From the NCBI GenBank assembly GCA_003990765.1, contig RBNJ01000031.1, forward strand, positions 1 through 49,343: a stretch of 49,343 nt of DNA. The letters are read 5' to 3'. The notes under the pieces are model-generated. The model made no database searches. It saw only the letters and a list, made by a program, of their open reading frames with translations, and was not told where the DNA came from. The DNA comes from Jimgerdemannia flammicorona. Lineage: Eukaryota. The position numbers and the translations under genes are program-made. Below are positions 1 to 49,343 of this stretch, in pieces. Position 1 is the stretch's first letter, and every line of letters begins with the position of its first letter.

Positions 1-63
1 GGGAGGGTTTTGGCCTATATAGTCTAGGTTCCCTTCCAATAAAATTCCACAGGACATGAGTCC

Positions 64-98
<35 letters not shown>
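1..98 (+). mobile_element. 3' end and polyA tail of non-LTR retrotransposon (LINE family L-1), inserted into the 5' LTR of Gypsy A1
   Basis: GGGAGGGTTTTGGCCTATATAGTCTAGGTTCCCTTCCAATAAAA...GAGTCCATT followed by 32 A (67-98). The same 3' end occurs at ~37274-37351 (+) and ~14926-15030 (-). LTR-A sequence resumes at 99. Confidence 0.8.
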
Positions 99-100
<2 letters not shown>

Positions 101-235
101 ATAACCAACTGTGAGTCATTGTGACTACAGTACAAGCATCCTGAGGAATATAAAAGAAGGATCAAGAAACTGCAGTAACAGTAATCAACAAGACTCATCA
201 ATCTCAAAATAGCTCAAAGACTTACTACAAATAAA

Positions 236-1045
236 ATATCTGCTGCTCAACAAATCTCAAGGTCAAGGAACCACCAAGGTATCTCAGTCAAAAAAAGAAT
301 ATTCCAAGACATCAGAAGAGCTATGAGGACCTGCTCAAGAAGGACTCCTAGTGTTGACCTGGGTACTGCAGACCCTTATCACTTTATCCTCTACTACCAA
401 GAAATGGAAATAAGGATCATCATTGCCACTAAATGCCTCCAAATGTGGCAGAAGTATGAAATAGAAAACCTTCTCTACCAGGAGTTCCCACAGACCAGCA
501 CTCAAGAGCTACAAGATGCCACTTCTATAGATATATGTAAAATGAGGATAGCTAAGAAGATCTATCAGATCTTCAGACATGTACCATGGTTGATCTCTAA
601 CTTAGAGTATATTAGAGTCTCAGATTTCAGAGACCTGTTATCCTGCCATATCAATATACTAGAAGCCAGAGTGGCTACAGAAGCCCAGTCCACTATCACT
701 CTCAATAGTGATGAAGTAGAAGACTTCTGGTACCCCATCCTTTAGGACAACCCAGACCAATTCCTACAAGAGTTGATCTCAGTATTCCAAGGCCCAAGCA
801 TCCAGGTTAGACCTCTCTAAGACCCCACATTTGTTCTCTATTTTGTAGAAGAGAACCTCATAGACTGGAGAGCTCCAGACCTCCTTCCCACCACTAAATG
901 TGATGATATCATTGGTGATGATATCATCCTGTGTGACATCGAAGTATGCAAAAATGATGAATTCACAAACCTCATCTTCTTCAAAGATACCCTGACCTCT
1001 GATGATAAGAATGAAGCCCCCATGGTCCTGAACTTTCTGCTTTAA
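236..1045 (+). pseudogene. LTR-encoded accessory ORF (family A), decayed copy
   Basis: 810 nt, colinear with the intact 30937-31746 ORF. Start ATG has become ATA and there are internal stops; the ORF-track fragment 323-745 is in this frame. Confidence 0.8.
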
Positions 1046-1068
1046 GTTCTTTATTATTCTGAATAACA

Positions 1069-1278
1069 CCAATACTAGCATTCTGATGTAATACTGAATA
1101 ATTCCAGCACTGACATTCTGATGTAATACTGAATATTTCCAGCACTGACATTCTGAGGTGATGAAAAATTGTACCAGTACTAGCATTCTGATGTAATACT
1201 GAATAATTCCAGTATCAGTATTCTGAGGTGACGCAAAATTGTTCCAGCACCAGTATTTAATGTGACACTGAATTATAC
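1069..1278 (+). repeat. Tandem ~35-bp repeats within LTR-A
   Basis: Unit ~CCAGCACTGRCATTCTGATGTAATACTGAATAATT; 6 units here, 5 at ~10806-10980, 3 in each A2 LTR. Confidence 0.85.
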
Positions 1279-1631
1279 CAGTATCCTGAATCTGTACAAC
1301 TATCAGTACTGACCCTAGAACTTAGTAGTTTTAGTTATTGGAATTTATATTTAGCTTTATATCTTAGCAATTATTGAATTATATTTTGTATAAATATCCC
1401 TCTTATTTTCTCTGAAATAAAATCAGTTCTTCTCAGTGCAATATATACACTTTCTTGCAAGCAATCTAAGAGATAATAAGATAGTTTAAAGAAGAAGTTT
1501 GAGGACTATAAGACCTTAGGAAGGTACTCTAATAAGAACTTACTTATAACAAACTTGTAGTTAGTCTAAGAGATATACCTTGAAGAGAATCTGGTATATT
1601 TGAAGGACTCAGCAACCACTATATGACAACT

Positions 1632-1649
1632 TGGTGCCCATTGGCTAGT
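1632..1649 (+). promoter_or_regulatory. Primer binding site of A1
   Basis: TGGTGCCCATTGGCTAGT starts 3 nt after the LTR end and is identical at 25003. The cognate tRNA cannot be assigned by eye. Confidence 0.7.
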
Positions 1650-2612
1650 GATTCAAGATGAATCCCTTACTTTCAAGCTAAAAAACAAACAACTCTCACA
1701 ATAACTACTCTGACTACAAGAGTCACCCCTGCAAGAATTCAAGACAAGATGGAAATGCATCCCCTCACATTCTATGGATATACTACTGAAGAGTCAATCC
1801 TGATCTTTATTGAAGACTTTGAACAATTTGCCACTATACGAGCCCTTGGTGTGGATGCTCAATTGGCTCTTCTATCAGTCAGTCTTAGAGAACCTACCAG
1901 AGACAAGTTTAATACAGCTACCATTGCTGATGCTGGTGCAGCCAAACTTGCCAACATGAAGGCCTTTCTCAGAACAACATATTATACTAAAGAGATCAAG
2001 CAAGCTCTCAAGGATCAACTCAATACTATCTGCCAGGGACTTAGTGAAGATCCCAACTCATTCTATATCTGAATCTGCCATCAGATTGTCCTGGCTGGCT
2101 ATGATGACTGCCTCAAGAAATAAATAGCAGATTCAACCTTCCTTAAAGGAGTTTACCCTGAAATTTCCTTAGCAATCCAGTCTACCCCAGCTGTACTGAT
2201 CTTTGATCAGAAAGTGGTCTTTGTATAGAGATATTGGACTACCAGACACCCTGCTGAACATTCAATAGAGAAAATAACTGACATCAAAATGGAGCCATCA
2301 AAGCTAACTAGTATTATATCTGCTACAGTTATAAACAGACAACCAATCCCACCTACCCCTAAGATAGCCAAAGCTGACCCAGTGGAAGAACTCACCAAGC
2401 AGTTCGCTGAGATGACTGCACACCTTGATGATGTTGTTAGAGAAGTCTGAAGCACTAACAGAAGACCAGTATAGAGATTTGCAGCTGCTACAAAAGAACA
2501 CAATATCACATACTTCAGATATAGAGAAGAAGGTCACTATACAAAGAATTGTATAACCAAAACAAGATATAAAGCCCAACCAAGCAATGCTAGCAGAACC
2601 AGAGAACAAATC

Positions 2613-4651
2613 TGTAAGAGGGTTGCTTTTTAGAGTAACCATTACATAGTTCTGAAAGGGTTTTCTGGAAGTTCTAGATGTTCTGGAAGACCATTTTCTT
2701 ATGGTCAAGATCAATTTTGTATGGAGTACATCCTCTATGCTTATTGATTTCAAGATCAGATTGATGTCTCAACCAAAGTCCTCTTTTAGACTAGTTCTGA
2801 ATGTTCAGGATTTTCTGTATTTCAGGAAGTTCAAGAAACTAAGACCAGCTTAGTTGAATTGGCATATCACTGCAGACAATACCCAATTAGGAAATTTCAT
2901 GATGGGGTTAGGAGTGGGACCTAACAGAGAATAGATTTACTTAAAAGTAGTTTGTGGGTTATTAAATAGGTTTATTCGCTATTTATAATATTGCTATACT
3001 AGAAGTAGTTGTATAAAGAAATATTGTGGAGAAGTATTCAGGAATGTTCTTGTGCATTCAAGTCTGAGATTCTGAGGTCTGGGGGAGGAGGTATTTATAC
3101 TAGTGAGGGGCTATCTGGACTATGCTAAATATAGATGTAGTACTAAGTGCCTTGCTGAGTCAGAATACAGTCATGTAGTATAAGAGTGATCTGATATATC
3201 AAGAGATCATCTGACTGCTGAGTCAGTTCACAGTTACATTATATGTATAAGGCTAATCTAACTATACCATGACTGCTAAGCTATTTATAGGTTTAGACAC
3301 TATCTGGGTAGTCTTTGATGACATCATCATTGATTGCATTATCTCTAATAAAGTAGTCATCTAGGAAGAGTAGTTTGCAGATTACTTCTCCTTGTTTACT
3401 GAGGTAATAATACATTGAAACTTTGTCTCCATCTCACAAGATGGCATTGTCAGTTTTATATGCTGGATAAGGTGTTGGCAGGTAAAGGAGGAGTGCATTA
3501 TCTTTACTTTCATTAGTTTCACTATCTGTATACCTTCTATAAGTTACAGTACTATGAGTCATGGGGTTGTAGTAAGCTGATAGCTATAGTTTGTGTCACT
3601 CATACTCAGGTAGTGGAGTGGTTGATTTGATCTCGAGGGTTGTCTGGAGATACAGGTTATGTTCTCCAGTTTCTTCATTATAGTTGAAGTAATTGGGAGT
3701 GAATGCAGATTGGTATTTGTGCCAGTAGTCATTGTCCCAATAAGTCTTGTATACAGTTATGAACTGTTGTAAGTTTATCAGCAAGGTTGGTGGTATAATT
3801 AGAGTTGGCGGAGATCCTTGGCTAGAGGTCATATCAGTATCAGAGGGATCATTGTCTTCTGCTTCATCTTTGTCGAAGTAGATTATATCATAGATGTCCT
3901 TCATGACATATTCAACTTGAGGCATTTGCAGGATGTGGTCATCAGGGTGTAGGAAGGTTCTGTCTGTGGTCTGAACATATTTAATATACTTGTGGTTGAG
4001 TTCTTATATCATATTGTCAATTTGGCCATAGGATAGGGTAGCAACTATTTCATTGGTAGTAACTTAGAGGTAGGAAATAAAGGTGCTGTACTCATAAAAG
4101 AGTTCTCTATGTTTGTGGGCAATGAGCTTCTAGTGTTGAGACATCTGGGTAATGTCCATATTATGGTGGTGTTTGACCATATCTTCTAGGAGGCAGCCAA
4201 TCTAGTAGTAGCTTGAGATTTGTCTGATTCAGTGAGCCTTGTTAAGTATGTTCAGGGCATTCCATTGGGCTTCTATGAAGTAGAGGGGTGCTAGGCTATG
4301 GATATTCATGAGGGGCAGAGGAGGTGTGGCTCGATTGACAATGGTATTCCAAATGTCAGCACAAATGTAGTTATAGATCTCAGTGGTCATATGTATTTGT
4401 ATATATTCAGAAGTTGTGATTATTATTTGTTTTGGTTCTCTATTTGATACATCTCAGTGCTTAGTATATATGTGTTTAGTCCTGATTGGTAAGATTCTGT
4501 TTGTATAAATCTTGTGTTCCATGACTTTATATTGACTCAGCTTTGTATACTGTGACTTCGGTTTGACTTAGCTTCATGACTGAGCAGGTGATTTCCAGAT
4601 TTGTTCAGAGGTTGCATGTGATTTTGGTGGCTTGAAGGTTGTGCACTTACA
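2613..4651 (-). mobile_element. Solo LTR of family B (2039 bp) inserted into A1 gag
   Basis: Termini TGTAAG...CTTACA; 5-bp TSD AAATC/AAACC (2608-2612, 4652-4656). The empty site is seen in A2 (AGAGAACAAACCAATG). A second copy lies at 41698-43730. Confidence 0.92.
3596..4390 (-). pseudogene. LTR-B-encoded accessory ORF, decayed
   Basis: Single frame from MTTEIY (4390) through MPQVEYVMKD... to 3596, broken only by in-frame stops. Colinear with 42667-43530. Confidence 0.72.
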
Positions 4652-5887
4652 AAACCAATGCAGTAGTCATTGAGAAGATTGGTGATACTGATGATGAAGA
4701 ATACTATGAGGAGCTTGAATTCTACTCTGCTACTAAAGGTACTAGAACCCAGTCCAAGCCCTATGACAAGAAGAGCAACAGCAAGCCAGTTGGAAGACCA
4801 AAGAAGATCCCAGCTATCACTATTCAAAGTAAGACCCAACCCAAGGAGATTGATCAAGATATGGAGTTAGATGAAGCTGCCTACCAAATCATTGAAGGCA
4901 CTACTCCAGTCTCAGGAGAAAGTGAAAGTAAGAAGAAACAGAAGCTGTATAAGACTAAGATCCATTAGTATGATATTTATAAGAATCTCAAGGAATAGAA
5001 GGTCAATACCACTTTTGAACAACTAGCCGAAGTCTCTGCCTTTAGACAGCAGTTGAGAGTAGGACTTGCAATTACTATCAAGAATTAAGAGTATAAGATT
5101 ATAGAAGCTCACAATGCACAGGAAGAATCCAAGAACTCAGGTGAAGAATCTGAAGACCAGTACAAGACATCAGCCTATACTCCATATCAGATTGAAGACT
5201 ATATCTTTGATGCTATCATTGATACTGGTGCTGGAGGATACCTCATAAGCAAGAAGACAATTGACCACCTAGGCTGGGATATTGAAGAGTCTACCAAGAT
5301 AGTCTATATCACAGCAGATGGTACACAAGCTACCCCCCCTTGGCAAAATCTGAGAAGTCCCCATCAAGATAGGAGGAGCTACCATCCTAGTAGATATGAT
5401 TGTTATAAGCACCACCAACTATAATATCCTCATTGGCAACTAATGGCTTTATAAGACCAAGGCTATCATTAATCTCAATACCCAGAAGATGTAGATCAAC
5501 TATAGAGGAAGAAAGGTATAAGTCTCTATCAATGTTCACAAAGGAGTCCTATCAGATATAGAGAAAGGAGATGAAGAGGACACAGAGGTCTTCATGCACT
5601 CAGTGAATAAGAATAAAAACAAGACACCCAAGCTCACAGATGAGCAGTGGTACAACAAGATCATCAATGGGTATGCCCCTCAAGGAAGATGCCCCCATAG
5701 TACTAGAATGTACTGCTCTGAACACCTGAATGACTGTTGGTCCTATATCAGTGAAGTTAGGAAAATCTGCTAACAGAAATATGAGCAAGAAGCCACTGAA
5801 GCAAAAAGGAAAGTCAAAGAAGATGACCAGCCCCCAGAGCTTTAGGCTGATAGTGACGATAAGGAGAAACAAGAATTAGACATTACC

Positions 5888-6310
5888 CTCAAGGTTAATA
5901 AGTTTCACTCCAAAGCTAAGATCCCAGAATATAAGACTGAAGGAGCCATAAGAATGGACCTTGCCAGCATTCAAGATACTACTCTCAAACCACAGACCAC
6001 CACCCTACTTGGTACTGAAATTGGAGTCAAGCTACTAGAGAACTATACCAGAATTATCAAGACCAGGAGTAGTCTGGCTAAAAGCAAAATCTCAGTTGAA
6101 GGAGGAGTAATTGACCCTGATTACACTGGCAAGATCTTCCTCATAGTCAGGAATTACAACTCCACCACCCCATTCGAAGTCAAGAAGCATGACAGGATTG
6201 GTCAGATGCTGATCCACAAAATCAAGAAGCCCAAGATCATAGAAGCCATCAAACTCATCAAGATCAAGAGAGGAGAACAAGACTTTAGATCTACTGAAAG
6301 AGGAGTCTAT
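5888..6310 (+). pseudogene. dut: dUTPase domain within A1 pol
   Basis: Trimeric dUTPase motifs: MDL, RSS, GGVIDPDYTG, DRIGQ, RGEQ(D/G)F(R/G)ST. Confidence 0.88.
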
Positions 6311-6506
6311 GCTACCACCAAGATTACTGAACTTGAGTATAAGAAAGACAAGGATCAGAACAAACACACATATACTATTGGAGAAAACTTTCCCCTGGAG
6401 GAACAACTTCTCAAGATTCTGCATCAGAATGAAGAAGTACTTACTACAGACTTCCAAGATATCCACAATCAAGAATCTAAGTACTACCATGAAGTTGATA
6501 CTGGTG

Positions 6507-6847
6507 GTAGGATTGGTGGAATATTGGCTATTTGTGTTTGAGGAGGGGCAGCAGATGAGACTGCAGGAGAAGGTTTTAAGATGGGAGGAGCTGTTAGAGG
6601 ATCTGATAACTGGATGGTGGATAGGTTGGGGTCCTTCAGGGGGGCAATGGTGTGGTTTGGTGGCAAGGATATGCAAACAGAGTAGTGGGAGAGTGGGGAT
6701 TGTTTTTGATAGAGTAGTGTTTCATTGAGAAGGGGTAGGGGAGAGGGGCCCCCTAGGGGGATTGGATAGGGGGTGGGTTCACTGTACTTATATGGGATAG
6801 ATGGGTGTAATAAAGGAAGAGTCCAAGTGACTATAAAAAAAAAAAAA
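6507..6847 (+). mobile_element. 5'-truncated non-LTR retrotransposon 3' fragment (LINE family L-2) in A1 pol
   Basis: 18-bp TSD ATGAAGTTGATACTRGTG (6489-6506, 6848-6865), AATAAA and polyA tail, G-rich body. Absent from A2. Confidence 0.88.
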
Positions 6848-8170
6848 ATGAAGTTGATACTAGTGATACCAAGTCCATCTACCAGAAAGCCAGACCCATA
6901 CCACCTACCTATAGAGAATGGCTGCAAGCAGAACTCAAGAAAATGGAAGAAGCCAGAATTATCAAGCAAGCTATTAGCTCCTGGGCCTCACTCATTATCC
7001 TTATCCCAAAGAAAGGAAGCAAGCCTGGAGAGTTTGTACCAAGACTCTGTATTGACTACAGGAAGCTCAATACCATCACCAAGAAGGATAGGCAGTCCTT
7101 GCCAAATATTCAAGAAATCCTTACCACTCTTGGAAGCAAAGCCAAATACTACACTACCTTGGATCTATTCTCAGACTTCCATCAGATTGGTCTCACTCAA
7201 GATGTCAGTAAGAAATCAGCCTTCATTATATCTGATGCCACCTATATCTATCTGCAAATACCATTTGGAATGTACAATGCCCCAGCAAGTTTCCAGTGAA
7301 TGATGAATAGAGTCTTTAGTAATGAGATTGGAAAATGGCTCTTTGTCTATGTTGATAATATAATCATCTTCAGTAACACTATATGGGAACATATCAATCA
7401 CATACAGCTAGCCCTCAAGAAGCTCAAGGAGCATGGCCTCTACATCAAGCCCAAGAAATATAAGTTTGTGGCCCAGAAAATCGCCTACCTAGGACACCTC
7501 ATCAACCAGACTGGAATCCACACAGACTCTATGAATATTGAGACTATTGCAGCCTACCCAAGACCCAGAACAATTACAGAAGTCCATGCCTTCCTTGGAC
7601 TGGCCAGCTACTACAGAAGATTCATCAAAGGATACTTCAATATTGCAGTACCTATCTATGAGCTACTGAAGAAGGAAACCAAATTTGAATAGATCAAGGA
7701 GTGCCAAGGAACCTTCAATGAACTCAAAACCAAGTTGACCCAAGTACCTATCCTCAAAAGACCAGACTGGAATCTAGAATTCATCCTGCAGACAGATGTG
7801 AGTACTATAGAACTTGGAGCAGTCCTAGCTCAGAAGAAAGATGGACATGAATATGTCATCTCCTATGTAAGCCAAGATACCCACAGAGCAGAACAGAACT
7901 ACAAGTCATGCAAGCTTGAATGCTTAGCAGTAGTTTGGGCAGTAGACAAGTTCCACTACTACCTAGCTGAGAAATACTTCACTATTCAAATAGACCATTC
8001 CACCCTTGCCTGGCTATTCCACACTCTGAACTCCAAAGAAATATATGCCAGATAGATCTATAGGCTGCAAGAGTATGACTGTACTGTCAAGTATCAATCA
8101 GAAAGAACTAATATCAATACTGATGTACTCTCAAGGACACCCCAAAACACCCCCAACAAGACTATTCAAT

Positions 8171-9418
8171 ATGAATAAAGAGCTATACTATGGATTAATC
8201 AGCTACCTTGAGTAGTGGAAGATACCCAATCACCTCAAATCCTGGATAATCACCATCATCAACCAGACTTGAAAACAGTTTGAACTAGACAACACTACAC
8301 TCAGAAAAGGAGGAAAGCTAGTAATATCCAAATACAAGAAGTATCAAGTAATGAAGGAAGTATATGAACAAGGACACCTAGGAGGAACCAACATATATAA
8401 TAAGGCAAGAAGAACTATATAGTGGCTCAAGATGGAAGAAGACCTGTGCCAATTTGTCAAAGGGTGTAATAAGTGCCAAAAACAGAAACAAGATCAATAA
8501 GATCAGGCACCCAGGTCATCAAGAATTGAGCCTATCCCCTTCTATCACATCACAATAGATATCATTAGGCCACTACTAGTAACACTATCAGGAAACCACT
8601 ATATTATAGTTATTGTAGACCTCTTCACCAAATGGATAGAGACAGGAGTATTACAAGAAGCCAATGCCCTCTCTATAGCTGACTTCCTGCATCAAGAAAT
8701 TATCTACCACTACAAGACACCAAAGCAAATCACAACAGACTGTGGCATGGAATTTGTCAATGGATTCTATGAGATAATGTATCAGAAATACAAGATCCAG
8801 TATATCAAGACCACCATATACCACCCTTAAGAAAATGGACAGACAGAGAGAACCAATAAGACCCTCAAGAATATCCTAGCAAAGATCTCAGAGACATATG
8901 AGAATTGGGATAACTATCTCTCAACCACCCTCTCTATTCTATGAGATATATGGTTACAGAGCACACACTTTACTCCAAGGGAGCTGCTCTTCAGAGAAGA
9001 AGATTCTGATGGAACCTCAGCCACAAATCTAGACCTAACTTGGAGACAGATTGATGCAGAAATCTGGAGACTACACCAAATCAGGAAGAAGACTGAAGAT
9101 TATATCATCAAGTCACAAGTGCTGACAAGGAAGAATGTGGAAAAGAATCACAAGGCCCTAGAACCCATCTGAATTGGAGAAAAGGTTCTACTGTATCAAA
9201 ATATAGTAGAAGCCTTATGGTCACAAAAACTAGAGTCTAAATAGGAAGGACCCTTCTATGTGCAAGATATCAAGAAAACTATCTTCTGGCTTAGAAAAAT
9301 CTCAGGGACTATACTGCCTACTATGATACATAGAAACAGACTCAAGAAGTACTATGAACCTATACAAGAGAAGCAAAACATGATGATTACCTGTGAGGTT
9401 CTAGTCTATAAATCGTAA
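8171..9418 (+). pseudogene. A1 integrase, separate ORF
   Basis: Own ATG at 8171 in the +1 frame. GHLGG...CNKCQ zinc-finger region, IDIIRPL/VDLFTKW, ITTD, NGQTERTN. 1248 nt, same length as in A2. Confidence 0.88.
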
Positions 9419-9721
9419 CAGCATATCCCATGACCAGCAGGCTATCTGTCTGAACTATTCTCTAAGAGATATGGTACTGGCAACTACTCATCCATGAGAC
9501 TTTCAAAGTCAGAGGAGTTCGAACTGTCAACTGATTGGTCAAGATCAGAATCAGACCCTTGCTCTATATGAAGGGAGCAATCCTTCACCATTATGCCAAA
9601 ATATAAAGAGAAGATGTCAGCCCATAAATACCACTTTTCGACCCCTTGCCAGAGGTTATGGGATCATCAAATTTTTCAGGACTAGATTAATAAATAAAAA
9701 TACTTGAGAAGATCCTTATTC

Positions 9722-9731
9722 AGGAGAAAGA
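9722..9731 (+). promoter_or_regulatory. Polypurine tract of A1
   Basis: AGGAGAAAGA immediately before the 3' LTR; identical before 30695. Confidence 0.8.
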
Positions 9732-11332
9732 TATAACAGTGACCTCAGAATGATGACATCAGTACAGGAGACAGTCTTTTCTTGTAAGCCACCAGATTGG
9801 AGCACAAGAAGATTATACAGCATATGAGATGAGCAATGATAACCAACTATGAGTTATTATGACCACAGTATAAGCATCCTGAGGAATATAAAAGAAGGAT
9901 CAAGAAACTACAGTAATAGCAACCAACAAGACCCATCAATCCCAAAATAGCTCAAAGACTTACAATAAACAAAATGCCTACTGCCTACCAAACCTCAAGG
10001 TCAAGGAACCACCAAGGTACCTTGGTTGAAGAAAGAGTATTCCAAGACATCAGAAGAGCTATGAGGACCTGCTCAAGAAGAACTCCTAGTATCGACCTGA
10101 GTACTACAGACCCTTATCACTTTATCCTCTACTACCAAGAAATAGAAACAAGAATCACCATTGCCACCAAATGCCTCCAAATGTGGCAGGAGTATGAAAT
10201 AGGAAACCTCCTCTGCTGAGAGTTCCCACAGGCCAGTACTCAAGAGCTATAAGATGTCACTCTCATAGATATATATAAAATAAGGACAGCTAAGAAGATT
10301 CATCAGATCTTCAGGCATGCACTATGGTCAATCCCCAACTTAGAGTATGTTAGAGTCTCAGATTTCAGAGACCTATCATCCCACCATATCAATGCACTAG
10401 AAGCCAGAGTGGCTACAGAAGCCCAGTCCACTATCACTCTCAATAGTGATGAAGTAGAAGACTTCTAGCACCCCACCTCCAGGACAACTCAGACCAATTC
10501 CTACAAAGGTTGATCTCAGTATTCCAAGACCCAAACATCCAGATTAGACCTCCCCAAGACCCCACATTTGTTTCCTATTTTGTGGAAGAGAACCTCATAG
10601 ACTGGAGAGCCTCAGATCTCCTTTCCACTACTGAATGTGATGATGTCATTGGTGATGACATTATCCCACACAATATTGAAGTATGCAAAAATGACAAATT
10701 TATGGACCTCATCTCCTTCGAAGATACCCTGACCTCTAATGATGAGGATGAAGTCCCCATGGTCCTGAACTTTCTGCTCTAAGTTCTTTATTATACTGAA
10801 TAATACCAGCACTGGCATTCTGATATAATATTGAATAATTCCAGTACTGGCATTCTGATATAATACTGAATAATTCCAGTACTAGCATTCTGATATAATA
10901 CTGAATAATTCCAGCACCAGCATTCTGAGGTGATGCAAAATTGTTTCAGCACTATTATTTGATGTGATACTGAATTATACCAGTATCCTGAACCTGTACA
11001 ACCATCAGTACTGATCCTGGAACTTAGTAGTTTTAGTTATTGAAATTTATATTTAGCTTTATATTTTAGCAACTATTGAATTATATTTTGTATAAATACC
11101 TCTCTTATTTTCTCTAAAATAAAGTCAGTTCTTCTCAGTTCAATACATATACTTCCTTACAAGCAATCTAAGAGATAACAAGACAGTTTAAAGATAAGAA
11201 GTTTGAGGACTATAAGACCTTGGGAAGGCACTCTAATAAGAACTTACTTATAACAAACTTGTAGTTAGTCTAAGAGATATACCTTAAAGAGAATCTAGTG
11301 TATTTGAAGGACTCAGTAACCATTATGTGACA
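9732..11332 (+). repeat. 3' LTR of A1 (1601 bp)
   Basis: TATAACAGTG (from TGTAAC)...ATGTGACA, followed by ATAG. Confidence 0.93.
9974..10782 (+). pseudogene. LTR-encoded accessory ORF (family A), decayed copy
   Basis: Fragments 9974-10219 and 10510-10782 match the 269-aa ORF; one 1-nt deletion plus stops. Confidence 0.8.
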
Positions 11333-11531
11333 ATAGATATATTTTTAAGTTTTCACTATATTGCAGTAGAGTTGTGAAAATAAGAGCTTTTATTACATTA
11401 AAATTATTATTAAGAGTAGTATATTCTAGATATATAATATTCTTCTTTTTATAATTGATATTACTAGATTGTTCTGAGATTAGTGTCTTAGAGTGATATA
11501 TTATTTAGAGTAAAATATTTTAAACATATAT

Positions 11532-12848
11532 TGTAACATATGTACCTGGCTTAATGGAGGCAAATTACAAGGTTGGAGGTTGATGTAGTTTGGCTTGAGC
11601 CCCCAGTTACTTTGTCAAAAAGCAATAAAATGTTCTAAGATTCCTGAGGTTCTTAGTGTTTAGTAGTATAATAGTCAAAGCTGGATATCTGCAAGCAACT
11701 TGTATGTCAATTTCCTAATTGAGACTGTTCTCTGGGTATAGTGATGATTTTGTAAATGAGTTTCCTTCTTGGGTCAACTGGAAATTAGTGAGATTTTGTA
11801 TATAGTGTGACAATCTCCAAAAGTATGCAGGCGATTTCTGTATAATGTGACAATCTCTATATAGTATGGCAGATTTCTTATATAGGATGATCTTGATAAT
11901 ATTCCTTATGCAGATTTGGTAGATAACTCAATTTGGCTTACTGGAAATTGTACTGGCACAGTTTCTTCTATACTGAGCTCACTGGGAATAAATAAATAAC
12001 TTGGGTGATACAGATAACTCAGATGTCATAGATTCTTCCCAAATTGGCAGCTTCAACTAGGAATATAGATAACTTGAAAACAGCAGATGATGCAGATTCT
12101 TCCTGAAATAGTAGCTTCTGAAAATACTACTCAGGTGGTACAGATTTTTCCTGAATCAGTAGCTTCAACTGGGAAATAACTCAGGTTCTTAATAAGTTAC
12201 ATCAAGACTGGCTTCATTTGTATGAATAGATTACTGCAAAGTTGCATCAAGAACTGGCTTATGGTAAGAAAGGCAGGCTCTCTGGGAATGCAGTAAATAA
12301 CTCAAAAGGCAGCAAAGTTCTTCCTCAAACTTGGTGATAAACTTTAGGCTTATCTGGTAAGCAAACCAAAAATAGACTTGTTCTTTATATCAGAAAGTAG
12401 ACTGAAGTGGAAAGGAGAATCAATGCTCACAATCTCCTAGTAGTAGCTATAGAGCAGACATTTTTCCTAAGTGTTATAATTCTTTCTGGATCAAGTGGCT
12501 TTTGGCAGGCATATCCCTCAAAGTATAATAGGCAGACTTGTCTTTTGCTTTTGAATTTAGACTTTTGAACTGAGGTTTATTCACTCTTGTCTCTGGAGTA
12601 ATTTATACATTATGATTACTATCTAGTTGCTATGTTGCTAACTATAGATCTGCTACTTATAGCAAGTTGTGTAGATCTAGTATAAGTGTGCAGGTCCAGT
12701 ACAGATGTATAGGTTCTGCACAGATATACCTTATCTGGTAGTCTGGCTATTTATATAGTTTCCACAGCAATGGTTGCTGGTTACTATACTGTGTATTCAT
12801 ATCATCTGGCTAAGATATAATTTGGGTAATACATCTTGGTTTATTACA
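11532..12848 (-). repeat. 3' LTR of element C (1317 bp)
   Basis: TGTAACAT...TTATTACA; preceded on the minus strand by purine-rich AGTAGGAGCTGA. Contains degenerate internal repeats (GCTTCAACTGGGAA...ATAACTC). Confidence 0.9.
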
Positions 12849-12888
12849 TCAGCTCCTACTAAAGGATGGTCTGTCCTCAGACTGTCCT

Positions 12889-13429
12889 TTAGTCATCATC
12901 CCAGTATAGGTAAGCATCTTCTGCATCAATACCTGTTCCATCATCTTCATCATCTATACCATGGTTACTCTATTTCAAGGGTTCTTCTTCTTCTTCTGAA
13001 AATAGGATTTCAATAGCATTGATGATGCTCAGATAGGTAGCTAGGTTCATTTCTCATATATCATACCAGGAGAATTATACTTATATCATACCAGGAGAAT
13101 TGTACTTATATCAGAGTTGTAGGGTTTTGCTTATAAAGAGTATACAGCCTATCTATAGCAGTGGTATCTCTCCTTAATAGTCCTGTGATATTTCTGATAT
13201 ATATTTGTTCTATAACTGAGAGATTCTGCAATTGTTCTCTAATTGCATAGTGGGTCTGAAGTTGATGGACCTGTAGTAATTGTCTGGTCAGGATATGATT
13301 CTCTTGATGAATCTAGATCTTCTGGAGGATATTCCCATTGACTTCTCAGAATTGGAGTAGGAGAACTGGCAGTAATTGAAATGAGCTAAGGATAAGGGTT
13401 TGAAGGCAGTTGTCAACTCTCTGATTTAT
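12889..13429 (-). pseudogene. Accessory ORF of element C between integrase and 3' LTR (~171 aa), putative homologue of the LTR-A/LTR-B ORFs
   Basis: Manual translation: INQRVDNCLQTLILSS...QTHYAI(R)EQLQNL...RNITGLLRRDTTAIDRLYTLYKQNP...SWYDI.EMNLATYLSIINAIEILFSEEEEE...YWDDD*. One frame once a 25-bp tandem duplication is removed; internal stops are all compatible with single transitions. Confidence 0.65.
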
Positions 13430-14489
13430 GATGTGGGGAAAGGTATATCTTGAGGTGATTGATATGTACTAGTGTCTTCAGAGTTCATCTATCCATGCTT
13501 CTTAAATAGATGCTGGTTCCTCTAATGTTGTACACAAGATAAGGTTCTTCCCATTTGGGCTCCAATTTGGTAGCAAAGTTTGTTTCAATCATACTTCTCC
13601 AAACTAGTACTTGATCTCCAATCTTGATCTCCTGATCCTTCTATTTCTGGTTATAATACTTCTTTTGTCTTTCTTGGACTTTGATAATCTGATCTCGGAC
13701 TTGATTATATAACTGTTCTACTTTTTTGAGAAGGTCTCCAAGATTCTCATGGTCAGCAGTTCTGGTCTTAGCAAACATCATTTCAAATGGTTTTTATCTG
13801 GTGGAGGCAGTAGGGGTGTTCTGAATTTCCCATAGGATCTTGGGTAAGCAGAGGTCCCAATTGGTAGAATTGACTTAAGCAAGTCCTTTCTTGATGATCT
13901 GATTCATTCTTTCTATTATACCGTTGGTCTGAGGGTGATATGATGTGGTCTATTTGAGGTGAATCTTATGAATTTAGGCATAACTTATGATTATGTTATT
14001 GATGAATTCTGTGCCTTGGTCAGAGATGAGTTCTTCTGGGGGTCTATATCTGAGTGTGAGTCCATAGAGAAGACCTATAATAGTTAAGGCATCTGTGATT
14101 TCTATTGGAAAAGCCTTGGGCCACTTGGTTAGATATTCCACAAATATAAGGATGTATTTGTTTCTTCTTGGTGTAACTGGTAGAGGTTCAATTATATCTA
14201 TTTCCTATCTCTAAAAGATATTGTCTGATAGTGCAATTGGTTATAGTGGTGCTTGATAGTTCTTCCTTCCTTAGTACTTCTGGTAGGTGTCACATTTCTT
14301 GAGTATGTCCTGGACTTATGTTCTAAGATTGGGCCAATGTTGGTGTATTGTTCGCAGCTTCTTTTCTACATTTGCCTATCCTTAGTGGGCTTTCTGATGT
14401 TCTTTTCAGATGAGATCTTCTTATGCCTTGATGGTCTGAGAAGTTTTCTTTAGGGTATAGTTCCTTGGGACACCCTTCTTCTAGTTCAT
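13413..14489 (-). pseudogene. Element C integrase, separate ORF
   Basis: ATG at 14489, HQKAH...HWP...KCDT(Y)Q zinc finger, IDIIEPLP, VEYLTKWP, SDQGTEF, YHPQTNG, KLEPKWEEPY. Confidence 0.85.
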
Positions 14490-14921
14490 TGAGACTGGCA
14501 GGAAAGTATATCAACATTGTTGTGAGCTTTCTCTGCTTTGTGGATAATAGTGATTTTGTAATCCTAAAGGATAAGGATCCAGCAAACTAGGATTCCAGTG
14601 GGTTTCTTGCAGTTGAATAGCTATTTGAGAGCTGTATGGTCTGTGATCAGGGTGAATCTTTTTCTGATGAGATAATGCTTGAACAGGGTGACCACCCATA
14701 TGACTGCAAGATATTCCAGTTTGGTGCTATCATAGTTCATTTACTGCTGATTGGTAGCTCTACTTGTATAAGCTATTATATGGTACTGTTGATCAGATCC
14801 TTCTTGGGCTAGAACTGCTCTGAGACCACCTTTAGAAGCATCTGCATACAAGACAAATGGCTTCTGTAGATTGGGGCACACAAGGATTGGTGCTACAGTC
14901 ATGTGGTTCTTGAGTTCTTTG

Positions 14922-14925
<4 letters not shown>

Positions 14926-14964
<39 letters not shown>

Positions 14965-16135
14965 GACTCAATGTCCTATAGATTTTTTATTAAAAGGGAA
15001 CCTAGACTATATAGGCCAAAACCCTCCCCATCACCCATCAAGCACTGCCTTCCCATTAACCTAGGCTAGCTATTATCCAGCAGCTCAACCATACTAGATA
15101 TAGCAGGGCCTATATTGGCCCATACCTCATTCTATATACCATGCTCTCCCTACCACCAGGGGGAACCCAGCCATATGCCAATAACTGAAAGTACATATCT
15201 GAGACCCCAACATATGTACAAGACCATGTCTGAGCCAAATAGAATAGCCTCTGCCATCTCAAAGAGAATGATAGATAAAGAAAAACCCTTATCAAAGTAT
15301 ATCATAGTGGATAGAGCCTGGTTCTCCTAGTCAAGATGAGTAAAAGACTTACATATGAGGTAGGAAGAGACCCCCTATACCCTACTACTCAAGCCTGTGG
15401 GCCTCAATCACATTTCCATGTCAGCTCTCAGTTCCAGTTGAGTATAGCCAAGATGTCTGAAATGGGTAACCTTGGGCCCTCCAACCCCCTCCAACAACCA
15501 GGGTCCAACCCACTAAATTATCAAAAGAAGCCAAGAGTGATATCTACCACCTAATCACTCCACACTAATCAAAAGGCCCCACCAAAGCAGTACCTGCCCC
15601 AGCCCCAATGACTACCCCCAGTCTGACATCCTACTGGTTCACCATTATCACCATTTCTCCTATCTGTGACAGCCATCTCCTCTCCCATCCTGACAACACC
15701 TGAAAAGCAGTCACCTATACCAGAACCATACTTGCCAGAAAGCTTGTCAAAGCCAGAGGGCCCCACTATAGGTACCAAGGACCTGCAGGTAACCTACACT
15801 GAGTACTTAATACCCAAGGTCAGCCAACTCTCTACATAGCCTGAGATACACCAAGACAGTATCTTGTTGGTGATAGCAAAAGGAAGAAGGCACTACACCA
15901 AAATGAATATACTCCAGACACAGCTAAAGATACTAGAAACTGCAAAAAAGTAGAGAAGACACTGATCTGACACCAATAAAGGGACAACTTGTCACCATTG
16001 CCTCTCTCCTACTACTTTGCAATAGATACAGCAAACCAATCTAAGATAGAGGGGGTAATAATTGTGGAAAGTAAACTCAGAAGGTTATCTACCAAACTAT
16101 TGTGACCAGTAAGGTAGCAGAGAAAGAGGCAGTTG
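14926..16135 (-). mobile_element. 5'-truncated LINE family L-1 copy inserted in element C between RT and RH
   Basis: PolyT 14926-14960; same 3' end as 1-98; TSD TTTGAAG(G/A) (14918, 16136). Removing it restores FKWIES.EKVFKELKNHMT. Confidence 0.88.
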
Positions 16136-17524
16136 TTTGAAGACTTTTTCTTATGATTCTATCCATTTAAATAGTACTCCTTTCTTAAGAAGAATTTGGA
16201 TTGGAGTAGTGATTTGGGCAAAGTCCTTGATAAACTTTCTATAGTAGGATACTAGTATCAGGAATGATAGTGTTTCCTTTGGGGTCTTGGATACTGGCCA
16301 GTTGTTGATCTTCTCAGTTTTCTTTGGATCTGTATGGATTCCTTCTTTTAAAACTATGAATCCAAGGAATTCAAGTTTCTGTTTTCCAAAGTAGCATTTC
16401 TTTGTATTCAATCTCAAGTGGTTCTTATGGGTGAGCTTGAAGAATTCCTCTAGGTGGTACAAGTATTCTTCAAAATTTGCTGAATAGATATTGAAATCAT
16501 CTATATATATAATTAGAGTAGTGAATTAAGGGGGTATAGACTGAATTCATTATCCTCTGAAAGGTGGGAGGTGTATTGCAAAGTCCAAAGAGCATTCAGA
16601 GATATTTGAACAGTTTTTCTAGGGTAAGAAAGGCTGTCTTTTGAATGTCTTTGGGGTCTATGGGGATCTTATGGAATCCTGCAAAGAGATCTATACTGCT
16701 GAAGTATCTGGTATCTTATAACTGATTCAAAAGGTTATCAATTCTGGACAAAGGATAGGTATCCTTTTTGGTGACTGAGTTGAGTTTTCTGTAATCCACA
16801 CAGAGTCTCTATTCTCCTTTCTTTGGTACAATAAGTATAGGGCTAGCTCAGGAGCTAGTAGAGGGTCAGATGACTCCATTGTCTAAGAGTTCTTGAATGT
16901 GCTCTTTTTCAAATATTTTTAAGTGATGGGGTATTCTGTAGGGTTTCTGTCAGATGGGTGTTGCATTTCCCATATTTATTCTATGATGATATGATGGATT
17001 GTATAGTAGGTTGCCATAATCAGTAGTAAAGATATCTTGATATTTGTTGAGAAGTTCTACTAGTTATTGCTGTTGTTGGAGTATCAATTCTTCTCCAATA
17101 TTGGTAGAAGGCTTCACTGTCTCCTGGGTCGCAGAGGGGCCTTTCCTTTCTTCTGAGACCTTTTGCTGTTTTCCAATAGGTTTAGTTCATAAACTTCTCT
17201 TGAGTTCGATTGAGAAAAGGCACCAAATATCCTATGATGGTTCCTTTCAGCAAGATGATGTTCTCCCAACTTTGGTTGATTGCTTGAAAGTATACTGGAT
17301 TCATCTTATCAGAGAATATGTATCTCTCTATATCCAGATGTGGGATATCTTCCTTGGGTTCAAAGAAAAGGTTTCTGGGGTCGGGTGGTGCAAAGATTTC
17401 AAAGGTGGTTTGTTCTCCGGGCTCCAGAATAAGATTTTTATACAGTCTGACTGATTGCTGATATACTTGCTGAGAAACATTCCTCTTAAGGCAGTTGACT
17501 TGAAGGAGGTATACTTTCTTCCTA

Positions 17525-17935
17525 TCTGAACTTCCAAATCCTTTTGCTTGTCTTGTCCCTTCAGTCAATTTGGAGACTTCTTGTAATTGTGAGGTCCTGA
17601 TCTTTGTGAAGACTGCTTGGGCAATCTTCTGTCCTCTAATGATTTGGTGCTATTCTGTACTGCTATTGTGTAGGATAACCTTGATTTCACCTATATATCC
17701 TGGGTCAATGATTCCTCCTTCTATAGTTATTCTTTATCTGGCAACTCCAGATCTTGAGGTTAGTTGGATGTAAGCTCCTGGGGGTGGCTATATGGCTAAT
17801 CTAGTTCTGATTATTAAGGTTTTTCCAGGTTTGATAGATTCATCCTCCAGACTGTGAAGATCATACCCTATATCTTCTGGGTGGGTTTTGGTCAGGGGTT
17901 TGGCCTTGGGATGTAGTAGGGCATACGGGGCAATG
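17525..17935 (-). pseudogene. dut: dUTPase domain within element C pol
   Basis: LLHPKAKPLTKTHPEDIGYDL...TSRSGVA...EGGIIDPGYIGEIKV...QKIAQ...RQAKGFGSS. Confidence 0.88.
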
Positions 17936-20900
17936 TCCTTGCTGAGTTCAGGCTATCCTAGGGCTGAAGCTCCACTAGCAGAGAGTCTCCAGGCTCTGAG
18001 GTTGAGGTGTGGTCATCTGGCTCCAGTAGAGGGGTCTCAGAGATAGTTAATTCCTCTTCTTTCTATAGGGTCTAGGGCTTCTATGAAGTTGGTGGCATCT
18101 TCTACCCATCCTTGGTGGGTTATATATCTGATGAGGGCTAGGATATCTTCTCCTAAATTATAGATCTTGAGGGTTCTTCTTCCTGGCTTTTTGGTCTGAC
18201 TTTTTTGGATCTGGCTTTGGTTATCTCCTCTCTTCAAAGTGTGAACTGCAACATCATGACTGAGATGGATCTTCTGATGCCTGCAGTCTCAGTAGTCTGA
18301 GTGTCTTCTATAGTTATAATATCCCATTGCTTGGAAATGATGTTCCCAGTTATTGATATCTTATTGTTTTGGGAATCAGTACCCATCTTGGTCATAAGTG
18401 GGTGGAAGAGTAGACAAGGGATATACTTCTGTCTAGGTGAAGAGGTCTTGTCCCCTGAATCAGCTTTGTAACTTAGTAGTAACTTCTTAGAAGATAGTTG
18501 ACTATGCAACTGTATTCAGGGGTTCTGGTCTCTGGAGTCTCTGTCTCTCCTATTGGTCTAATAAATAGCACTGATAGCAGTAGTCTTGGGGAGAGTGGAA
18601 GACTATTTGGTGTGGATATCTTTCTAGCTGAAAAGCCTTTTCTTGGTAAGTTTCTTTCTTGGGGATAATGATGATTATACTGGATTCTTCTGTATTCCAA
18701 GGGTCATTGTCTTCAGGTGGTGTCTAGTAAGGATTATCCCAGAGAATGAGTTCAGAGACCTCTTCTTCTTCAGGTACTTCTTGTTCAGAAACTTCTTGGT
18801 CAGAAGTTTCTTCTTCCTTGGATGATTCTTAACCCCAAATTGCTTGTACTTCTGCAGCTTCAGTTGCAGGTATTTCTGAAACATGTTTGTATTTCTTCTT
18901 CTTTCTGCACTCTGGGCAGGCTGTGCCAGGTGATTTCCTTGTTCCCATGATCTTGGAGGAATGCTTAGGACACTTGTGTCTCTTGAGGCAGGTAGGACAT
19001 CCTTTGATTTCTCCTGCAATGGCTCTAATGATGATAGAGATGGTGTTCTTGGCCCACACATTGTCTTCTAGTCTGTTATCCACCAGGTTAATTTGGGGAT
19101 TGAGTCTGGAATCATTTTCATCTTCAGATTCTTCCTCTTCTTCTGTGGTAGATTCTTCACTGCTAGCATATTCCTCCTGAATAGTGACCTTCTTCTTCTT
19201 CTTTGATTGCTCATAGCTAGTAACCTTAACTCTGTACTTCTTACCTTAGTAGTCAAACTTGAGTACTTGTTGACCAATATCAACAACTGCATTCATTTCC
19301 TTCATCCAGTTGATACCAAGAATTATGTCATAGATAATAGCTTCTATGATAATAGCTTTGGAGATGGAGAACTGAATGTGTCCAAGAGAGATAGTAATAT
19401 TTCATACTTCTCCAAAGGGTTGAGTTCAGGCTCCATCTGCTACTATGATACTGAGATTAGATGGTCCATCAATAGGCTATTGGAGGGTGTCCAGGAATCA
19501 TTTGGCAATAACACAGATAGCTACTTCTGTATCTATGAGAATTTTCACTTTTTGATCTCTAATATCTCCATATAAATAGGTACTAAAATATCTTTCTGCA
19601 GCCTGAACAGGAATGGAAGCTGGTTCTTACTGTGGGATGGGAACTTGGCCCATGCTAGACCTGGTAGTTCTCAACAATTTGTTTCAGACTCCAGCTGATA
19701 TTAGTTGCAAGAACTACAGGAGAGAGACTTCTATCTTGGCCTCTTAAATCTTCTGCCAAGCTTTATTACAGATGTCTCTAGGCATGGTCTTTGGGGTATA
19801 CTTCTTCTTGGGCTTTGAAGTAGCAGATTCCCATTCTTTTTATTCCATCTCTTCATCCTCTGATAGTAGCTCATTTGTCTCAGGGACAAAAGGTGAAGGA
19901 GTCTGGAGAGGTGTTTCTACTTGTTCTTCTTCATGTTCTTCATATTTCTCTTAGATAATTCTTCTGCTGATATTTCTGGATGGTCTTCCTACAGGTCTCT
20001 TTCTTTTCTCTACTGGATAGACTATTTTCTGAGTGATAATATTGGTAGAGTACAAGTCCAGGTCACTGTAGTCTTCACTGTTACTTGTTTCCTCAAAATC
20101 TTCAATAGGATGAGCTTTAGTCTTCTTATACTGGGTATCACTTCTTTAGTTTGATAGTTCTGAGTCCCTTTGGTCACTTCTTTTATTGTCACATTCAGTG
20201 GCATAGTGTCCGAATTGTCCATAGTGAAAGCATTAGACTTGGGCTCTGTCTTAGACAGAGTATCTTCTTTCTTCTTACTGGTAATTTCTGTTATCTCTTG
20301 GTGAATAACCTTGGCTCCTCTGTGGTAGATATCCTCTGTTATCTTGGTAGCTCTGATTTTTATATGTGGTGAGTTTTTCAATCTGTCCAACCAATCAGTC
20401 CAACTTGGAGCTAAGGTCTTGGATTTTGTTTCTGTTCTTCTTTCCTTCTTTGGCTGGCCTTCTTTCTTCAGATCTTTCTTGTTCTTGAAGGAGTCCTTGT
20501 AGGGCTTTGACCAGGATGTCTTCTTTATTTTCTTTCTTGTCATAATTACTCCAAGTAGTTCCTTGTCTGATATCAAAGAATCTCTAGACTGCATCTACTT
20601 GCTCTTTAGACCTTCTGATGCCTAGAGTATAGACATGCTGGGCAATGTTTGGAGGAATTCCATTAATGAAGATCATTGGACCTATAATGTCCTGGTTGGT
20701 GCCAGCAGCATGCATTCTCTTCTGAATTCTTGTGAAGAAGACTCTAAGTGATTCTCTAAGATTCATCTTCATCCCCATAATGGATTTCTGAGCCTTGTAG
20801 TGGGTTTCATTTTCTGCATACTTTTCAATGAGCCAGTGGACCATGGCTATATATTCTAGCTCATAAGATATTGCTGCTTAAATCTGTCTTGCCAATTCTG

Positions 20901-21254
20901 AATCAGGGTTATCTACTATTTGGTAGAAAATTCCTCTGGTTGGTTCTCTGAGCTGAGTCTTGTAGATGGCAATTTTTCTTTCATCTGAGAGATTCCTCAA
21001 GACTGCAATTCCTTCAATTCCATTAAGGAATTCTCTGGAGTCTTCCTCTAGGTATCCTGCAAAGGTTGGTAATAAGGTAGCCATTTCTTTGTCACTTTCT
21101 TCTAATTCTGGTTCTGGTTCAGATTTAGATTCAGATTTACTTTCTGAGCTGTTACTGGAGATAGAGGTACTTGAGTATCCTGAGGATGGTGTTCTGGATC
21201 TTGAATGAAGTAGAATGAGCCTAGGTATTCTTGTAGAAGCTACTTCCAACTCTA

Positions 21255-22776
21255 TTTTTCTTATTATTCTTTTTATTAACTATCTATAACATGCTACATA
21301 TCCTCATACAATATCAGTAGTCCCATTCTACCCCAATCTCAACCCACTCCTAGCCTTGTACCTTTAGGATGTAAGTTGCGACCTCACTACTCAAGTAACT
21401 AGATCCTCCTACCCAGTCTGCCCCACTCAGTAGGTATGGGTTGTAAGCCCCAACCACCTCAAGTACTTGGTATCTAGTGCACCTGACCTACCCCTATTAG
21501 TACCTCCTGTCTTGCCCATCTAGCCTATCTTGCCTGCCCATGTTGCCCATATTACATATCATCTTGCCATCTTACCCATCTTGCCCATCTTATCTGTCTT
21601 GTCTATCTTGCCCACCTGTATTGTCCATGTTGTCCATATTGCTCATGTTATCTACCCATGTTGCCTGTGTTGCCCATATTGCCCATCTTGCCTGTGTTGC
21701 CTGTATTGCCCATGTTACCTGTCTTGCCCATCTTGTCTATCTTGCCTGTCTTGCCCACTCATATTGCCTGTATTGCCTGTATTGCCCATATTGCTCATGT
21801 TGCTTGTATTGCCTGCCTGTGTTGTCCATGTTGCCCATGTTACCCATGTTGCCCATCTTGCCTGTCTTGCCCATCTTGTCTGCCCATGTTACCTGTATTG
21901 CTCATGTTGCCCATGTTACCCATGTTGTCCATTTTGCCTGTTTTGCCTATTTTGCCTATTTTGCCCATGTTGCCTGTCTTACTGTCTACCCATCTTGCCC
22001 ATGTCACCCATCTTGCCATCTTGCCCATCTTGCCCATCTTGCCTGCCCATGTTGCCCATATTGTCCATATTGCCTGTATTGCCTGTATTGCCCACCTGTG
22101 TTGCCCGTGTTGCCTGTATTGCCCACCCATGTTGCCCATGTTGTCTGTGTTGCCTGCCCATATTACCCATATTGCCCATATTGTCCATTTTGCCCATTTT
22201 GCCCATTTTGCCCATTTTGCCTGTCTTGCCTATATCACCTGTCTTGCCATCTGCCCATCTTGTCCATGTTGCCCATCTTGCTATCTTACCATCTTGTCTG
22301 TCTTGCCTGTCTTGCCCATCTTGTCCATCTTGCCTGTCTTGCCTGTCTTGCCCATCTTGCCCATCTTGCCCGTCTTGCCCATCTTGCTCATATTGCCCAT
22401 CTTGTTGTCTTGCTGTCTTGCCCATCTTGCCTATCTTATCCATCTTGCCTGCCCATGTTGCCTATGTTACCTATATTGCCCATGTTGCCCATGTTGTCTA
22501 TATTGCCCATGTTGCCTGTGTTGCCCATATTGCCCATTTTGCCCATGTCACCTGTCTTGCCATCTGCCCATCTTGCTCATATCACCCATCTTGCCATCTT
22601 GCTGTCTTATCTGTCTTGCCTGTCTTACCTATGTTGCCCATGTTGCTCATATTGCCTGTATTGCCCATATTGCCCATATTGTCTATATTGCCTGTAGCCT
22701 ACCAAACTATTGTGACTGGTAAGGTAGTAGAGGATTATTATACTGCTTGAGAGCTTGGTGGTTGAAGCAGGCTGGT
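21255..22776 (-). mobile_element. Retroposed insert carrying a minisatellite, in the gag leader of element C
   Basis: Perfect 14-bp TSD TACTTCCAACTCTA (21241-21254, 22777-22790); A-rich tail with AATAAA on the minus strand at 21255-21280. Confidence 0.82.
21508..22695. repeat. Degenerate 9-bp minisatellite (~1.2 kb)
   Basis: Units TTGCCCATC / TTGCCCATG / TTGCCTGTC / TTGCCTGTA. All three + frames are open for purely compositional reasons. Confidence 0.95.
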
Positions 22777-23467
22777 TACTTCCAACTCTACAAGGAGTTG
22801 TGGTAAAGGTTCTGGTGAGATTGATGGGACTAGTATAGGATGTCTGGCTGTAAGATCTCAGGCTTATATAATAAGATCTTTTAGTTCTTGTGTAAGTTCT
22901 TCAAAATCTCCAACAGGGCTACCTATATTGTCTGCTTGATCTGGTTGGGAGTTTTGGGCTATACTATCTTCTGGTTCTGATTGGGATCTTTCTGATGCTG
23001 GGTAGTTGATAAGTCTTGATGTAATTACTTCTCTTCCTGTCTAAATACTGATAATAACTAGTTCTCCAGTAGTGGCAGAGGTTAGTATTGTATCAAATGT
23101 ATCCAGTTTGACTGTGGGTCCTTGTAAGCTGAAAAGTTATATTGATTTTGAAATCTTCCCAGTTGAGCCCTCAAATATAACATATCTGGCTCAATGGAGG
23201 CAAATTACAAGGTTGGAGATTGATGTAGTTTGGCTTAAGCCCCAGTTACTTTGTCAAAAAGCAATAAAATGTTCTAAGATTTCTGAGATTCTTGGTATTT
23301 AGTGGTATAATAGTCAAAGCTGGATATCTGTAAGTAACTTGTATATCAATTTTCTAATTGAGACTGTTCTCTGAGTATAGTGGTGATTTTGTAAATGGGT
23401 TTCCTTCTTGAGTCAACTGGAAATTAGTGGAATTTTATATATAGTATAATGATCTCCAAAAGTATAG

Positions 23468-24999
23468 TGTAACAGTGACCTCAGAATAATGACATCAGCA
23501 TAGGAGACAGCCTTTCCTCACAAGCCACTAGATCGGAGCACAAGGAGATTATATGGTATATGAGATAAGCAATGATGACTAACTGTAAGTCATTGTGACC
23601 ACAGTACAAGCATCCTGAAGAATATAAAAGAAGAATCAAGGAACTGCAGTAGCAGCAACCAATAAGAACCACCAATCCCAAAATAGCTCAAAGACTTACC
23701 ATAAATGAAATATCTGCCACTTACTAAACCTCAAGGTCAAGGAACCACTAAGGTATCTCAGTTGAAGAAAGGATGTTCCAAGATATCAGAAGAGCTATGA
23801 GGACCCACTCAAGAAGGACTCCTAGTGTCAACCTGGGTACTGCAGATCTCTATCACTTTATCCTCTACTGCTATAAAATGGAAACAAGGATCACTATTGC
23901 TACTGAATGCCTCTAAATGTGGCAGGAGTATGAAATAGGAAACCTCCTCTACCAGAAGTTCCCACAGGCCAGCCCTCAAGAGCTACAAGATGCCACTCTC
24001 ATAGATATATATGAGACAAGAACAGCTAAGAAGATCCATCAGATCTTCAGGCATGCACCATGATTGATCCCCAACTTGGAGTATGTTAGAGTCTCAGATT
24101 TCAGAGACCTGTCATCCCACCATATCAATGCACTAGAAGTCAGAGTGGCTACAGAAACCCAGTCCACTATCACCCTCAATAGTGATAAAGTAGAAGACTT
24201 CTGGCACCCTATCCTCCAGGACAACTCAGACCAATTCCTGCAAGGGTTGATCTCAGTATTCTAAGGCCCAAGTATCTAGGTTAGATCTCCCTAAGACCCT
24301 ACATTTGTCCCTTATCTTGTAGAAGAGAAACTTATAGACTGGAGAGCTCCAGATCTTATTCCTGATTTCCCCACCACTAAATGTAATGATGTCATTGGTG
24401 ATGATGTCATTCCACACAACATCAAAGTATGCAAAAATGATGAATTCGCAGATCTCATCTCCTTCAGTGATGATGATGATGATGATGAAGCCCCCATGGT
24501 CCTGAATTTTCTGCTCTAAGTTCCATGTTACACTGGATAATGCCAGTACTGATATTCTCATGTAACATTGAATAATACCAGCACTGGTATTCTGAGGTGA
24601 CACAAAATTGTTCTAGCACCAGTATTCTGATGTGACACTGAATTACACCAGTATTCTGAATCTATACAACCATCAGTGCTGACCCTGGAACTTAGTAGTT
24701 TTAGTTATTGGAATTTATATTTAGCTTTATATCTTAGCAACCATTGAATTATATTTTGTATAAATACCCCTCTTATTTTCTCTGAAATAAAGTTAGTTCC
24801 TCTTAGTGCAATACACACACTTCCTTGCAAGTAATCTAAGAGATAATAAGACAGTTTAAAGATAAGAAGTTTGAGGACTATAAGATCTTGGGAAGGCACT
24901 CCAATAAGAACTTGCTTATAACAAACTTGAGTTAGTCTAAGAGATACATCTTGAAGAGAATCTGATATATTTGAAGGACTCAGCAACTACTATGTAACA
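23468..24999 (+). repeat. 5' LTR of A2 (1532 bp)
   Basis: TGTAACAGTG...ATGTAACA. Confidence 0.93.
23710..24519 (+). pseudogene. LTR-encoded accessory ORF (family A), decayed copy
   Basis: 810 nt, colinear with 30937-31746; start ATA and in-frame stops only. Confidence 0.8.
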
Positions 25000-25118
25000 A
25001 CTTGGTGCCCATTGGCTAGTGATTCAAGATGAATCCCTCACTTTCAAGCTAAAAAATGAACAACCCCACAACAACTATCCTGACTACAAGAGTCACCTCT
25101 GTAAGAATTCAAGACAAG

Positions 25119-28100
25119 ATAGAAATGCATCCCCCCACATTCTATGGATATACTACTGAAAAGTCAATCTTGACCTTCATTGAAGACTTTGAACAATTCG
25201 CCACTATATGAGCTCTTGGTGTGGATGCTCAATTGGCCCTTCTACTAGTTAGCCTCAGAGGACCTGCCAGAGACAAGTTCAATATAGCCATCATTGCTGA
25301 TGCTGATGCAGCCAAACTTGCCAACATGAAGGCCTTCCTCAGAACAATATATTATACTGAAGAGATCAAGCAAGCTCTCAAGGATCAACTCAATACTATC
25401 TGCCAGAGACTTAGTGAAGATCCCAACTCATTCTAAATCTGAATCTGCCACTAGATTATCTTGGCTGGCTATAATGACCACCTCAAGAAACAAATAGCAG
25501 ATTTAACTTTCCTCAAAGGAGTTCACCCTGAAATTGCTCTAGCAATCCAGTATACCTCAGCTACACTGACCCTTGATCAGAAAGTGGTCTTTGCACAGAG
25601 ATATTGGACTGTCAGACACCCTGCCAAACACTCAATGGAGAAAATAACTGGCATCAAGATGGAGCCATCAAAGCCAACTAGTATCTTACCTGCCACAGTT
25701 GTAAATAGACAACAAACCCCACCTACCCCCAAGACAATCAAAGCTGACCCAGTGGAAGAACTTGCCAAGCAGTTCACCAAGATGACTACATACCTTGGTG
25801 ATATTGTTAGAGAAGTCTGAAGTGCCAACAGGAGACCAGTGCAGAGATTTGCAGCTGCTACAGAAGAACACAATATTACATGCTTCAGATGTGGAGAAGA
25901 AGGCCACTATGCAAAGAATTGCATGACTGAAACAAGATGCAAAGCCCAACCAAGTAATGCTAGCAGAACTAGAGAACAAACCAATGCAGTAGTCATCGAG
26001 GATATTGATGACACTGATGATGAAGAATACTATAAGGAGCTTGAATTCTACCCTGCTACTGAAGGTACCAGAATCTGGTCCAAGCCCTATGACAAGAAGA
26101 GCAACAGCAAGCCAGTTGGAAGACCAATGAAGACCCCAGCTATCACTATTCAAAGTAAGACTCAATCTAAGGAGATTGATCAAGACATGGAGTTAGATGA
26201 AGCTGCTCATCAAATTATTGAAGACACTACTCCAGTCTCAGGAGAAAGTGAAAGCAAGAAGGAACAGAAGCTGTGCAAGACCAAGATCTATCAGTATGAC
26301 ATCTACAAGGACCTCAAGGAACAGAAGGTCAATGCTACTTTTGGATAACTAGCTGAAGTCCCTGCCTTCAGACAGCAGTTGAGAGTAGGACTTGCAACTA
26401 CTGCCAAGAATCAAGAGTACAAGATTGTAGAAGCTCACAATGCACAGGAAGAATCTGAGAACTTAGGTGAAGAATCCGAAGACCAGCACAAGACATCAGC
26501 CTATACCCTATGTCAGATTGAAGACTATATCTTTAATACCATCATTGATACTAGTACTGGAGGATATCTCATGAGCAAGAAGACAATTAACCACCTAGAT
26601 TGGGATATTGAAGAGTCCACCAAGATGGTCTATGTTACAGTAGATAGTATACAAGCTACCCCCCTTGGTAAAATCTGAGAAGTCTCCATCAAGATAGGAG
26701 GAGCTACTATCTCAGTAGATATGATTGTTACAAGCACCACTAACTATGATATCCTCATTGGCAACCAATGGCTCCACATGGCCAAGGCCATCATTGACCT
26801 CAATGCCCAGAAGATACAGATCAACTATAGAGGAAGAAAGGTATGAGTCTCTATCAATGTCTACAAAGAAGTTCTACCAGACATAGAGGAAGGAGATGAA
26901 GAAGACACAGAGGTCTTCATGCACTTAGTGAATAAGAATAAGAATAAGATACCTAAGCTCACAGATGAGCAGTGGTACAACAAGATCATTGATAGCTATG
27001 CCCCTCAAGAAAGATGCCCCTATGGTACTAAGATATACTGCTCTGAACACCTGAATGACTACTGGTCCTGTACCAATGAAGTCAGGAAAATCCACTAACA
27101 GAAATATGAGCAAGAAGCTGCCAAAGCAAAAAGAAAAGCCAAAGAAGATGATCAGCCCCCAGAGCTCCAAGCTGACAGTGATAATGAGGAGGAACAAGAA
27201 TTAGATATCACTCTCAAGGTCAAGAAGTTTCACCCCAAAGCCAAGATCCCAGAATATAAGACTGAAGGAACCATAGGAATAGACCTTGCTAGCATTCAAG
27301 ATACTACCCTCAAACCACAAACCACCACCCTACTTGATACTGGAATTGGAGTCAAGCTGCCAGAGAACCATATCAGAATTATCAAGACCAGGAGCAGTCT
27401 GGCCAAAAGCAAAATCTCAGTTGAAAGAGGAGTAATTGACCCTGATTACACTGGTGAGATCTTCCTCATAGTCAGAAATCACAACCACACCACCCCCTTC
27501 GAAGTCAAGAAGCATGACAGGATTGGCTAGATGCTGATCTACGAAATCAAGAAGCCCAAGATCATTGAAGCCATCGAACTCATCAAGACCAAGAGAGGAG
27601 AACAAGGCTTTGGATCTACTGGAAGAGGAGCCTATGCCGCTACCAAGATTACCAAACTTAAGTACAAGAAAGACAAGGACCAGAACAAGCACACATATAT
27701 CATTGGAGAAAACTTTCCCCTGGAGGAACAGCTTCTCAAGATCCTGCACCGGAATGAAGGAGTACTTGCTATAGACTTCAGGGATATCCACAATCAAGAA
27801 CCTAAGTACTACTATGAAGTTGACACTGGTGATATCAAGCCCATCTACCAGAAAGCCAGACCCATACCACCTGCCTACAGAGAGTGGCTGTGAGCAGAAC
27901 TCAAGGAAATGGAAGAAGCCAGGATCATCAAGCAAGCTATCAGCCCCTGGGCCTCACCCATTGTCCTTGCCCCAAAGAAAGGAAGCAAGCCTGGAGAGTT
28001 TGTACCAAGACTCTACATTGACTACAGGAAGCTCAATGCCATCACCAAGAAGGATAGGCAGCCCTTGCCAAATATTCAAGAAATTCTTACCACTCTTGGA

Positions 28101-29141
28101 AGTGAAGCCAAATACTACACTACCTTGAATCTGTTCTCAGGCTTCCATCAGATTGGTCTCACTCAAGATACCAGTGAGAAATCAGCCTTCATTACACCTG
28201 ACGCCACCTATATCTACCTGTGAATGCCATTTGGAATGTGCAATGCCCCAGCAAGTTTTCAGCAAATGATGAACAGAGTCTTCAGCAACAAGATTGGAAA
28301 ATGGCTCTTTGTCTATGTTGATGATATAATCATCTTCAGCAATACTGCACAGAAACATATCAATCATATACAGCTAGCCCTCAAGAAGCTCAAGGAGTAT
28401 GGCCTCTATATCAAGCCCAAAAAATACAAGTTTGCAGCTCAAGAAATCACCTACCTAGGACATCTCATCAACCAGACTGGAATCCACACAGACTCCATGA
28501 AGATCGAGGCTGTTGCCTACCCAAGACCCAGAACAACTATAGAAGTCCATGCCTTCCTTGGACTGGCCAGCTACTACAGAAGATTCATCAAAGGATACTC
28601 CAACATTGCAGCACCTATCTACAAGCTACTGAAGAAGGAGACCAAATTCGAATGGACCAAGGAGTGCTAAGAAACCTTCAATGAACTCAAGACCAGGTTG
28701 ACCCAAGTATCTATCCTCAGAAGACCAGACTGGAACCTAGAATTCATCCTGCAGACAGATGCAAGTGCTATAGGACTTGGAGCAGTCCTAGCTCAGAAGA
28801 AAGATGGACATGAATATGTCATCTCCTATGTAAGCCAAGGTACCTGTAGAGCAGAACAGAACTATGAGTCATGCAAGCTTGAATGCTTAGCAGTAGTTTG
28901 GGCAGTAGACAAGTTCCACTACTATCTAGCTGGAAAATACTTCACTATTCAAACAGATCACTCTACTCTTGCCTGGCTATTCCACACTCTGAACCCCAAA
29001 GGAATATATGCCAGATAGATCTATAGGCTACAAGAGTATGACTGTACTGTCAAGCACCACTCAGGAAAGATCAACACCAATGCTAATATACTCTCAAAGA
29101 CACCCTGAAACACCCCCATCAAGACTATTCAATATGAATAA
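25119..29141 (+). pseudogene. pol: A2 gag-PR-dUTPase-RT-RH, one reading frame broken only by stops
   Basis: ORF-track fragments 25221, 25461, 25839, 26379, 27531, 27909, 28224 and 28698 share one frame. Motifs CFRCGEEGHYAKNC, IIDT(S), RGEQGFGSTG, SPWASPIV, YVDD, LQTDAS. Confidence 0.95.
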
Positions 29142-30381
29142 GGAGCTATACTATAGATTAATCAGCTATCTTGGGCAGTAGAAGATGTCCAACCACCTTG
29201 AACCTTGGACAATCAACATCATCAACTAGACTTAAAAACAGTTTGAATTAGACAACACTATACTCAGAAAAGGAGGAAAGCTAGTAATACCTGAACACAA
29301 GAAGTATCAAGTAATGAAGAAAGTACATGAGCAAGGACACTTAGGAGGAACCAACACATATGATAAGGCAAGAAGGACCATGTGGTAGCCTAAGATAGAA
29401 GAAGACCTGTACCAATTTGTCAAAGGGTGTGACAAGTACCAAAAACAGAAACAAGATCAGCAAGACCAGGCACCCAGGTCATCAAGAATTGAGCCTATCT
29501 CCTTCCACTACATCACAATGGATATCATTGGACTACTACCAGTAACACTATCAGGAAACTATTATATTATAGTTATTGTAGACCTCTTTACCAAATGGAT
29601 AGAGGCAGGAGCATTACAAGAAGCCAATGCCCTCTCTATAGCTGACTTCCTGTATCAAGAAATCATCTGCTACTACAAGACACCAAAGCAAATCACAACA
29701 GACCATAGAACAGAATTTGTCAATGGATTCTATGAGATAATGTATCAGAAATACAAGATCCAGCACATCAAGACCACTGCATACCACCCTCAAGGAAATG
29801 GACAGACAGAGAGAACCAATAAGACCCTTAAGAATATCCTAGCGAAGATCTCAGAGACATATGAGAATTGGGATAACTATCTCCTAACTGCCCTCTCTGT
29901 CCTACAAGACATATGGTCACAGAGTACACACTTTACCCCAAGAGAGCTGCTCTTTGGAGAAGAAGATTCTGATGGAACCTCAGCCATGAATCTAGACCTA
30001 ACTTGGAGATAGGTTGATGCAGAAATCTGGAAACTACACCAAATCAGGAAGAAGGCTGAAGATTACATCACCAAGTCACAAGTACTGATAAGGAAGAATA
30101 TAGAAAAGAATCACAAGGCCCTAGAACCCATCTGAATTGGAGAAAAGGTTCTACTGTATTGAAATATGGTAGAAGCCTCATGGTTGCAAAAACTGGAGCC
30201 CAAATGGGAAGGACCCTTCTACATACAAGATATCAAGGGAACCACCTTCTGACTTAGAAAAATCTCAATGACCATACTACCTACTATAGTACATAGGACC
30301 AGACTCAAGAAGTACTATGAATCTATACAAGAAAAGCAAAACATAATGACTGCTCATGAGGTTCTAGTCTGTGAATCATAA
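29134..30381 (+). pseudogene. A2 integrase, separate ORF
   Basis: ATG at 29134; HEQGHLGG...CDK(Y)Q; core 29518-30012 MDIIG...DLFTKW...TAYHPQGNGQTERTN; KLEPKWEGPF. Confidence 0.92.
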
Positions 30382-30694
30382 CAGCATGTCTCATGACCAG
30401 CAGGCTATCTGTCTGGACCATTCTCTAATAGATATGGCACTGGCAACTACTCATCTATGAGACTTTTGAAGTCAGAGGAGTTCGAACCATCAACTAATTG
30501 GTCAAGATCAGAATCAGACTCTTGCTCTATATAAAGAGAGCAACCCTTCACCATCATGCCAAAATACAAAGGGAAGATACCAGCCCATAAACACCACTTT
30601 TTGACCCCTTGCCAGAGGTTATGGGATCAGCAAATTTTTCAAGATTGGACCAATGAATAAGGACACTCAAGAAGATTCTTATTCAGGAGAAAGA

Positions 30695-32216
30695 TGTAAT
30701 AGTAACCTCAGAATGATGACATCAGCATGGGAGACAGCCTTTTCTCACAAGCCACTAGATTGGAGCACAAGGAGATCATATAGTATATGAGATGAGTGAT
30801 GATGACCAACTGTAAGTCATTGTGACCACAGTACAAGCATCCTGAAGAATATAAAAGAAGGATCAAGGAACTGCAGTAGCAGCAACCAATAAGAACCACC
30901 AATTCCAAAATAGCTCAAAGACTTACCATAAATGAAATGTCTGCCACTCACCAAACCTCAAGGTCAAGGAACCACCAAGGCATCTCAGTTGAAGAAAGAA
31001 TATTCCAAGATATCAGAAGAGCTATGAGGATCTACTCAAAAAGGACTCCTAGTGTTAACCTGGGTATTGCAGATTCCTATTACTTTATCCTCTACTGTCA
31101 TGAAATAGAAACAAGGATTACCATTGCTACCGAATGCCTCCAAATGTGGCAGGAGTACAAAATAGGAAACCTTCTCTGCTGGGAGTTCCCACAGGCCAGC
31201 CCTCAAGAGCTACAAGATGCCACTTCTATAGATATATGCAAGACAAGAATGGCTAAGAAGATCCATCAGATCTTCAGGCATGCACCATGGTCAATCTCCA
31301 ACTTGGAGTATATTAGAGTCTCAGATTTCAGAGATCTGTCATCCCACTATATCAATGCACTAGAAGCCAGGGTGGCTACAGAAGTCCAGTCCACTATCAC
31401 CCTCAATAGTGATGAAGTAGAAGACTTCTGGCACTCTATCCTTCAGGACAACCCAGACCAATTCCTGCAAGGGTTGATCTCAGTATTCCAAGACCCAAGC
31501 ATCCAGGTTAGATCTCTCCAAGACCCCACATTTGTCTCTTATTTTGTAGAAGAAAACCTCATAGACTGGAGAGCTCCAGATCTTATTCCTGATTTCCCTG
31601 CCGCCAAATGTGATGATGTCATCAGTGATGACATCATCCTGTACAACATTGAAGTATACGAAAATGATGAATTCACAGATCTCATCTCCTTCAGTGATGA
31701 TGATGATGATGATGAAGCCCCCATGGTCCTGAATTTTCTGCTCTAAGTTCTATATTATACTGGATAATGCCAGTACTAGTATTCTTATATAATACTGAAT
31801 AATGCCAGCACTGGTATTCTGAGGTGATGTGAAATTGTTCCAGCATCAGTATTCTGATATGATACTGAATTATACCAGCATCCTGAACCTATACAACCAT
31901 CAGTGTCAACCCTGGAACTTAGTAGTTTTAGTTATTGGAATTTATATTTAGCTTTATATCTTAGCAACTATTGAATTATATTTTGTATAAATACCCTTCT
32001 TATTTTCTCTGAAATAAAGTCAGTACAATATATACACTTCCTTACAAGCAATCTAAGAGATAACAAGATAGTTTAAAGATAAGAAGTTTGAGAACTATAA
32101 GATCTTGGGAAGGCACTTCAACAAGAACTTGCTTATAACAAACTTGAGTTAGTCTAAGAGATACACCTTGAAGAGAATCTGGCATATTTGAAGGACTCAG
32201 CAATCACTACATGATA
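30695..32216 (+). repeat. 3' LTR of A2 (1522 bp)
   Basis: TGTAATAG...ACATGATA, followed by TSD ATAG. Confidence 0.93.
30937..31746 (+). CDS. LTR-encoded accessory protein, 269 aa, unknown function (intact copy)
   Basis: Uninterrupted ATG-to-TAA ORF entirely inside the LTR; TATAAAAG ~85 nt upstream; predicted helical N-terminal half and acidic C-terminus; colinear in all four LTR-A copies. Confidence 0.8.
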   Translation: MSATHQTSRSRNHQGISVEERIFQDIRRAMRIYSKRTPSVNLGIADSYYFILYCHEIETRITIATECLQMWQEYKIGNLLCWEFPQASPQELQDATSIDICKTRMAKKIHQIFRHAPWSISNLEYIRVSDFRDLSSHYINALEARVATEVQSTITLNSDEVEDFWHSILQDNPDQFLQGLISVFQDPSIQVRSLQDPTFVSYFVEENLIDWRAPDLIPDFPAAKCDDVISDDIILYNIEVYENDEFTDLISFSDDDDDDEAPMVLNFLL

Positions 32217-33211
32217 ATAGGTAATTTCTATATAGCATGATGATCTCTGTATAGTGCAGTAGATTTCTTATATAGGATGATCTTGGTGATATTTCTTATA
32301 TGGATTTGGCAGATAACTCGATTTGGCTAACTGGGAATTGTACCAGTGCAGTTTCTTCTATACTAGGCTCACTTGATGTAAATAACTTGGATGTCACAGA
32401 TTATTCCCAAATCAGTAGCTTTAACTGGGAATGCAGATAACTTGAAAATGGCAGATGATGTGGATTCTTCCTGAAATAGTGGCTCTCTGAGAATACTACT
32501 CAGGTAGTGTAAATTCTTTCTGAATCAGCAGCTTCAACTGGGAAATAACTTGGGTTCTTGACAAGCTACATTGAGACTGGTTTTGTTTGCATGAATAGAT
32601 TACTGTAAAGTTGTATCAAGGACTGGCTTGTGGTAAGAAAGATAGGCTCTCTGAGAATGTGGCAAATAACTCAAAAGACAGTAAAGTTCTTCCTTAAACT
32701 TGGTGGCAAACTTCAGGCTTATCTGGCAAGCAAACCAAAAATGGACCCATTCTTTATATCAGAAAGTGGACCAGAGTGAAAAGGGGAATCAATGCTCACA
32801 ATCTCCTAGTAGTGGCTGTAGAGTGGGTATTTCTCCTAAGTGTTGCAATCCTTTCTGGATCAAGTGGCTTTTGGCAGGTATATCTCTCAAAGTATAATAG
32901 GCAGACTTGTCTTTTGCTTTTGAATTCAGACTTTTGGACTGAGGTTTATTCACTCTTGTCTCTGAGGTAATTTATAAATTATGGTTACTATCTAGTTGCT
33001 ATATTGCTAATTATAGATCTACTATTTATAGCAAGTTGTACAGGTCCAGCACAAGTGTGCAGGTCATGTAGGTCCTACACAGATATACCTTATCTGGTAG
33101 TCTGGCTATTTATACAGTTTTTACAGTAATGGTTGCTGGTTACTATGCTGTATGTTCACATTATCTGGCTAAGATATAATTTGGGTAGTATATCTTGGTT
33201 TATCACAATAT

Positions 33212-35563
33212 ATATAATAAATTTAGTTTATTAGAAGTATGCTCCTAGATTGTTATTCCATAAGACTGATTTTTGGACATAATTATAGTTAACCTAAACA
33301 TTATATACCAGCTACCCATTTCAGAGATATATGTAACTGTTATATGCATCACCATCACAAAATATCAATATATATGTCAAAATTGAAATTTGAGCTTGAT
33401 TCTATACTAGTGATAAAATAAGTAAGATGTTATACTAAAAGATGAGCTCAGGGATAGTTGCTTTGATGTAGTTTCTGAAGGCCAAAGAAATAATGATATG
33501 TACCATTAAAGTTCTAAACAAAGACAGAAAATCAAGTACTATCTCAGCAATTCAAAAGAAGATAATGATGTTGATTGATTTAAACCACAGCAACATAATT
33601 GCCATTTCATATCAGCAAGACAAAGGATCTCGCATTCATAATGATGGACTGTGCTGATGGGCCCATATATCTCTTGGGCATGATCAAAGAAACTGATGAT
33701 TTTATCATTCAAAGTATCTCATTAATGATATCAGAAAAATATTATATATCAAGATATAAAGCCCTTATAAGACTATTATTGATCTGACTCTGGAAGTCAG
33801 TACAGTATGTCATTAATATATACTAAGACATATATATTGAGCAATAGTTTAAAGATATCATTTATAAGGTTCTGAAAGGTTACTGGAGTATTTATTAAGC
33901 CAAAAAGTATAACTCAGAACTAATAATATCCAAATTATATCCTGAAGACCATCTTTTCCACATCTTTCTCATTAATAAGGATCTAGTAGTATCTATTTTA
34001 CAGATCTGATAGAGAGAATATCTTGGCCTTAAAGATCTGATAGAGTAGCTTATTGATCCTTAGAAGAATATACTAGTTCTTGATAATGATCTTATTGAGG
34101 GCTTGATAGTTAATATATATTTACAGTGAGCTATTCTTTTTCTTGACAAATAGTAAAATAATACTTATTTCTACCTCTCTCTTATTCTGGAAATAAGGTA
34201 TTACTTAAGGACTTGATATAAGTATATATTAAGAAGCCTTTTAATTATTCATTTCACTTAGTGGTATTTACTAAGATTTTTGAGAAAGTGCTGTTTTTTT
34301 GTAGTGAATAATAATAGAATTGCTCTTCTTTAGTAACCATAGTTACAAGAGACTTGTTCTTACTATATATAGACTAAATCTCTTATAATTCAGATTTAAA
34401 GAGATTGGTTTCTTTTTTAGATTTATATATCAGTTCTCAGTTCTGATAAAAGTTAGCTAGACTTCTAGAGTTTAGTTAGAAATACTAGAGTAACTTATAT
34501 AGATATTATTACTAAGAAACTCAGGAAAATATATATGAAGAAAGAGTTATATTTGACTAAGAGCTGAACTAAAACTACTTTATTTTAGGTATAAATTCTG
34601 AGGTATTTATATATATTAGCTAAGAGTAATTTTATAATTTTCTGGCTAAATATAAGTAGCTAAATATAGTATATATTTAGGATCTTTGTGATTATGATCT
34701 TTTATGATCAGGATTTTTGTCTATAATCAGAATAGTAGTCTATAATCAGGCTAATACTTTTGGTAGTATACTTGATTAGATAATATAGTTACTTAGATAT
34801 AGATATAGGTCTCAGTATTTAGAAGTTCTAGTATTTTATTTTTATACTTGTTTTATTTATTTTATTCATTTATAATATTATTGCTAAATTATATAATTGT
34901 TATTTATATTATATCTCACCTATTTACTTATTTTATATATAATTTTATTATATTCTTCTCTCCTTAGAAATCAATATCTATATTAATTTCTATTTTATCA
35001 ATCTTGAAGTTGAGGGTCAGTGAGAGAATATTATTCTTATTCTCATTTTTATCATTAGTATCCCACTGGTTTATGGAAGAGATAACTGATATCTCTATAT
35101 CAATGTCCAGAGTAGTGAAGTTAATAAGATCTATAAATAGTTCTTACTAGTCTATAATTATCTAAGAAGAGATAAAAGATTACTATCTAATATAGTTAGT
35201 ACTATCTAAGTAGAGAACTTGATCTTTATTTCTTAAAATATTTATTTATATGAATAAGTTTTCAAATAGATTAGAAAGACCTTGAAGTTATTAGTCAGAG
35301 TTATTATTCAGTAAGAGATTCCAATAGAGTTTACAGTCTCTAGACTTAAGAGAGATTCAAGAGTAGACTTTGATAGCTATTCTTTATTTTAGTTTATCTA
35401 CCTCTAGGTATAAGAGATTCTGAAAGTCTGTAATTTAAATAAAGTTAATATTAGAGATAGTATAGAGAGTATACCTGAAGATTTGATAAATCTTCTTAGC
35501 TAGTCTTTACTTATATCTATTTAGATTAGTTCAGATATTAATCTTGTTCACTATAAGGCCTTA
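33212..35563. mobile_element. Highly degenerate AT-rich transposon relic (possibly Gypsy protease region, + strand, near 33430-33800)
   Basis: Extreme TpA enrichment and no ORFs. Fragment LPFHISKTKDLAFIMMDCADGPIYLLGMI resembles a retroviral-type protease flap region. Confidence 0.35.
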
Positions 35564-36648
35564 ATAGTTATTGAGATAGTAACTCAATATATAGATATAT
35601 GACTTTATAATATACTCTATTCTATCAGTTTTATATCATTCATCAGTAATATGTAAAATATATAACTTAAGTATTTTGAATAAATTACTTCTTCTGTTTA
35701 TCATACAAAGATTATGAGCTTTAATTAGTAACTAGAAACTCTTCTAGTATATATACTATACTGTAAAGTATATAAATATACTAAGTATAAGTATCTATAG
35801 ATAAATATAATCATTACTAGTCCAGGTGATAAAGAAGTCTACCAGATAGTAACAATAAAGAAGTCTATCAGAGGTAATACTGAAGTCCTTCTAGATAATA
35901 GGTGAAGTTCTCTCTGATATCAAGGCAATTATAACAAAGATGTCTACCCAGATATTTGAGGTAATTACAAAGTCCTCTTTAATAGCAGAAGATAATTATG
36001 ATAAAGTCATCTGTCTAGATATTCAAGATAATTATAAGTTCTTCTAGATAGCAGATAAAGTCCTCTCTGATATTTAAGATAAACACCAATAAGATCAAAA
36101 GTACAGATATAGTAAATGAAGCCAGTATAGATAATAAGATCAAAAGTATGAATAAGGTTATAGAGAAGATTAATAAGATTAGTAACAAGACTGATAAGAT
36201 TATAAAAGAGACCAATAAGACTAATAAGGTAGAAATATTAAGGTCAACAGTATAGATAGTTTTGTTATTCAGCAAAAGTATAAATATAGCCAATAATAAT
36301 AAAGATAATATCTAGTTAATAAATTTTGATATAATATAGTATATGATATACTATATATATTATAAAGATATAATAATAGTAATAGCTATAGTAATGACAT
36401 TAGATTAAGCAGGAGTATATAGTCATCTAACAAAGTCTAGTAGCTAATCAGATATTTTTCAGACTCTTAAAAGTCTTATATTATATATATATAGATATCT
36501 CTTATTTATAAGCAAATTATATATATTATACTTCTATAAGTATTAGAATATTTTTTGATCTGTAAAAAATATATAGGATTTCTAGTTATAATTTGGGTTA
36601 TATATATAGTTCTAGTTTTTGTATATGTTATATTACTTTATACTCTAG

Positions 36649-36713
<65 letters not shown>

Positions 36714-36956
36714 TTTAGTATATATACCTTCTTGAGTAAGAGTATTGGAATAATAACTTAATATATAGGTACATGACTTTATACCACACTATATTTCATC
36801 AGTTTTATATTATTTATCAATAATATATAAAATATATAACTAAGGAGGAGGAAGGCCCAGTGGGAGCCAAGGAAGCGAACCCAGAGCCAGTATCAAAGTG
36901 AATAGAAGATATGTGGAAAGGCATGTATAAGAGGGATGAACAAAGAACATAACTGA

Positions 36957-37351
36957 TTTACTCACCTCAACTGGGAGAACCAGGTACTACCCACTATGTT
37001 ATGCTTTGATGAAGGTTTTTCTTTACCTGTTATTCTCTTTGGAGTGGCAGGGGCTATTCTATTTGGCTTGGACATGGCCTTGTACATACATTGGGTTCTC
37101 AGGCATACACTTTCGGTCATTGGTGTATGGTTGGATTTCCCCTGGTGGTAGGGAGAGCATGGTGTACAGAATGAGGTACAAGCCAATATAGGCCCTGCTG
37201 CACCTAGTATGATCAAGCTGCTGGACAATAGCTAGTCTAGATTAATGGAGGGACAGTGCTTGGTGGGTGGTGGGGGAGGGTTTTGGCCTATATAGTCTAG
37301 GTTCCCTTCCAATAAAATTCTACAGGACATGAGTCCATTAAAAAAAAAAAA
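36957..37351 (+). mobile_element. 5'-truncated LINE family L-1 copy inside the PLE pseudo-LTR
   Basis: Reverse complement of ~14960-15340; polyA; TSD AACATAACTGA/AATGTAACTGA. The empty site is seen at ~40983. Confidence 0.88.
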
Positions 37352-37955
37352 AATGTAACTGAAAATGCATCAGCCATTTATTGCTATGTAAAAACGTGGT
37401 CCTTATATACAAAATATAATGTCCCAAAAGGGAGGATGTGCCACAACTTGGAGTGAACCAAATTAGGAACCACATGACCACTGGAGATAGGTAGAGGTAA
37501 AGAGGGAGCCAATCCCAGTTACAGGATAAAAATTACAAACAAATACAAACAAAACAAATCCAAATCGAGATTAAAAAACATCTGCAGACCCTGGAGGGGT
37601 GAGCGCAAGTGAGGGGTGAGGCCAAAATGGAGTGAGCTGCAGTGAGTCTGAGCAAAGCAAGGAGCTGAAGGCAGCAGAGGGGAGCAGAGTAAGGCTGAGA
37701 CCCCGGAGTGAGTGCAAGACCCTGGAGAGGGCAAGGATGTTTTTTAATCCTCTTCAGTAGAGCTGAAGGTACCAGAAGGTAATGAAAATGCAAAATGAGA
37801 GTGATGGATTAAAGAGGAAACAGAAGAAAGATGCAAATGAGCAATCAGAGAGCATCAAGAAAGAGATAAAAGTCCATAGTGAGAAAGAGAAGAGTGCAGG
37901 ACAGTATCAGGGCATTGAGCAACCCAGTGAGCATGATCAAATGATATGATGAAAA

Positions 37956-39716
37956 TTAGAGATGGGAAAGAAGAGGGAGTATAGAGAGGGTAAGAGGGGA
38001 GGGAGGGATAAAGAGGAGAGAGAAGAGTAGAGTGAACAACAGACTATTCAACAGAAGCAAGCAGATCATGAATGATAGAAATAGGGAGGCATGATGATGG
38101 ACCATAAAGTTACCAAGAACCTGAATAGCAGATACCCAGTCAGAACAATGGGAGCAGCATAATGCAAGATGATGAGCCTCACCACAAATACATTCAAGAA
38201 GAGTATGATGAGGATGATTGGACAAGAAGTCAGGGAACTATTGGGAATGGGGAAAATATAAATAAACAATAGTTTGGAAAGGAGAAAGAGAAATGGAAAG
38301 GTTCAAAAAGGGAATACTAGTCTTACTGCACACCCAAGTAATAGAATAGTGGAGAGGGTAGATACCCAGAAATACACTAGGGATATCAATACCAGCAACA
38401 GCAAAGATGATAAAGTCATCAATGTATCAGCAAAAGAAGATATCCCCAGCCCAGAATGCAATAGAAAGAGGTGAAGAGAGATCACATAATACACACAGTT
38501 CATGGGCCAGGCCAATGAGGTTGGCAAGAGTGGAGACACAATTTGTTCCCATAGCAATACCAGAAGTCTGGTGAAAGGAGCCAAGAGCTGACTCAAAATA
38601 ATTAGAGCTGCAGATAAGGAGTATAAGCTCAATGATGGAAGCCAATGAGACCAGGGAGTCCAAAGGAAAGATAATGGAATCCAAGAAGTGAAGGCAATCA
38701 TCGATCTCATCAAAATAAATAGCAGTATAAAAGGAGGAGAAATCACCAGAGGCCAAATGGGAAAAATAGTGAATAGGCACAATGGTGGAGCAGAGAAGGG
38801 CAAGCTCCTGAGTATCATGAAGAATAGTATACTCAGGCCCAAGATGGTATTATAAGAGAGCTATCCAGGAGAGGAAGAAGCAGGATAACTACTTCAAAAT
38901 CTCAGTGGTAGGGGAACTATAAGCAGTCATAATGAGATGCCAAGCCAAAGTAGGCTTGTGAACTTTAGGAAGAGCATAGAAAACCAGAAGAGAAATATCT
39001 GGGGAGGACAAAGAGTCCTGGAAGAAGTTAAAAATGGGGTTCACAAATAGAGAATTCAAAAGTAATCTGGCATGAGCCAGAGAAACCTGAAGAAGAGTAA
39101 GAATCTCATCCAATCCAAGAGTGCTAGGCTTATAAGCCATGGCTTGGAAGAGGGCAGAAAGGCCATCAAGGTAGAGTGACTTAGGAATAAGTACAAAACC
39201 TTGATTCTTATCAGTGACTGTGAGCAAATGCATGAGCAATTGCTTGACTGATTTAAGCATGGTATGCATGGCATGGTCCAAAACTAAGTAAGAGCGAGCA
39301 TGTCTGGGAATGGACAGTGAGCAAGCCATGTTGAGGAATACACAGTGTGAAGAGACATTGAGAGGGGGGACCCAATTGCTGGGAACAAAATAGCAAGAGA
39401 GCATCTCACCATGATCTTGAAAGAAAATGGCAAGATCAAGAGCATAATGAAAACATATAAGATGAGCTGGATCAGTGAAGGAAAATTGTGAGAGAGTTAC
39501 AGGAAAAATGAAGTGAAGACCCAAGGATAAGGCAAAGACTTGAAGGGGAGAAAGGGGACAGTCAGTCAAAGAGAAAGGAGGACAAAAGTGTTCCAAGAGA
39601 AGAGTAAACCTGAAAGTTTGGGACAAGCAACTGGGAAAGGCAAAGGGGGGACAATATGAGGAACCACTCAGGGCACACCAGAAGCAATGATGGAATCTGA
39701 GAAGAGACAGGGACAT
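37956..39716 (-). pseudogene. Penelope-like reverse transcriptase
   Basis: TDKNQG, FYALPKVHKPTLAWHLI, GDFSSFYTAI, FHQTSGIAMGTNC, (R)YIDD, thumb SNHPHHTL...GEA(R)(R)LAL.CS. No GIY-YIG motif seen downstream. Confidence 0.88.
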
Positions 39717-39743
39717 TGGGGGAGAATTACACTGAGGGGAAGT

Positions 39744-41008
39744 TTAAGAGTAGGAGGCCTTCCCCTTTTTTTGAAGGCAGTGAATCTGACAAATGGGAGC
39801 ACACCCTATCAGAGTGCCAGACCTTGCAGCCACAGGTTTTCGTATAGCCCTTACATTTGGGGGCACAGGTAGAGGAGGCAGAGGAGGAACCAGCAGAGGA
39901 GGCTGAAGGTGAGTGAGCAGCTGAAGGGGTAGTAGTGCGAGGAATACCACCATGAGGACAGATGGACTTGGCCAGGTGCAGTAGGCACAGTGGAGGTGAC
40001 TGGAGTAGATAGCACAAGGCCAGGCCCTGACAGGGCAAGAACCAAGTTGGTGGCCATGCTTGGGGGCAGGGGGAATGGAGGAGGAGGCCTTGGCAGGAGA
40101 GGGAGACCAAGAAGAGGCCAATGAAGTCTGGTTGGGCTTGGTGGGGGTCTTGGTGGGGGTCTTGGAGGGGGCCTTGGCAGTGGTGGCAGTGAAGGAATGG
40201 ACCTCAGCATGAGCAGCAGTGTGAGCTTTGGTACGAATGGCCTTGGAGACTGAAACCTTGGGGGAGGCAGGCAGGGGAGCAGTGGCAGCAGCATGAGTAG
40301 CAGCAGCAGTACATAACATCTCCTGCTCATGAAGGCAAGCAACAAAAGAGGTACCAGCAAGGAGGAAATGACACACAGCATTGATGTCAGCAGCGACAGA
40401 AGGAATATCTTAGATGGCAAAGCCACAGAAGTGGGCAGTATCTAAGAGGCAAGAGGAGGCAAAGGCCATAAAGGCAGCACAGATATAGTGGAAGGAGGTG
40501 GAAGCAGTGGCGGCAGAAGCAGTGATAGCATCAGCAGCAGCAAGCTTGGCAGTGGCAGTGGCAGTACAAACCTCTTCAGAGAGAGCTTAGTGGCAGGCCT
40601 TGGGGAGAATGGAGTAGCAGATGGCAGGCAGAGCAATGATGTTGATGTTATGGTAGAGATGAGCCTCCTTGGCAGAGAGGGCAAGAACTGACTGGAACTG
40701 AGAGAGAAGCAGATGACCAGAGGGACAAAGGTCCAGGGGGAGGGAAAGGATGGTAGATGAGACATAGGACTCGAATGAGACAGTGGCAGGAGTAAAGACA
40801 GAAGGGGGAGGAGGAGGAAGAGCCTCATCCATAAGCTTGTCAATAAGGATGGAGGCCCTGAGGGCAGGCAGTACAGCAGAGGAGGAGGAAGGCCCAGTGA
40901 GAGCCAAGGGAGTGAACCCAGAGCCAGTGTCAAAGTGAATAGAAGACATGTGGAAAGGCATGTATAAGGGAGATAAATAAAGAATGTAACTGAAAATGCA
41001 TCAGCCAT
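39744..41008 (-). pseudogene. PLE ORF1 (Ala/Pro/Ser-rich, Cys/His cluster), frameshifted
   Basis: ATG at 41008 lies inside the pseudo-LTR, ~30 nt after TATATAAGG; fragments 40587-40961 and 39744-40376 (CPVRAWPCAIYSSHLHCAYC). Confidence 0.55.
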
Positions 41009-41697
41009 TTATTACCACATAAAAATGCAGTCCTTATATACAAAATATGATGTCCCAAAAGGGAGGGTGCACCACAACTTGGGGCAAACTGAATTAGGAA
41101 CCACATGATTACCAGAGATAGGCGGAGATAAAGAGGGAGCCAATCCCAGTTGCAGGATAAAAATTATAAATAAACACAAACAAAACAAATCCAAATCGAG
41201 ATTAAAAAACATCCACAGACCCCAGAGGGGTGAGTGTGAGCGAGGGGTAAGGCCAAAATGGAGTGAGCTACAGCGAGCCTGAGTGAAGCAAGGGACCAAA
41301 GGCAGCAGAGGAGAGTAGAGTAAGGCTGAGACCCCAGAGTGAGCATGAGACCCCAGAGGGGGTAAGGATGTTTTTTAATCTTGATTTGAATTTGTTTTGT
41401 TTGTATTTATTTGTAATTTTTATCCTGCAACTGAGATTGGCTCTCTCTTTATCTCTGCCTATCTCCAGCAGTCATATGGTTTCTAATTCAGTTTGCCCTG
41501 AGTTGTGGCATATCCTCTCTTTTGGAATGTCATATTTTATATATAAGGACTGCATTTTTACAAGGCAATAAATGGCTGATACATTTTCAATTATATTCTT
41601 TGTTCATCCCCCTTATACACACCTTTCCACATATCTTCCATTTACTTTGATACTGGCTCTGGATTCACTCCCTTAGCTCCTGCTGGGTCTTCCTCCT

Positions 41698-43730
41698 TAT
41701 AAGAGGGTTGCTTTTTAGAGTAACTATTATGTAGTTCTGGAAAGGTTTTGCTGGAAGTTCTGGATGTTCTGGAAGACTGTTTTCTTAAGGTCAAGATCAA
41801 TTTTATATGGAGTATGTCCTCTACACTTATTGAATACGAGATTGAGTTGACATCTCAACCAAAGTCCTTTTTTGGACTAGTTTTAGATATTTAGAATTTT
41901 CTATATTTCAGAAAGTTTAAGAAACTAAGACCAGCTTAGTTGAATTGGCATATTACTGCAAACAATACTCAATTAGGAAATTTCATAACAGGGTTAGGAG
42001 TAGGACCTAACAGGGAGCAGATTTACTTAAGAGTGGTTTGTGGGTTATTAAATAGGTTTATTTGCTATTCATGATATTGCTATACTAGAAGTAGTTGTGT
42101 AAAGGAATACTGTGGGAAGTACTCAGGAGTTGTGTTTGGATTATTCAAGTCTGAGATTCTGAGGTCTGGGGGAGGGGGTATTTATACTAGTGAGGGGCTA
42201 TCTGGACTATGCTAGATATAGATGTAGCACTAAGTGCCTTGCTAAATCAGAATACAGTTATGTAGTACAAGTGTAATCTGACATATCAAGAGATCATCTG
42301 ACTGCTGAGTCAGTTCACAGTTATATCGTACAAGGCTAATCTAATTATACTATGACTGCTAGGCTATTTATAGATTTAGATACTGTCTGAGTAGCCTTCA
42401 ATGATATCACCATCGATTACATCATTTCTGATGAAGTAGTCATCTAGGAAAAGTGGTTTGCAGATTACTTCTCCTTGTTTGCTGAGGTAATAATACATTA
42501 GAACTTTGTCTCCATCCTACAAGATAGCATTATCAGTCTTATATGCTGGGTAAGGTGTTGGTGGGTAAAGGAGGGGTATATCATCTTTACTTTCATCAGT
42601 TTCGCTATCTGCATATCTTCTATAGGTTACAGCACTATGAGTTGCAGAGTTGTAGTAAGCTGGTGGCTATAGTTCATGTTGCTCATACTCAGGTGGTAGA
42701 GTGGTTGGTTCAATCTTGAGGGTTGTTTGGAGGTATAGGTTATATTCTCCAGTCTCTTCATTATAGTTAAAGTAATCAGAGGTAAATGTGAGTTGGTATT
42801 CATGCCAGTGGTTATTGTCCCAATAAGTCTTGTATACTATTATGAATTGTTGTAAGTTCATTGGCAAGGTTGGTGGTGTGATCAGGGTTGGCAGGGATCC
42901 TTGGCTTGAGGTCATGTCAGCATCAGAGAGATCATTGTCTTCTACTTTGTCTTCATCAAAGTAGATTATATTGTAGACATCCTTCATGATGTATCTAACT
43001 TAGGACATTTGCAGGATATGATTATTGGAGTGTGGGAAGGTTCTGTCTGTGGTTTTGACATACTTAAGATACTTGTGGTTGAGTTTTTATATCATATTGT
43101 CAATTTGGCCATAGGATAGAGTAGTAACCATTTTAGCTATAGTAACTTGGAGGTGGAAAATAATAGTGCTATACTCATAGAAAAGTTCTCGATGTTTGCA
43201 GGCAATGAGTTTCTGGTGTTGAGATATCTGGGTAATGTCTATATCATGGTGGTGTTTAACCATGTCTTCTAGGAGGTAGCTGATCTGGTAGTAGCTTGAG
43301 ATTTGTCCAATTTGGTGGGCCTTGTTGAGCATGTTTAGGGCATTCCATCAGGCTTCCACGAAATAGAGGGGTGCCAGGCTATGGATATTCATAAGAGGCA
43401 GAGGAGAAGTGGCTCGGTTGATAATGGCATTCCAAATGTTAGTGCAGATACAGGTGTAGATCTCAGTGGTCATATTTGTGTGTTTGGAAGTTGTGGTTGT
43501 TGTTTGTTTTGGTTCTCTGGTTTGACACATATTGGTACTTGGTATATATGCATTTAGTCCTAATTAGTAAGATTCTATTTATGTGAATCTTGTATTCTGT
43601 GACTTCATATTGACTCAGCTTTGTGTGCTGTAACTTCGGTTTGACTCAGCTTCATGATCAAGCAGGTGATTTCTAGATTTGTTCAGAGGGTGACATGTGA
43701 TTTCAGTGGCTTGGAGGTTGTATGCTTATA
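41698..43730 (-). mobile_element. Solo LTR of family B (2033 bp), second copy
   Basis: TATAAG...CTTATA (decayed TG...CA); perfect 5-bp TSD CTCCT; colinear with 2613-4651. Confidence 0.92.
42667..43530 (-). pseudogene. LTR-B-encoded accessory ORF (~287 codons)
   Basis: ORF-track fragments 43348-43530, 43087-43332 and 42667-42987 are all in one frame, separated only by in-frame stops. Confidence 0.78.
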
Positions 43731-43928
43731 CTCCTCCTCAGTATTTTGAATAAATTACTTCTTCTATTTATCATAATAATAGTATTAATAGATATAGTAA
43801 TCAATTTTGTACTCATATCAGATTTTCAAATAGCTAGTAGCTTAATAGACCCTCTCAATGAGTTCTTAGCAGTTGAGGATAAAATATTTTAGATCTTAAC
43901 TAGTGAGATTAAGGATCTCTAAGTAGAG

Positions 43929-44170
43929 GTTTTTTTTTTTTTTTTTTTTTTAAAAAAGTTACTTAGACTCTCATATTTATTATCAATCCAATCTATACCA
44001 ACTATAATATAAAAATACACCACTCCTATTCAATCTCTCTGAGGAATTAAAGAAAACCACTTTTCTAATAGTCTGAATCTCAAAAGTTCTTTTTCTATAT
44101 TATAATCTAGATATAGCTAAAGAGGTAATTCATAAGACTTGAGAAGAGCTAGCTTTGGTGGGCTGTTTAA
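43929..44170 (-). mobile_element. Old LINE 3' fragment related to family L-2 (right boundary uncertain)
   Basis: PolyT followed by GTTACTTAGACTCT...TTTATTA, resembling the reverse complement of the 6507-6847 tail (AATAAA...AGAGTCCAAGTGAC). Confidence 0.4.
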
Positions 44171-44799
44171 TGATTATATTAAGGAGATATCTTTATTTTA
44201 CTAGAGTAATGTATAATACTTTATCTCTTTGTCTGGTATTTATATATTTTTACAGCTATTACTTTATATTAATTATAACTGCTTTCTGCTCTAATATATT
44301 TCTAATAACTATTTTCTTATTCTATTACTAGAAAAATAACTTGCTAGTATAAGCTGGACATATGTTAGTTAAATAGAAATAATTTGATAATACTAGATTT
44401 AGATTTCTTATTTTTGACTTTAAATAGAAAGTTGATCACTCTGTTAAGATATTGATCTCTAGACTATAGACTGAGAGTTTGAATCTAGTCTTATATGACT
44501 TCTGTAGTCACTAATAAGTACTATACAAAGTCAGTATAGTTACTATATATTTTTATACAATCCTCTGTATTCATTATTAGAAGATCTGAGAAAGTTCTTC
44601 AATAGAATAATCTTTTGCTAGTTATAGTATTCAATTGTTTTTTTTTTTTTTTTTTTTTGTTTTTTTTTTTTTTTTTTTGAGTTATTCTATATATTGTCCT
44701 CTATTAGTATTTATTATTAATATATTCTGAATAAAATATAAGTCCAATTTCTCTACTTGTCCTCCTTTTTACTATTCTAATTGATCTGAGAGTTTAGAG

Positions 44800-46500
44800 T
44801 TATAGTTTTCTCTTTTAATAGAGAGTAAGAATATCTATATATTTTTGAGAATTTTTTCCTTTTTCCAGATTGTATTATGAGTAGAGTAACTCTTCTACCT
44901 AATTAGGAAAAGCTACTTGACTGTTTTGATATATTGTCTGATTTTGTAATTCAAGATTTCATCAACTTTAAATTTTTCATAGTTATTGATCTTAACTAAG
45001 AGTAGTGGTAGTAGTATACTTAGAGAATAGATTATTATAGAAATCTACCTATTAACTGATATAGAATACTAGATATATATAGATATTGTAGAGAAGTTTT
45101 AACTTATAGTTGATTTTATTGATATTTTTCAGGATTTAGTAAGATCTAATTCTTCTGACTTAAAGCTTCTTCAATAGTTACTATATTAGAGTATCTGGGT
45201 ATAGGTCATCTATCTTGAGTATGATCTGGTCTCTAATATCATAGGAGATCTCTCTTCACTTCTAGTTGGTATACTTGGACTAGTAGTTCTGTACTTCTAT
45301 AAGTATATCTCAGACTATTCTTGTAAAGTCAGAAATAGTCTTAACCAAATCTTATACTATAAGAACTAGTAATTTTATAGTTATGCTAAATATTCTTGAG
45401 TACTGACCATAATTCAGAAAGAATGGGATCTTCTTTATAAAGATCTACTGGCTGTTATTGTAAGTAAATTCTGTATAAGCTAAGTACTTATTTCAATTAT
45501 TCTACTTATAATAGTAAAAAATACTAAGTATTTACTTGAGGGTTCTATTGATGTATTTATTCTAACTATCTATCTAAGTGTAATAGATTGTTGAAAACTT
45601 TAGCTTTATTCTATAGAGGGCAAGGAATGTCTTCCAAAAGTTGCTAGTGAACTTAGTATCTCAGTCAAATATAATGATATATAATATATTATACAATCTA
45701 AACACCTGGTTCAGGAAAATCTCAGCTATCTCAGATACAGTTACAGTAGTCTTTACAGGTACAAAATAGGCTTGTTTTCTAAGATTGTCTACAAATACCA
45801 CTATAGTATTCCATCTTGCCTAAGTCTTGAGTAGTTGGACAATAAAGTCTATAGTAATCTGGTTTTAATTATAAGAGAGAATTGGTAGTAGTTATAAGAG
45901 CCTGGCTAATAGCTTATTACTATTTTTGAACCTTTAGTATCTATTGTATGAGACTATAAAGATCTTGATATTCTTGGTTATCTTAAGCTAGTAGAATTCT
46001 TTAGAGATGAGATTATAGGTCTTTTTAAATTCAAAATATTTTACTATAAGAGTATTATATAGTTTCTATATAAACTTAAGATAGAGAGTATTATTTCTGG
46101 ATACTATTACTCTTTTATAGTCTTAGTAAATAAGTCTATTCTAATAGGTGAACCTTTTGACCACATTTAGATATCTCAGTCTCAGAGTCTTAAAAGTACT
46201 AGAAGAAATTCAATAGTGAGCTTTCTTGCTGGTAACTATCCTTAATCAGTTAGGTAAGATTATTAATGACTTTAATCATAAATATAATTTCATCTTCTAT
46301 ATATCTTGAGAAACTATTAGCTACTCAGTTGATCTTATCTAGAATATACATGATTTCTATATTAAAGGAGATAATGATTTCTATCTATCATACTTATCTA
46401 TAGATCAGTATTGGCTGAGTATAGATATATCTGAGAGCTATATCCTCTTCCTGATATATCTTACATTATACAAATACATATTACTTACTTTTATACTATT
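44800..46500 (-). pseudogene. Heavily mutated chromoviral Gypsy pol fragment (RH end, integrase, chromodomain)
   Basis: SFNIEIMYILDKIN.VANSFSR; ITIDFIVQLLKT.ARWNTIVVFVDNLRKQAYFVP; chromodomain-like KVDEILN...FLIR.KSYSTHNTIWK. Confidence 0.72.
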
Positions 46501-46549
46501 TTTTAGAGAAATATCTTAAGAATATATCCTTAAATCAGAGTTCTATAGA

Positions 46550-48560
46550 GTGTACTAGACAAGGTGACCCCAGTATATTCAGCTGATAGTATGTGGAAAG
46601 GAATTAGAGAGCAGATTTGGGGATGCCAAGCAATTCATCAGGAGAAAGAGGGGGCAGCAGTAGAGGAGGAGGAGGTCTGGTACCATTAGAGGGAAAGTAG
46701 TTGACCTTTGCTGATAAGATCAAGATAAGAGCTCAGACAACTGAACTAGATAGATAGCTGAAGCTGGGGAAAAGAAAGGCAGATGCTGGAGAGAAGGGGG
46801 GAGCCTTTCTGGGGGATTAGAGTAGGGAGACTAGCAGTGTAGTGGCTGAAGGAGTGACTGTTGATGAGAGTGTGATGGGCAATCTGAAAAAAAATCTAGA
46901 TAGAACTATTGATAGTAGACTGAGCTGTGGGAAGGGTATGAGGTCCAGTGACCTTATTAATGATATAACAGGCCTGGTGGTGGCCCTGTTACTCAAGAAG
47001 TTGATCTCAGAGTTTGTAGTTACTTTGTACTTCTGAAACTTGGGAGTGATAGTGAAAATGGTCTTGGGGCTTATTACTAAGTAGATAAATGATGCCGTAT
47101 CCATAAAGTTTCTAAGGGATCTAGAAGAGATAGAGATAGGCTTTGAGAAGACTGGACTATTAGAGGATGTACCAAAGACTGGGTTGATGGTTAGAGAGAT
47201 ATATGTCCTAATGATATACTGCTTGAGGTGAGATCCCAGAGTGGTACAGCTTCTGGTGAAAGGGGTTTCTATAGTGACTACTATGGAGACAAGGAGTAGA
47301 GTTGAGAAAGTCATGGCTGAGTATAGAGTGGTGATTGATGTAGGGTTCTGGGTCTGAGAAGAGATCTCCTTCTAGATAAAGAATGTTGATGTCTAGATTC
47401 AGTTGGCAGAGAGAGAGGCTACTGGGAAGGCTAGTGATTGACCTTCAGTGATAGTATGGAGAGCCTTTATATATAAGATGATAAGAGTGAAGAGGAGTGA
47501 GAAGGAGGAGAAGGACTTATTGAAGACACTAGAGGAGCTGAGTGATATAGTAGAGCAGAGGGCAAAGGCTTGGAAGACATATATGGAGTCAACATATTTA
47601 GAAATTATTGATGAGAGGAATGTCCAAATTAATAAGGAGCTGTGGGAGAGATCTCAAGGATGCAAGAGGTAGAGAGAGCTACTGGCAAACTTGGAGAAAA
47701 AGGCAAAGAGGATTATTAGTAGTATTAAGGATACTGGAGGAGCCAAAGTAGGTATCTGGGCCAGCAGAAGAAGAGGGAATATAGAGGTGAGTCTGGAGGA
47801 GACCAGGAAGGTACTGAGCAAGGACCTATATAAAGATAGTATGTATATTTGAAGTCTGGAAGGACACTCCTCCTTTTCTTATCAAGTGAGGTCCAGCAGC
47901 AAGAGATCAGATGGTAGAGGATATACCAATATATAGTGCCCAGTGAGTGTACTTTGGAGTTTCTGAGGTAGTGAAAGGGGATAGGTAGTGGCAGTTAGTA
48001 AGGATAAACTAGTAGATATCTCAGAGGAGAAGTAGAATGAGACTGCAAGTACTGGGACAGATACCTTAATATTGGAAGAAGAGAGGTCAGTGACTCTGAG
48101 TGGAAAGGAGGTAGGAAATATATAATAGATGTATAAGATGATGAACAACTTGGTAACTGAGGAGTTGGGAGAAGTAGACCTAAGGGTGATGAGTGATGAT
48201 CATTGGGCACAGATTCTATATGGTGACAGAGTGGTAGAGACTCTGAAGATGAAGGTGCTCATAGTTTTCTTAGAGGAGAAAGGATATGAGGTTGATAAGA
48301 TGAGAGAGGCAGAGCTGACAGTTGCTGCTAGTGAGCAGGCTGCCCTCTGGTGGACAGAACATCATAGATTATAGCTCTGATAGAAGGCCTGTCTGGAATA
48401 TCATGAGAACTTTGAGGAAAAGAAGGATGGGGAACTAGCTAAACTTCTAGTTAGATTGGAGGTGAAGAGAGTTGAAGAGGAGGAGGTAGCTATGGAATAC
48501 AACTTAGACTTGGCTCAGAATGAGATGAATGTAGAGTTGTAGAGGATGCATACAACTCTT
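46550..48560. mobile_element. Unclassified decayed, purine-skewed, CpG-depleted segment, probably TE-derived
   Basis: Short charged + strand fragments (47448-47672, 48129-48374); no diagnostic motif recognised. Confidence 0.3.
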
Positions 48561-48583
48561 AATATTATTTCTTATGAATAGTA

Positions 48584-48880
48584 TAGTGCTCCGAATGAAT
48601 GGAGTTGATCCGGATGAGATTCAATTCAGATTCGTCATGTGATGGATTCGAATCAACTCGGATTGGTCTCGTGATCTGATCCGGATTGATCTGGATTGAT
48701 CCGGATTGATCCATCCAGATTGATCCATCTGGATTGACCATCCGGATTGACCCATCCAGATTGACCCATCCGGATTGACCCATTCAGATTGAAATCTTTG
48801 GTGACGTCACCCTTTCTTTTGTTCATTTCGCTCTTGTTTTTTTTTCCTGCCACACTTTGGTAACATCACCCTTTCCTTTG
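48584..48880. mobile_element. Possible terminus of a hAT-like DNA transposon with subterminal repeats
   Basis: TAGTGCTCCGAAT start coincides with the switch to CpG-rich sequence and is followed by ATCCGGAT-type repeats. No partner end is in the window. Confidence 0.4.
48677..48792. repeat. Tandem 10-14-bp repeats (GATCCGGATT / GACCCATCCGGATT)
   Basis: About nine adjacent units are directly visible. Confidence 0.9.
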
Positions 48881-49053
48881 TTCCCTCTCTTTTCTTTGTT
48901 CTTTTTCTTTGTTCTTTCCTGCCGCATCACGAGCAAACAAAACAGCAGCCCTAAATTCATACGTTGGTCCAGTCTACTCATTTTTCACCCTGCAATGATT
49001 GTCAAAAGAGGGAGTATTTGAGGTGGAAATGCACTCTCTGCTGACAATGTTAG

Positions 49054-49252
49054 ATTCTTTCTCATATGGACAGCACACAAGCTGCTCATCGAGAGCCAAA
49101 GGGGTGATGGCGGTGGCGGTGGCGGTGGCGATGGCGATGGCGGGGATGAGGGAGAATTCCGGCAACAACTCACGGCAGCCCTTCAGACCTCGGAATTCAC
49201 AGACCTCACAGCTATGTACGCGGCAGCCTTTTTGGAGCAGCCGATAGTAGAT
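49054..49252 (+). CDS. Probable internal exon of a spliced gene (Gly/Asp-rich), unknown product
   Basis: Preceded by GCTGAC...TAG; reads FFLIWTAHKLLIESQRGDGGGGGGGDGDGGDEGEFRQQLTAALQ...PIVD; followed by a candidate intron GTAGGT...TTCCTCAG (49253-49312) and open frame YDPIHLVLFS. Confidence 0.35.
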
Positions 49253-49343
49253 GTAGGTTGCTCACTCGGCCGCCACTTGTTTACTTGTGTTTATTTATTT
49301 AAACTTCCTCAGTACGACCCAATTCACCTCGTGCTTTTCTCAG

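Follow-up and report, generated by a model that had tools for sequence, protein, structure and literature searches.

The locus described here raises the question of whether the long terminal repeats (LTRs) of a retrotransposon can harbor a protein gene of their own, and whether such a gene is shared between families whose LTRs no longer resemble each other. A preliminary description had claimed that three LTR-retrotransposon families, A, B, and C, encode one uncharacterised accessory gene that is located in the LTR in A and B and at the env position in C, and that has moved between the internal region and U3. The reading favored here, which is considered fairly probable, is an accessory-gene family in the sense strand of the LTR itself. 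It is certainly present in A and in a further family, E, and probably in B, and the gene starts ~245–260 nt from the LTR 5′ end.

Architecture of the locus

The window, i.e., the whole stretch of 49,343 nt that was analyzed, is made up of nested, decayed Ty3/gypsy elements with mutations of the transition type (Table 1). Pfam places the domains of element A2 in the order zf-CCHC, protease (RVP_2), dUTPase, RT (RVT_1), RNase H (RT_RNaseH), and integrase (Integrase_H2C2, rve), which contains the Ty3/gypsy (Metaviridae) succession of protease, RT, RNase H, and integrase between two LTRs. A2 has inserted within the 5′ LTR of another element, C, which is colinear with A (tblastn) and whose 3′ LTR has a sharp edge at 12848. 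The LTRs of A (~1.5 kb, 1523 nt), B, and C have the termini TGTAA...TTACA, with transition changes in some. Family B is represented in the window by two 2-kb solo LTRs only, with no pol alongside to orient the B gene. A GC-rich insertion of ~4.8 kb (36900–41697) gave no Pfam family in the three frames of its minus strand.

Table 1. Coordinates of the elements, reading frames, and signals in the window
Feature	Position	Strand	Description
Element A2	23468..32217	+	Ty3/gypsy with dUTPase domain; LTRs 23468-25000 and 30695-32217; self-BLAST, Pfam
Solo LTR B1	2615..4651	-	inside element A1; 5-bp target duplication AAAYC; self-BLAST
Solo LTR B2	41698..43730	-	5-bp target duplication CTCCT; self-BLAST
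A gene, intact copy	30937..31746	+	269 codons and stop; LTR positions 243-1052 of 1523; open frame
A gene, A2 5′ LTR	23710..24519	+	7 stops, no indel, start codon lost
A gene, A1 5′ LTR	236..1045 (approximate)	+	2 stops, one 9-nt gain, one 9-nt loss
A gene, A1 3′ LTR	9974..10782 (approximate)	+	3 stops, 1-nt deletion
B gene, B1	3293..4390	-	365 codons, one frame, damaged solely by stop codons
B gene, B2	42376..43473	-	365 codons, one frame, 4 internal stops; C terminus as in the intact relative P0009
Family C stretch	12892..13312	-	between integrase and 3′ LTR (11532-12848); two frames needed, stops inside
E gene, N-terminal piece	43794..43940	-	AT-rich LTR-like sequence; hmmsearch with A profile 26.9 bits, profile positions 19-67
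E gene, continuation	35186..35572	-	hmmsearch 96 bits, E 5e-29, profile positions 70-198
TATAAAAG	30850..30857	+	80 nt upstream of the A-gene ATG
35-nt tandem array	31748..31880	+	3.8 copies, directly past the A-gene stop; more copies in A1
TATAAATA then AATAAA	31986..32018	+	

The placement of the genes given in the preliminary description, inside the LTR in A and B and between integrase and 3′ LTR in C, is confirmed, as is the lack of DNA similarity among the three LTRs: with a word size of 7, A–C and B–C gave no match at E ≤ 0.1, and A–B gave a single 26-nt match (E 0.067). The peptides that had been quoted for A and B exist, on the plus strand of the four A LTR copies (near 455, 10184, 23920, and 31147) and on the minus strand of both B copies (near 4207–4010 and 43290–43093). 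The peptide quoted for C exists on the minus strand at 13258–13021, but its tail is reached only via a frame change.

The LTR gene of families A and E

A sense-strand ORF of 269 codons is found in all four LTR copies of family A, one of which is intact, while the three damaged copies are disrupted by stop codons and a single 1-nt deletion. Broken copies were read through, with X at the stops, and used as alignments. In an hmmsearch of the six frames of the window, the four A copies reach profile scores of 225–407 bits. Relatives that are intact occur elsewhere, namely the proteins P0003–P0014 and the ORFs of two environmental contigs, L001 and L002 (323 and 291 codons, respectively), with identities of 20–82%. 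Six database proteins match the A gene with E-values from 9e-116 to 5e-33, and the six matches obtained when 1.84 billion representatives were searched exhaustively with the profile include the distant intact members P0012, P0013, and P0014.

The surroundings of the relatives found are LTR-like. A and L001 resemble each other at the DNA level within the ORF only, the order of features in L001 is colinear with that of the A LTR as far as the TATAAATA/AATAAA pair, and the start, the stop, and a box upstream are conserved in the LTR genes. The dN/dS ratio is 0.15 between A and L001, which are 51% identical, and 0.10 between L001 and L002, with dS saturated and the estimates drawn from few sequences of a family that is tiny in public data. 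Because intact relatives exist outside the window and dN/dS is 0.15, the A gene is, on the strength of sequence comparison, a real and selected protein gene within the LTR.

A fourth LTR family in the window, E, which is absent from the preliminary description, certainly bears an A-type gene as judged from its profile matches. The two pieces of this gene are split by an insertion of ~8 kb that includes B2.

The B gene and its probable relationship to the A gene

Both copies of the B gene keep a single frame over 1095 nt and are disrupted by stops only. The sole outside relative found, P0009, is intact, 59% identical, and has the same C terminus; its match spans the C-terminal part of B and not the domain common to A and B. 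Searches with B2 alone and with the alignment termed A2 led to P0009 only, and none of the 413 candidate stretches in viral contigs scanned with this alignment was a relative. Judged by its preserved frame and its intact relative, the B gene is a genuine protein gene within the LTR. Together, the intact relatives, the dN/dS of A, and the one frame in both B copies bear out the claim that an uncharacterised protein gene resides in the LTR of both families.

Comparison of the two genes at the profile level gives an hhalign P-value that falls from 0.049 to 0.002 and then to 0.00099 as the A profile is deepened, with a constant register (A 41–164 versus B 39–160) in which MAFFT independently aligns B as well. 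Among 200 column shuffles (mean 14.3, sd 2.3, maximum 22.5), none reaches the hhalign score of 33.0, which lies ~8 sd above them, and reversed B scores 16.5 against A, half of the real score. When the six frames (492 pieces) are searched with the A profile, the B copies rank directly below A and E with 13.1 bits for B2 (E 0.0013) and 9.3 bits for B1 (E 0.018), compared to null maxima of 4.3 bits in the reversed database and 5.7 bits in ten shuffled databases. Reciprocally, the best two non-B matches of a B-only HMM are A-family proteins with 7.7 and 7.0 bits (E 0.16–0.25), the best of 984 decoys scoring 5.5. The weak points of the comparison are an HHalign probability of 21.7%, an identity of 20%, and a B profile that consists of two near-identical decayed copies. 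The match of B to the A-type LTR protein family is limited to the N-terminal ~120 residues, and the C-terminal halves cannot be aligned. These N-terminal ~120 residues of A and B are probably homologous, with a profile-level P of about 1e-3 that stands above every shuffle and reversal control.

The features by which the preliminary description had linked the families carry less weight. A Y-x-I-x-x-x-L motif with an aromatic residue 30–33 positions on occurs 25 times in the six frames versus 19.4 times in shuffles, and Y-x-I-G-x-x-L occurs five times versus 1.7, which was judged not beyond chance. An acidic tail is present in A, whereas the acidic run of B lies mid-protein with ~200 residues after it.

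The stretch at the env position of element C

The stretch in element C takes the position of an env-like third gene, but no open conserved frame was found there between integrase and 3′ LTR. It is present as a single copy in the window that is broken by stops and a frameshift, and a Pfam scan gave no match. With the A profile, it scores 2.5–2.8 bits in hmmsearch (E 1.7–2.2), under the best reversed and shuffled decoys (4.3–6.7 bits) and with no gain when B is included in the profile, and is not recognized as a member of the A-type LTR protein family. In hhalign, its P-values are 0.24–0.31, and its score is equalled by 40 of 100 shuffles in the comparison with A and by 69 of 100 in that with B. 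By these comparisons, the likeness of C to the A and B genes is indistinguishable from chance, and gene status is not supported. Most probably, it is non-coding DNA in a decayed state or an unrelated sequence. The proposal of one gene in three families is thus probable at the profile level for A and B and lapses for C, and with it the proposed move between the internal region and U3 is left unsupported.

LTR layout and proposed expression unit

The signals found in the LTRs suggest that each LTR may form a self-contained expression unit. In the proposed order, a TATA box 65–80 nt before the ATG would be followed by the ORF, an array of tandem repeats, TATAAATA as second TATA box, and the AATAAA of the LTR. 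The octamer TATAAAAG is also found in L001 and L002, 65–80 nt upstream of the ATG, and a TATA-like box precedes the ATG by 80 nt in A and by 72 nt in B, although strings of the TATA-like and AATAAA kind abound in AT-rich DNA. Counted from the LTR start, the ATG lies at position 243 in A and at about 258–262 in B. The tandem array of A is located between the stop codon and TATAAATA, and the pair of TATAAATA and AATAAA recurs in L001 and, more tightly spaced, in B. The layout of this pair was read by the typical anatomy of LTRs around the U3/R junction. Its downstream position would place the gene within U3, and LTRs of all kinds, 5′, 3′, and solo, are predicted to be able to yield an mRNA of ~1.1 kb.

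Taken further, the LTR in this lineage of probably fungal Ty3/gypsy elements could be a gene cassette that combines its own TATA box, a 270–370-codon ORF under purifying selection, and the LTR poly(A) signal. A fast-evolving factor that acts in trans could then potentially come from any LTR, including the solo LTRs that recombination leaves behind, and the gene would be older than the A, B, and E LTR families, whose DNA can no longer be aligned. This extended reading is given a chance somewhat short of even. If it is true, the factor could serve the element, by LTR activation or by countering silencing, or let solo LTRs influence active relatives. Expression from the LTR alone would make solo LTRs protein-coding units, which would change the annotation of such “dead” sequences, and would offer a handle on self-regulation by these elements or on their dealings with genome defence.

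Alternative readings

It is unlikely that the LTR genes of A and B are unrelated, with an N-terminal likeness that stems from convergent or chance amphipathic helices and a shared layout that follows from general LTR constraints. Such a reading would account for the low HHalign probability and identity, the E-values of the B-only HMM, the unalignable C-terminal halves, and the near-chance frequency of the motif, but it is at odds with a score far above the column shuffles and double the reversed control, with the rank of B as top non-A/E match in six frames for both copies in one register, with a P-value that gets better with each deepening of the profile, and with an ATG position and a succession of LTR signals that agree. 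Homology extended to all three families, with a gene that reached the env position of C after a move between the internal region and U3, is very unlikely. The scores of C below the decoys, the many shuffles that equal it, the lack of any gain from adding B, and the single damaged copy without a Pfam match all count against it, even though the best local C–A alignment falls into the register of the preliminary description (Y-A-I-R-E-Q-L versus Y-E-I-G-x-x-L), C comes next after B in the six-frame search, and a hydrophobic-F-S-acidic-run-P stretch of C looks like the A tail by eye.

That the ORFs are passengers without a role for the element, either captured host gene fragments or chance open frames, is highly improbable. 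The missing known domain and the few relatives in public data would suit passengers; purifying selection between LTR lineages, the retention of the gene by three or more LTR families in which its start, stop, and upstream box are conserved, and the LTR-like context of the relatives, including the colinearity of L001 through TATAAATA/AATAAA, do not. A last alternative concerns the mechanism of expression only, and its odds are not to be added to those of the others: the first TATA box could be the genomic promoter, in which case the gene would lie in a very long R (~1.15 kb) and open the genomic RNA as its first ORF, in the manner of plant “ORF0”. The fixed distance of TATAAAAG from the ATG in A, L001, and L002, amid non-coding DNA that is otherwise unalignable, is in keeping with this. 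The arrangement is nonetheless doubtful, as an AATAAA 1.1 kb past such a start would terminate most transcripts within the 5′ LTR, and TATAAATA, with the tandem array ~105 nt upstream and AATAAA ~27 nt downstream, has the usual look of a U3/R junction.

Comparison with known accessory genes

LTR retrotransposons with accessory genes are on record, as are a few retroviruses whose LTR houses a gene. The sag gene of mouse mammary tumour virus (MMTV) is a superantigen ORF in the U3 of the LTR. The genes described here resemble it as sense-strand genes of ~270–370 codons that lie wholly within a long (>1.3 kb) LTR and are duplicated with it. They differ from it in their carrier, an env-less Ty3/gypsy element, in a helical and acidic protein in which no membrane anchor was noticed by eye, and in what seems to be a TATA box of their own directly upstream. 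Membership in the Sag family finds no backing, as neither P0001 nor the six relatives have a usable Pfam match. The foamy virus Tas/Bel1 and HTLV Tax proteins are transactivators with acidic activation regions, encoded by spliced genes between env and the 3′ LTR. The proposed action in trans on the element's own LTR would be analogous, and no homology of Tas/Bel1 or Tax to the LTR gene was found.

The Ty3/gypsy elements named Boty in Botrytis cinerea reportedly carry an antisense gene, “brtn”. It is likewise an additional gene of a fungal Ty3/gypsy element, antisense as far as its title tells, whereas the gene here lies on the sense strand inside the LTR; the two are set apart by description. 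In plants, the ORF0 of Retrosat2/RIRE and the “aORF” classes belong to the internal region, where they lie ahead of gag or, in either orientation, 3′ of pol, according to the accessible parts of the reports (PMC3485330, PMC7264820). They share with the LTR genes the character of an orphan, fast-evolving, and lineage-conserved accessory ORF added to gag-pol, but the same parts of these reports describe none inside an LTR (PMC3485330, PMC7264820), while the gene here occurs in each of the two LTRs and persists in solo ones. An internal position of the plant type does not apply to the A and B genes, which lie within the LTR boundaries and also in solo LTRs. A protein gene under selection that resides in the LTR of an env-less Ty3/gypsy element and is kept across unalignable LTR families was not found in the accessible portions of the literature searched.

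Protein fold and putative function

The helical nature that had been proposed for the protein is backed by a medium-confidence AlphaFold2 model with a mean pLDDT of 62, in which residues 20–160 (59–94) are all-helical. An earlier model of P0001 from eight sequences was unusable (pLDDT 36). The N-terminal domain of ~120–140 residues is modeled, with medium confidence, as all-helical; it contains the Y-x-I-G-x-x-L motif and is the sole part common with B. The C-terminal regions are fast-diverging, largely disordered, and acidic.

Pfam holds no usable family for P0001 (E ≤ 10) or the six relatives (E ≤ 1), and no usable match was obtained from NCBIfam or from PDB sequences with the A4 profile at E ≤ 10. 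ATG5_HBR, which came up for P0001 with E 0.033, was rejected as it is under the family cut-off. The family is an orphan without a Pfam family, PDB sequence match, or fold match, and about a dozen relatives are found among 1.8 billion representative proteins. A DNA-binding domain of the helix-turn-helix type is a candidate for the N-terminal domain and is regarded as a lead. As a tentative proposal, the protein might act in trans, as a regulator or an adaptor in the expression or silencing of its own element; the helical domain would be the putative specific part and the acidic-hydrophobic tail the putative effector. In the ESM Atlas, nothing usable was found for P0009, whose Atlas model has a pLDDT of 0.39. 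P0003 gave weak leads there (0.85–0.86) to unnamed clusters, the few phylum-assigned members of which are mostly Basidiomycota.

An LTR-resident gene in family A

Self-comparison, Pfam searches on read-through frames, and inspection of the junctions resolve the window into a nest of decayed LTR retrotransposons (see table). Family A is a Ty3/gypsy family that carries zf-CCHC, protease, dUTPase, RT, RNase H, and integrase in this order (Pfam). Family C, on the - strand, is another gypsy element with a dUTPase and is colinear with A by tblastn. In both families the dUTPase domain is located between protease and RT, supported by Pfam in A (E 5.6e-23) and by tblastn for the corresponding stretch of C. 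Family B is represented in the window by two solo LTRs only. Element A1 is missing about 100 bp from the start of its 5' LTR, which adjoins a 30-nt poly(A) run; this suggests that another insertion, at the left edge of the window, truncated it.

Features of the window; rows that name L001 or L002 (environmental contigs with intact A-type ORFs) use positions of those contigs
Feature	Position	Strand	Remarks
Poly(A) run	67-96		30 nt
Element A1	97-11333	+	LTRs about 1.5 kb
35-nt tandem array, A1 5' LTR	1059-1285		about 6 copies, directly after A-gene stop
Solo LTR B1	2615-4651		within A1; 2 kb, TG..CA-type ends, 5-bp target duplication
C 3' LTR	11532-12848	-	
C stretch	13312-12892	-	
400-bp piece	14947-15344		inverted, in C's RT region
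dUTPase, C	17916-17485	-	
9-nt tandem repeat array	21487-22722		1.2 kb, element C, between 5' LTR and gag
C 5' LTR	23176-23467 + 32218-33207	-	two pieces, A2 inserted between
Element A2	23468-32217	+	LTRs 23468-25000 and 30695-32217, about 1.5 kb
dUTPase, A2	~27240-27625	+	
Intact A-gene copy	30937-31746	+	
35-nt tandem array, A2 3' LTR	31748-31880		3.8 copies, directly after A-gene stop
AT-rich blocks	33-37 kb, 43.7-46 kb		GC 0.25-0.30
RT remnant	33803-34165	-	isolated; 28% identity to A's RT, E 1.5e-8
E-gene, second piece	35572-35186	-	profile positions 70-198, 96 bits, E 5e-29
Insertion	~35575-43790		~8 kb, B2 inside
GC-rich core of insertion	37-41.7 kb		GC up to 0.50, strong GC skew
Solo LTR B2	41698-43730		2 kb, TG..CA-type ends, 5-bp target duplication
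E-gene, first piece	43940-43794	-	profile positions 19-67, 26.9 bits
TATAAAAG before ATG	L001 1-70, L002 290-380		
TGTATAAATACCC...AATAAA after ORF	L001 1230-1290		remaining non-coding DNA unalignable with A

The A-gene is a real gene. Its ORF occupies LTR positions 243-1052 in all four A LTRs; one copy is intact, and the other three carry 2, 3, and 7 stops, one of them with an additional 1-nt deletion. Six database proteins match it (E 9e-116 to 5e-33), and a profile search run exhaustively over 1.84 billion representatives returned only 6 proteins at E<=0.001, among them the distant intact members P0012 (342 aa), P0013, and P0014. Of 84 candidate stretches from metagenome contigs, 2 proved to be relatives, L001 and L002; their ORFs, 323 and 291 codons long, are intact and start with M-P-A as in A. 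At the DNA level A and L001 resemble each other in the ORF only. The proposed dN/dS comparison bears the gene out with values of 0.15 (A versus L001) and 0.10 (L001 versus L002), which are rough since dS is saturated; among the window's own decaying A copies dN/dS is 0.39-0.50.

The repeat copies of the window diverge almost solely by transitions, which is RIP-like hypermutation. The LTR pair of A2 differs by 143 transitions and 1 transversion, with 66 of 106 placeable C/T differences in CpA context; the ratios are 157:6 for the A1 LTRs and 277:22 for B1/B2. Because the copies differ in this way, their frames are interrupted by stop codons rather than indels. The two AT-rich blocks are consistent with a RIP-like process. 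The CpA bias, together with weak ESM Atlas hints to Basidiomycota, is the only lead to the host.

Position in the LTR and proposed expression

The octamer TATAAAAG is found 65-80 nt 5' of the ATG in A, L001, and L002, amid non-coding DNA that is otherwise unalignable. Downstream of the A-gene stop comes first the 35-nt tandem array; TATAAATA follows about 105 nt on and AATAAA 27 nt later, and the TATAAATA/AATAAA pair recurs in L001. The placement of the array ~105 nt upstream of TATAAATA resembles a U3 enhancer array. This succession of tandem array, TATA box, and poly(A) signal is typical of the U3/R junction of an LTR, and the gene is therefore read as U3-resident. It would lie within U3 and be driven by its own promoter, its transcript would use the poly(A) signal of the LTR, and an mRNA of ~1.1 kb could arise from any LTR, even a solo one. 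The upstream octamer could instead be the genomic promoter, which would put the gene in a 1.15-kb R region; this reading is less likely.

The B-gene and a copy in family E

Both B-gene copies keep a single frame across 1095 nt (365 codons) that is interrupted by stops only. P0009, an intact outside protein of 247 aa, is 59% identical to the B-gene, spans its C-terminal two thirds, and terminates at the same residue. The retained frame and the intact relative establish the B-gene as real and much longer than first described.

The likeness of the B-gene to A covers the first ~120 residues only. The B profile is built on two decayed copies, and its hhalign comparison with A gave P 0.049 with an A profile of 8 sequences, P 0.002 with 12, and P 0.00099 (probability 21.7%, 121 columns) with 12 sequences including L001, L002, and E. 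The register was identical in every run and in MAFFT. None of 200 column-shuffled B profiles reached the real score of 33.0 (mean 14.3, sd 2.3, maximum 22.5), and reversed B scored 16.5. In a six-frame hmmsearch with the A profile, B2 (13.1 bits, E 0.0013) and B1 (9.3 bits) rank immediately below A and E; the null maximum is 4.3 bits in the reversed database and 5.7 bits in ten shuffled databases. Searched against 999 sequences, a B-only HMM finds A-family proteins as its top two non-B matches (7.7 and 7.0 bits, E 0.16 and 0.25), the best of 984 decoys scoring 5.5 bits. The LTRs also share a layout of ORF, TATAAATA, and AATAAA, the latter two 11 nt apart in B. A TATA-like box precedes the ATG by 72-80 nt in both families (CATATATAC at -72 in B), and the LTR position of the ATG itself is 243 in A versus about 258-262 in B. 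Judged from these sequence comparisons, the N-terminal domains of A and B are probably homologous.

A search of all six frames of the window, split into 492 pieces, with the A-family HMM revealed a further, previously unreported gene copy in an AT-rich family, E, whose nearest branch is L002/P0012. Its two pieces lie apart, with the ~8-kb insertion, which includes B2, between them. The E-gene piece has an isolated RT remnant only ~1 kb downstream of it, in an AT-rich block; this is too near for an intact element, and the E element is therefore rearranged or deleted.

The family C stretch

The preliminary description proposed one accessory gene in families A, B, and C that had moved between the internal region and U3. 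All peptides it quoted are present, those of A and B inside the LTR and that of C between integrase and a 3' LTR with a sharp edge (12848/33207), and the LTR families indeed have no significant DNA similarity. The sharing holds for A and E and, by profile tests, probably for the N-terminal ~120 residues of B; for C it is unsupported. The Y-x-I-G-x-x-L motif offered as evidence is by itself uninformative, as the six-frame translation holds 25 instances of the loose form satisfied by C (Y-x-I-x-x-x-L with an aromatic residue 30-33 positions later) versus 19.4 in shuffles.

The C stretch is a single copy that needs two frames, contains stops, and has no Pfam match. It scores 2.5 bits (E 2.2) against the A profile and 2.8 bits once B and E are added, below the best decoys (4.3-6.7 bits). 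By hhalign its P is 0.24-0.31, with 40 of 100 shuffles doing as well in the comparison with A and 69 of 100 in that with B, and the six-frame A-profile search found no trace of the gene in C's own LTR. Given these low scores, the single broken copy, and the empty LTR, neither the proposed three families nor a relocation between the internal region and U3 has any support. Its best local alignment to A falls in the register first described and its tail is slightly A-like by eye, so a slim chance is left that the stretch is a true homologue eroded by mutation.

Protein anatomy and known systems

The A-type protein has no match in Pfam, NCBIfam, or PDB sequences. AlphaFold2 (13 sequences, mean pLDDT 62) models a helical domain at residues ~20-160 (pLDDT 59-94) and a disordered C-terminus of ~70 residues. 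The A-family tails carry acidic-hydrophobic strings: a D-L-I-S-F-acidic run and, at the end, A-P-x-x-L-N-F-L-L. From this anatomy, a trans-acting regulator or adaptor of the element's own expression or silencing is a tentative suggestion.

Retrosat2 ORF0 is placed upstream of gag-pol (PMC3485330), and plant aORFs are classed as internal, in sense or antisense orientation, the phrases "in the LTR" and "within the LTR" being absent from that text (PMC7264820). Among the searched listings and abstracts of openly accessible literature, none described a protein gene located in the LTR of a fungal retrotransposon. Additional ORFs in LTR retrotransposons are already known, as are LTR-resident genes in retroviruses; MMTV sag is such a retroviral gene, whereas the present one lies in the LTR of a Ty3/gypsy retrotransposon.

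Other repeats

No + strand frame of the 9-nt array in element C is closed by a stop, and its - strand encodes G-N-M/Q-D-G-type triplets. A DIRS- or Penelope-like retroelement is one possible identity of the ~8-kb insertion that interrupts the E-gene. A - strand ORF in its GC-rich core has no Pfam match and contains reverse-transcriptase-like strings with a YIDD motif by eye. Direct and inverted repeats of ~400 bp lie close to both ends of the core, and a related 400-bp piece is found in C.

Follow-up and report, generated by a model that had tools for sequence, protein, structure and literature searches.

A Ty3/gypsy retrotransposon lineage with a separate integrase cistron, possibly expressed by reinitiation at an AUG abutting the stop codon of ORF1

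The window analysed here (the whole stretch of DNA, 49,343 nt) holds two copies, A1 and A2, of a Ty3/gypsy retrotransposon (family A) in which the integrase (IN) has a reading frame and an initiation codon of its own. Family A appears to represent a two-cistron Ty3/gypsy lineage in which ORF1 would encode Gag-protease-dUTPase-RT-RNase H and ORF2 a 415-aa integrase starting at its own conserved AUG. In family A this AUG precedes the stop of ORF1 by 5 nt (AUGAAUAA) and sets IN in the +1 frame. This architecture and its conservation are observed features of the elements and their relatives. Based on sequence comparison, we regard it as an evenly balanced proposition that free IN is produced by reinitiation at the AUG abutting the ORF1 stop: ribosomes ending ORF1 would reinitiate at the adjacent AUG (termination-reinitiation), and the product would be a free integrase which is unfused to Gag-Pol and less abundant than Gag-Pol.

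The first-pass annotation had reported the octamer ATGAATAA at the junction of the two frames, and it was verified at 29134..29141 of the forward strand in A2 (IN ATG 29134-29136, ORF1 TAA 29139-29141) and at 8171..8178 of the same strand in A1 (ATG 8171-8173, TAA 8176-8178). The RNase H (RH) frame was read as ending ...KTIQYE-TAA in A1 and A2 alike, and the placement of the IN ATG 5 nt ahead of this TAA, in the +1 frame, holds for both. The octamer is not rare by itself (7 matches in the window versus 4.4 expected); what makes it significant is where it lies and that relatives conserve it, and not the sequence itself. The ORF1 stop of family A falls 13 codons past the RNase H 'aDaLSR' motif, and at site 29139 the proteins of intact relatives are compatible with TAA or CAA.

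Both copies are enclosed by LTR pairs of about 1.5 kb, with 89-90.5% identity within pairs. The 5' and 3' LTRs of A2 are located at 23468..25000 and 30695..32227 (about 90.5% identity) and those of A1 at 97..1629 and 9734..11344 (about 89% identity), all on the forward strand. Pfam domains were found in the order zf-CCHC, RVP_2, dUTPase, RVT_1, RT_RNaseH, Integrase_H2C2 and rve; of these, the upstream frame carries RVT_1 and RT_RNaseH and the +1 frame carries Integrase_H2C2 and rve. The ORF1 remnant of A2 (25029..29141, forward strand) is a single gag-PR-dUTPase-RT-RNase H frame comprising, on the same strand, the gag zf-CCHC (Pfam; about 25878-25925), protease (about 26475-26822), dUTPase (about 27237-27623), RT (about 28005-28463) and RNase H (about 28728-29039). 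The integrase ORF remnant of A2 (29134..30381, forward strand) has 415 codons plus TAA (30379-30381) and includes an H2C2 zinc finger (about 29287-29454) and an rve core (about 29506-29790); that of A1 (8171..9418, forward strand) also has 415 codons plus TAA (9416-9418). Two earlier statements have to be qualified. The part upstream of the junction in A2 had been called a single frame, and homology does extend over about 25029-29141 without a frameshift, but 16 premature stops interrupt it. IN had been said to run exactly 1248 nt in both copies; this span equals that of the intact protein P0355 (415 aa), but each copy contains 8 premature stops.

The nearest homologues of family A pol are gypsy-type polyproteins. 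No chromodomain was matched by Pfam in the window IN (P0001) at E <= 0.01, so that the element does not qualify as a chromovirus by this character. Inclusion of IN in the Pol polyprotein, the usual Ty3/gypsy form, was not found either: in the window, as in its intact relatives, IN occupies a frame and an ORF of its own. Fungal dUTPase-containing Ty3/gypsy elements (PosPlaTy3-5 of Postia placenta and those of Phanerochaete chrysosporium and Tuber melanosporum), as described in the available part of PMC2864245, resemble family A in carrying gag CCHC, PR, dUTPase, RT, RNase H and IN, with the dUTPase between protease and RT and an HHCC + DDE integrase. They differ in having one Gag-Pol ORF, or gag and pol ORFs, and that part of the source does not mention IN apart from pol.

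The evidence from relatives supports the view that the split between RH and IN is real and was inherited as a design of the lineage, and is not damage. The intact relatives come from soil metagenomes. Among them, P0355 is an intact 415-aa IN ORF of family A which starts MNKELYY at the same Met, and in P0123 (433 aa) and P0356 (447 aa) the upstream extension is the end of RNase H read in the +1 frame. All three keep the +1 arrangement, in agreement with the first-pass annotation, which had taken the split for a family feature rather than random decay. A search of family copies for a continuous RH-IN frame likewise found the split kept, and kept clade-wide, with no junction indel among the matches listed. 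The junction was covered by contigs in 4/4 sequencing runs, where the interval 28713-29157 showed no indel among the matches listed; four contig records among these matches span the junction with 0 gaps. The share of window words in the sequencing runs was at most 0.33, and no run reached half.

Of 120 RT-RH homologues, 32 end no more than 45 aa past the RNase H motif, without IN. The closest, P0022, P0027 and P0028, are among these 32; their ORFs are intact, measure 1263-1507 aa and have tails of just 13-14 aa. The window clusters with them in the RT-RH tree (support 98). On this tree the split label requires 6 changes versus 29 for shuffled labels, and 0/500 shuffles were as low. The aligned start column holds Met in 82/83 IN relatives, the exception being one fused protein with Ala. 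Among 104 stand-alone IN relatives, 76 begin exactly at the aligned Met and 21 are shorter, while in 6 the Met is internal, which indicates that the start Met was not imposed by the gene caller. Stand-alone IN ORFs show 38-85% identity to the window IN, and the best fused protein has just 34% identity to P0123.

The IN ORFs number more than 100, and the majority are known as proteins alone; at the DNA level the junctions come from three lineages, one partial case (L050) and one inferred from proteins. Viral contigs searched with the IN alignment gave 12 loci at <=31% identity, none of them in the clade. Genome contigs gave 80 loci at <=29% identity over most of IN, again none in the clade, and one short piece at 39% identity to IN. 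A metagenome search with the pol alignment yielded 80 loci, mainly ordinary fused gypsy elements, in which L015 was the only usable split-type junction and L050 was usable in part; L007 and L030 end too early or are decayed. No further IN starts were obtained by a regex scan across all loci found.

A second, unrelated split-type element in the window, family B, has its junction at 14481..14497 of the reverse strand, where stop and start form an ATGA overlap (CAATGAAC) with IN in the -1 frame. Its RNase H and IN remnants occupy 13767..14923 of this strand (RNase H 14923-14501, integrase 14489-13767). The RNase H frame ends ...DILSCQSQ-TGA (14488-14486), and the IN ATG is at 14489-14487, giving a protein that starts MN. 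For one DNA to encode both the RNase H tail of P0372 and the N-terminal extension of P0378, IN has to lie in the -1 frame, and this joint constraint forces an AAA-TGA/ATG overlap. The distance between stop and AUG is no more than about 20 nt in family A (AUGAAUAA), in family B and in P0372/P0378 (AUGA in both). It is larger in L015, where the IN ATG is preceded by about 110 nt of AT-rich spacer containing in-frame stop(s). The third residue, after MN, is K/R/N/S in 32/47 IN ORFs against a background of 0.246, an excess consistent with a pol-frame UAA or UAG that overlaps this position.

Since the frame varies and the AUG remains fixed beside the stop, the junctions argue for initiation, most likely termination-reinitiation, over +1 frameshifting. 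Of the three mechanisms considered at first (stop-restart, +1 frameshifting and a separate mRNA), the comparison favours those with initiation at the conserved AUG and disfavours +1 frameshifting, because in sister lineages IN either lies in the -1 frame or follows a spacer. According to the available part of PMC10275272, reinitiation after long ORFs has a known signature, a stop codon and a start codon with nucleotides in common or nearly so, and viral reinitiation works over roughly 30 nt. The L015 spacer exceeds this distance, so some lineages must use another route, which is possibly the general one. Family A resembles calicivirus VP2, influenza B BM2 and hypovirus CHV1 ORF B, in which, as far as the available parts of PMC10275272 and PMC2699510 describe them, the stop of a long ORF shares or nearly shares nucleotides with the next AUG, the overlaps being AUGA or, in CHV1 ORF B, UAAUG; the hypovirus case shows that termination-reinitiation works in fungi. 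In the same accounts the frame is immaterial to viral reinitiation and a low-level downstream product is predicted, as it would be for family A IN. Family A differs from the viral systems in that no TURBS motif or structure was found, and in having Gag-Pol upstream and integrase downstream.

Known cases of reinitiation after long ORFs need an upstream or downstream RNA element. The calicivirus motif TGGGA, which in TURBS-type reinitiation is complementary to 18S rRNA and lies in a structured element, was not found within 120 nt upstream in 5 junctions, although the copies are decayed and the motif may differ with the host 18S rRNA. Folding around five junctions gave no stable local RNA structure (z -1.3 to +1.6); the upstream folds, with z of -0.57 and -0.80 in family A and -1.27 in family B, were not stable. 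Because the window copies are decayed, the missing motif and structure are weak counter-evidence.

Stop-start coupling is also described, in the available part of PMC10275272, for the second ORF of the non-LTR retrotransposon SART1, with UAAUG at ORF1/ORF2. SART1 and LINE-1 differ from family A in having no LTRs and no integrase, and in a split that separates ORF1 from RT/endonuclease and does not fall inside pol. In LINE-1, ORF2 is reportedly expressed by reinitiation. Caulimoviridae are reverse-transcribing relatives of Ty3/gypsy elements. Their consecutive ORFs abut or overlap, as in family A, and are translated by TAV-dependent reinitiation (cauliflower mosaic virus; PMC10275272, available part). 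They differ in needing a virus-encoded transactivator and in lacking an integrase; no transactivator-like gene was seen in the window.

An unlikely, though possible, alternative to reinitiation is that the IN cistron is translated from an mRNA of its own, which might be spliced, subgenomic or made at an internal promoter, or from an IRES on the A-rich, G-poor leader, uncoupled from the ORF1 stop. A conserved AUG is compatible with any initiation mechanism, and the spacer of about 110 nt with its stops in L015 suits independent initiation better than coupling. The stretch upstream of the family A AUG is also unstructured and contains only 4-5 G in 60 nt, and no TURBS-like motif was found at the junctions. 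A free-standing mRNA, however, would need neither the tight stop/AUG overlap, which occurs in two frames and at least three lineages, nor the preference of the third codon for overlapping-stop residues. In addition, the 60 nt that lead up to the A2 junction contain no GT and thus no obvious intron. The lack of GT in these last 60 nt also speaks against an intron joining RH to IN, a conceivable arrangement which would leave the conserved Met unexplained.

A programmed +1 frameshift at GAA-UAA-G, of the antizyme or Ty type, is improbable. It would yield a Gag-Pol-IN fusion and make the AUG incidental. IN does lie in the +1 frame, shifts of +1 are known to occur when the A site holds a stop codon, and a fusion protein would settle packaging. 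Against this stand the Met at 82/83 aligned IN starts, internal in six, and the sister lineages with IN in the -1 frame or past a spacer with an in-frame stop; moreover, the Ty1/Ty3 heptamers CTTAGGC and GCGAGTT are absent at the junctions and no stable downstream structure was obtained (z +0.45 and +0.38). In Ty1 and Ty3, +1 frameshifting takes place between gag and pol at defined heptamers and produces a fusion protein. Family A shares with them an LTR retrotransposon organisation with a +1 frame change between two ORFs, and differs in that gag-pol is one frame, the break lies at RNase H/IN, the AUG is conserved and the heptamers are absent.

In retroviruses and LTR retrotransposons the integrase enters the particle as the C-terminal part of Gag-Pol, and a conserved lineage with integrase in a separate cistron breaks this textbook delivery scheme. 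We propose tentatively, and with slightly more doubt than conviction, that a widespread Ty3/gypsy lineage of soil eukaryotes, with named members in Rhizophagus, may make free IN by stop-restart in any frame. If so, no LTR retroelement before it would be known to use termination-reinitiation, or to bring IN to the particle other than within Gag-Pol; free IN would then need to be recruited in trans or to act outside the particle. What we infer is reinitiation itself, the stoichiometry and whatever route takes IN into particles. Such a lineage makes two questions testable, namely what sets the amount of IN in a retroelement and by what means a free IN reaches the cDNA. LTR elements would also join the few eukaryotic systems with stop-start coupled ORFs, which would connect them to caulimoviruses, their relatives with polycistronic translation. 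Pipelines built to annotate pol as a fused frame will score such elements as frameshifted or defective. No account of an LTR element whose IN is separate from pol, nor of termination-reinitiation in LTR elements, was found in literature searches in which subscription journals and Repbase were thinly covered, which is weak evidence of novelty.

The window copies A1 and A2 are long-dead relics which were most likely intact at insertion. ORF1 of A1 has 18 premature stops, two more than that of A2, in which an in-frame TGA at 29106 lies 11 codons ahead of the TAA. A1 is further disrupted by a frameshift and two inserts, one nested and about 2 kb long (2611-4651), the other of about 340 nt (6507-6847). 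Decay was by transitions (ts:tv about 30:1, ranging from 143:1 to 296:9 across the LTR-pair and A1-A2 comparisons; CpG o/e 0.06). The LTR pairs have diverged by 9.5-10.9% and A1 from A2 by 10.6-11.2%, with just 7 gap columns over about 5,700 nt of the A1/A2 alignment.

It is very improbable that A1 and A2 stem from a single defective master copy or from a segmental duplication and that the frame break is a functionless 1-nt indel which they inherited. The junction and 7 premature stops in ORF1 are common to A1 and A2, and the window holds only two copies; no intact ORF1 of family A was found among the relatives by which to judge these 7 stops as convergent. However, intact relatives retain the split, it is distributed clade-wide, and no junction indel variant occurred among the matches listed from 4 runs. 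A2 lies in a repeat with an uninterrupted paralogue at about 11826-11834, which marks it as a separate insertion. The stop pattern is compatible with independent CpG decay: between A1 and A2, 6 stop sites are discordant (TGA/CAA) and 4 concordant (TGA/TGA), close to the 2:1 expected for separate CGA decay and fitting independent deamination, and the common stop sites 29233 and 26844 carry a different stop codon in each copy. A host which reads TAA/TAG as sense (ciliate-type code), making the junction TAA no stop, can be dismissed: the ORFs do lengthen under table 6, but the RH frame still closes at 29106 and the elements stay broken, intact relatives show W, R and Q opposite the stops of the window IN (W or R in P0123), and TGA is as common as TAA/TAG (9/19 and 4/10 of the flagged in-frame stops).

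Inspected by eye only for a target-site duplication and a primer-binding site, the flanks of A2 read TATAG and AATAG and the adjacent paralogous empty site TGCAG, and TTGGTGCCC follows the 5' LTR.

Comparison of the window with itself revealed one LTR retrotransposon, family A, present in two copies. The LTRs of A1 are located at 97-1629 and 9734-11344, and those of A2 at 23468-25000 and 30695-32227. Two inserts lie in A1, one of about 340 nt (6507-6847) and a nested one of about 2 kb (2611-4651). The latter belongs to a repeat family, being 85% identical to a copy at 41700-43721, near the window end. A2 is embedded in a different repeat and was recognized as a separate insertion because this host repeat has an uninterrupted paralogue at approximately 11826-11834. 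When A2 was translated with X in place of stops, a single frame from about 25029 to 29141 (ORF1) was found to encode zf-CCHC, aspartyl protease, dUTPase, RVT_1 and RT_RNaseH domains, while a +1 frame from 29134 encodes Integrase_H2C2 and rve. Based on its LTRs, domain set and domain order, family A is a Ty3/gypsy element. Its dUTPase lies between protease and RT, a position known in fungal gypsy elements according to passages in PMC2864245. In one defining respect it departs from the usual Ty3/gypsy plan, in which integrase (IN) is part of the Pol polyprotein: here IN lies outside.

In both copies the RNase H frame ends in ...KTIQYE-TAA, and the junction reads ATGAATAA at 29134-29141 (A2) and 8171-8178 (A1). 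The IN ATG lies 5 nt upstream of the ORF1 TAA in the +1 frame, exactly as described in the first-pass annotation. This annotation also had IN running exactly 1248 nt in each copy, which is correct for the span to the common terminal TAA (codon 416) but describes an open frame only if 8 premature stops per copy are ignored. In ORF1 the premature stops number 18 for A1 and 16 for A2, and A2 has a TGA at 29106, shortly upstream of the junction. Across the window the octamer ATGAATAA is present 7 times, where 4.4 occurrences would be expected.

The LTR pairs have diverged by 9.5% (A2) and 10.9% (A1), and the internal regions of the two copies by 10.6-11.2%. Transitions outnumber transversions between repeat copies by 143:1 to 296:9 (about 30:1), CpG is almost totally lost (observed/expected 0.06), and CpA/TpA is the most frequent context. 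Across the whole window a preference for CpA-to-TpA was seen between repeat copies, and the transition bias and CpG loss form a signature of RIP-like or methylation-driven deamination. TGA and CAA are the two products of deamination of a CGA codon, one per strand; at six sites CGA codons have diverged in this way, one copy carrying TGA and the other CAA. Four sites have TGA in both, near the 2:1 ratio predicted for independent hits. Two stop sites common to both copies differ in codon (29233, TAA/TGA; 26844, TGA/TAA), and the window IN stops align with W or R in P0123, an intact relative. The stop table supports the view that A1 and A2 were probably intact when inserted and decayed independently. 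Since indels are very rare between the copies (an alignment of about 5,700 nt has 7 gap columns), the common frame break predates insertion. The many TAA and TAG stops raised the possibility of a ciliate-type genetic code, which was discarded because TGA is as frequent as TAA/TAG among the stops.

That the frame break is the defect of a single master copy, as the first-pass annotation had allowed, was ruled out by intact IN ORFs of the same family in the protein database and by contigs across the junction. P0123 shares 85% identity with the window IN, and its 90%-identity cluster also contains P0355, a 415-aa protein that begins MNKELYY and ends where the window ORF does. The upstream extensions of P0123 (433 aa) and P0356 (447 aa) represent the RNase H C-terminus read in the +1 frame and are not RNase H residues. 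Logan contigs from three soil-metagenome runs and one "organism A" run were aligned to 28400-30400 at a likeness of at least 82%, giving 1632, 294, 126 and 119 contigs per run and covering 30/30 bins in all four. Among variants at or above 10% in these contigs, which drop rare variants, five indel places were identified overall, none of them within 28713-29157, and four of the records listed span the junction without a gap. Base differences are mostly T/A in the window versus C/G in the contigs, and therefore the window copy is more decayed than those sampled; its TAA at 29233-29235 is TGG in the contigs.

The split is a clade trait, as judged from homologous proteins. Thirty-two of 120 RT-RNase H homologs lack IN and extend no more than 45 aa past the RNase H motif "aDaLSR"; these include all the closest matches and P0094 of Rhizophagus clarus. 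P0022, P0027 and P0028 are intact gag-PR-dUTPase-RT-RNase H ORFs of 1263-1507 aa with tails of 13, 14 and 13 aa after the motif (13 aa in the window). In a quick FastTree phylogeny of the RT-RNase H region (116 rows, SH-like support only) the window clusters with these three (support 98), and the split label changes 6 times versus 29 with shuffled labels, none of 500 shuffles being that low. Three isolated split rows within fused clades are probably truncated proteins. Among proteins of similar length, a search recovered over 100 IN ORFs that stand alone, each about 410-430 aa long. Stand-alone ORFs share 38-85% identity with the window IN; the best longer-protein match to P0123 reaches 34%. 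The Met aligned to the window ATG is the exact start in 76 of 104 stand-alone alignment rows and internal in 6, while 21 are shorter; the six internal cases indicate that this Met is not imposed by the gene caller. One fused RNase H-IN protein has Ala in this column. Rhizophagus irregularis also has a stand-alone IN, the more distant P0222, with a start of the same kind. The presence of the family in soil metagenomes, its Rhizophagus relatives and the fungal precedent for gypsy elements carrying a dUTPase point to a soil fungus as the putative host. In the split-type proteins P0042, P0050 and P0089 a NUDIX domain (PF00293) is found N-terminal to the protease, where others have dUTPase; the lineage seems to have acquired nucleotide-sanitising enzymes of more than one kind.

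Comparison of relatives at the junction indicated that the +1 arrangement is kept within the family. The N-terminal extensions of P0123, P0124/P0357, P0149/P0382 and P0206 correspond to the +1 frame of N-A-(D/N)-A-L-S-R, with exactly 18 codons preceding the IN Met, matching the window. The metagenome locus L050, with a 13-aa tail and an identical GATGAATAA, is only a partial case because its IN frame closes after 8 codons, whereupon the contig ends. Family B, an unrelated, heavily decayed split-type Ty3/gypsy element on the minus strand (13700-21300), retains a dUTPase remnant (about 17182-17649), RT (about 16151-16525), RNase H (14923-14501) and IN (14489-13767). Its RNase H frame ends CAA-TGA, and IN starts MN in the -1 frame from an ATG overlapping the stop as ATGA (14486-14489). 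A dynamic-programming test of the P0372/P0378 family showed that RNase H tail and IN extension can be co-encoded one way only, with IN in the -1 frame, so that AAA-TGA with an overlapping ATG is forced. In metagenome locus L015 the stop lies 10 codons past the motif and is followed by about 110 nt of AT-rich spacer, which contains an IN-frame stop, and then by the IN ATG. At L015:1161-1194 the RNase H frame past LSR reads MMNENTAAAA-stop, in which "MN.E", resembling the conserved IN start of overlap-type relatives, may be a relic or chance. Of 47 ORFs starting MN, 32 have K/R/N/S at residue 3 (background 0.246; p 4e-10, overstated because the sequences are related), a bias of the kind that an overlapping UAA/UAG in the pol frame would demand.

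What stays constant across lineages is that pol stops soon after RNase H and that a conserved AUG lies at or beside this stop; the frame varies. This pattern fits initiation, not frameshifting. Termination-reinitiation is favoured for family A, at roughly even probability: ribosomes would terminate at the ORF1 stop and reinitiate at the IN AUG beside it, much as in stop-start coupled viral ORFs. It is preferred because frameshifting fails the -1 and spacer lineages, and because overlapping or nearly overlapping stop and start codons are, according to PMC10275272 and PMC2699510, a known signature of reinitiation after long ORFs, with such overlaps used by viruses of fungi and, among retrotransposons, by SART1. 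The one testable feature of TURBS, the upstream motif and structure of viral termination-reinitiation, is lacking at the family A junction: neither the calicivirus-type TGGGA motif near five junctions nor stable RNA structure around any of them was found, and the L015 spacer is too long for viral-type coupling. These observations count against termination-reinitiation, and because of them synthesis of IN from a separate mRNA, or by internal entry on a G-poor leader, stays a serious, if rather less probable, rival. Frameshifting in the +1 direction does not fit, as it could serve neither the -1 lineages nor the spacer lineage and gives no reason for keeping the IN Met. Searches of a literature collection that leaves out many journals and Repbase turned up no LTR element reported to have IN separated from pol or to rely on reinitiation; the arrangement may already have been noticed elsewhere.

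Two other features of the window were observed. A tandem array of 9-nt period (21487-22722) is open for about 400 codons in all three plus-strand frames; the translations are of low complexity and rich in Leu/Pro/Cys/His, and the array is unlikely to be coding. On the minus strand, another retroelement is represented at 38303-41008 by ORFs that include an RT-like "YALPKVHKP" motif; this region is proline/leucine-rich and GC-richer, and by eye is not gypsy.

Follow-up and report, generated by a model that had tools for sequence, protein, structure and literature searches.

A conserved protein-coding frame located within the long terminal repeats of a decayed Ty3/gypsy-type retrotransposon

In retrotransposons, the long terminal repeats (LTRs) normally carry control signals only; they are viewed as exclusively regulatory and are masked by annotation pipelines. 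In mouse mammary tumor virus (MMTV), the superantigen open reading frame (ORF), sag, is located in the U3 region of the LTR; its few hundred codons lie wholly within the LTR, so that the ORF is found at both ends of the provirus and expands the LTR beyond 1 kb. Its product, Sag, is a type II membrane glycoprotein. Other LTRs carry more than a single promoter: barley BARE1 possesses an LTR with two TATA boxes, with both promoters making element RNA, while the LTR of Cassandra TRIMs includes an independently transcribed 5S RNA gene (pol III) rather than a protein gene. Additional ORFs (aORFs) of LTR retrotransposons, including the env-like ORFs of Athila and Bagy2 and the antisense ORFs of Grande, RIRE2, Retand, and Boty, are described as conserved within families and of unknown function (PMC7264820). 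According to that review, aORFs lack homologues outside the elements and are internal, most of them being located either upstream of gag or in the stretch that separates pol from the 3′ LTR (PMC7264820). Among fungal Ty3/gypsy elements, a dUTPase is found in PosPlaTy3 of Postia placenta, in elements of Phanerochaete chrysosporium, and in Tuber Tmt1; in PosPlaTy3-5, it is positioned between PR and RT, and the drawings of some elements include an "add. ORF" whose function is unknown (PMC2864245).

Here, we analyzed a 49,343-nucleotide stretch of Jimgerdemannia flammicorona DNA (hereafter, the window) containing two elements, A and B, each with a gag-PR-dUTPase-RT-RH-IN organization between two LTRs. 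All four LTR copies lie on the forward strand. In element A, the 5′ LTR (A5, 97..1628) is missing its first ~100 nt, positions 1-98 being other DNA that ends in A32, and is 87.7% identical to the 3′ LTR (A3, 9734..11332). In element B, the 5′ LTR (B5, 23468..24999) is paired with a 1522-nt 3′ LTR (B3, 30695..32216) that contains the entire gene unit described below, with 90.4% identity between B3 and 23468-24986. The LTR ends are TG...CA, and B3 begins with TG directly after the polypurine tract aggagaaaga (30685..30694, forward strand), an identical copy of which precedes A3. Element B is flanked by a 4-bp target-site duplication, ATAG (23464..23467 and 32217-32220), and its target flanks are contiguous in a paralogous repeat at about 11826/11834. 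A PBS-like TTGGTGCCCATTGG is located directly 3′ of both 5′ LTRs, A5 and B5. The element B internal region (25000..30694, forward strand) comprises this PBS-like sequence, gag (zf-CCHC), dUTPase, RT, RNase H, and integrase, with every frame broken. Element B was also observed to be nested among other repeats.

The paired LTRs, the Pfam domain order (zf-CCHC, gag-asp_proteas, dUTPase, RVT_1, RT_RNaseH, rve) with its gag zinc knuckle, and the polypurine tract, PBS-like sequence, TG..CA ends, and target-site duplication are those of Ty3/gypsy elements. The protease was matched in element A only (5089-5421), with a score of 27.1 bits that falls slightly below the Pfam cut-off of 28.2, and no chromodomain was detected at E≤1e-5 by a Pfam search of the elements, whose frames are decayed. 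A protein search with the dUTPase segment retrieved a 514-aa dUTPase+RT protein at 84% identity. Sequence decay in the LTRs is mostly C>T and G>A, and the CpG observed/expected ratio is 0.06. This ratio, the dUTPase, which is described from fungal Ty3 elements (PMC2864245), and the recovery of the family from soil-metagenome runs would be in keeping with a fungal host. The ORF-bearing element is an old, dead Ty3/gypsy-type retrotransposon with a dUTPase encoded in pol. Its dUTPase is positioned between PR and RT as in PosPlaTy3-5; in contrast to the window element, the passages on these elements in PMC2864245 place no ORF in an LTR.

The frame of interest is a 269-aa ORF at 30937..31746 on the forward strand, running from ATG to stop over LTR nt 243-1052 of 1522. 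It starts 242 nt into B3, downstream of the polypurine tract, and lies entirely within the LTR. By analogy, its layout appears closest to that of MMTV sag, since in both cases the ORF is wholly contained in the LTR and duplicated with it; the two gene copies per element to which an earlier note on this DNA had drawn attention are a trivial consequence of that duplication. Unlike MMTV, which is a vertebrate betaretrovirus, the window element is a Ty3/gypsy retrotransposon, and no sequence family was matched. The ORF resembles the aORFs in being an extra, family-conserved frame to which homology assigns no function, but differs from them, as they are described in PMC7264820, in being located inside the LTR itself, in sense orientation and outside the internal region. 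In the literature searched, which covered few subscription journals and is thus no proof that such a case is unpublished, MMTV was the only example of an ORF inside the LTR, and none was found for an LTR retrotransposon.

The ORF proposed by the earlier note is indeed real and located inside the LTR; its intactness, however, holds for one of the four copies only. Apart from B3, the copies are disrupted by premature stops (two to seven), by loss of the ATG, or by a 1-nt frameshift: the B5 copy (23710-24519) has lost its ATG and contains seven premature stops, the A5 copy (236-1045) has no ATG and two premature stops, and the A3 copy (9974-10782) retains its ATG but includes three stops followed by a 1-nt deletion opposite 31439. 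The intact B3 frame is not evidence of selection, because in a simulation with 26 neutral changes of the observed spectrum chance alone leaves a copy open with P=0.25. The window's ORF copies are dead relics, and the lone open frame is a chance survivor.

The window offers an internal control, in which the decay between 5′ and 3′ LTRs can be set against the change between lineages, which distinguishes element-level selection from neutral decay within the host. Between-lineage differences were defined as ORF sites where A5=A3 differs from B5=B3 (n=32), and post-insertion changes as private and tree-incompatible ORF sites (n=156). Between lineages, 20 of the 32 differences fall at codon position 3 and 17 are synonymous, exceeding the expected fractions of 0.35 and 0.33 (p=0.0014 and 0.015, respectively). 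The corresponding post-insertion counts are 56/156 and 48/156, so that the synonymous excess between the A and B lineages, for which a check had been proposed, is found and is confined to between-lineage differences. The two classes differ by Fisher's test at p=0.009 for position 3 and p=0.024 for synonymous changes, with small numbers throughout. Of the ORF sites, 29 display tree-incompatible patterns, indicating that the class shared within A or B is contaminated by parallel mutation, and the true internal branch may therefore comprise only ~17 changes. Shared differences number 32 in the ORF, alongside 29 incompatible sites, vs 23 in the rest of the LTR, alongside 12 incompatible sites; the net rate of the ORF is not lower.

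The lineage indels keep the reading frame. As the earlier note had reported, the frame spans 810 nt in both subfamilies despite two 3-codon indels; these are the two 9-nt lineage indels between A and B, and the only other indel in the ORF is the private 1-nt deletion. Outside the ORF, the LTR indels measure 3, 4, 35/105, 1, 10, 2, and 1 nt. The family is plentiful in soil-metagenome runs, and in Logan contigs from four such runs, the 12 best-supported of 27 indel rows comprised a single 3-nt indel within the ORF, the other 11 (3, 22, 10, 7, 3, 5, 1, 1, 2, 1, and 1 nt) being located outside it; the acidic-tail segment at 31613-31714 had nearly no Logan contig cover at 80% likeness. Together with the substitution pattern, these comparisons demonstrate coding constraint on the predicted protein in the active, replicating element lineage.

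Such constraint could in principle act in the host, with the open copy B3 being maintained by host selection as a domesticated gene. We consider this very improbable. B3 has no stops, its private changes comprise 12 synonymous and 14 non-synonymous ones, and it departs least often from the residues that are invariant in outside relatives (11/131, vs 14, 18, and 24 in the other copies), yet an intact frame is expected by chance at the frequency simulated above, and the 11 changed invariant residues suggest that the B3 protein may be non-working. Moreover, when A3 and B3, the two 3′ LTRs, are pooled, their synonymous excess (28/65) does not reach significance (p=0.06), three of the four copies are broken, post-insertion change looks neutral, and B3 resides in a dead element that itself lies among other repeats. 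The view of the ORF as a selected gene in the LTR thus stands at the level of the element family, where third-position and synonymous excess between lineages, frame-keeping indels, and diverged intact homologues argue for it; it does not stand for the copies in the window, given their neutral-looking post-insertion changes and the 11 of 131 positions at which B3 is off.

Searches of public protein sets yielded about ten credible relatives, with identities down to 27-38%. Five proteins displayed 59-82% identity, one of them full-length (271 aa). A profile search of 1.84 billion representatives returned six matches, none of which was fused to gag or pol; one of these matches, P0010, was discounted as a low-complexity protein. 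A profile word search retrieved 12 proteins, including proteins of 325 and 342 aa at 28-31% identity. The distant homologues include P0011 and P0008, the latter encoded on a 4848-nt contig. All named homologue matches are "hypothetical protein" entries from metagenome-type sources, and no annotated cellular homologue was found among 5.8 billion clusters. A start motif, MP..R..QT, and internal motifs are kept across the homologues. In a scan of metagenome contigs with a distant-subgroup profile, a single locus was identified (L001, on a 1535-nt contig), which encodes an intact 291-aa homologue with 37% protein identity to the window ORF; this contig carries no gag or pol, and the LTR location is established for the window's family only. 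The same type of scan with a close-family profile gave no match, and scans of viral contigs and genome contigs gave no homologue. Taken together, these matches demonstrate a diverged family of homologues.

These relatives also bear on the idea that the ORF is a passenger or relic, that is, a captured host gene or a formerly internal accessory ORF with no role for the element, its conservation reflecting recent ancestry. Although no function could be assigned by Pfam, PDB, or fold searches and all four window copies are decaying, intact homologous frames of 271-342 aa at 27-72% identity are difficult to reconcile with it, as are the third-position and synonymous excess between lineages, the frame-preserving lineage indels, and the lack of an annotated cellular homologue in the cluster search. 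We regard this explanation as improbable. Judged from its pattern of sequence change and its diverged relatives, the ORF is a real, evolutionarily conserved protein gene within the LTR.

The ORF is surrounded by an ordered series of motifs, all on the forward strand, and both TATA-like elements named in the earlier note, the one about 150 nt into the LTR and the one accompanied by AATAAA at ~31986-32017, were recovered. The first, TATA1 (TATAAAAG, 30850..30857, LTR nt 156-163), lies 87 nt upstream of the ATG within a stretch, TATAAAAGAAG, that is exact in all four LTRs, and a leader, AAAGACTTACCATAAA (30917..30932), just 5′ of the ATG displays 0-1 mismatch in 4/4 LTRs. Between the ORF stop and TATA2 is a 35-nt tandem array of 3.8 copies (31748..31880), whose copy number differs between LTRs, with inter-LTR indels of 35 and 105 nt. 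TATA2 (TATAAATA, 31986..31993, LTR nt 1292-1299) is exact in 4/4 LTRs and is followed, 27 nt after its first base, by the poly(A)-signal-like hexamer AATAAA (32013..32018). The combined stretch TGTATAAATA...AAATAAA is likewise exact in all four, which is weak evidence of constraint because the region is A+T-rich and decay is mostly C>T / G>A.

For TATA1, further evidence comes from L001, which carries the same TATAAAAG ~82 nt upstream of its ATG and a leader, AAAGACTTACCACAAA, that aligns with the window leader, while other upstream DNA hardly aligns. The comparison demonstrates that the window and L001 share a conserved putative TATA1 and leader, and the assignment of TATA1 as the ORF's own TATA box gains support from this common spacing and leader. 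That the ORF is placed in U3 rather than R, that either TATA box is used, and where the poly(A) site lies are inferred from the motifs.

On this basis, the reading that we favor, holding it with about even confidence, is that the ORF represents an accessory gene belonging to a family of Ty3/gypsy-type LTR retrotransposons, located wholly in the LTR, probably in U3, and equipped with its own promoter. From 5′ to 3′, the LTR would consist of TATA1 with its short conserved leader, the ORF, the tandem array as an enhancer-like sequence, TATA2, and AATAAA. TATA2 would represent the genomic promoter of the element, which would place the ORF in U3, and the genomic RNA would start at or just past AATAAA, giving a short R. 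TATA1 would direct a ~1.1-kb monocistronic mRNA ending at the LTR's single poly(A) signal, such that each LTR, solo LTRs included, would form a self-contained gene cassette. This arrangement would combine two candidate promoters within one LTR, as in BARE1, with a candidate self-promoted gene unit that is duplicated with the LTR, as in Cassandra, albeit encoding a protein, unlike Cassandra. Plausibly, it arose when the polypurine tract shifted upstream and a former accessory ORF between pol and the LTR was drawn into U3.

The same motifs could be arranged differently, with TATA1 as the sole promoter and TATA2 as incidental, so that the ORF would occupy an R of ~1.15 kb as the first cistron of the genomic RNA and would be present at both RNA ends. 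The conservation of TATA1 and the leader between the window and L001 fits this arrangement, and the A+T-rich sequence around TATA2 is of a kind that C>T decay would have left intact anyway. However, retroviral poly(A) control implies that the AATAAA, 1.1 kb past the cap, would need to be bypassed in the 5′ LTR yet recognized in the 3′ LTR, and the succession of tandem array, TATA2, and an AATAAA 27 nt further on is that of a classic U3 end. To our knowledge, an R of more than 1 kb does not occur in any LTR element, which also counts against this arrangement, and we consider it unlikely. 

Alternatively, the ORF may be a U3 gene without a promoter of its own, read either from the 3′ part of the genomic RNA or via a spliced subgenomic transcript, with TATAAAAG not acting as a promoter. 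The U3 placement would match that of MMTV sag, which is largely expressed in either of these two ways. Visual inspection of the short leader that separates the 5′ LTR from the gag ATG revealed no strong splice-donor-like site, and the TATAAAAG-ATG spacing is kept in a homologue of 37% identity whose other upstream DNA is barely alignable; this alternative appears doubtful, to the same degree as the preceding one.

The predicted product has a basic N-terminus (pI about 11.5), a helical middle, and an acidic, indel-rich tail with an LNFLL end, as its charge profile and sequence indicate, and in this it differs from Sag. In an AlphaFold2 model built with 13 sequences, residues ~20-165 are helical, with block pLDDT values of 54-95, most blocks reaching 67-95, and the tail is of low confidence; with six sequences, the mean pLDDT was 34.2. 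The protein family gave no Pfam match above cut-off, and a sub-threshold match to ATG5_HBR (E 0.028-0.037, 4/13 members) was rejected as chance. A PDB sequence search gave no match at E up to 10, and a fold search with the 13-sequence model gave no match (Foldseek best E 0.29; VIA best Z 3.7). In the ESM Atlas, there was no usable match for the window protein, and for L001 only unnamed or unrelated clusters (0.89-0.92) were returned. No relationship to Sag emerged from Pfam at E≤1, the ATG5_HBR match aside, or from PDB sequences at E≤10.

Within the favored reading of a self-promoted accessory gene in U3, the protein would combine a basic N-terminus with an orphan helical domain and would end in a disordered, acidic/hydrophobic tail bearing the conserved motifs F-x-D-L-I-S-F and ...LNFLL, and it would act in trans for the element; our best guess is a transcriptional regulator or adaptor. 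A more specific proposal, which we consider less likely than not, is that the LTR functions autonomously as a protein-gene cassette that has a promoter of its own and a shared terminator, encoding a retrovirus-style regulatory factor made from all full elements and solo LTRs. Such a factor might be a Tas/Tax-like transactivator or a counter-silencing adaptor operating through the acidic F-x-D-L-I-S-F/LNFLL tail. If this holds, an LTR retrotransposon would have independently evolved the gene layout of complex retroviruses, and thousands of solo LTRs would be scattered copies of a working gene. More generally, a conserved self-promoted LTR gene would constitute a new position class of retroelement accessory genes outside retroviruses, would make solo LTRs potential gene copies instead of inert scars, and would define an orphan protein family, unmatched in Pfam, PDB, and fold searches, that could be tested directly for a role in host silencing or element transcription.

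Further traces of the family were sought within the window itself. Weak profile matches at 43093-43500 (E 0.09) and 4010-4348 (E 6) were dismissed. When L001 was compared with 33-37 kb by two-letter (transition-collapsed) BLAST, the output was very noisy, and its top match alone was used; it corresponds to a heavily C>T-decayed relative of the L001 type on the reverse strand (34739..35666), with 38% identity to L001 residues 90-291. This copy ends in ...INIDIDF, as L001 does.

Self-comparison of the window revealed a repeat of ~1.5 kb, present in four copies, that bounds two related elements, A and B. The 5′ and 3′ LTRs of element A (A5 and A3) lie at ~97–1628 and 9734–11332, with a ~2-kb insertion nested at 2611–4651, and those of element B (B5 and B3) lie at 23468–24999 and 30695–32216 (1522 nt). 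The purine tract aggagaaaga adjoins each 3′ LTR, TTGGTGCCCATTGG directly follows each 5′ LTR and is identical in A and B, and the LTRs start with TG and finish with CA, mutated in some copies. ATAG is found on both sides of element B. The two flanks of B directly adjoin each other in a paralogous repeat (~11826/11834), which shows that B5 and B3 are the two ends of one insertion. ATAG also starts the DNA right after both 3′ LTRs (11333–11336 in A and 32217–32220 in B); it is the target duplication for B, the 5′ side of A is lost, and its recurrence may reflect a target-site preference. Pfam domains follow the Ty3/gypsy order (zf-CCHC, aspartic protease, dUTPase, RVT_1, RNase H, and integrase). 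No gag-pol frame is intact in either element, and with LTR pairs just 87.7% (A) and 90.4% (B) identical, both are old and dead. The window (49,343 nt, 38.5% G+C, CpG observed/expected 0.06) is a nest of decayed retroelements.

The 269-aa ORF at 30937–31746 occupies nt 243–1052 of B3. An earlier note had described it as intact in both subfamilies; the frame does exist at this position, and it is open in only one of the four copies. Read in register, A5 lacks the ATG and has two premature stops, A3 retains the ATG and has three stops followed by a 1-nt deletion opposite 31439, and B5 lacks the ATG and has seven premature stops. Changes private to a single LTR are mostly C>T and G>A. When 26 changes (the private count of B3) with this spectrum were applied to the ORF in 5000 trials, 25% of them kept both the ATG and an uninterrupted frame, so one open copy among four is what chance predicts, and within the window the open frame is not more than chance. 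B3 is also eroded: among 131 residues invariant in outside relatives, 11 are altered in B3, 24 in A5, 18 in A3, and 14 in B5.

Three lines of evidence, an internal control, the indels, and relatives, show that the ORF was a genuine gene while the element was still replicating. The internal control uses the identity of the two LTRs of one element at insertion, owing to which any change confined to a single LTR, or in conflict with the (A5,A3),(B5,B3) grouping, is post-insertion and should be neutral. In the ORF, 48 of 156 such changes are synonymous and 56 of 156 are at third positions (expected fractions 0.33 and 0.35), as neutral change predicts. The shared class, comprising sites at which A5 and A3 each differ from B5 and B3, includes changes from the replicating period; 17 of its 32 sites are synonymous (p=0.015) and 20 are at third positions (p=0.0014) versus expectation, and Fisher tests against the post-insertion class gave p=0.024 and p=0.009, respectively, all on small numbers. 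The 29 incompatible sites indicate heavy parallel mutation, such that about half of the 32 may be homoplasies, which should dilute the signal rather than create it. The two indels between the A and B lineages inside the ORF are 9 nt each and frame-preserving, as previously described, and LTR indels outside it are 3, 4, 35/105, 1, 10, 2, and 1 nt. Contigs from four public runs, mostly soil metagenomes, provided hundreds to thousands of matching pieces; among the best-supported 12 of 27 indel rows, one falls in the ORF (3 nt) and 11 fall outside (3, 22, 10, 7, 3, 5, 1, 1, 2, 1, and 1 nt). The proposal of a selected gene in the LTR is supported for the element family, by the synonymous and third-position excess, the indels, and the relatives, and is not supported for the dead copies of the window.

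Among 5.8 billion clusters, a word-indexed search picked up five proteins with 59–82% identity, including a full-length one of 271 aa. Of the six matches returned by a profile search (1.84 billion representatives), one was discounted as a low-complexity protein and none is fused to gag or pol; a second profile search returned 12 proteins, among them ones of 325 and 342 aa with 28–31% identity. An intact homologue of 291 aa, with 37% identity to the window ORF, is present on one metagenome contig, L001. The ORF and its relatives have in common the start MP..R..QT, WxEYEI, AKKIHQxFRH, ILQDNPDQFLQGL, FxGPxI, and a C-terminal ...LNF(LL). At positions where Arg is found in the relatives, His, Tyr, or Cys is frequent in the window, the mark of CpG decay. 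CpG depletion is extreme across the whole window (observed/expected 0.06), in contrast to L001 (47% G+C, CpG observed/expected 0.5); together with the C>T/G>A excess, it is consistent with deamination of transposons in the host, either methylation-driven or repeat-targeted.

Because the window also holds a decayed L001-type copy, two diverged lineages of the gene have lived in this genome. This copy (34739–35666, minus strand) is 38% identical to L001 residues 90–291, shares its ...IDIDF end, and shows heavy C>T decay. A separate fragment (43812–43931, minus strand) matches L001 residues 37–76; the two could be separate copies, or parts of a single one interrupted by nested insertions. A ~35-nt string is common to both junctions (about 35665–35703 and 43737–43776).

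Upstream of the ATG, the TATA-like motif TATAAAAGAAG (TATA1) is exact in all four LTRs. TATAAAAG lies 82 nt before the ATG in L001 and 87 nt in the window, and the 16 nt preceding the ATG (AAAGACTTACCAYAAA) are common to both, while the remaining upstream DNA barely aligns. This is moderate evidence for a promoter and leader belonging to the gene itself, and such a promoter is plausible. Beyond the stop codon, a 35-nt tandem array that differs in copy number among LTRs is followed by a second TATA-like motif, TATA2 (TATAAATA, 31986–31993), and by AATAAA (32013–32018), whose first base is 27 nt downstream of that of TATA2. The string TGTATAAATA...AAATAAA is exact in all four LTRs, this region being A+T-rich and hence spared by the prevailing decay. 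This layout corresponds to the usual end of U3. With transcription starting about 25–35 nt after TATA2, the poly(A) signal would coincide with the start site or lie upstream of it, so that it would function in the 3′ LTR alone and R would be short. The ORF is therefore predicted to lie in U3, with an mRNA of about 1.1 kb that would begin at TATA1 and end at the shared poly(A) site. The two-promoter LTR proposed earlier is a prediction from motifs.

Residues 1–45 of the protein are basic (pI 11.6 in the window ORF and 11.3 in L001) and the remainder is acidic (18 Asp+Glu among the C-terminal 59 residues). AlphaFold2 modeling (13 sequences) predicted helices over residues ~20–165 (block pLDDT 54–95, most blocks 67–95) and a low-confidence tail (mean pLDDT 59.5, pTM 0.54 for the model). 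This tail, the part that varies by indels, contains the conserved hydrophobic-in-acidic motifs F-x-D-L-I-S-F and ...EAPxVLNFLL. Searches found no Pfam family, no PDB sequence relative at E≤10, and no fold match to the model. Our best guess is a putative trans-acting regulator or adaptor.

The closest layout is that of MMTV sag, which a retrovirus encodes within the U3 of its LTR; the present ORF, with its predicted U3 placement, bears no sequence relation to it. The literature covered, which excludes most subscription journals, yielded no description of a protein-coding ORF lying within an LTR of an LTR retrotransposon. Where a review treats the extra ORFs of LTR retrotransposons, it locates them in the internal region (PMC7264820), and dUTPase-bearing Ty3/gypsy elements have been described in fungi, in one of which the dUTPase separates PR from RT (PMC2864245). 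The host of the window may be a soil fungus, which is a reasonable guess.

A third Ty3/gypsy-type element with a dUTPase lies on the minus strand at ~13767–20232 (gag, 19975–20232; dUTPase, 17521–17916; RT, 16163–16901; RNase H, 14591–14926; integrase, 13767–14333), its pieces being 33–46% identical to elements A/B. A repeat at 11543–12848, which gave no detectable homologue of the LTR gene, matches 23183–23465 plus 32224–33207; these may be the third element's LTR pair, the upstream copy split by element B. At 21560–22692, about 129 copies of a 9-nt unit (CATCTTGCC, 70% matches) leave all three plus-strand frames open for 317–385 codons, which we rejected as genes since they are mechanical ORFs of the tandem repeat. 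The ~2-kb repeat nested in element A (2611–4651) recurs at 41700–43721 (85% identical), yielded no Pfam domain, and could be either a solo LTR or a non-autonomous element. Two direct repeats of ~400 nt (37344–37749 and 40975–41380, 86% identical, with inverted copies up to 41697) bracket minus-strand open frames of 185–284 codons (38306–41008) that have no Pfam match even at E≤0.1; 37344–41380 is an unclassified element. Homopolymer A/T runs of 22–56 nt at several repeat junctions (67–98, 14926–14960, 36655–36710, 44638–44678, and ~43929–43951) could derive from the tails of poly(A)-type retroposons, and the A32 run at 67–98 stands in place of the first ~100 nt of A5.
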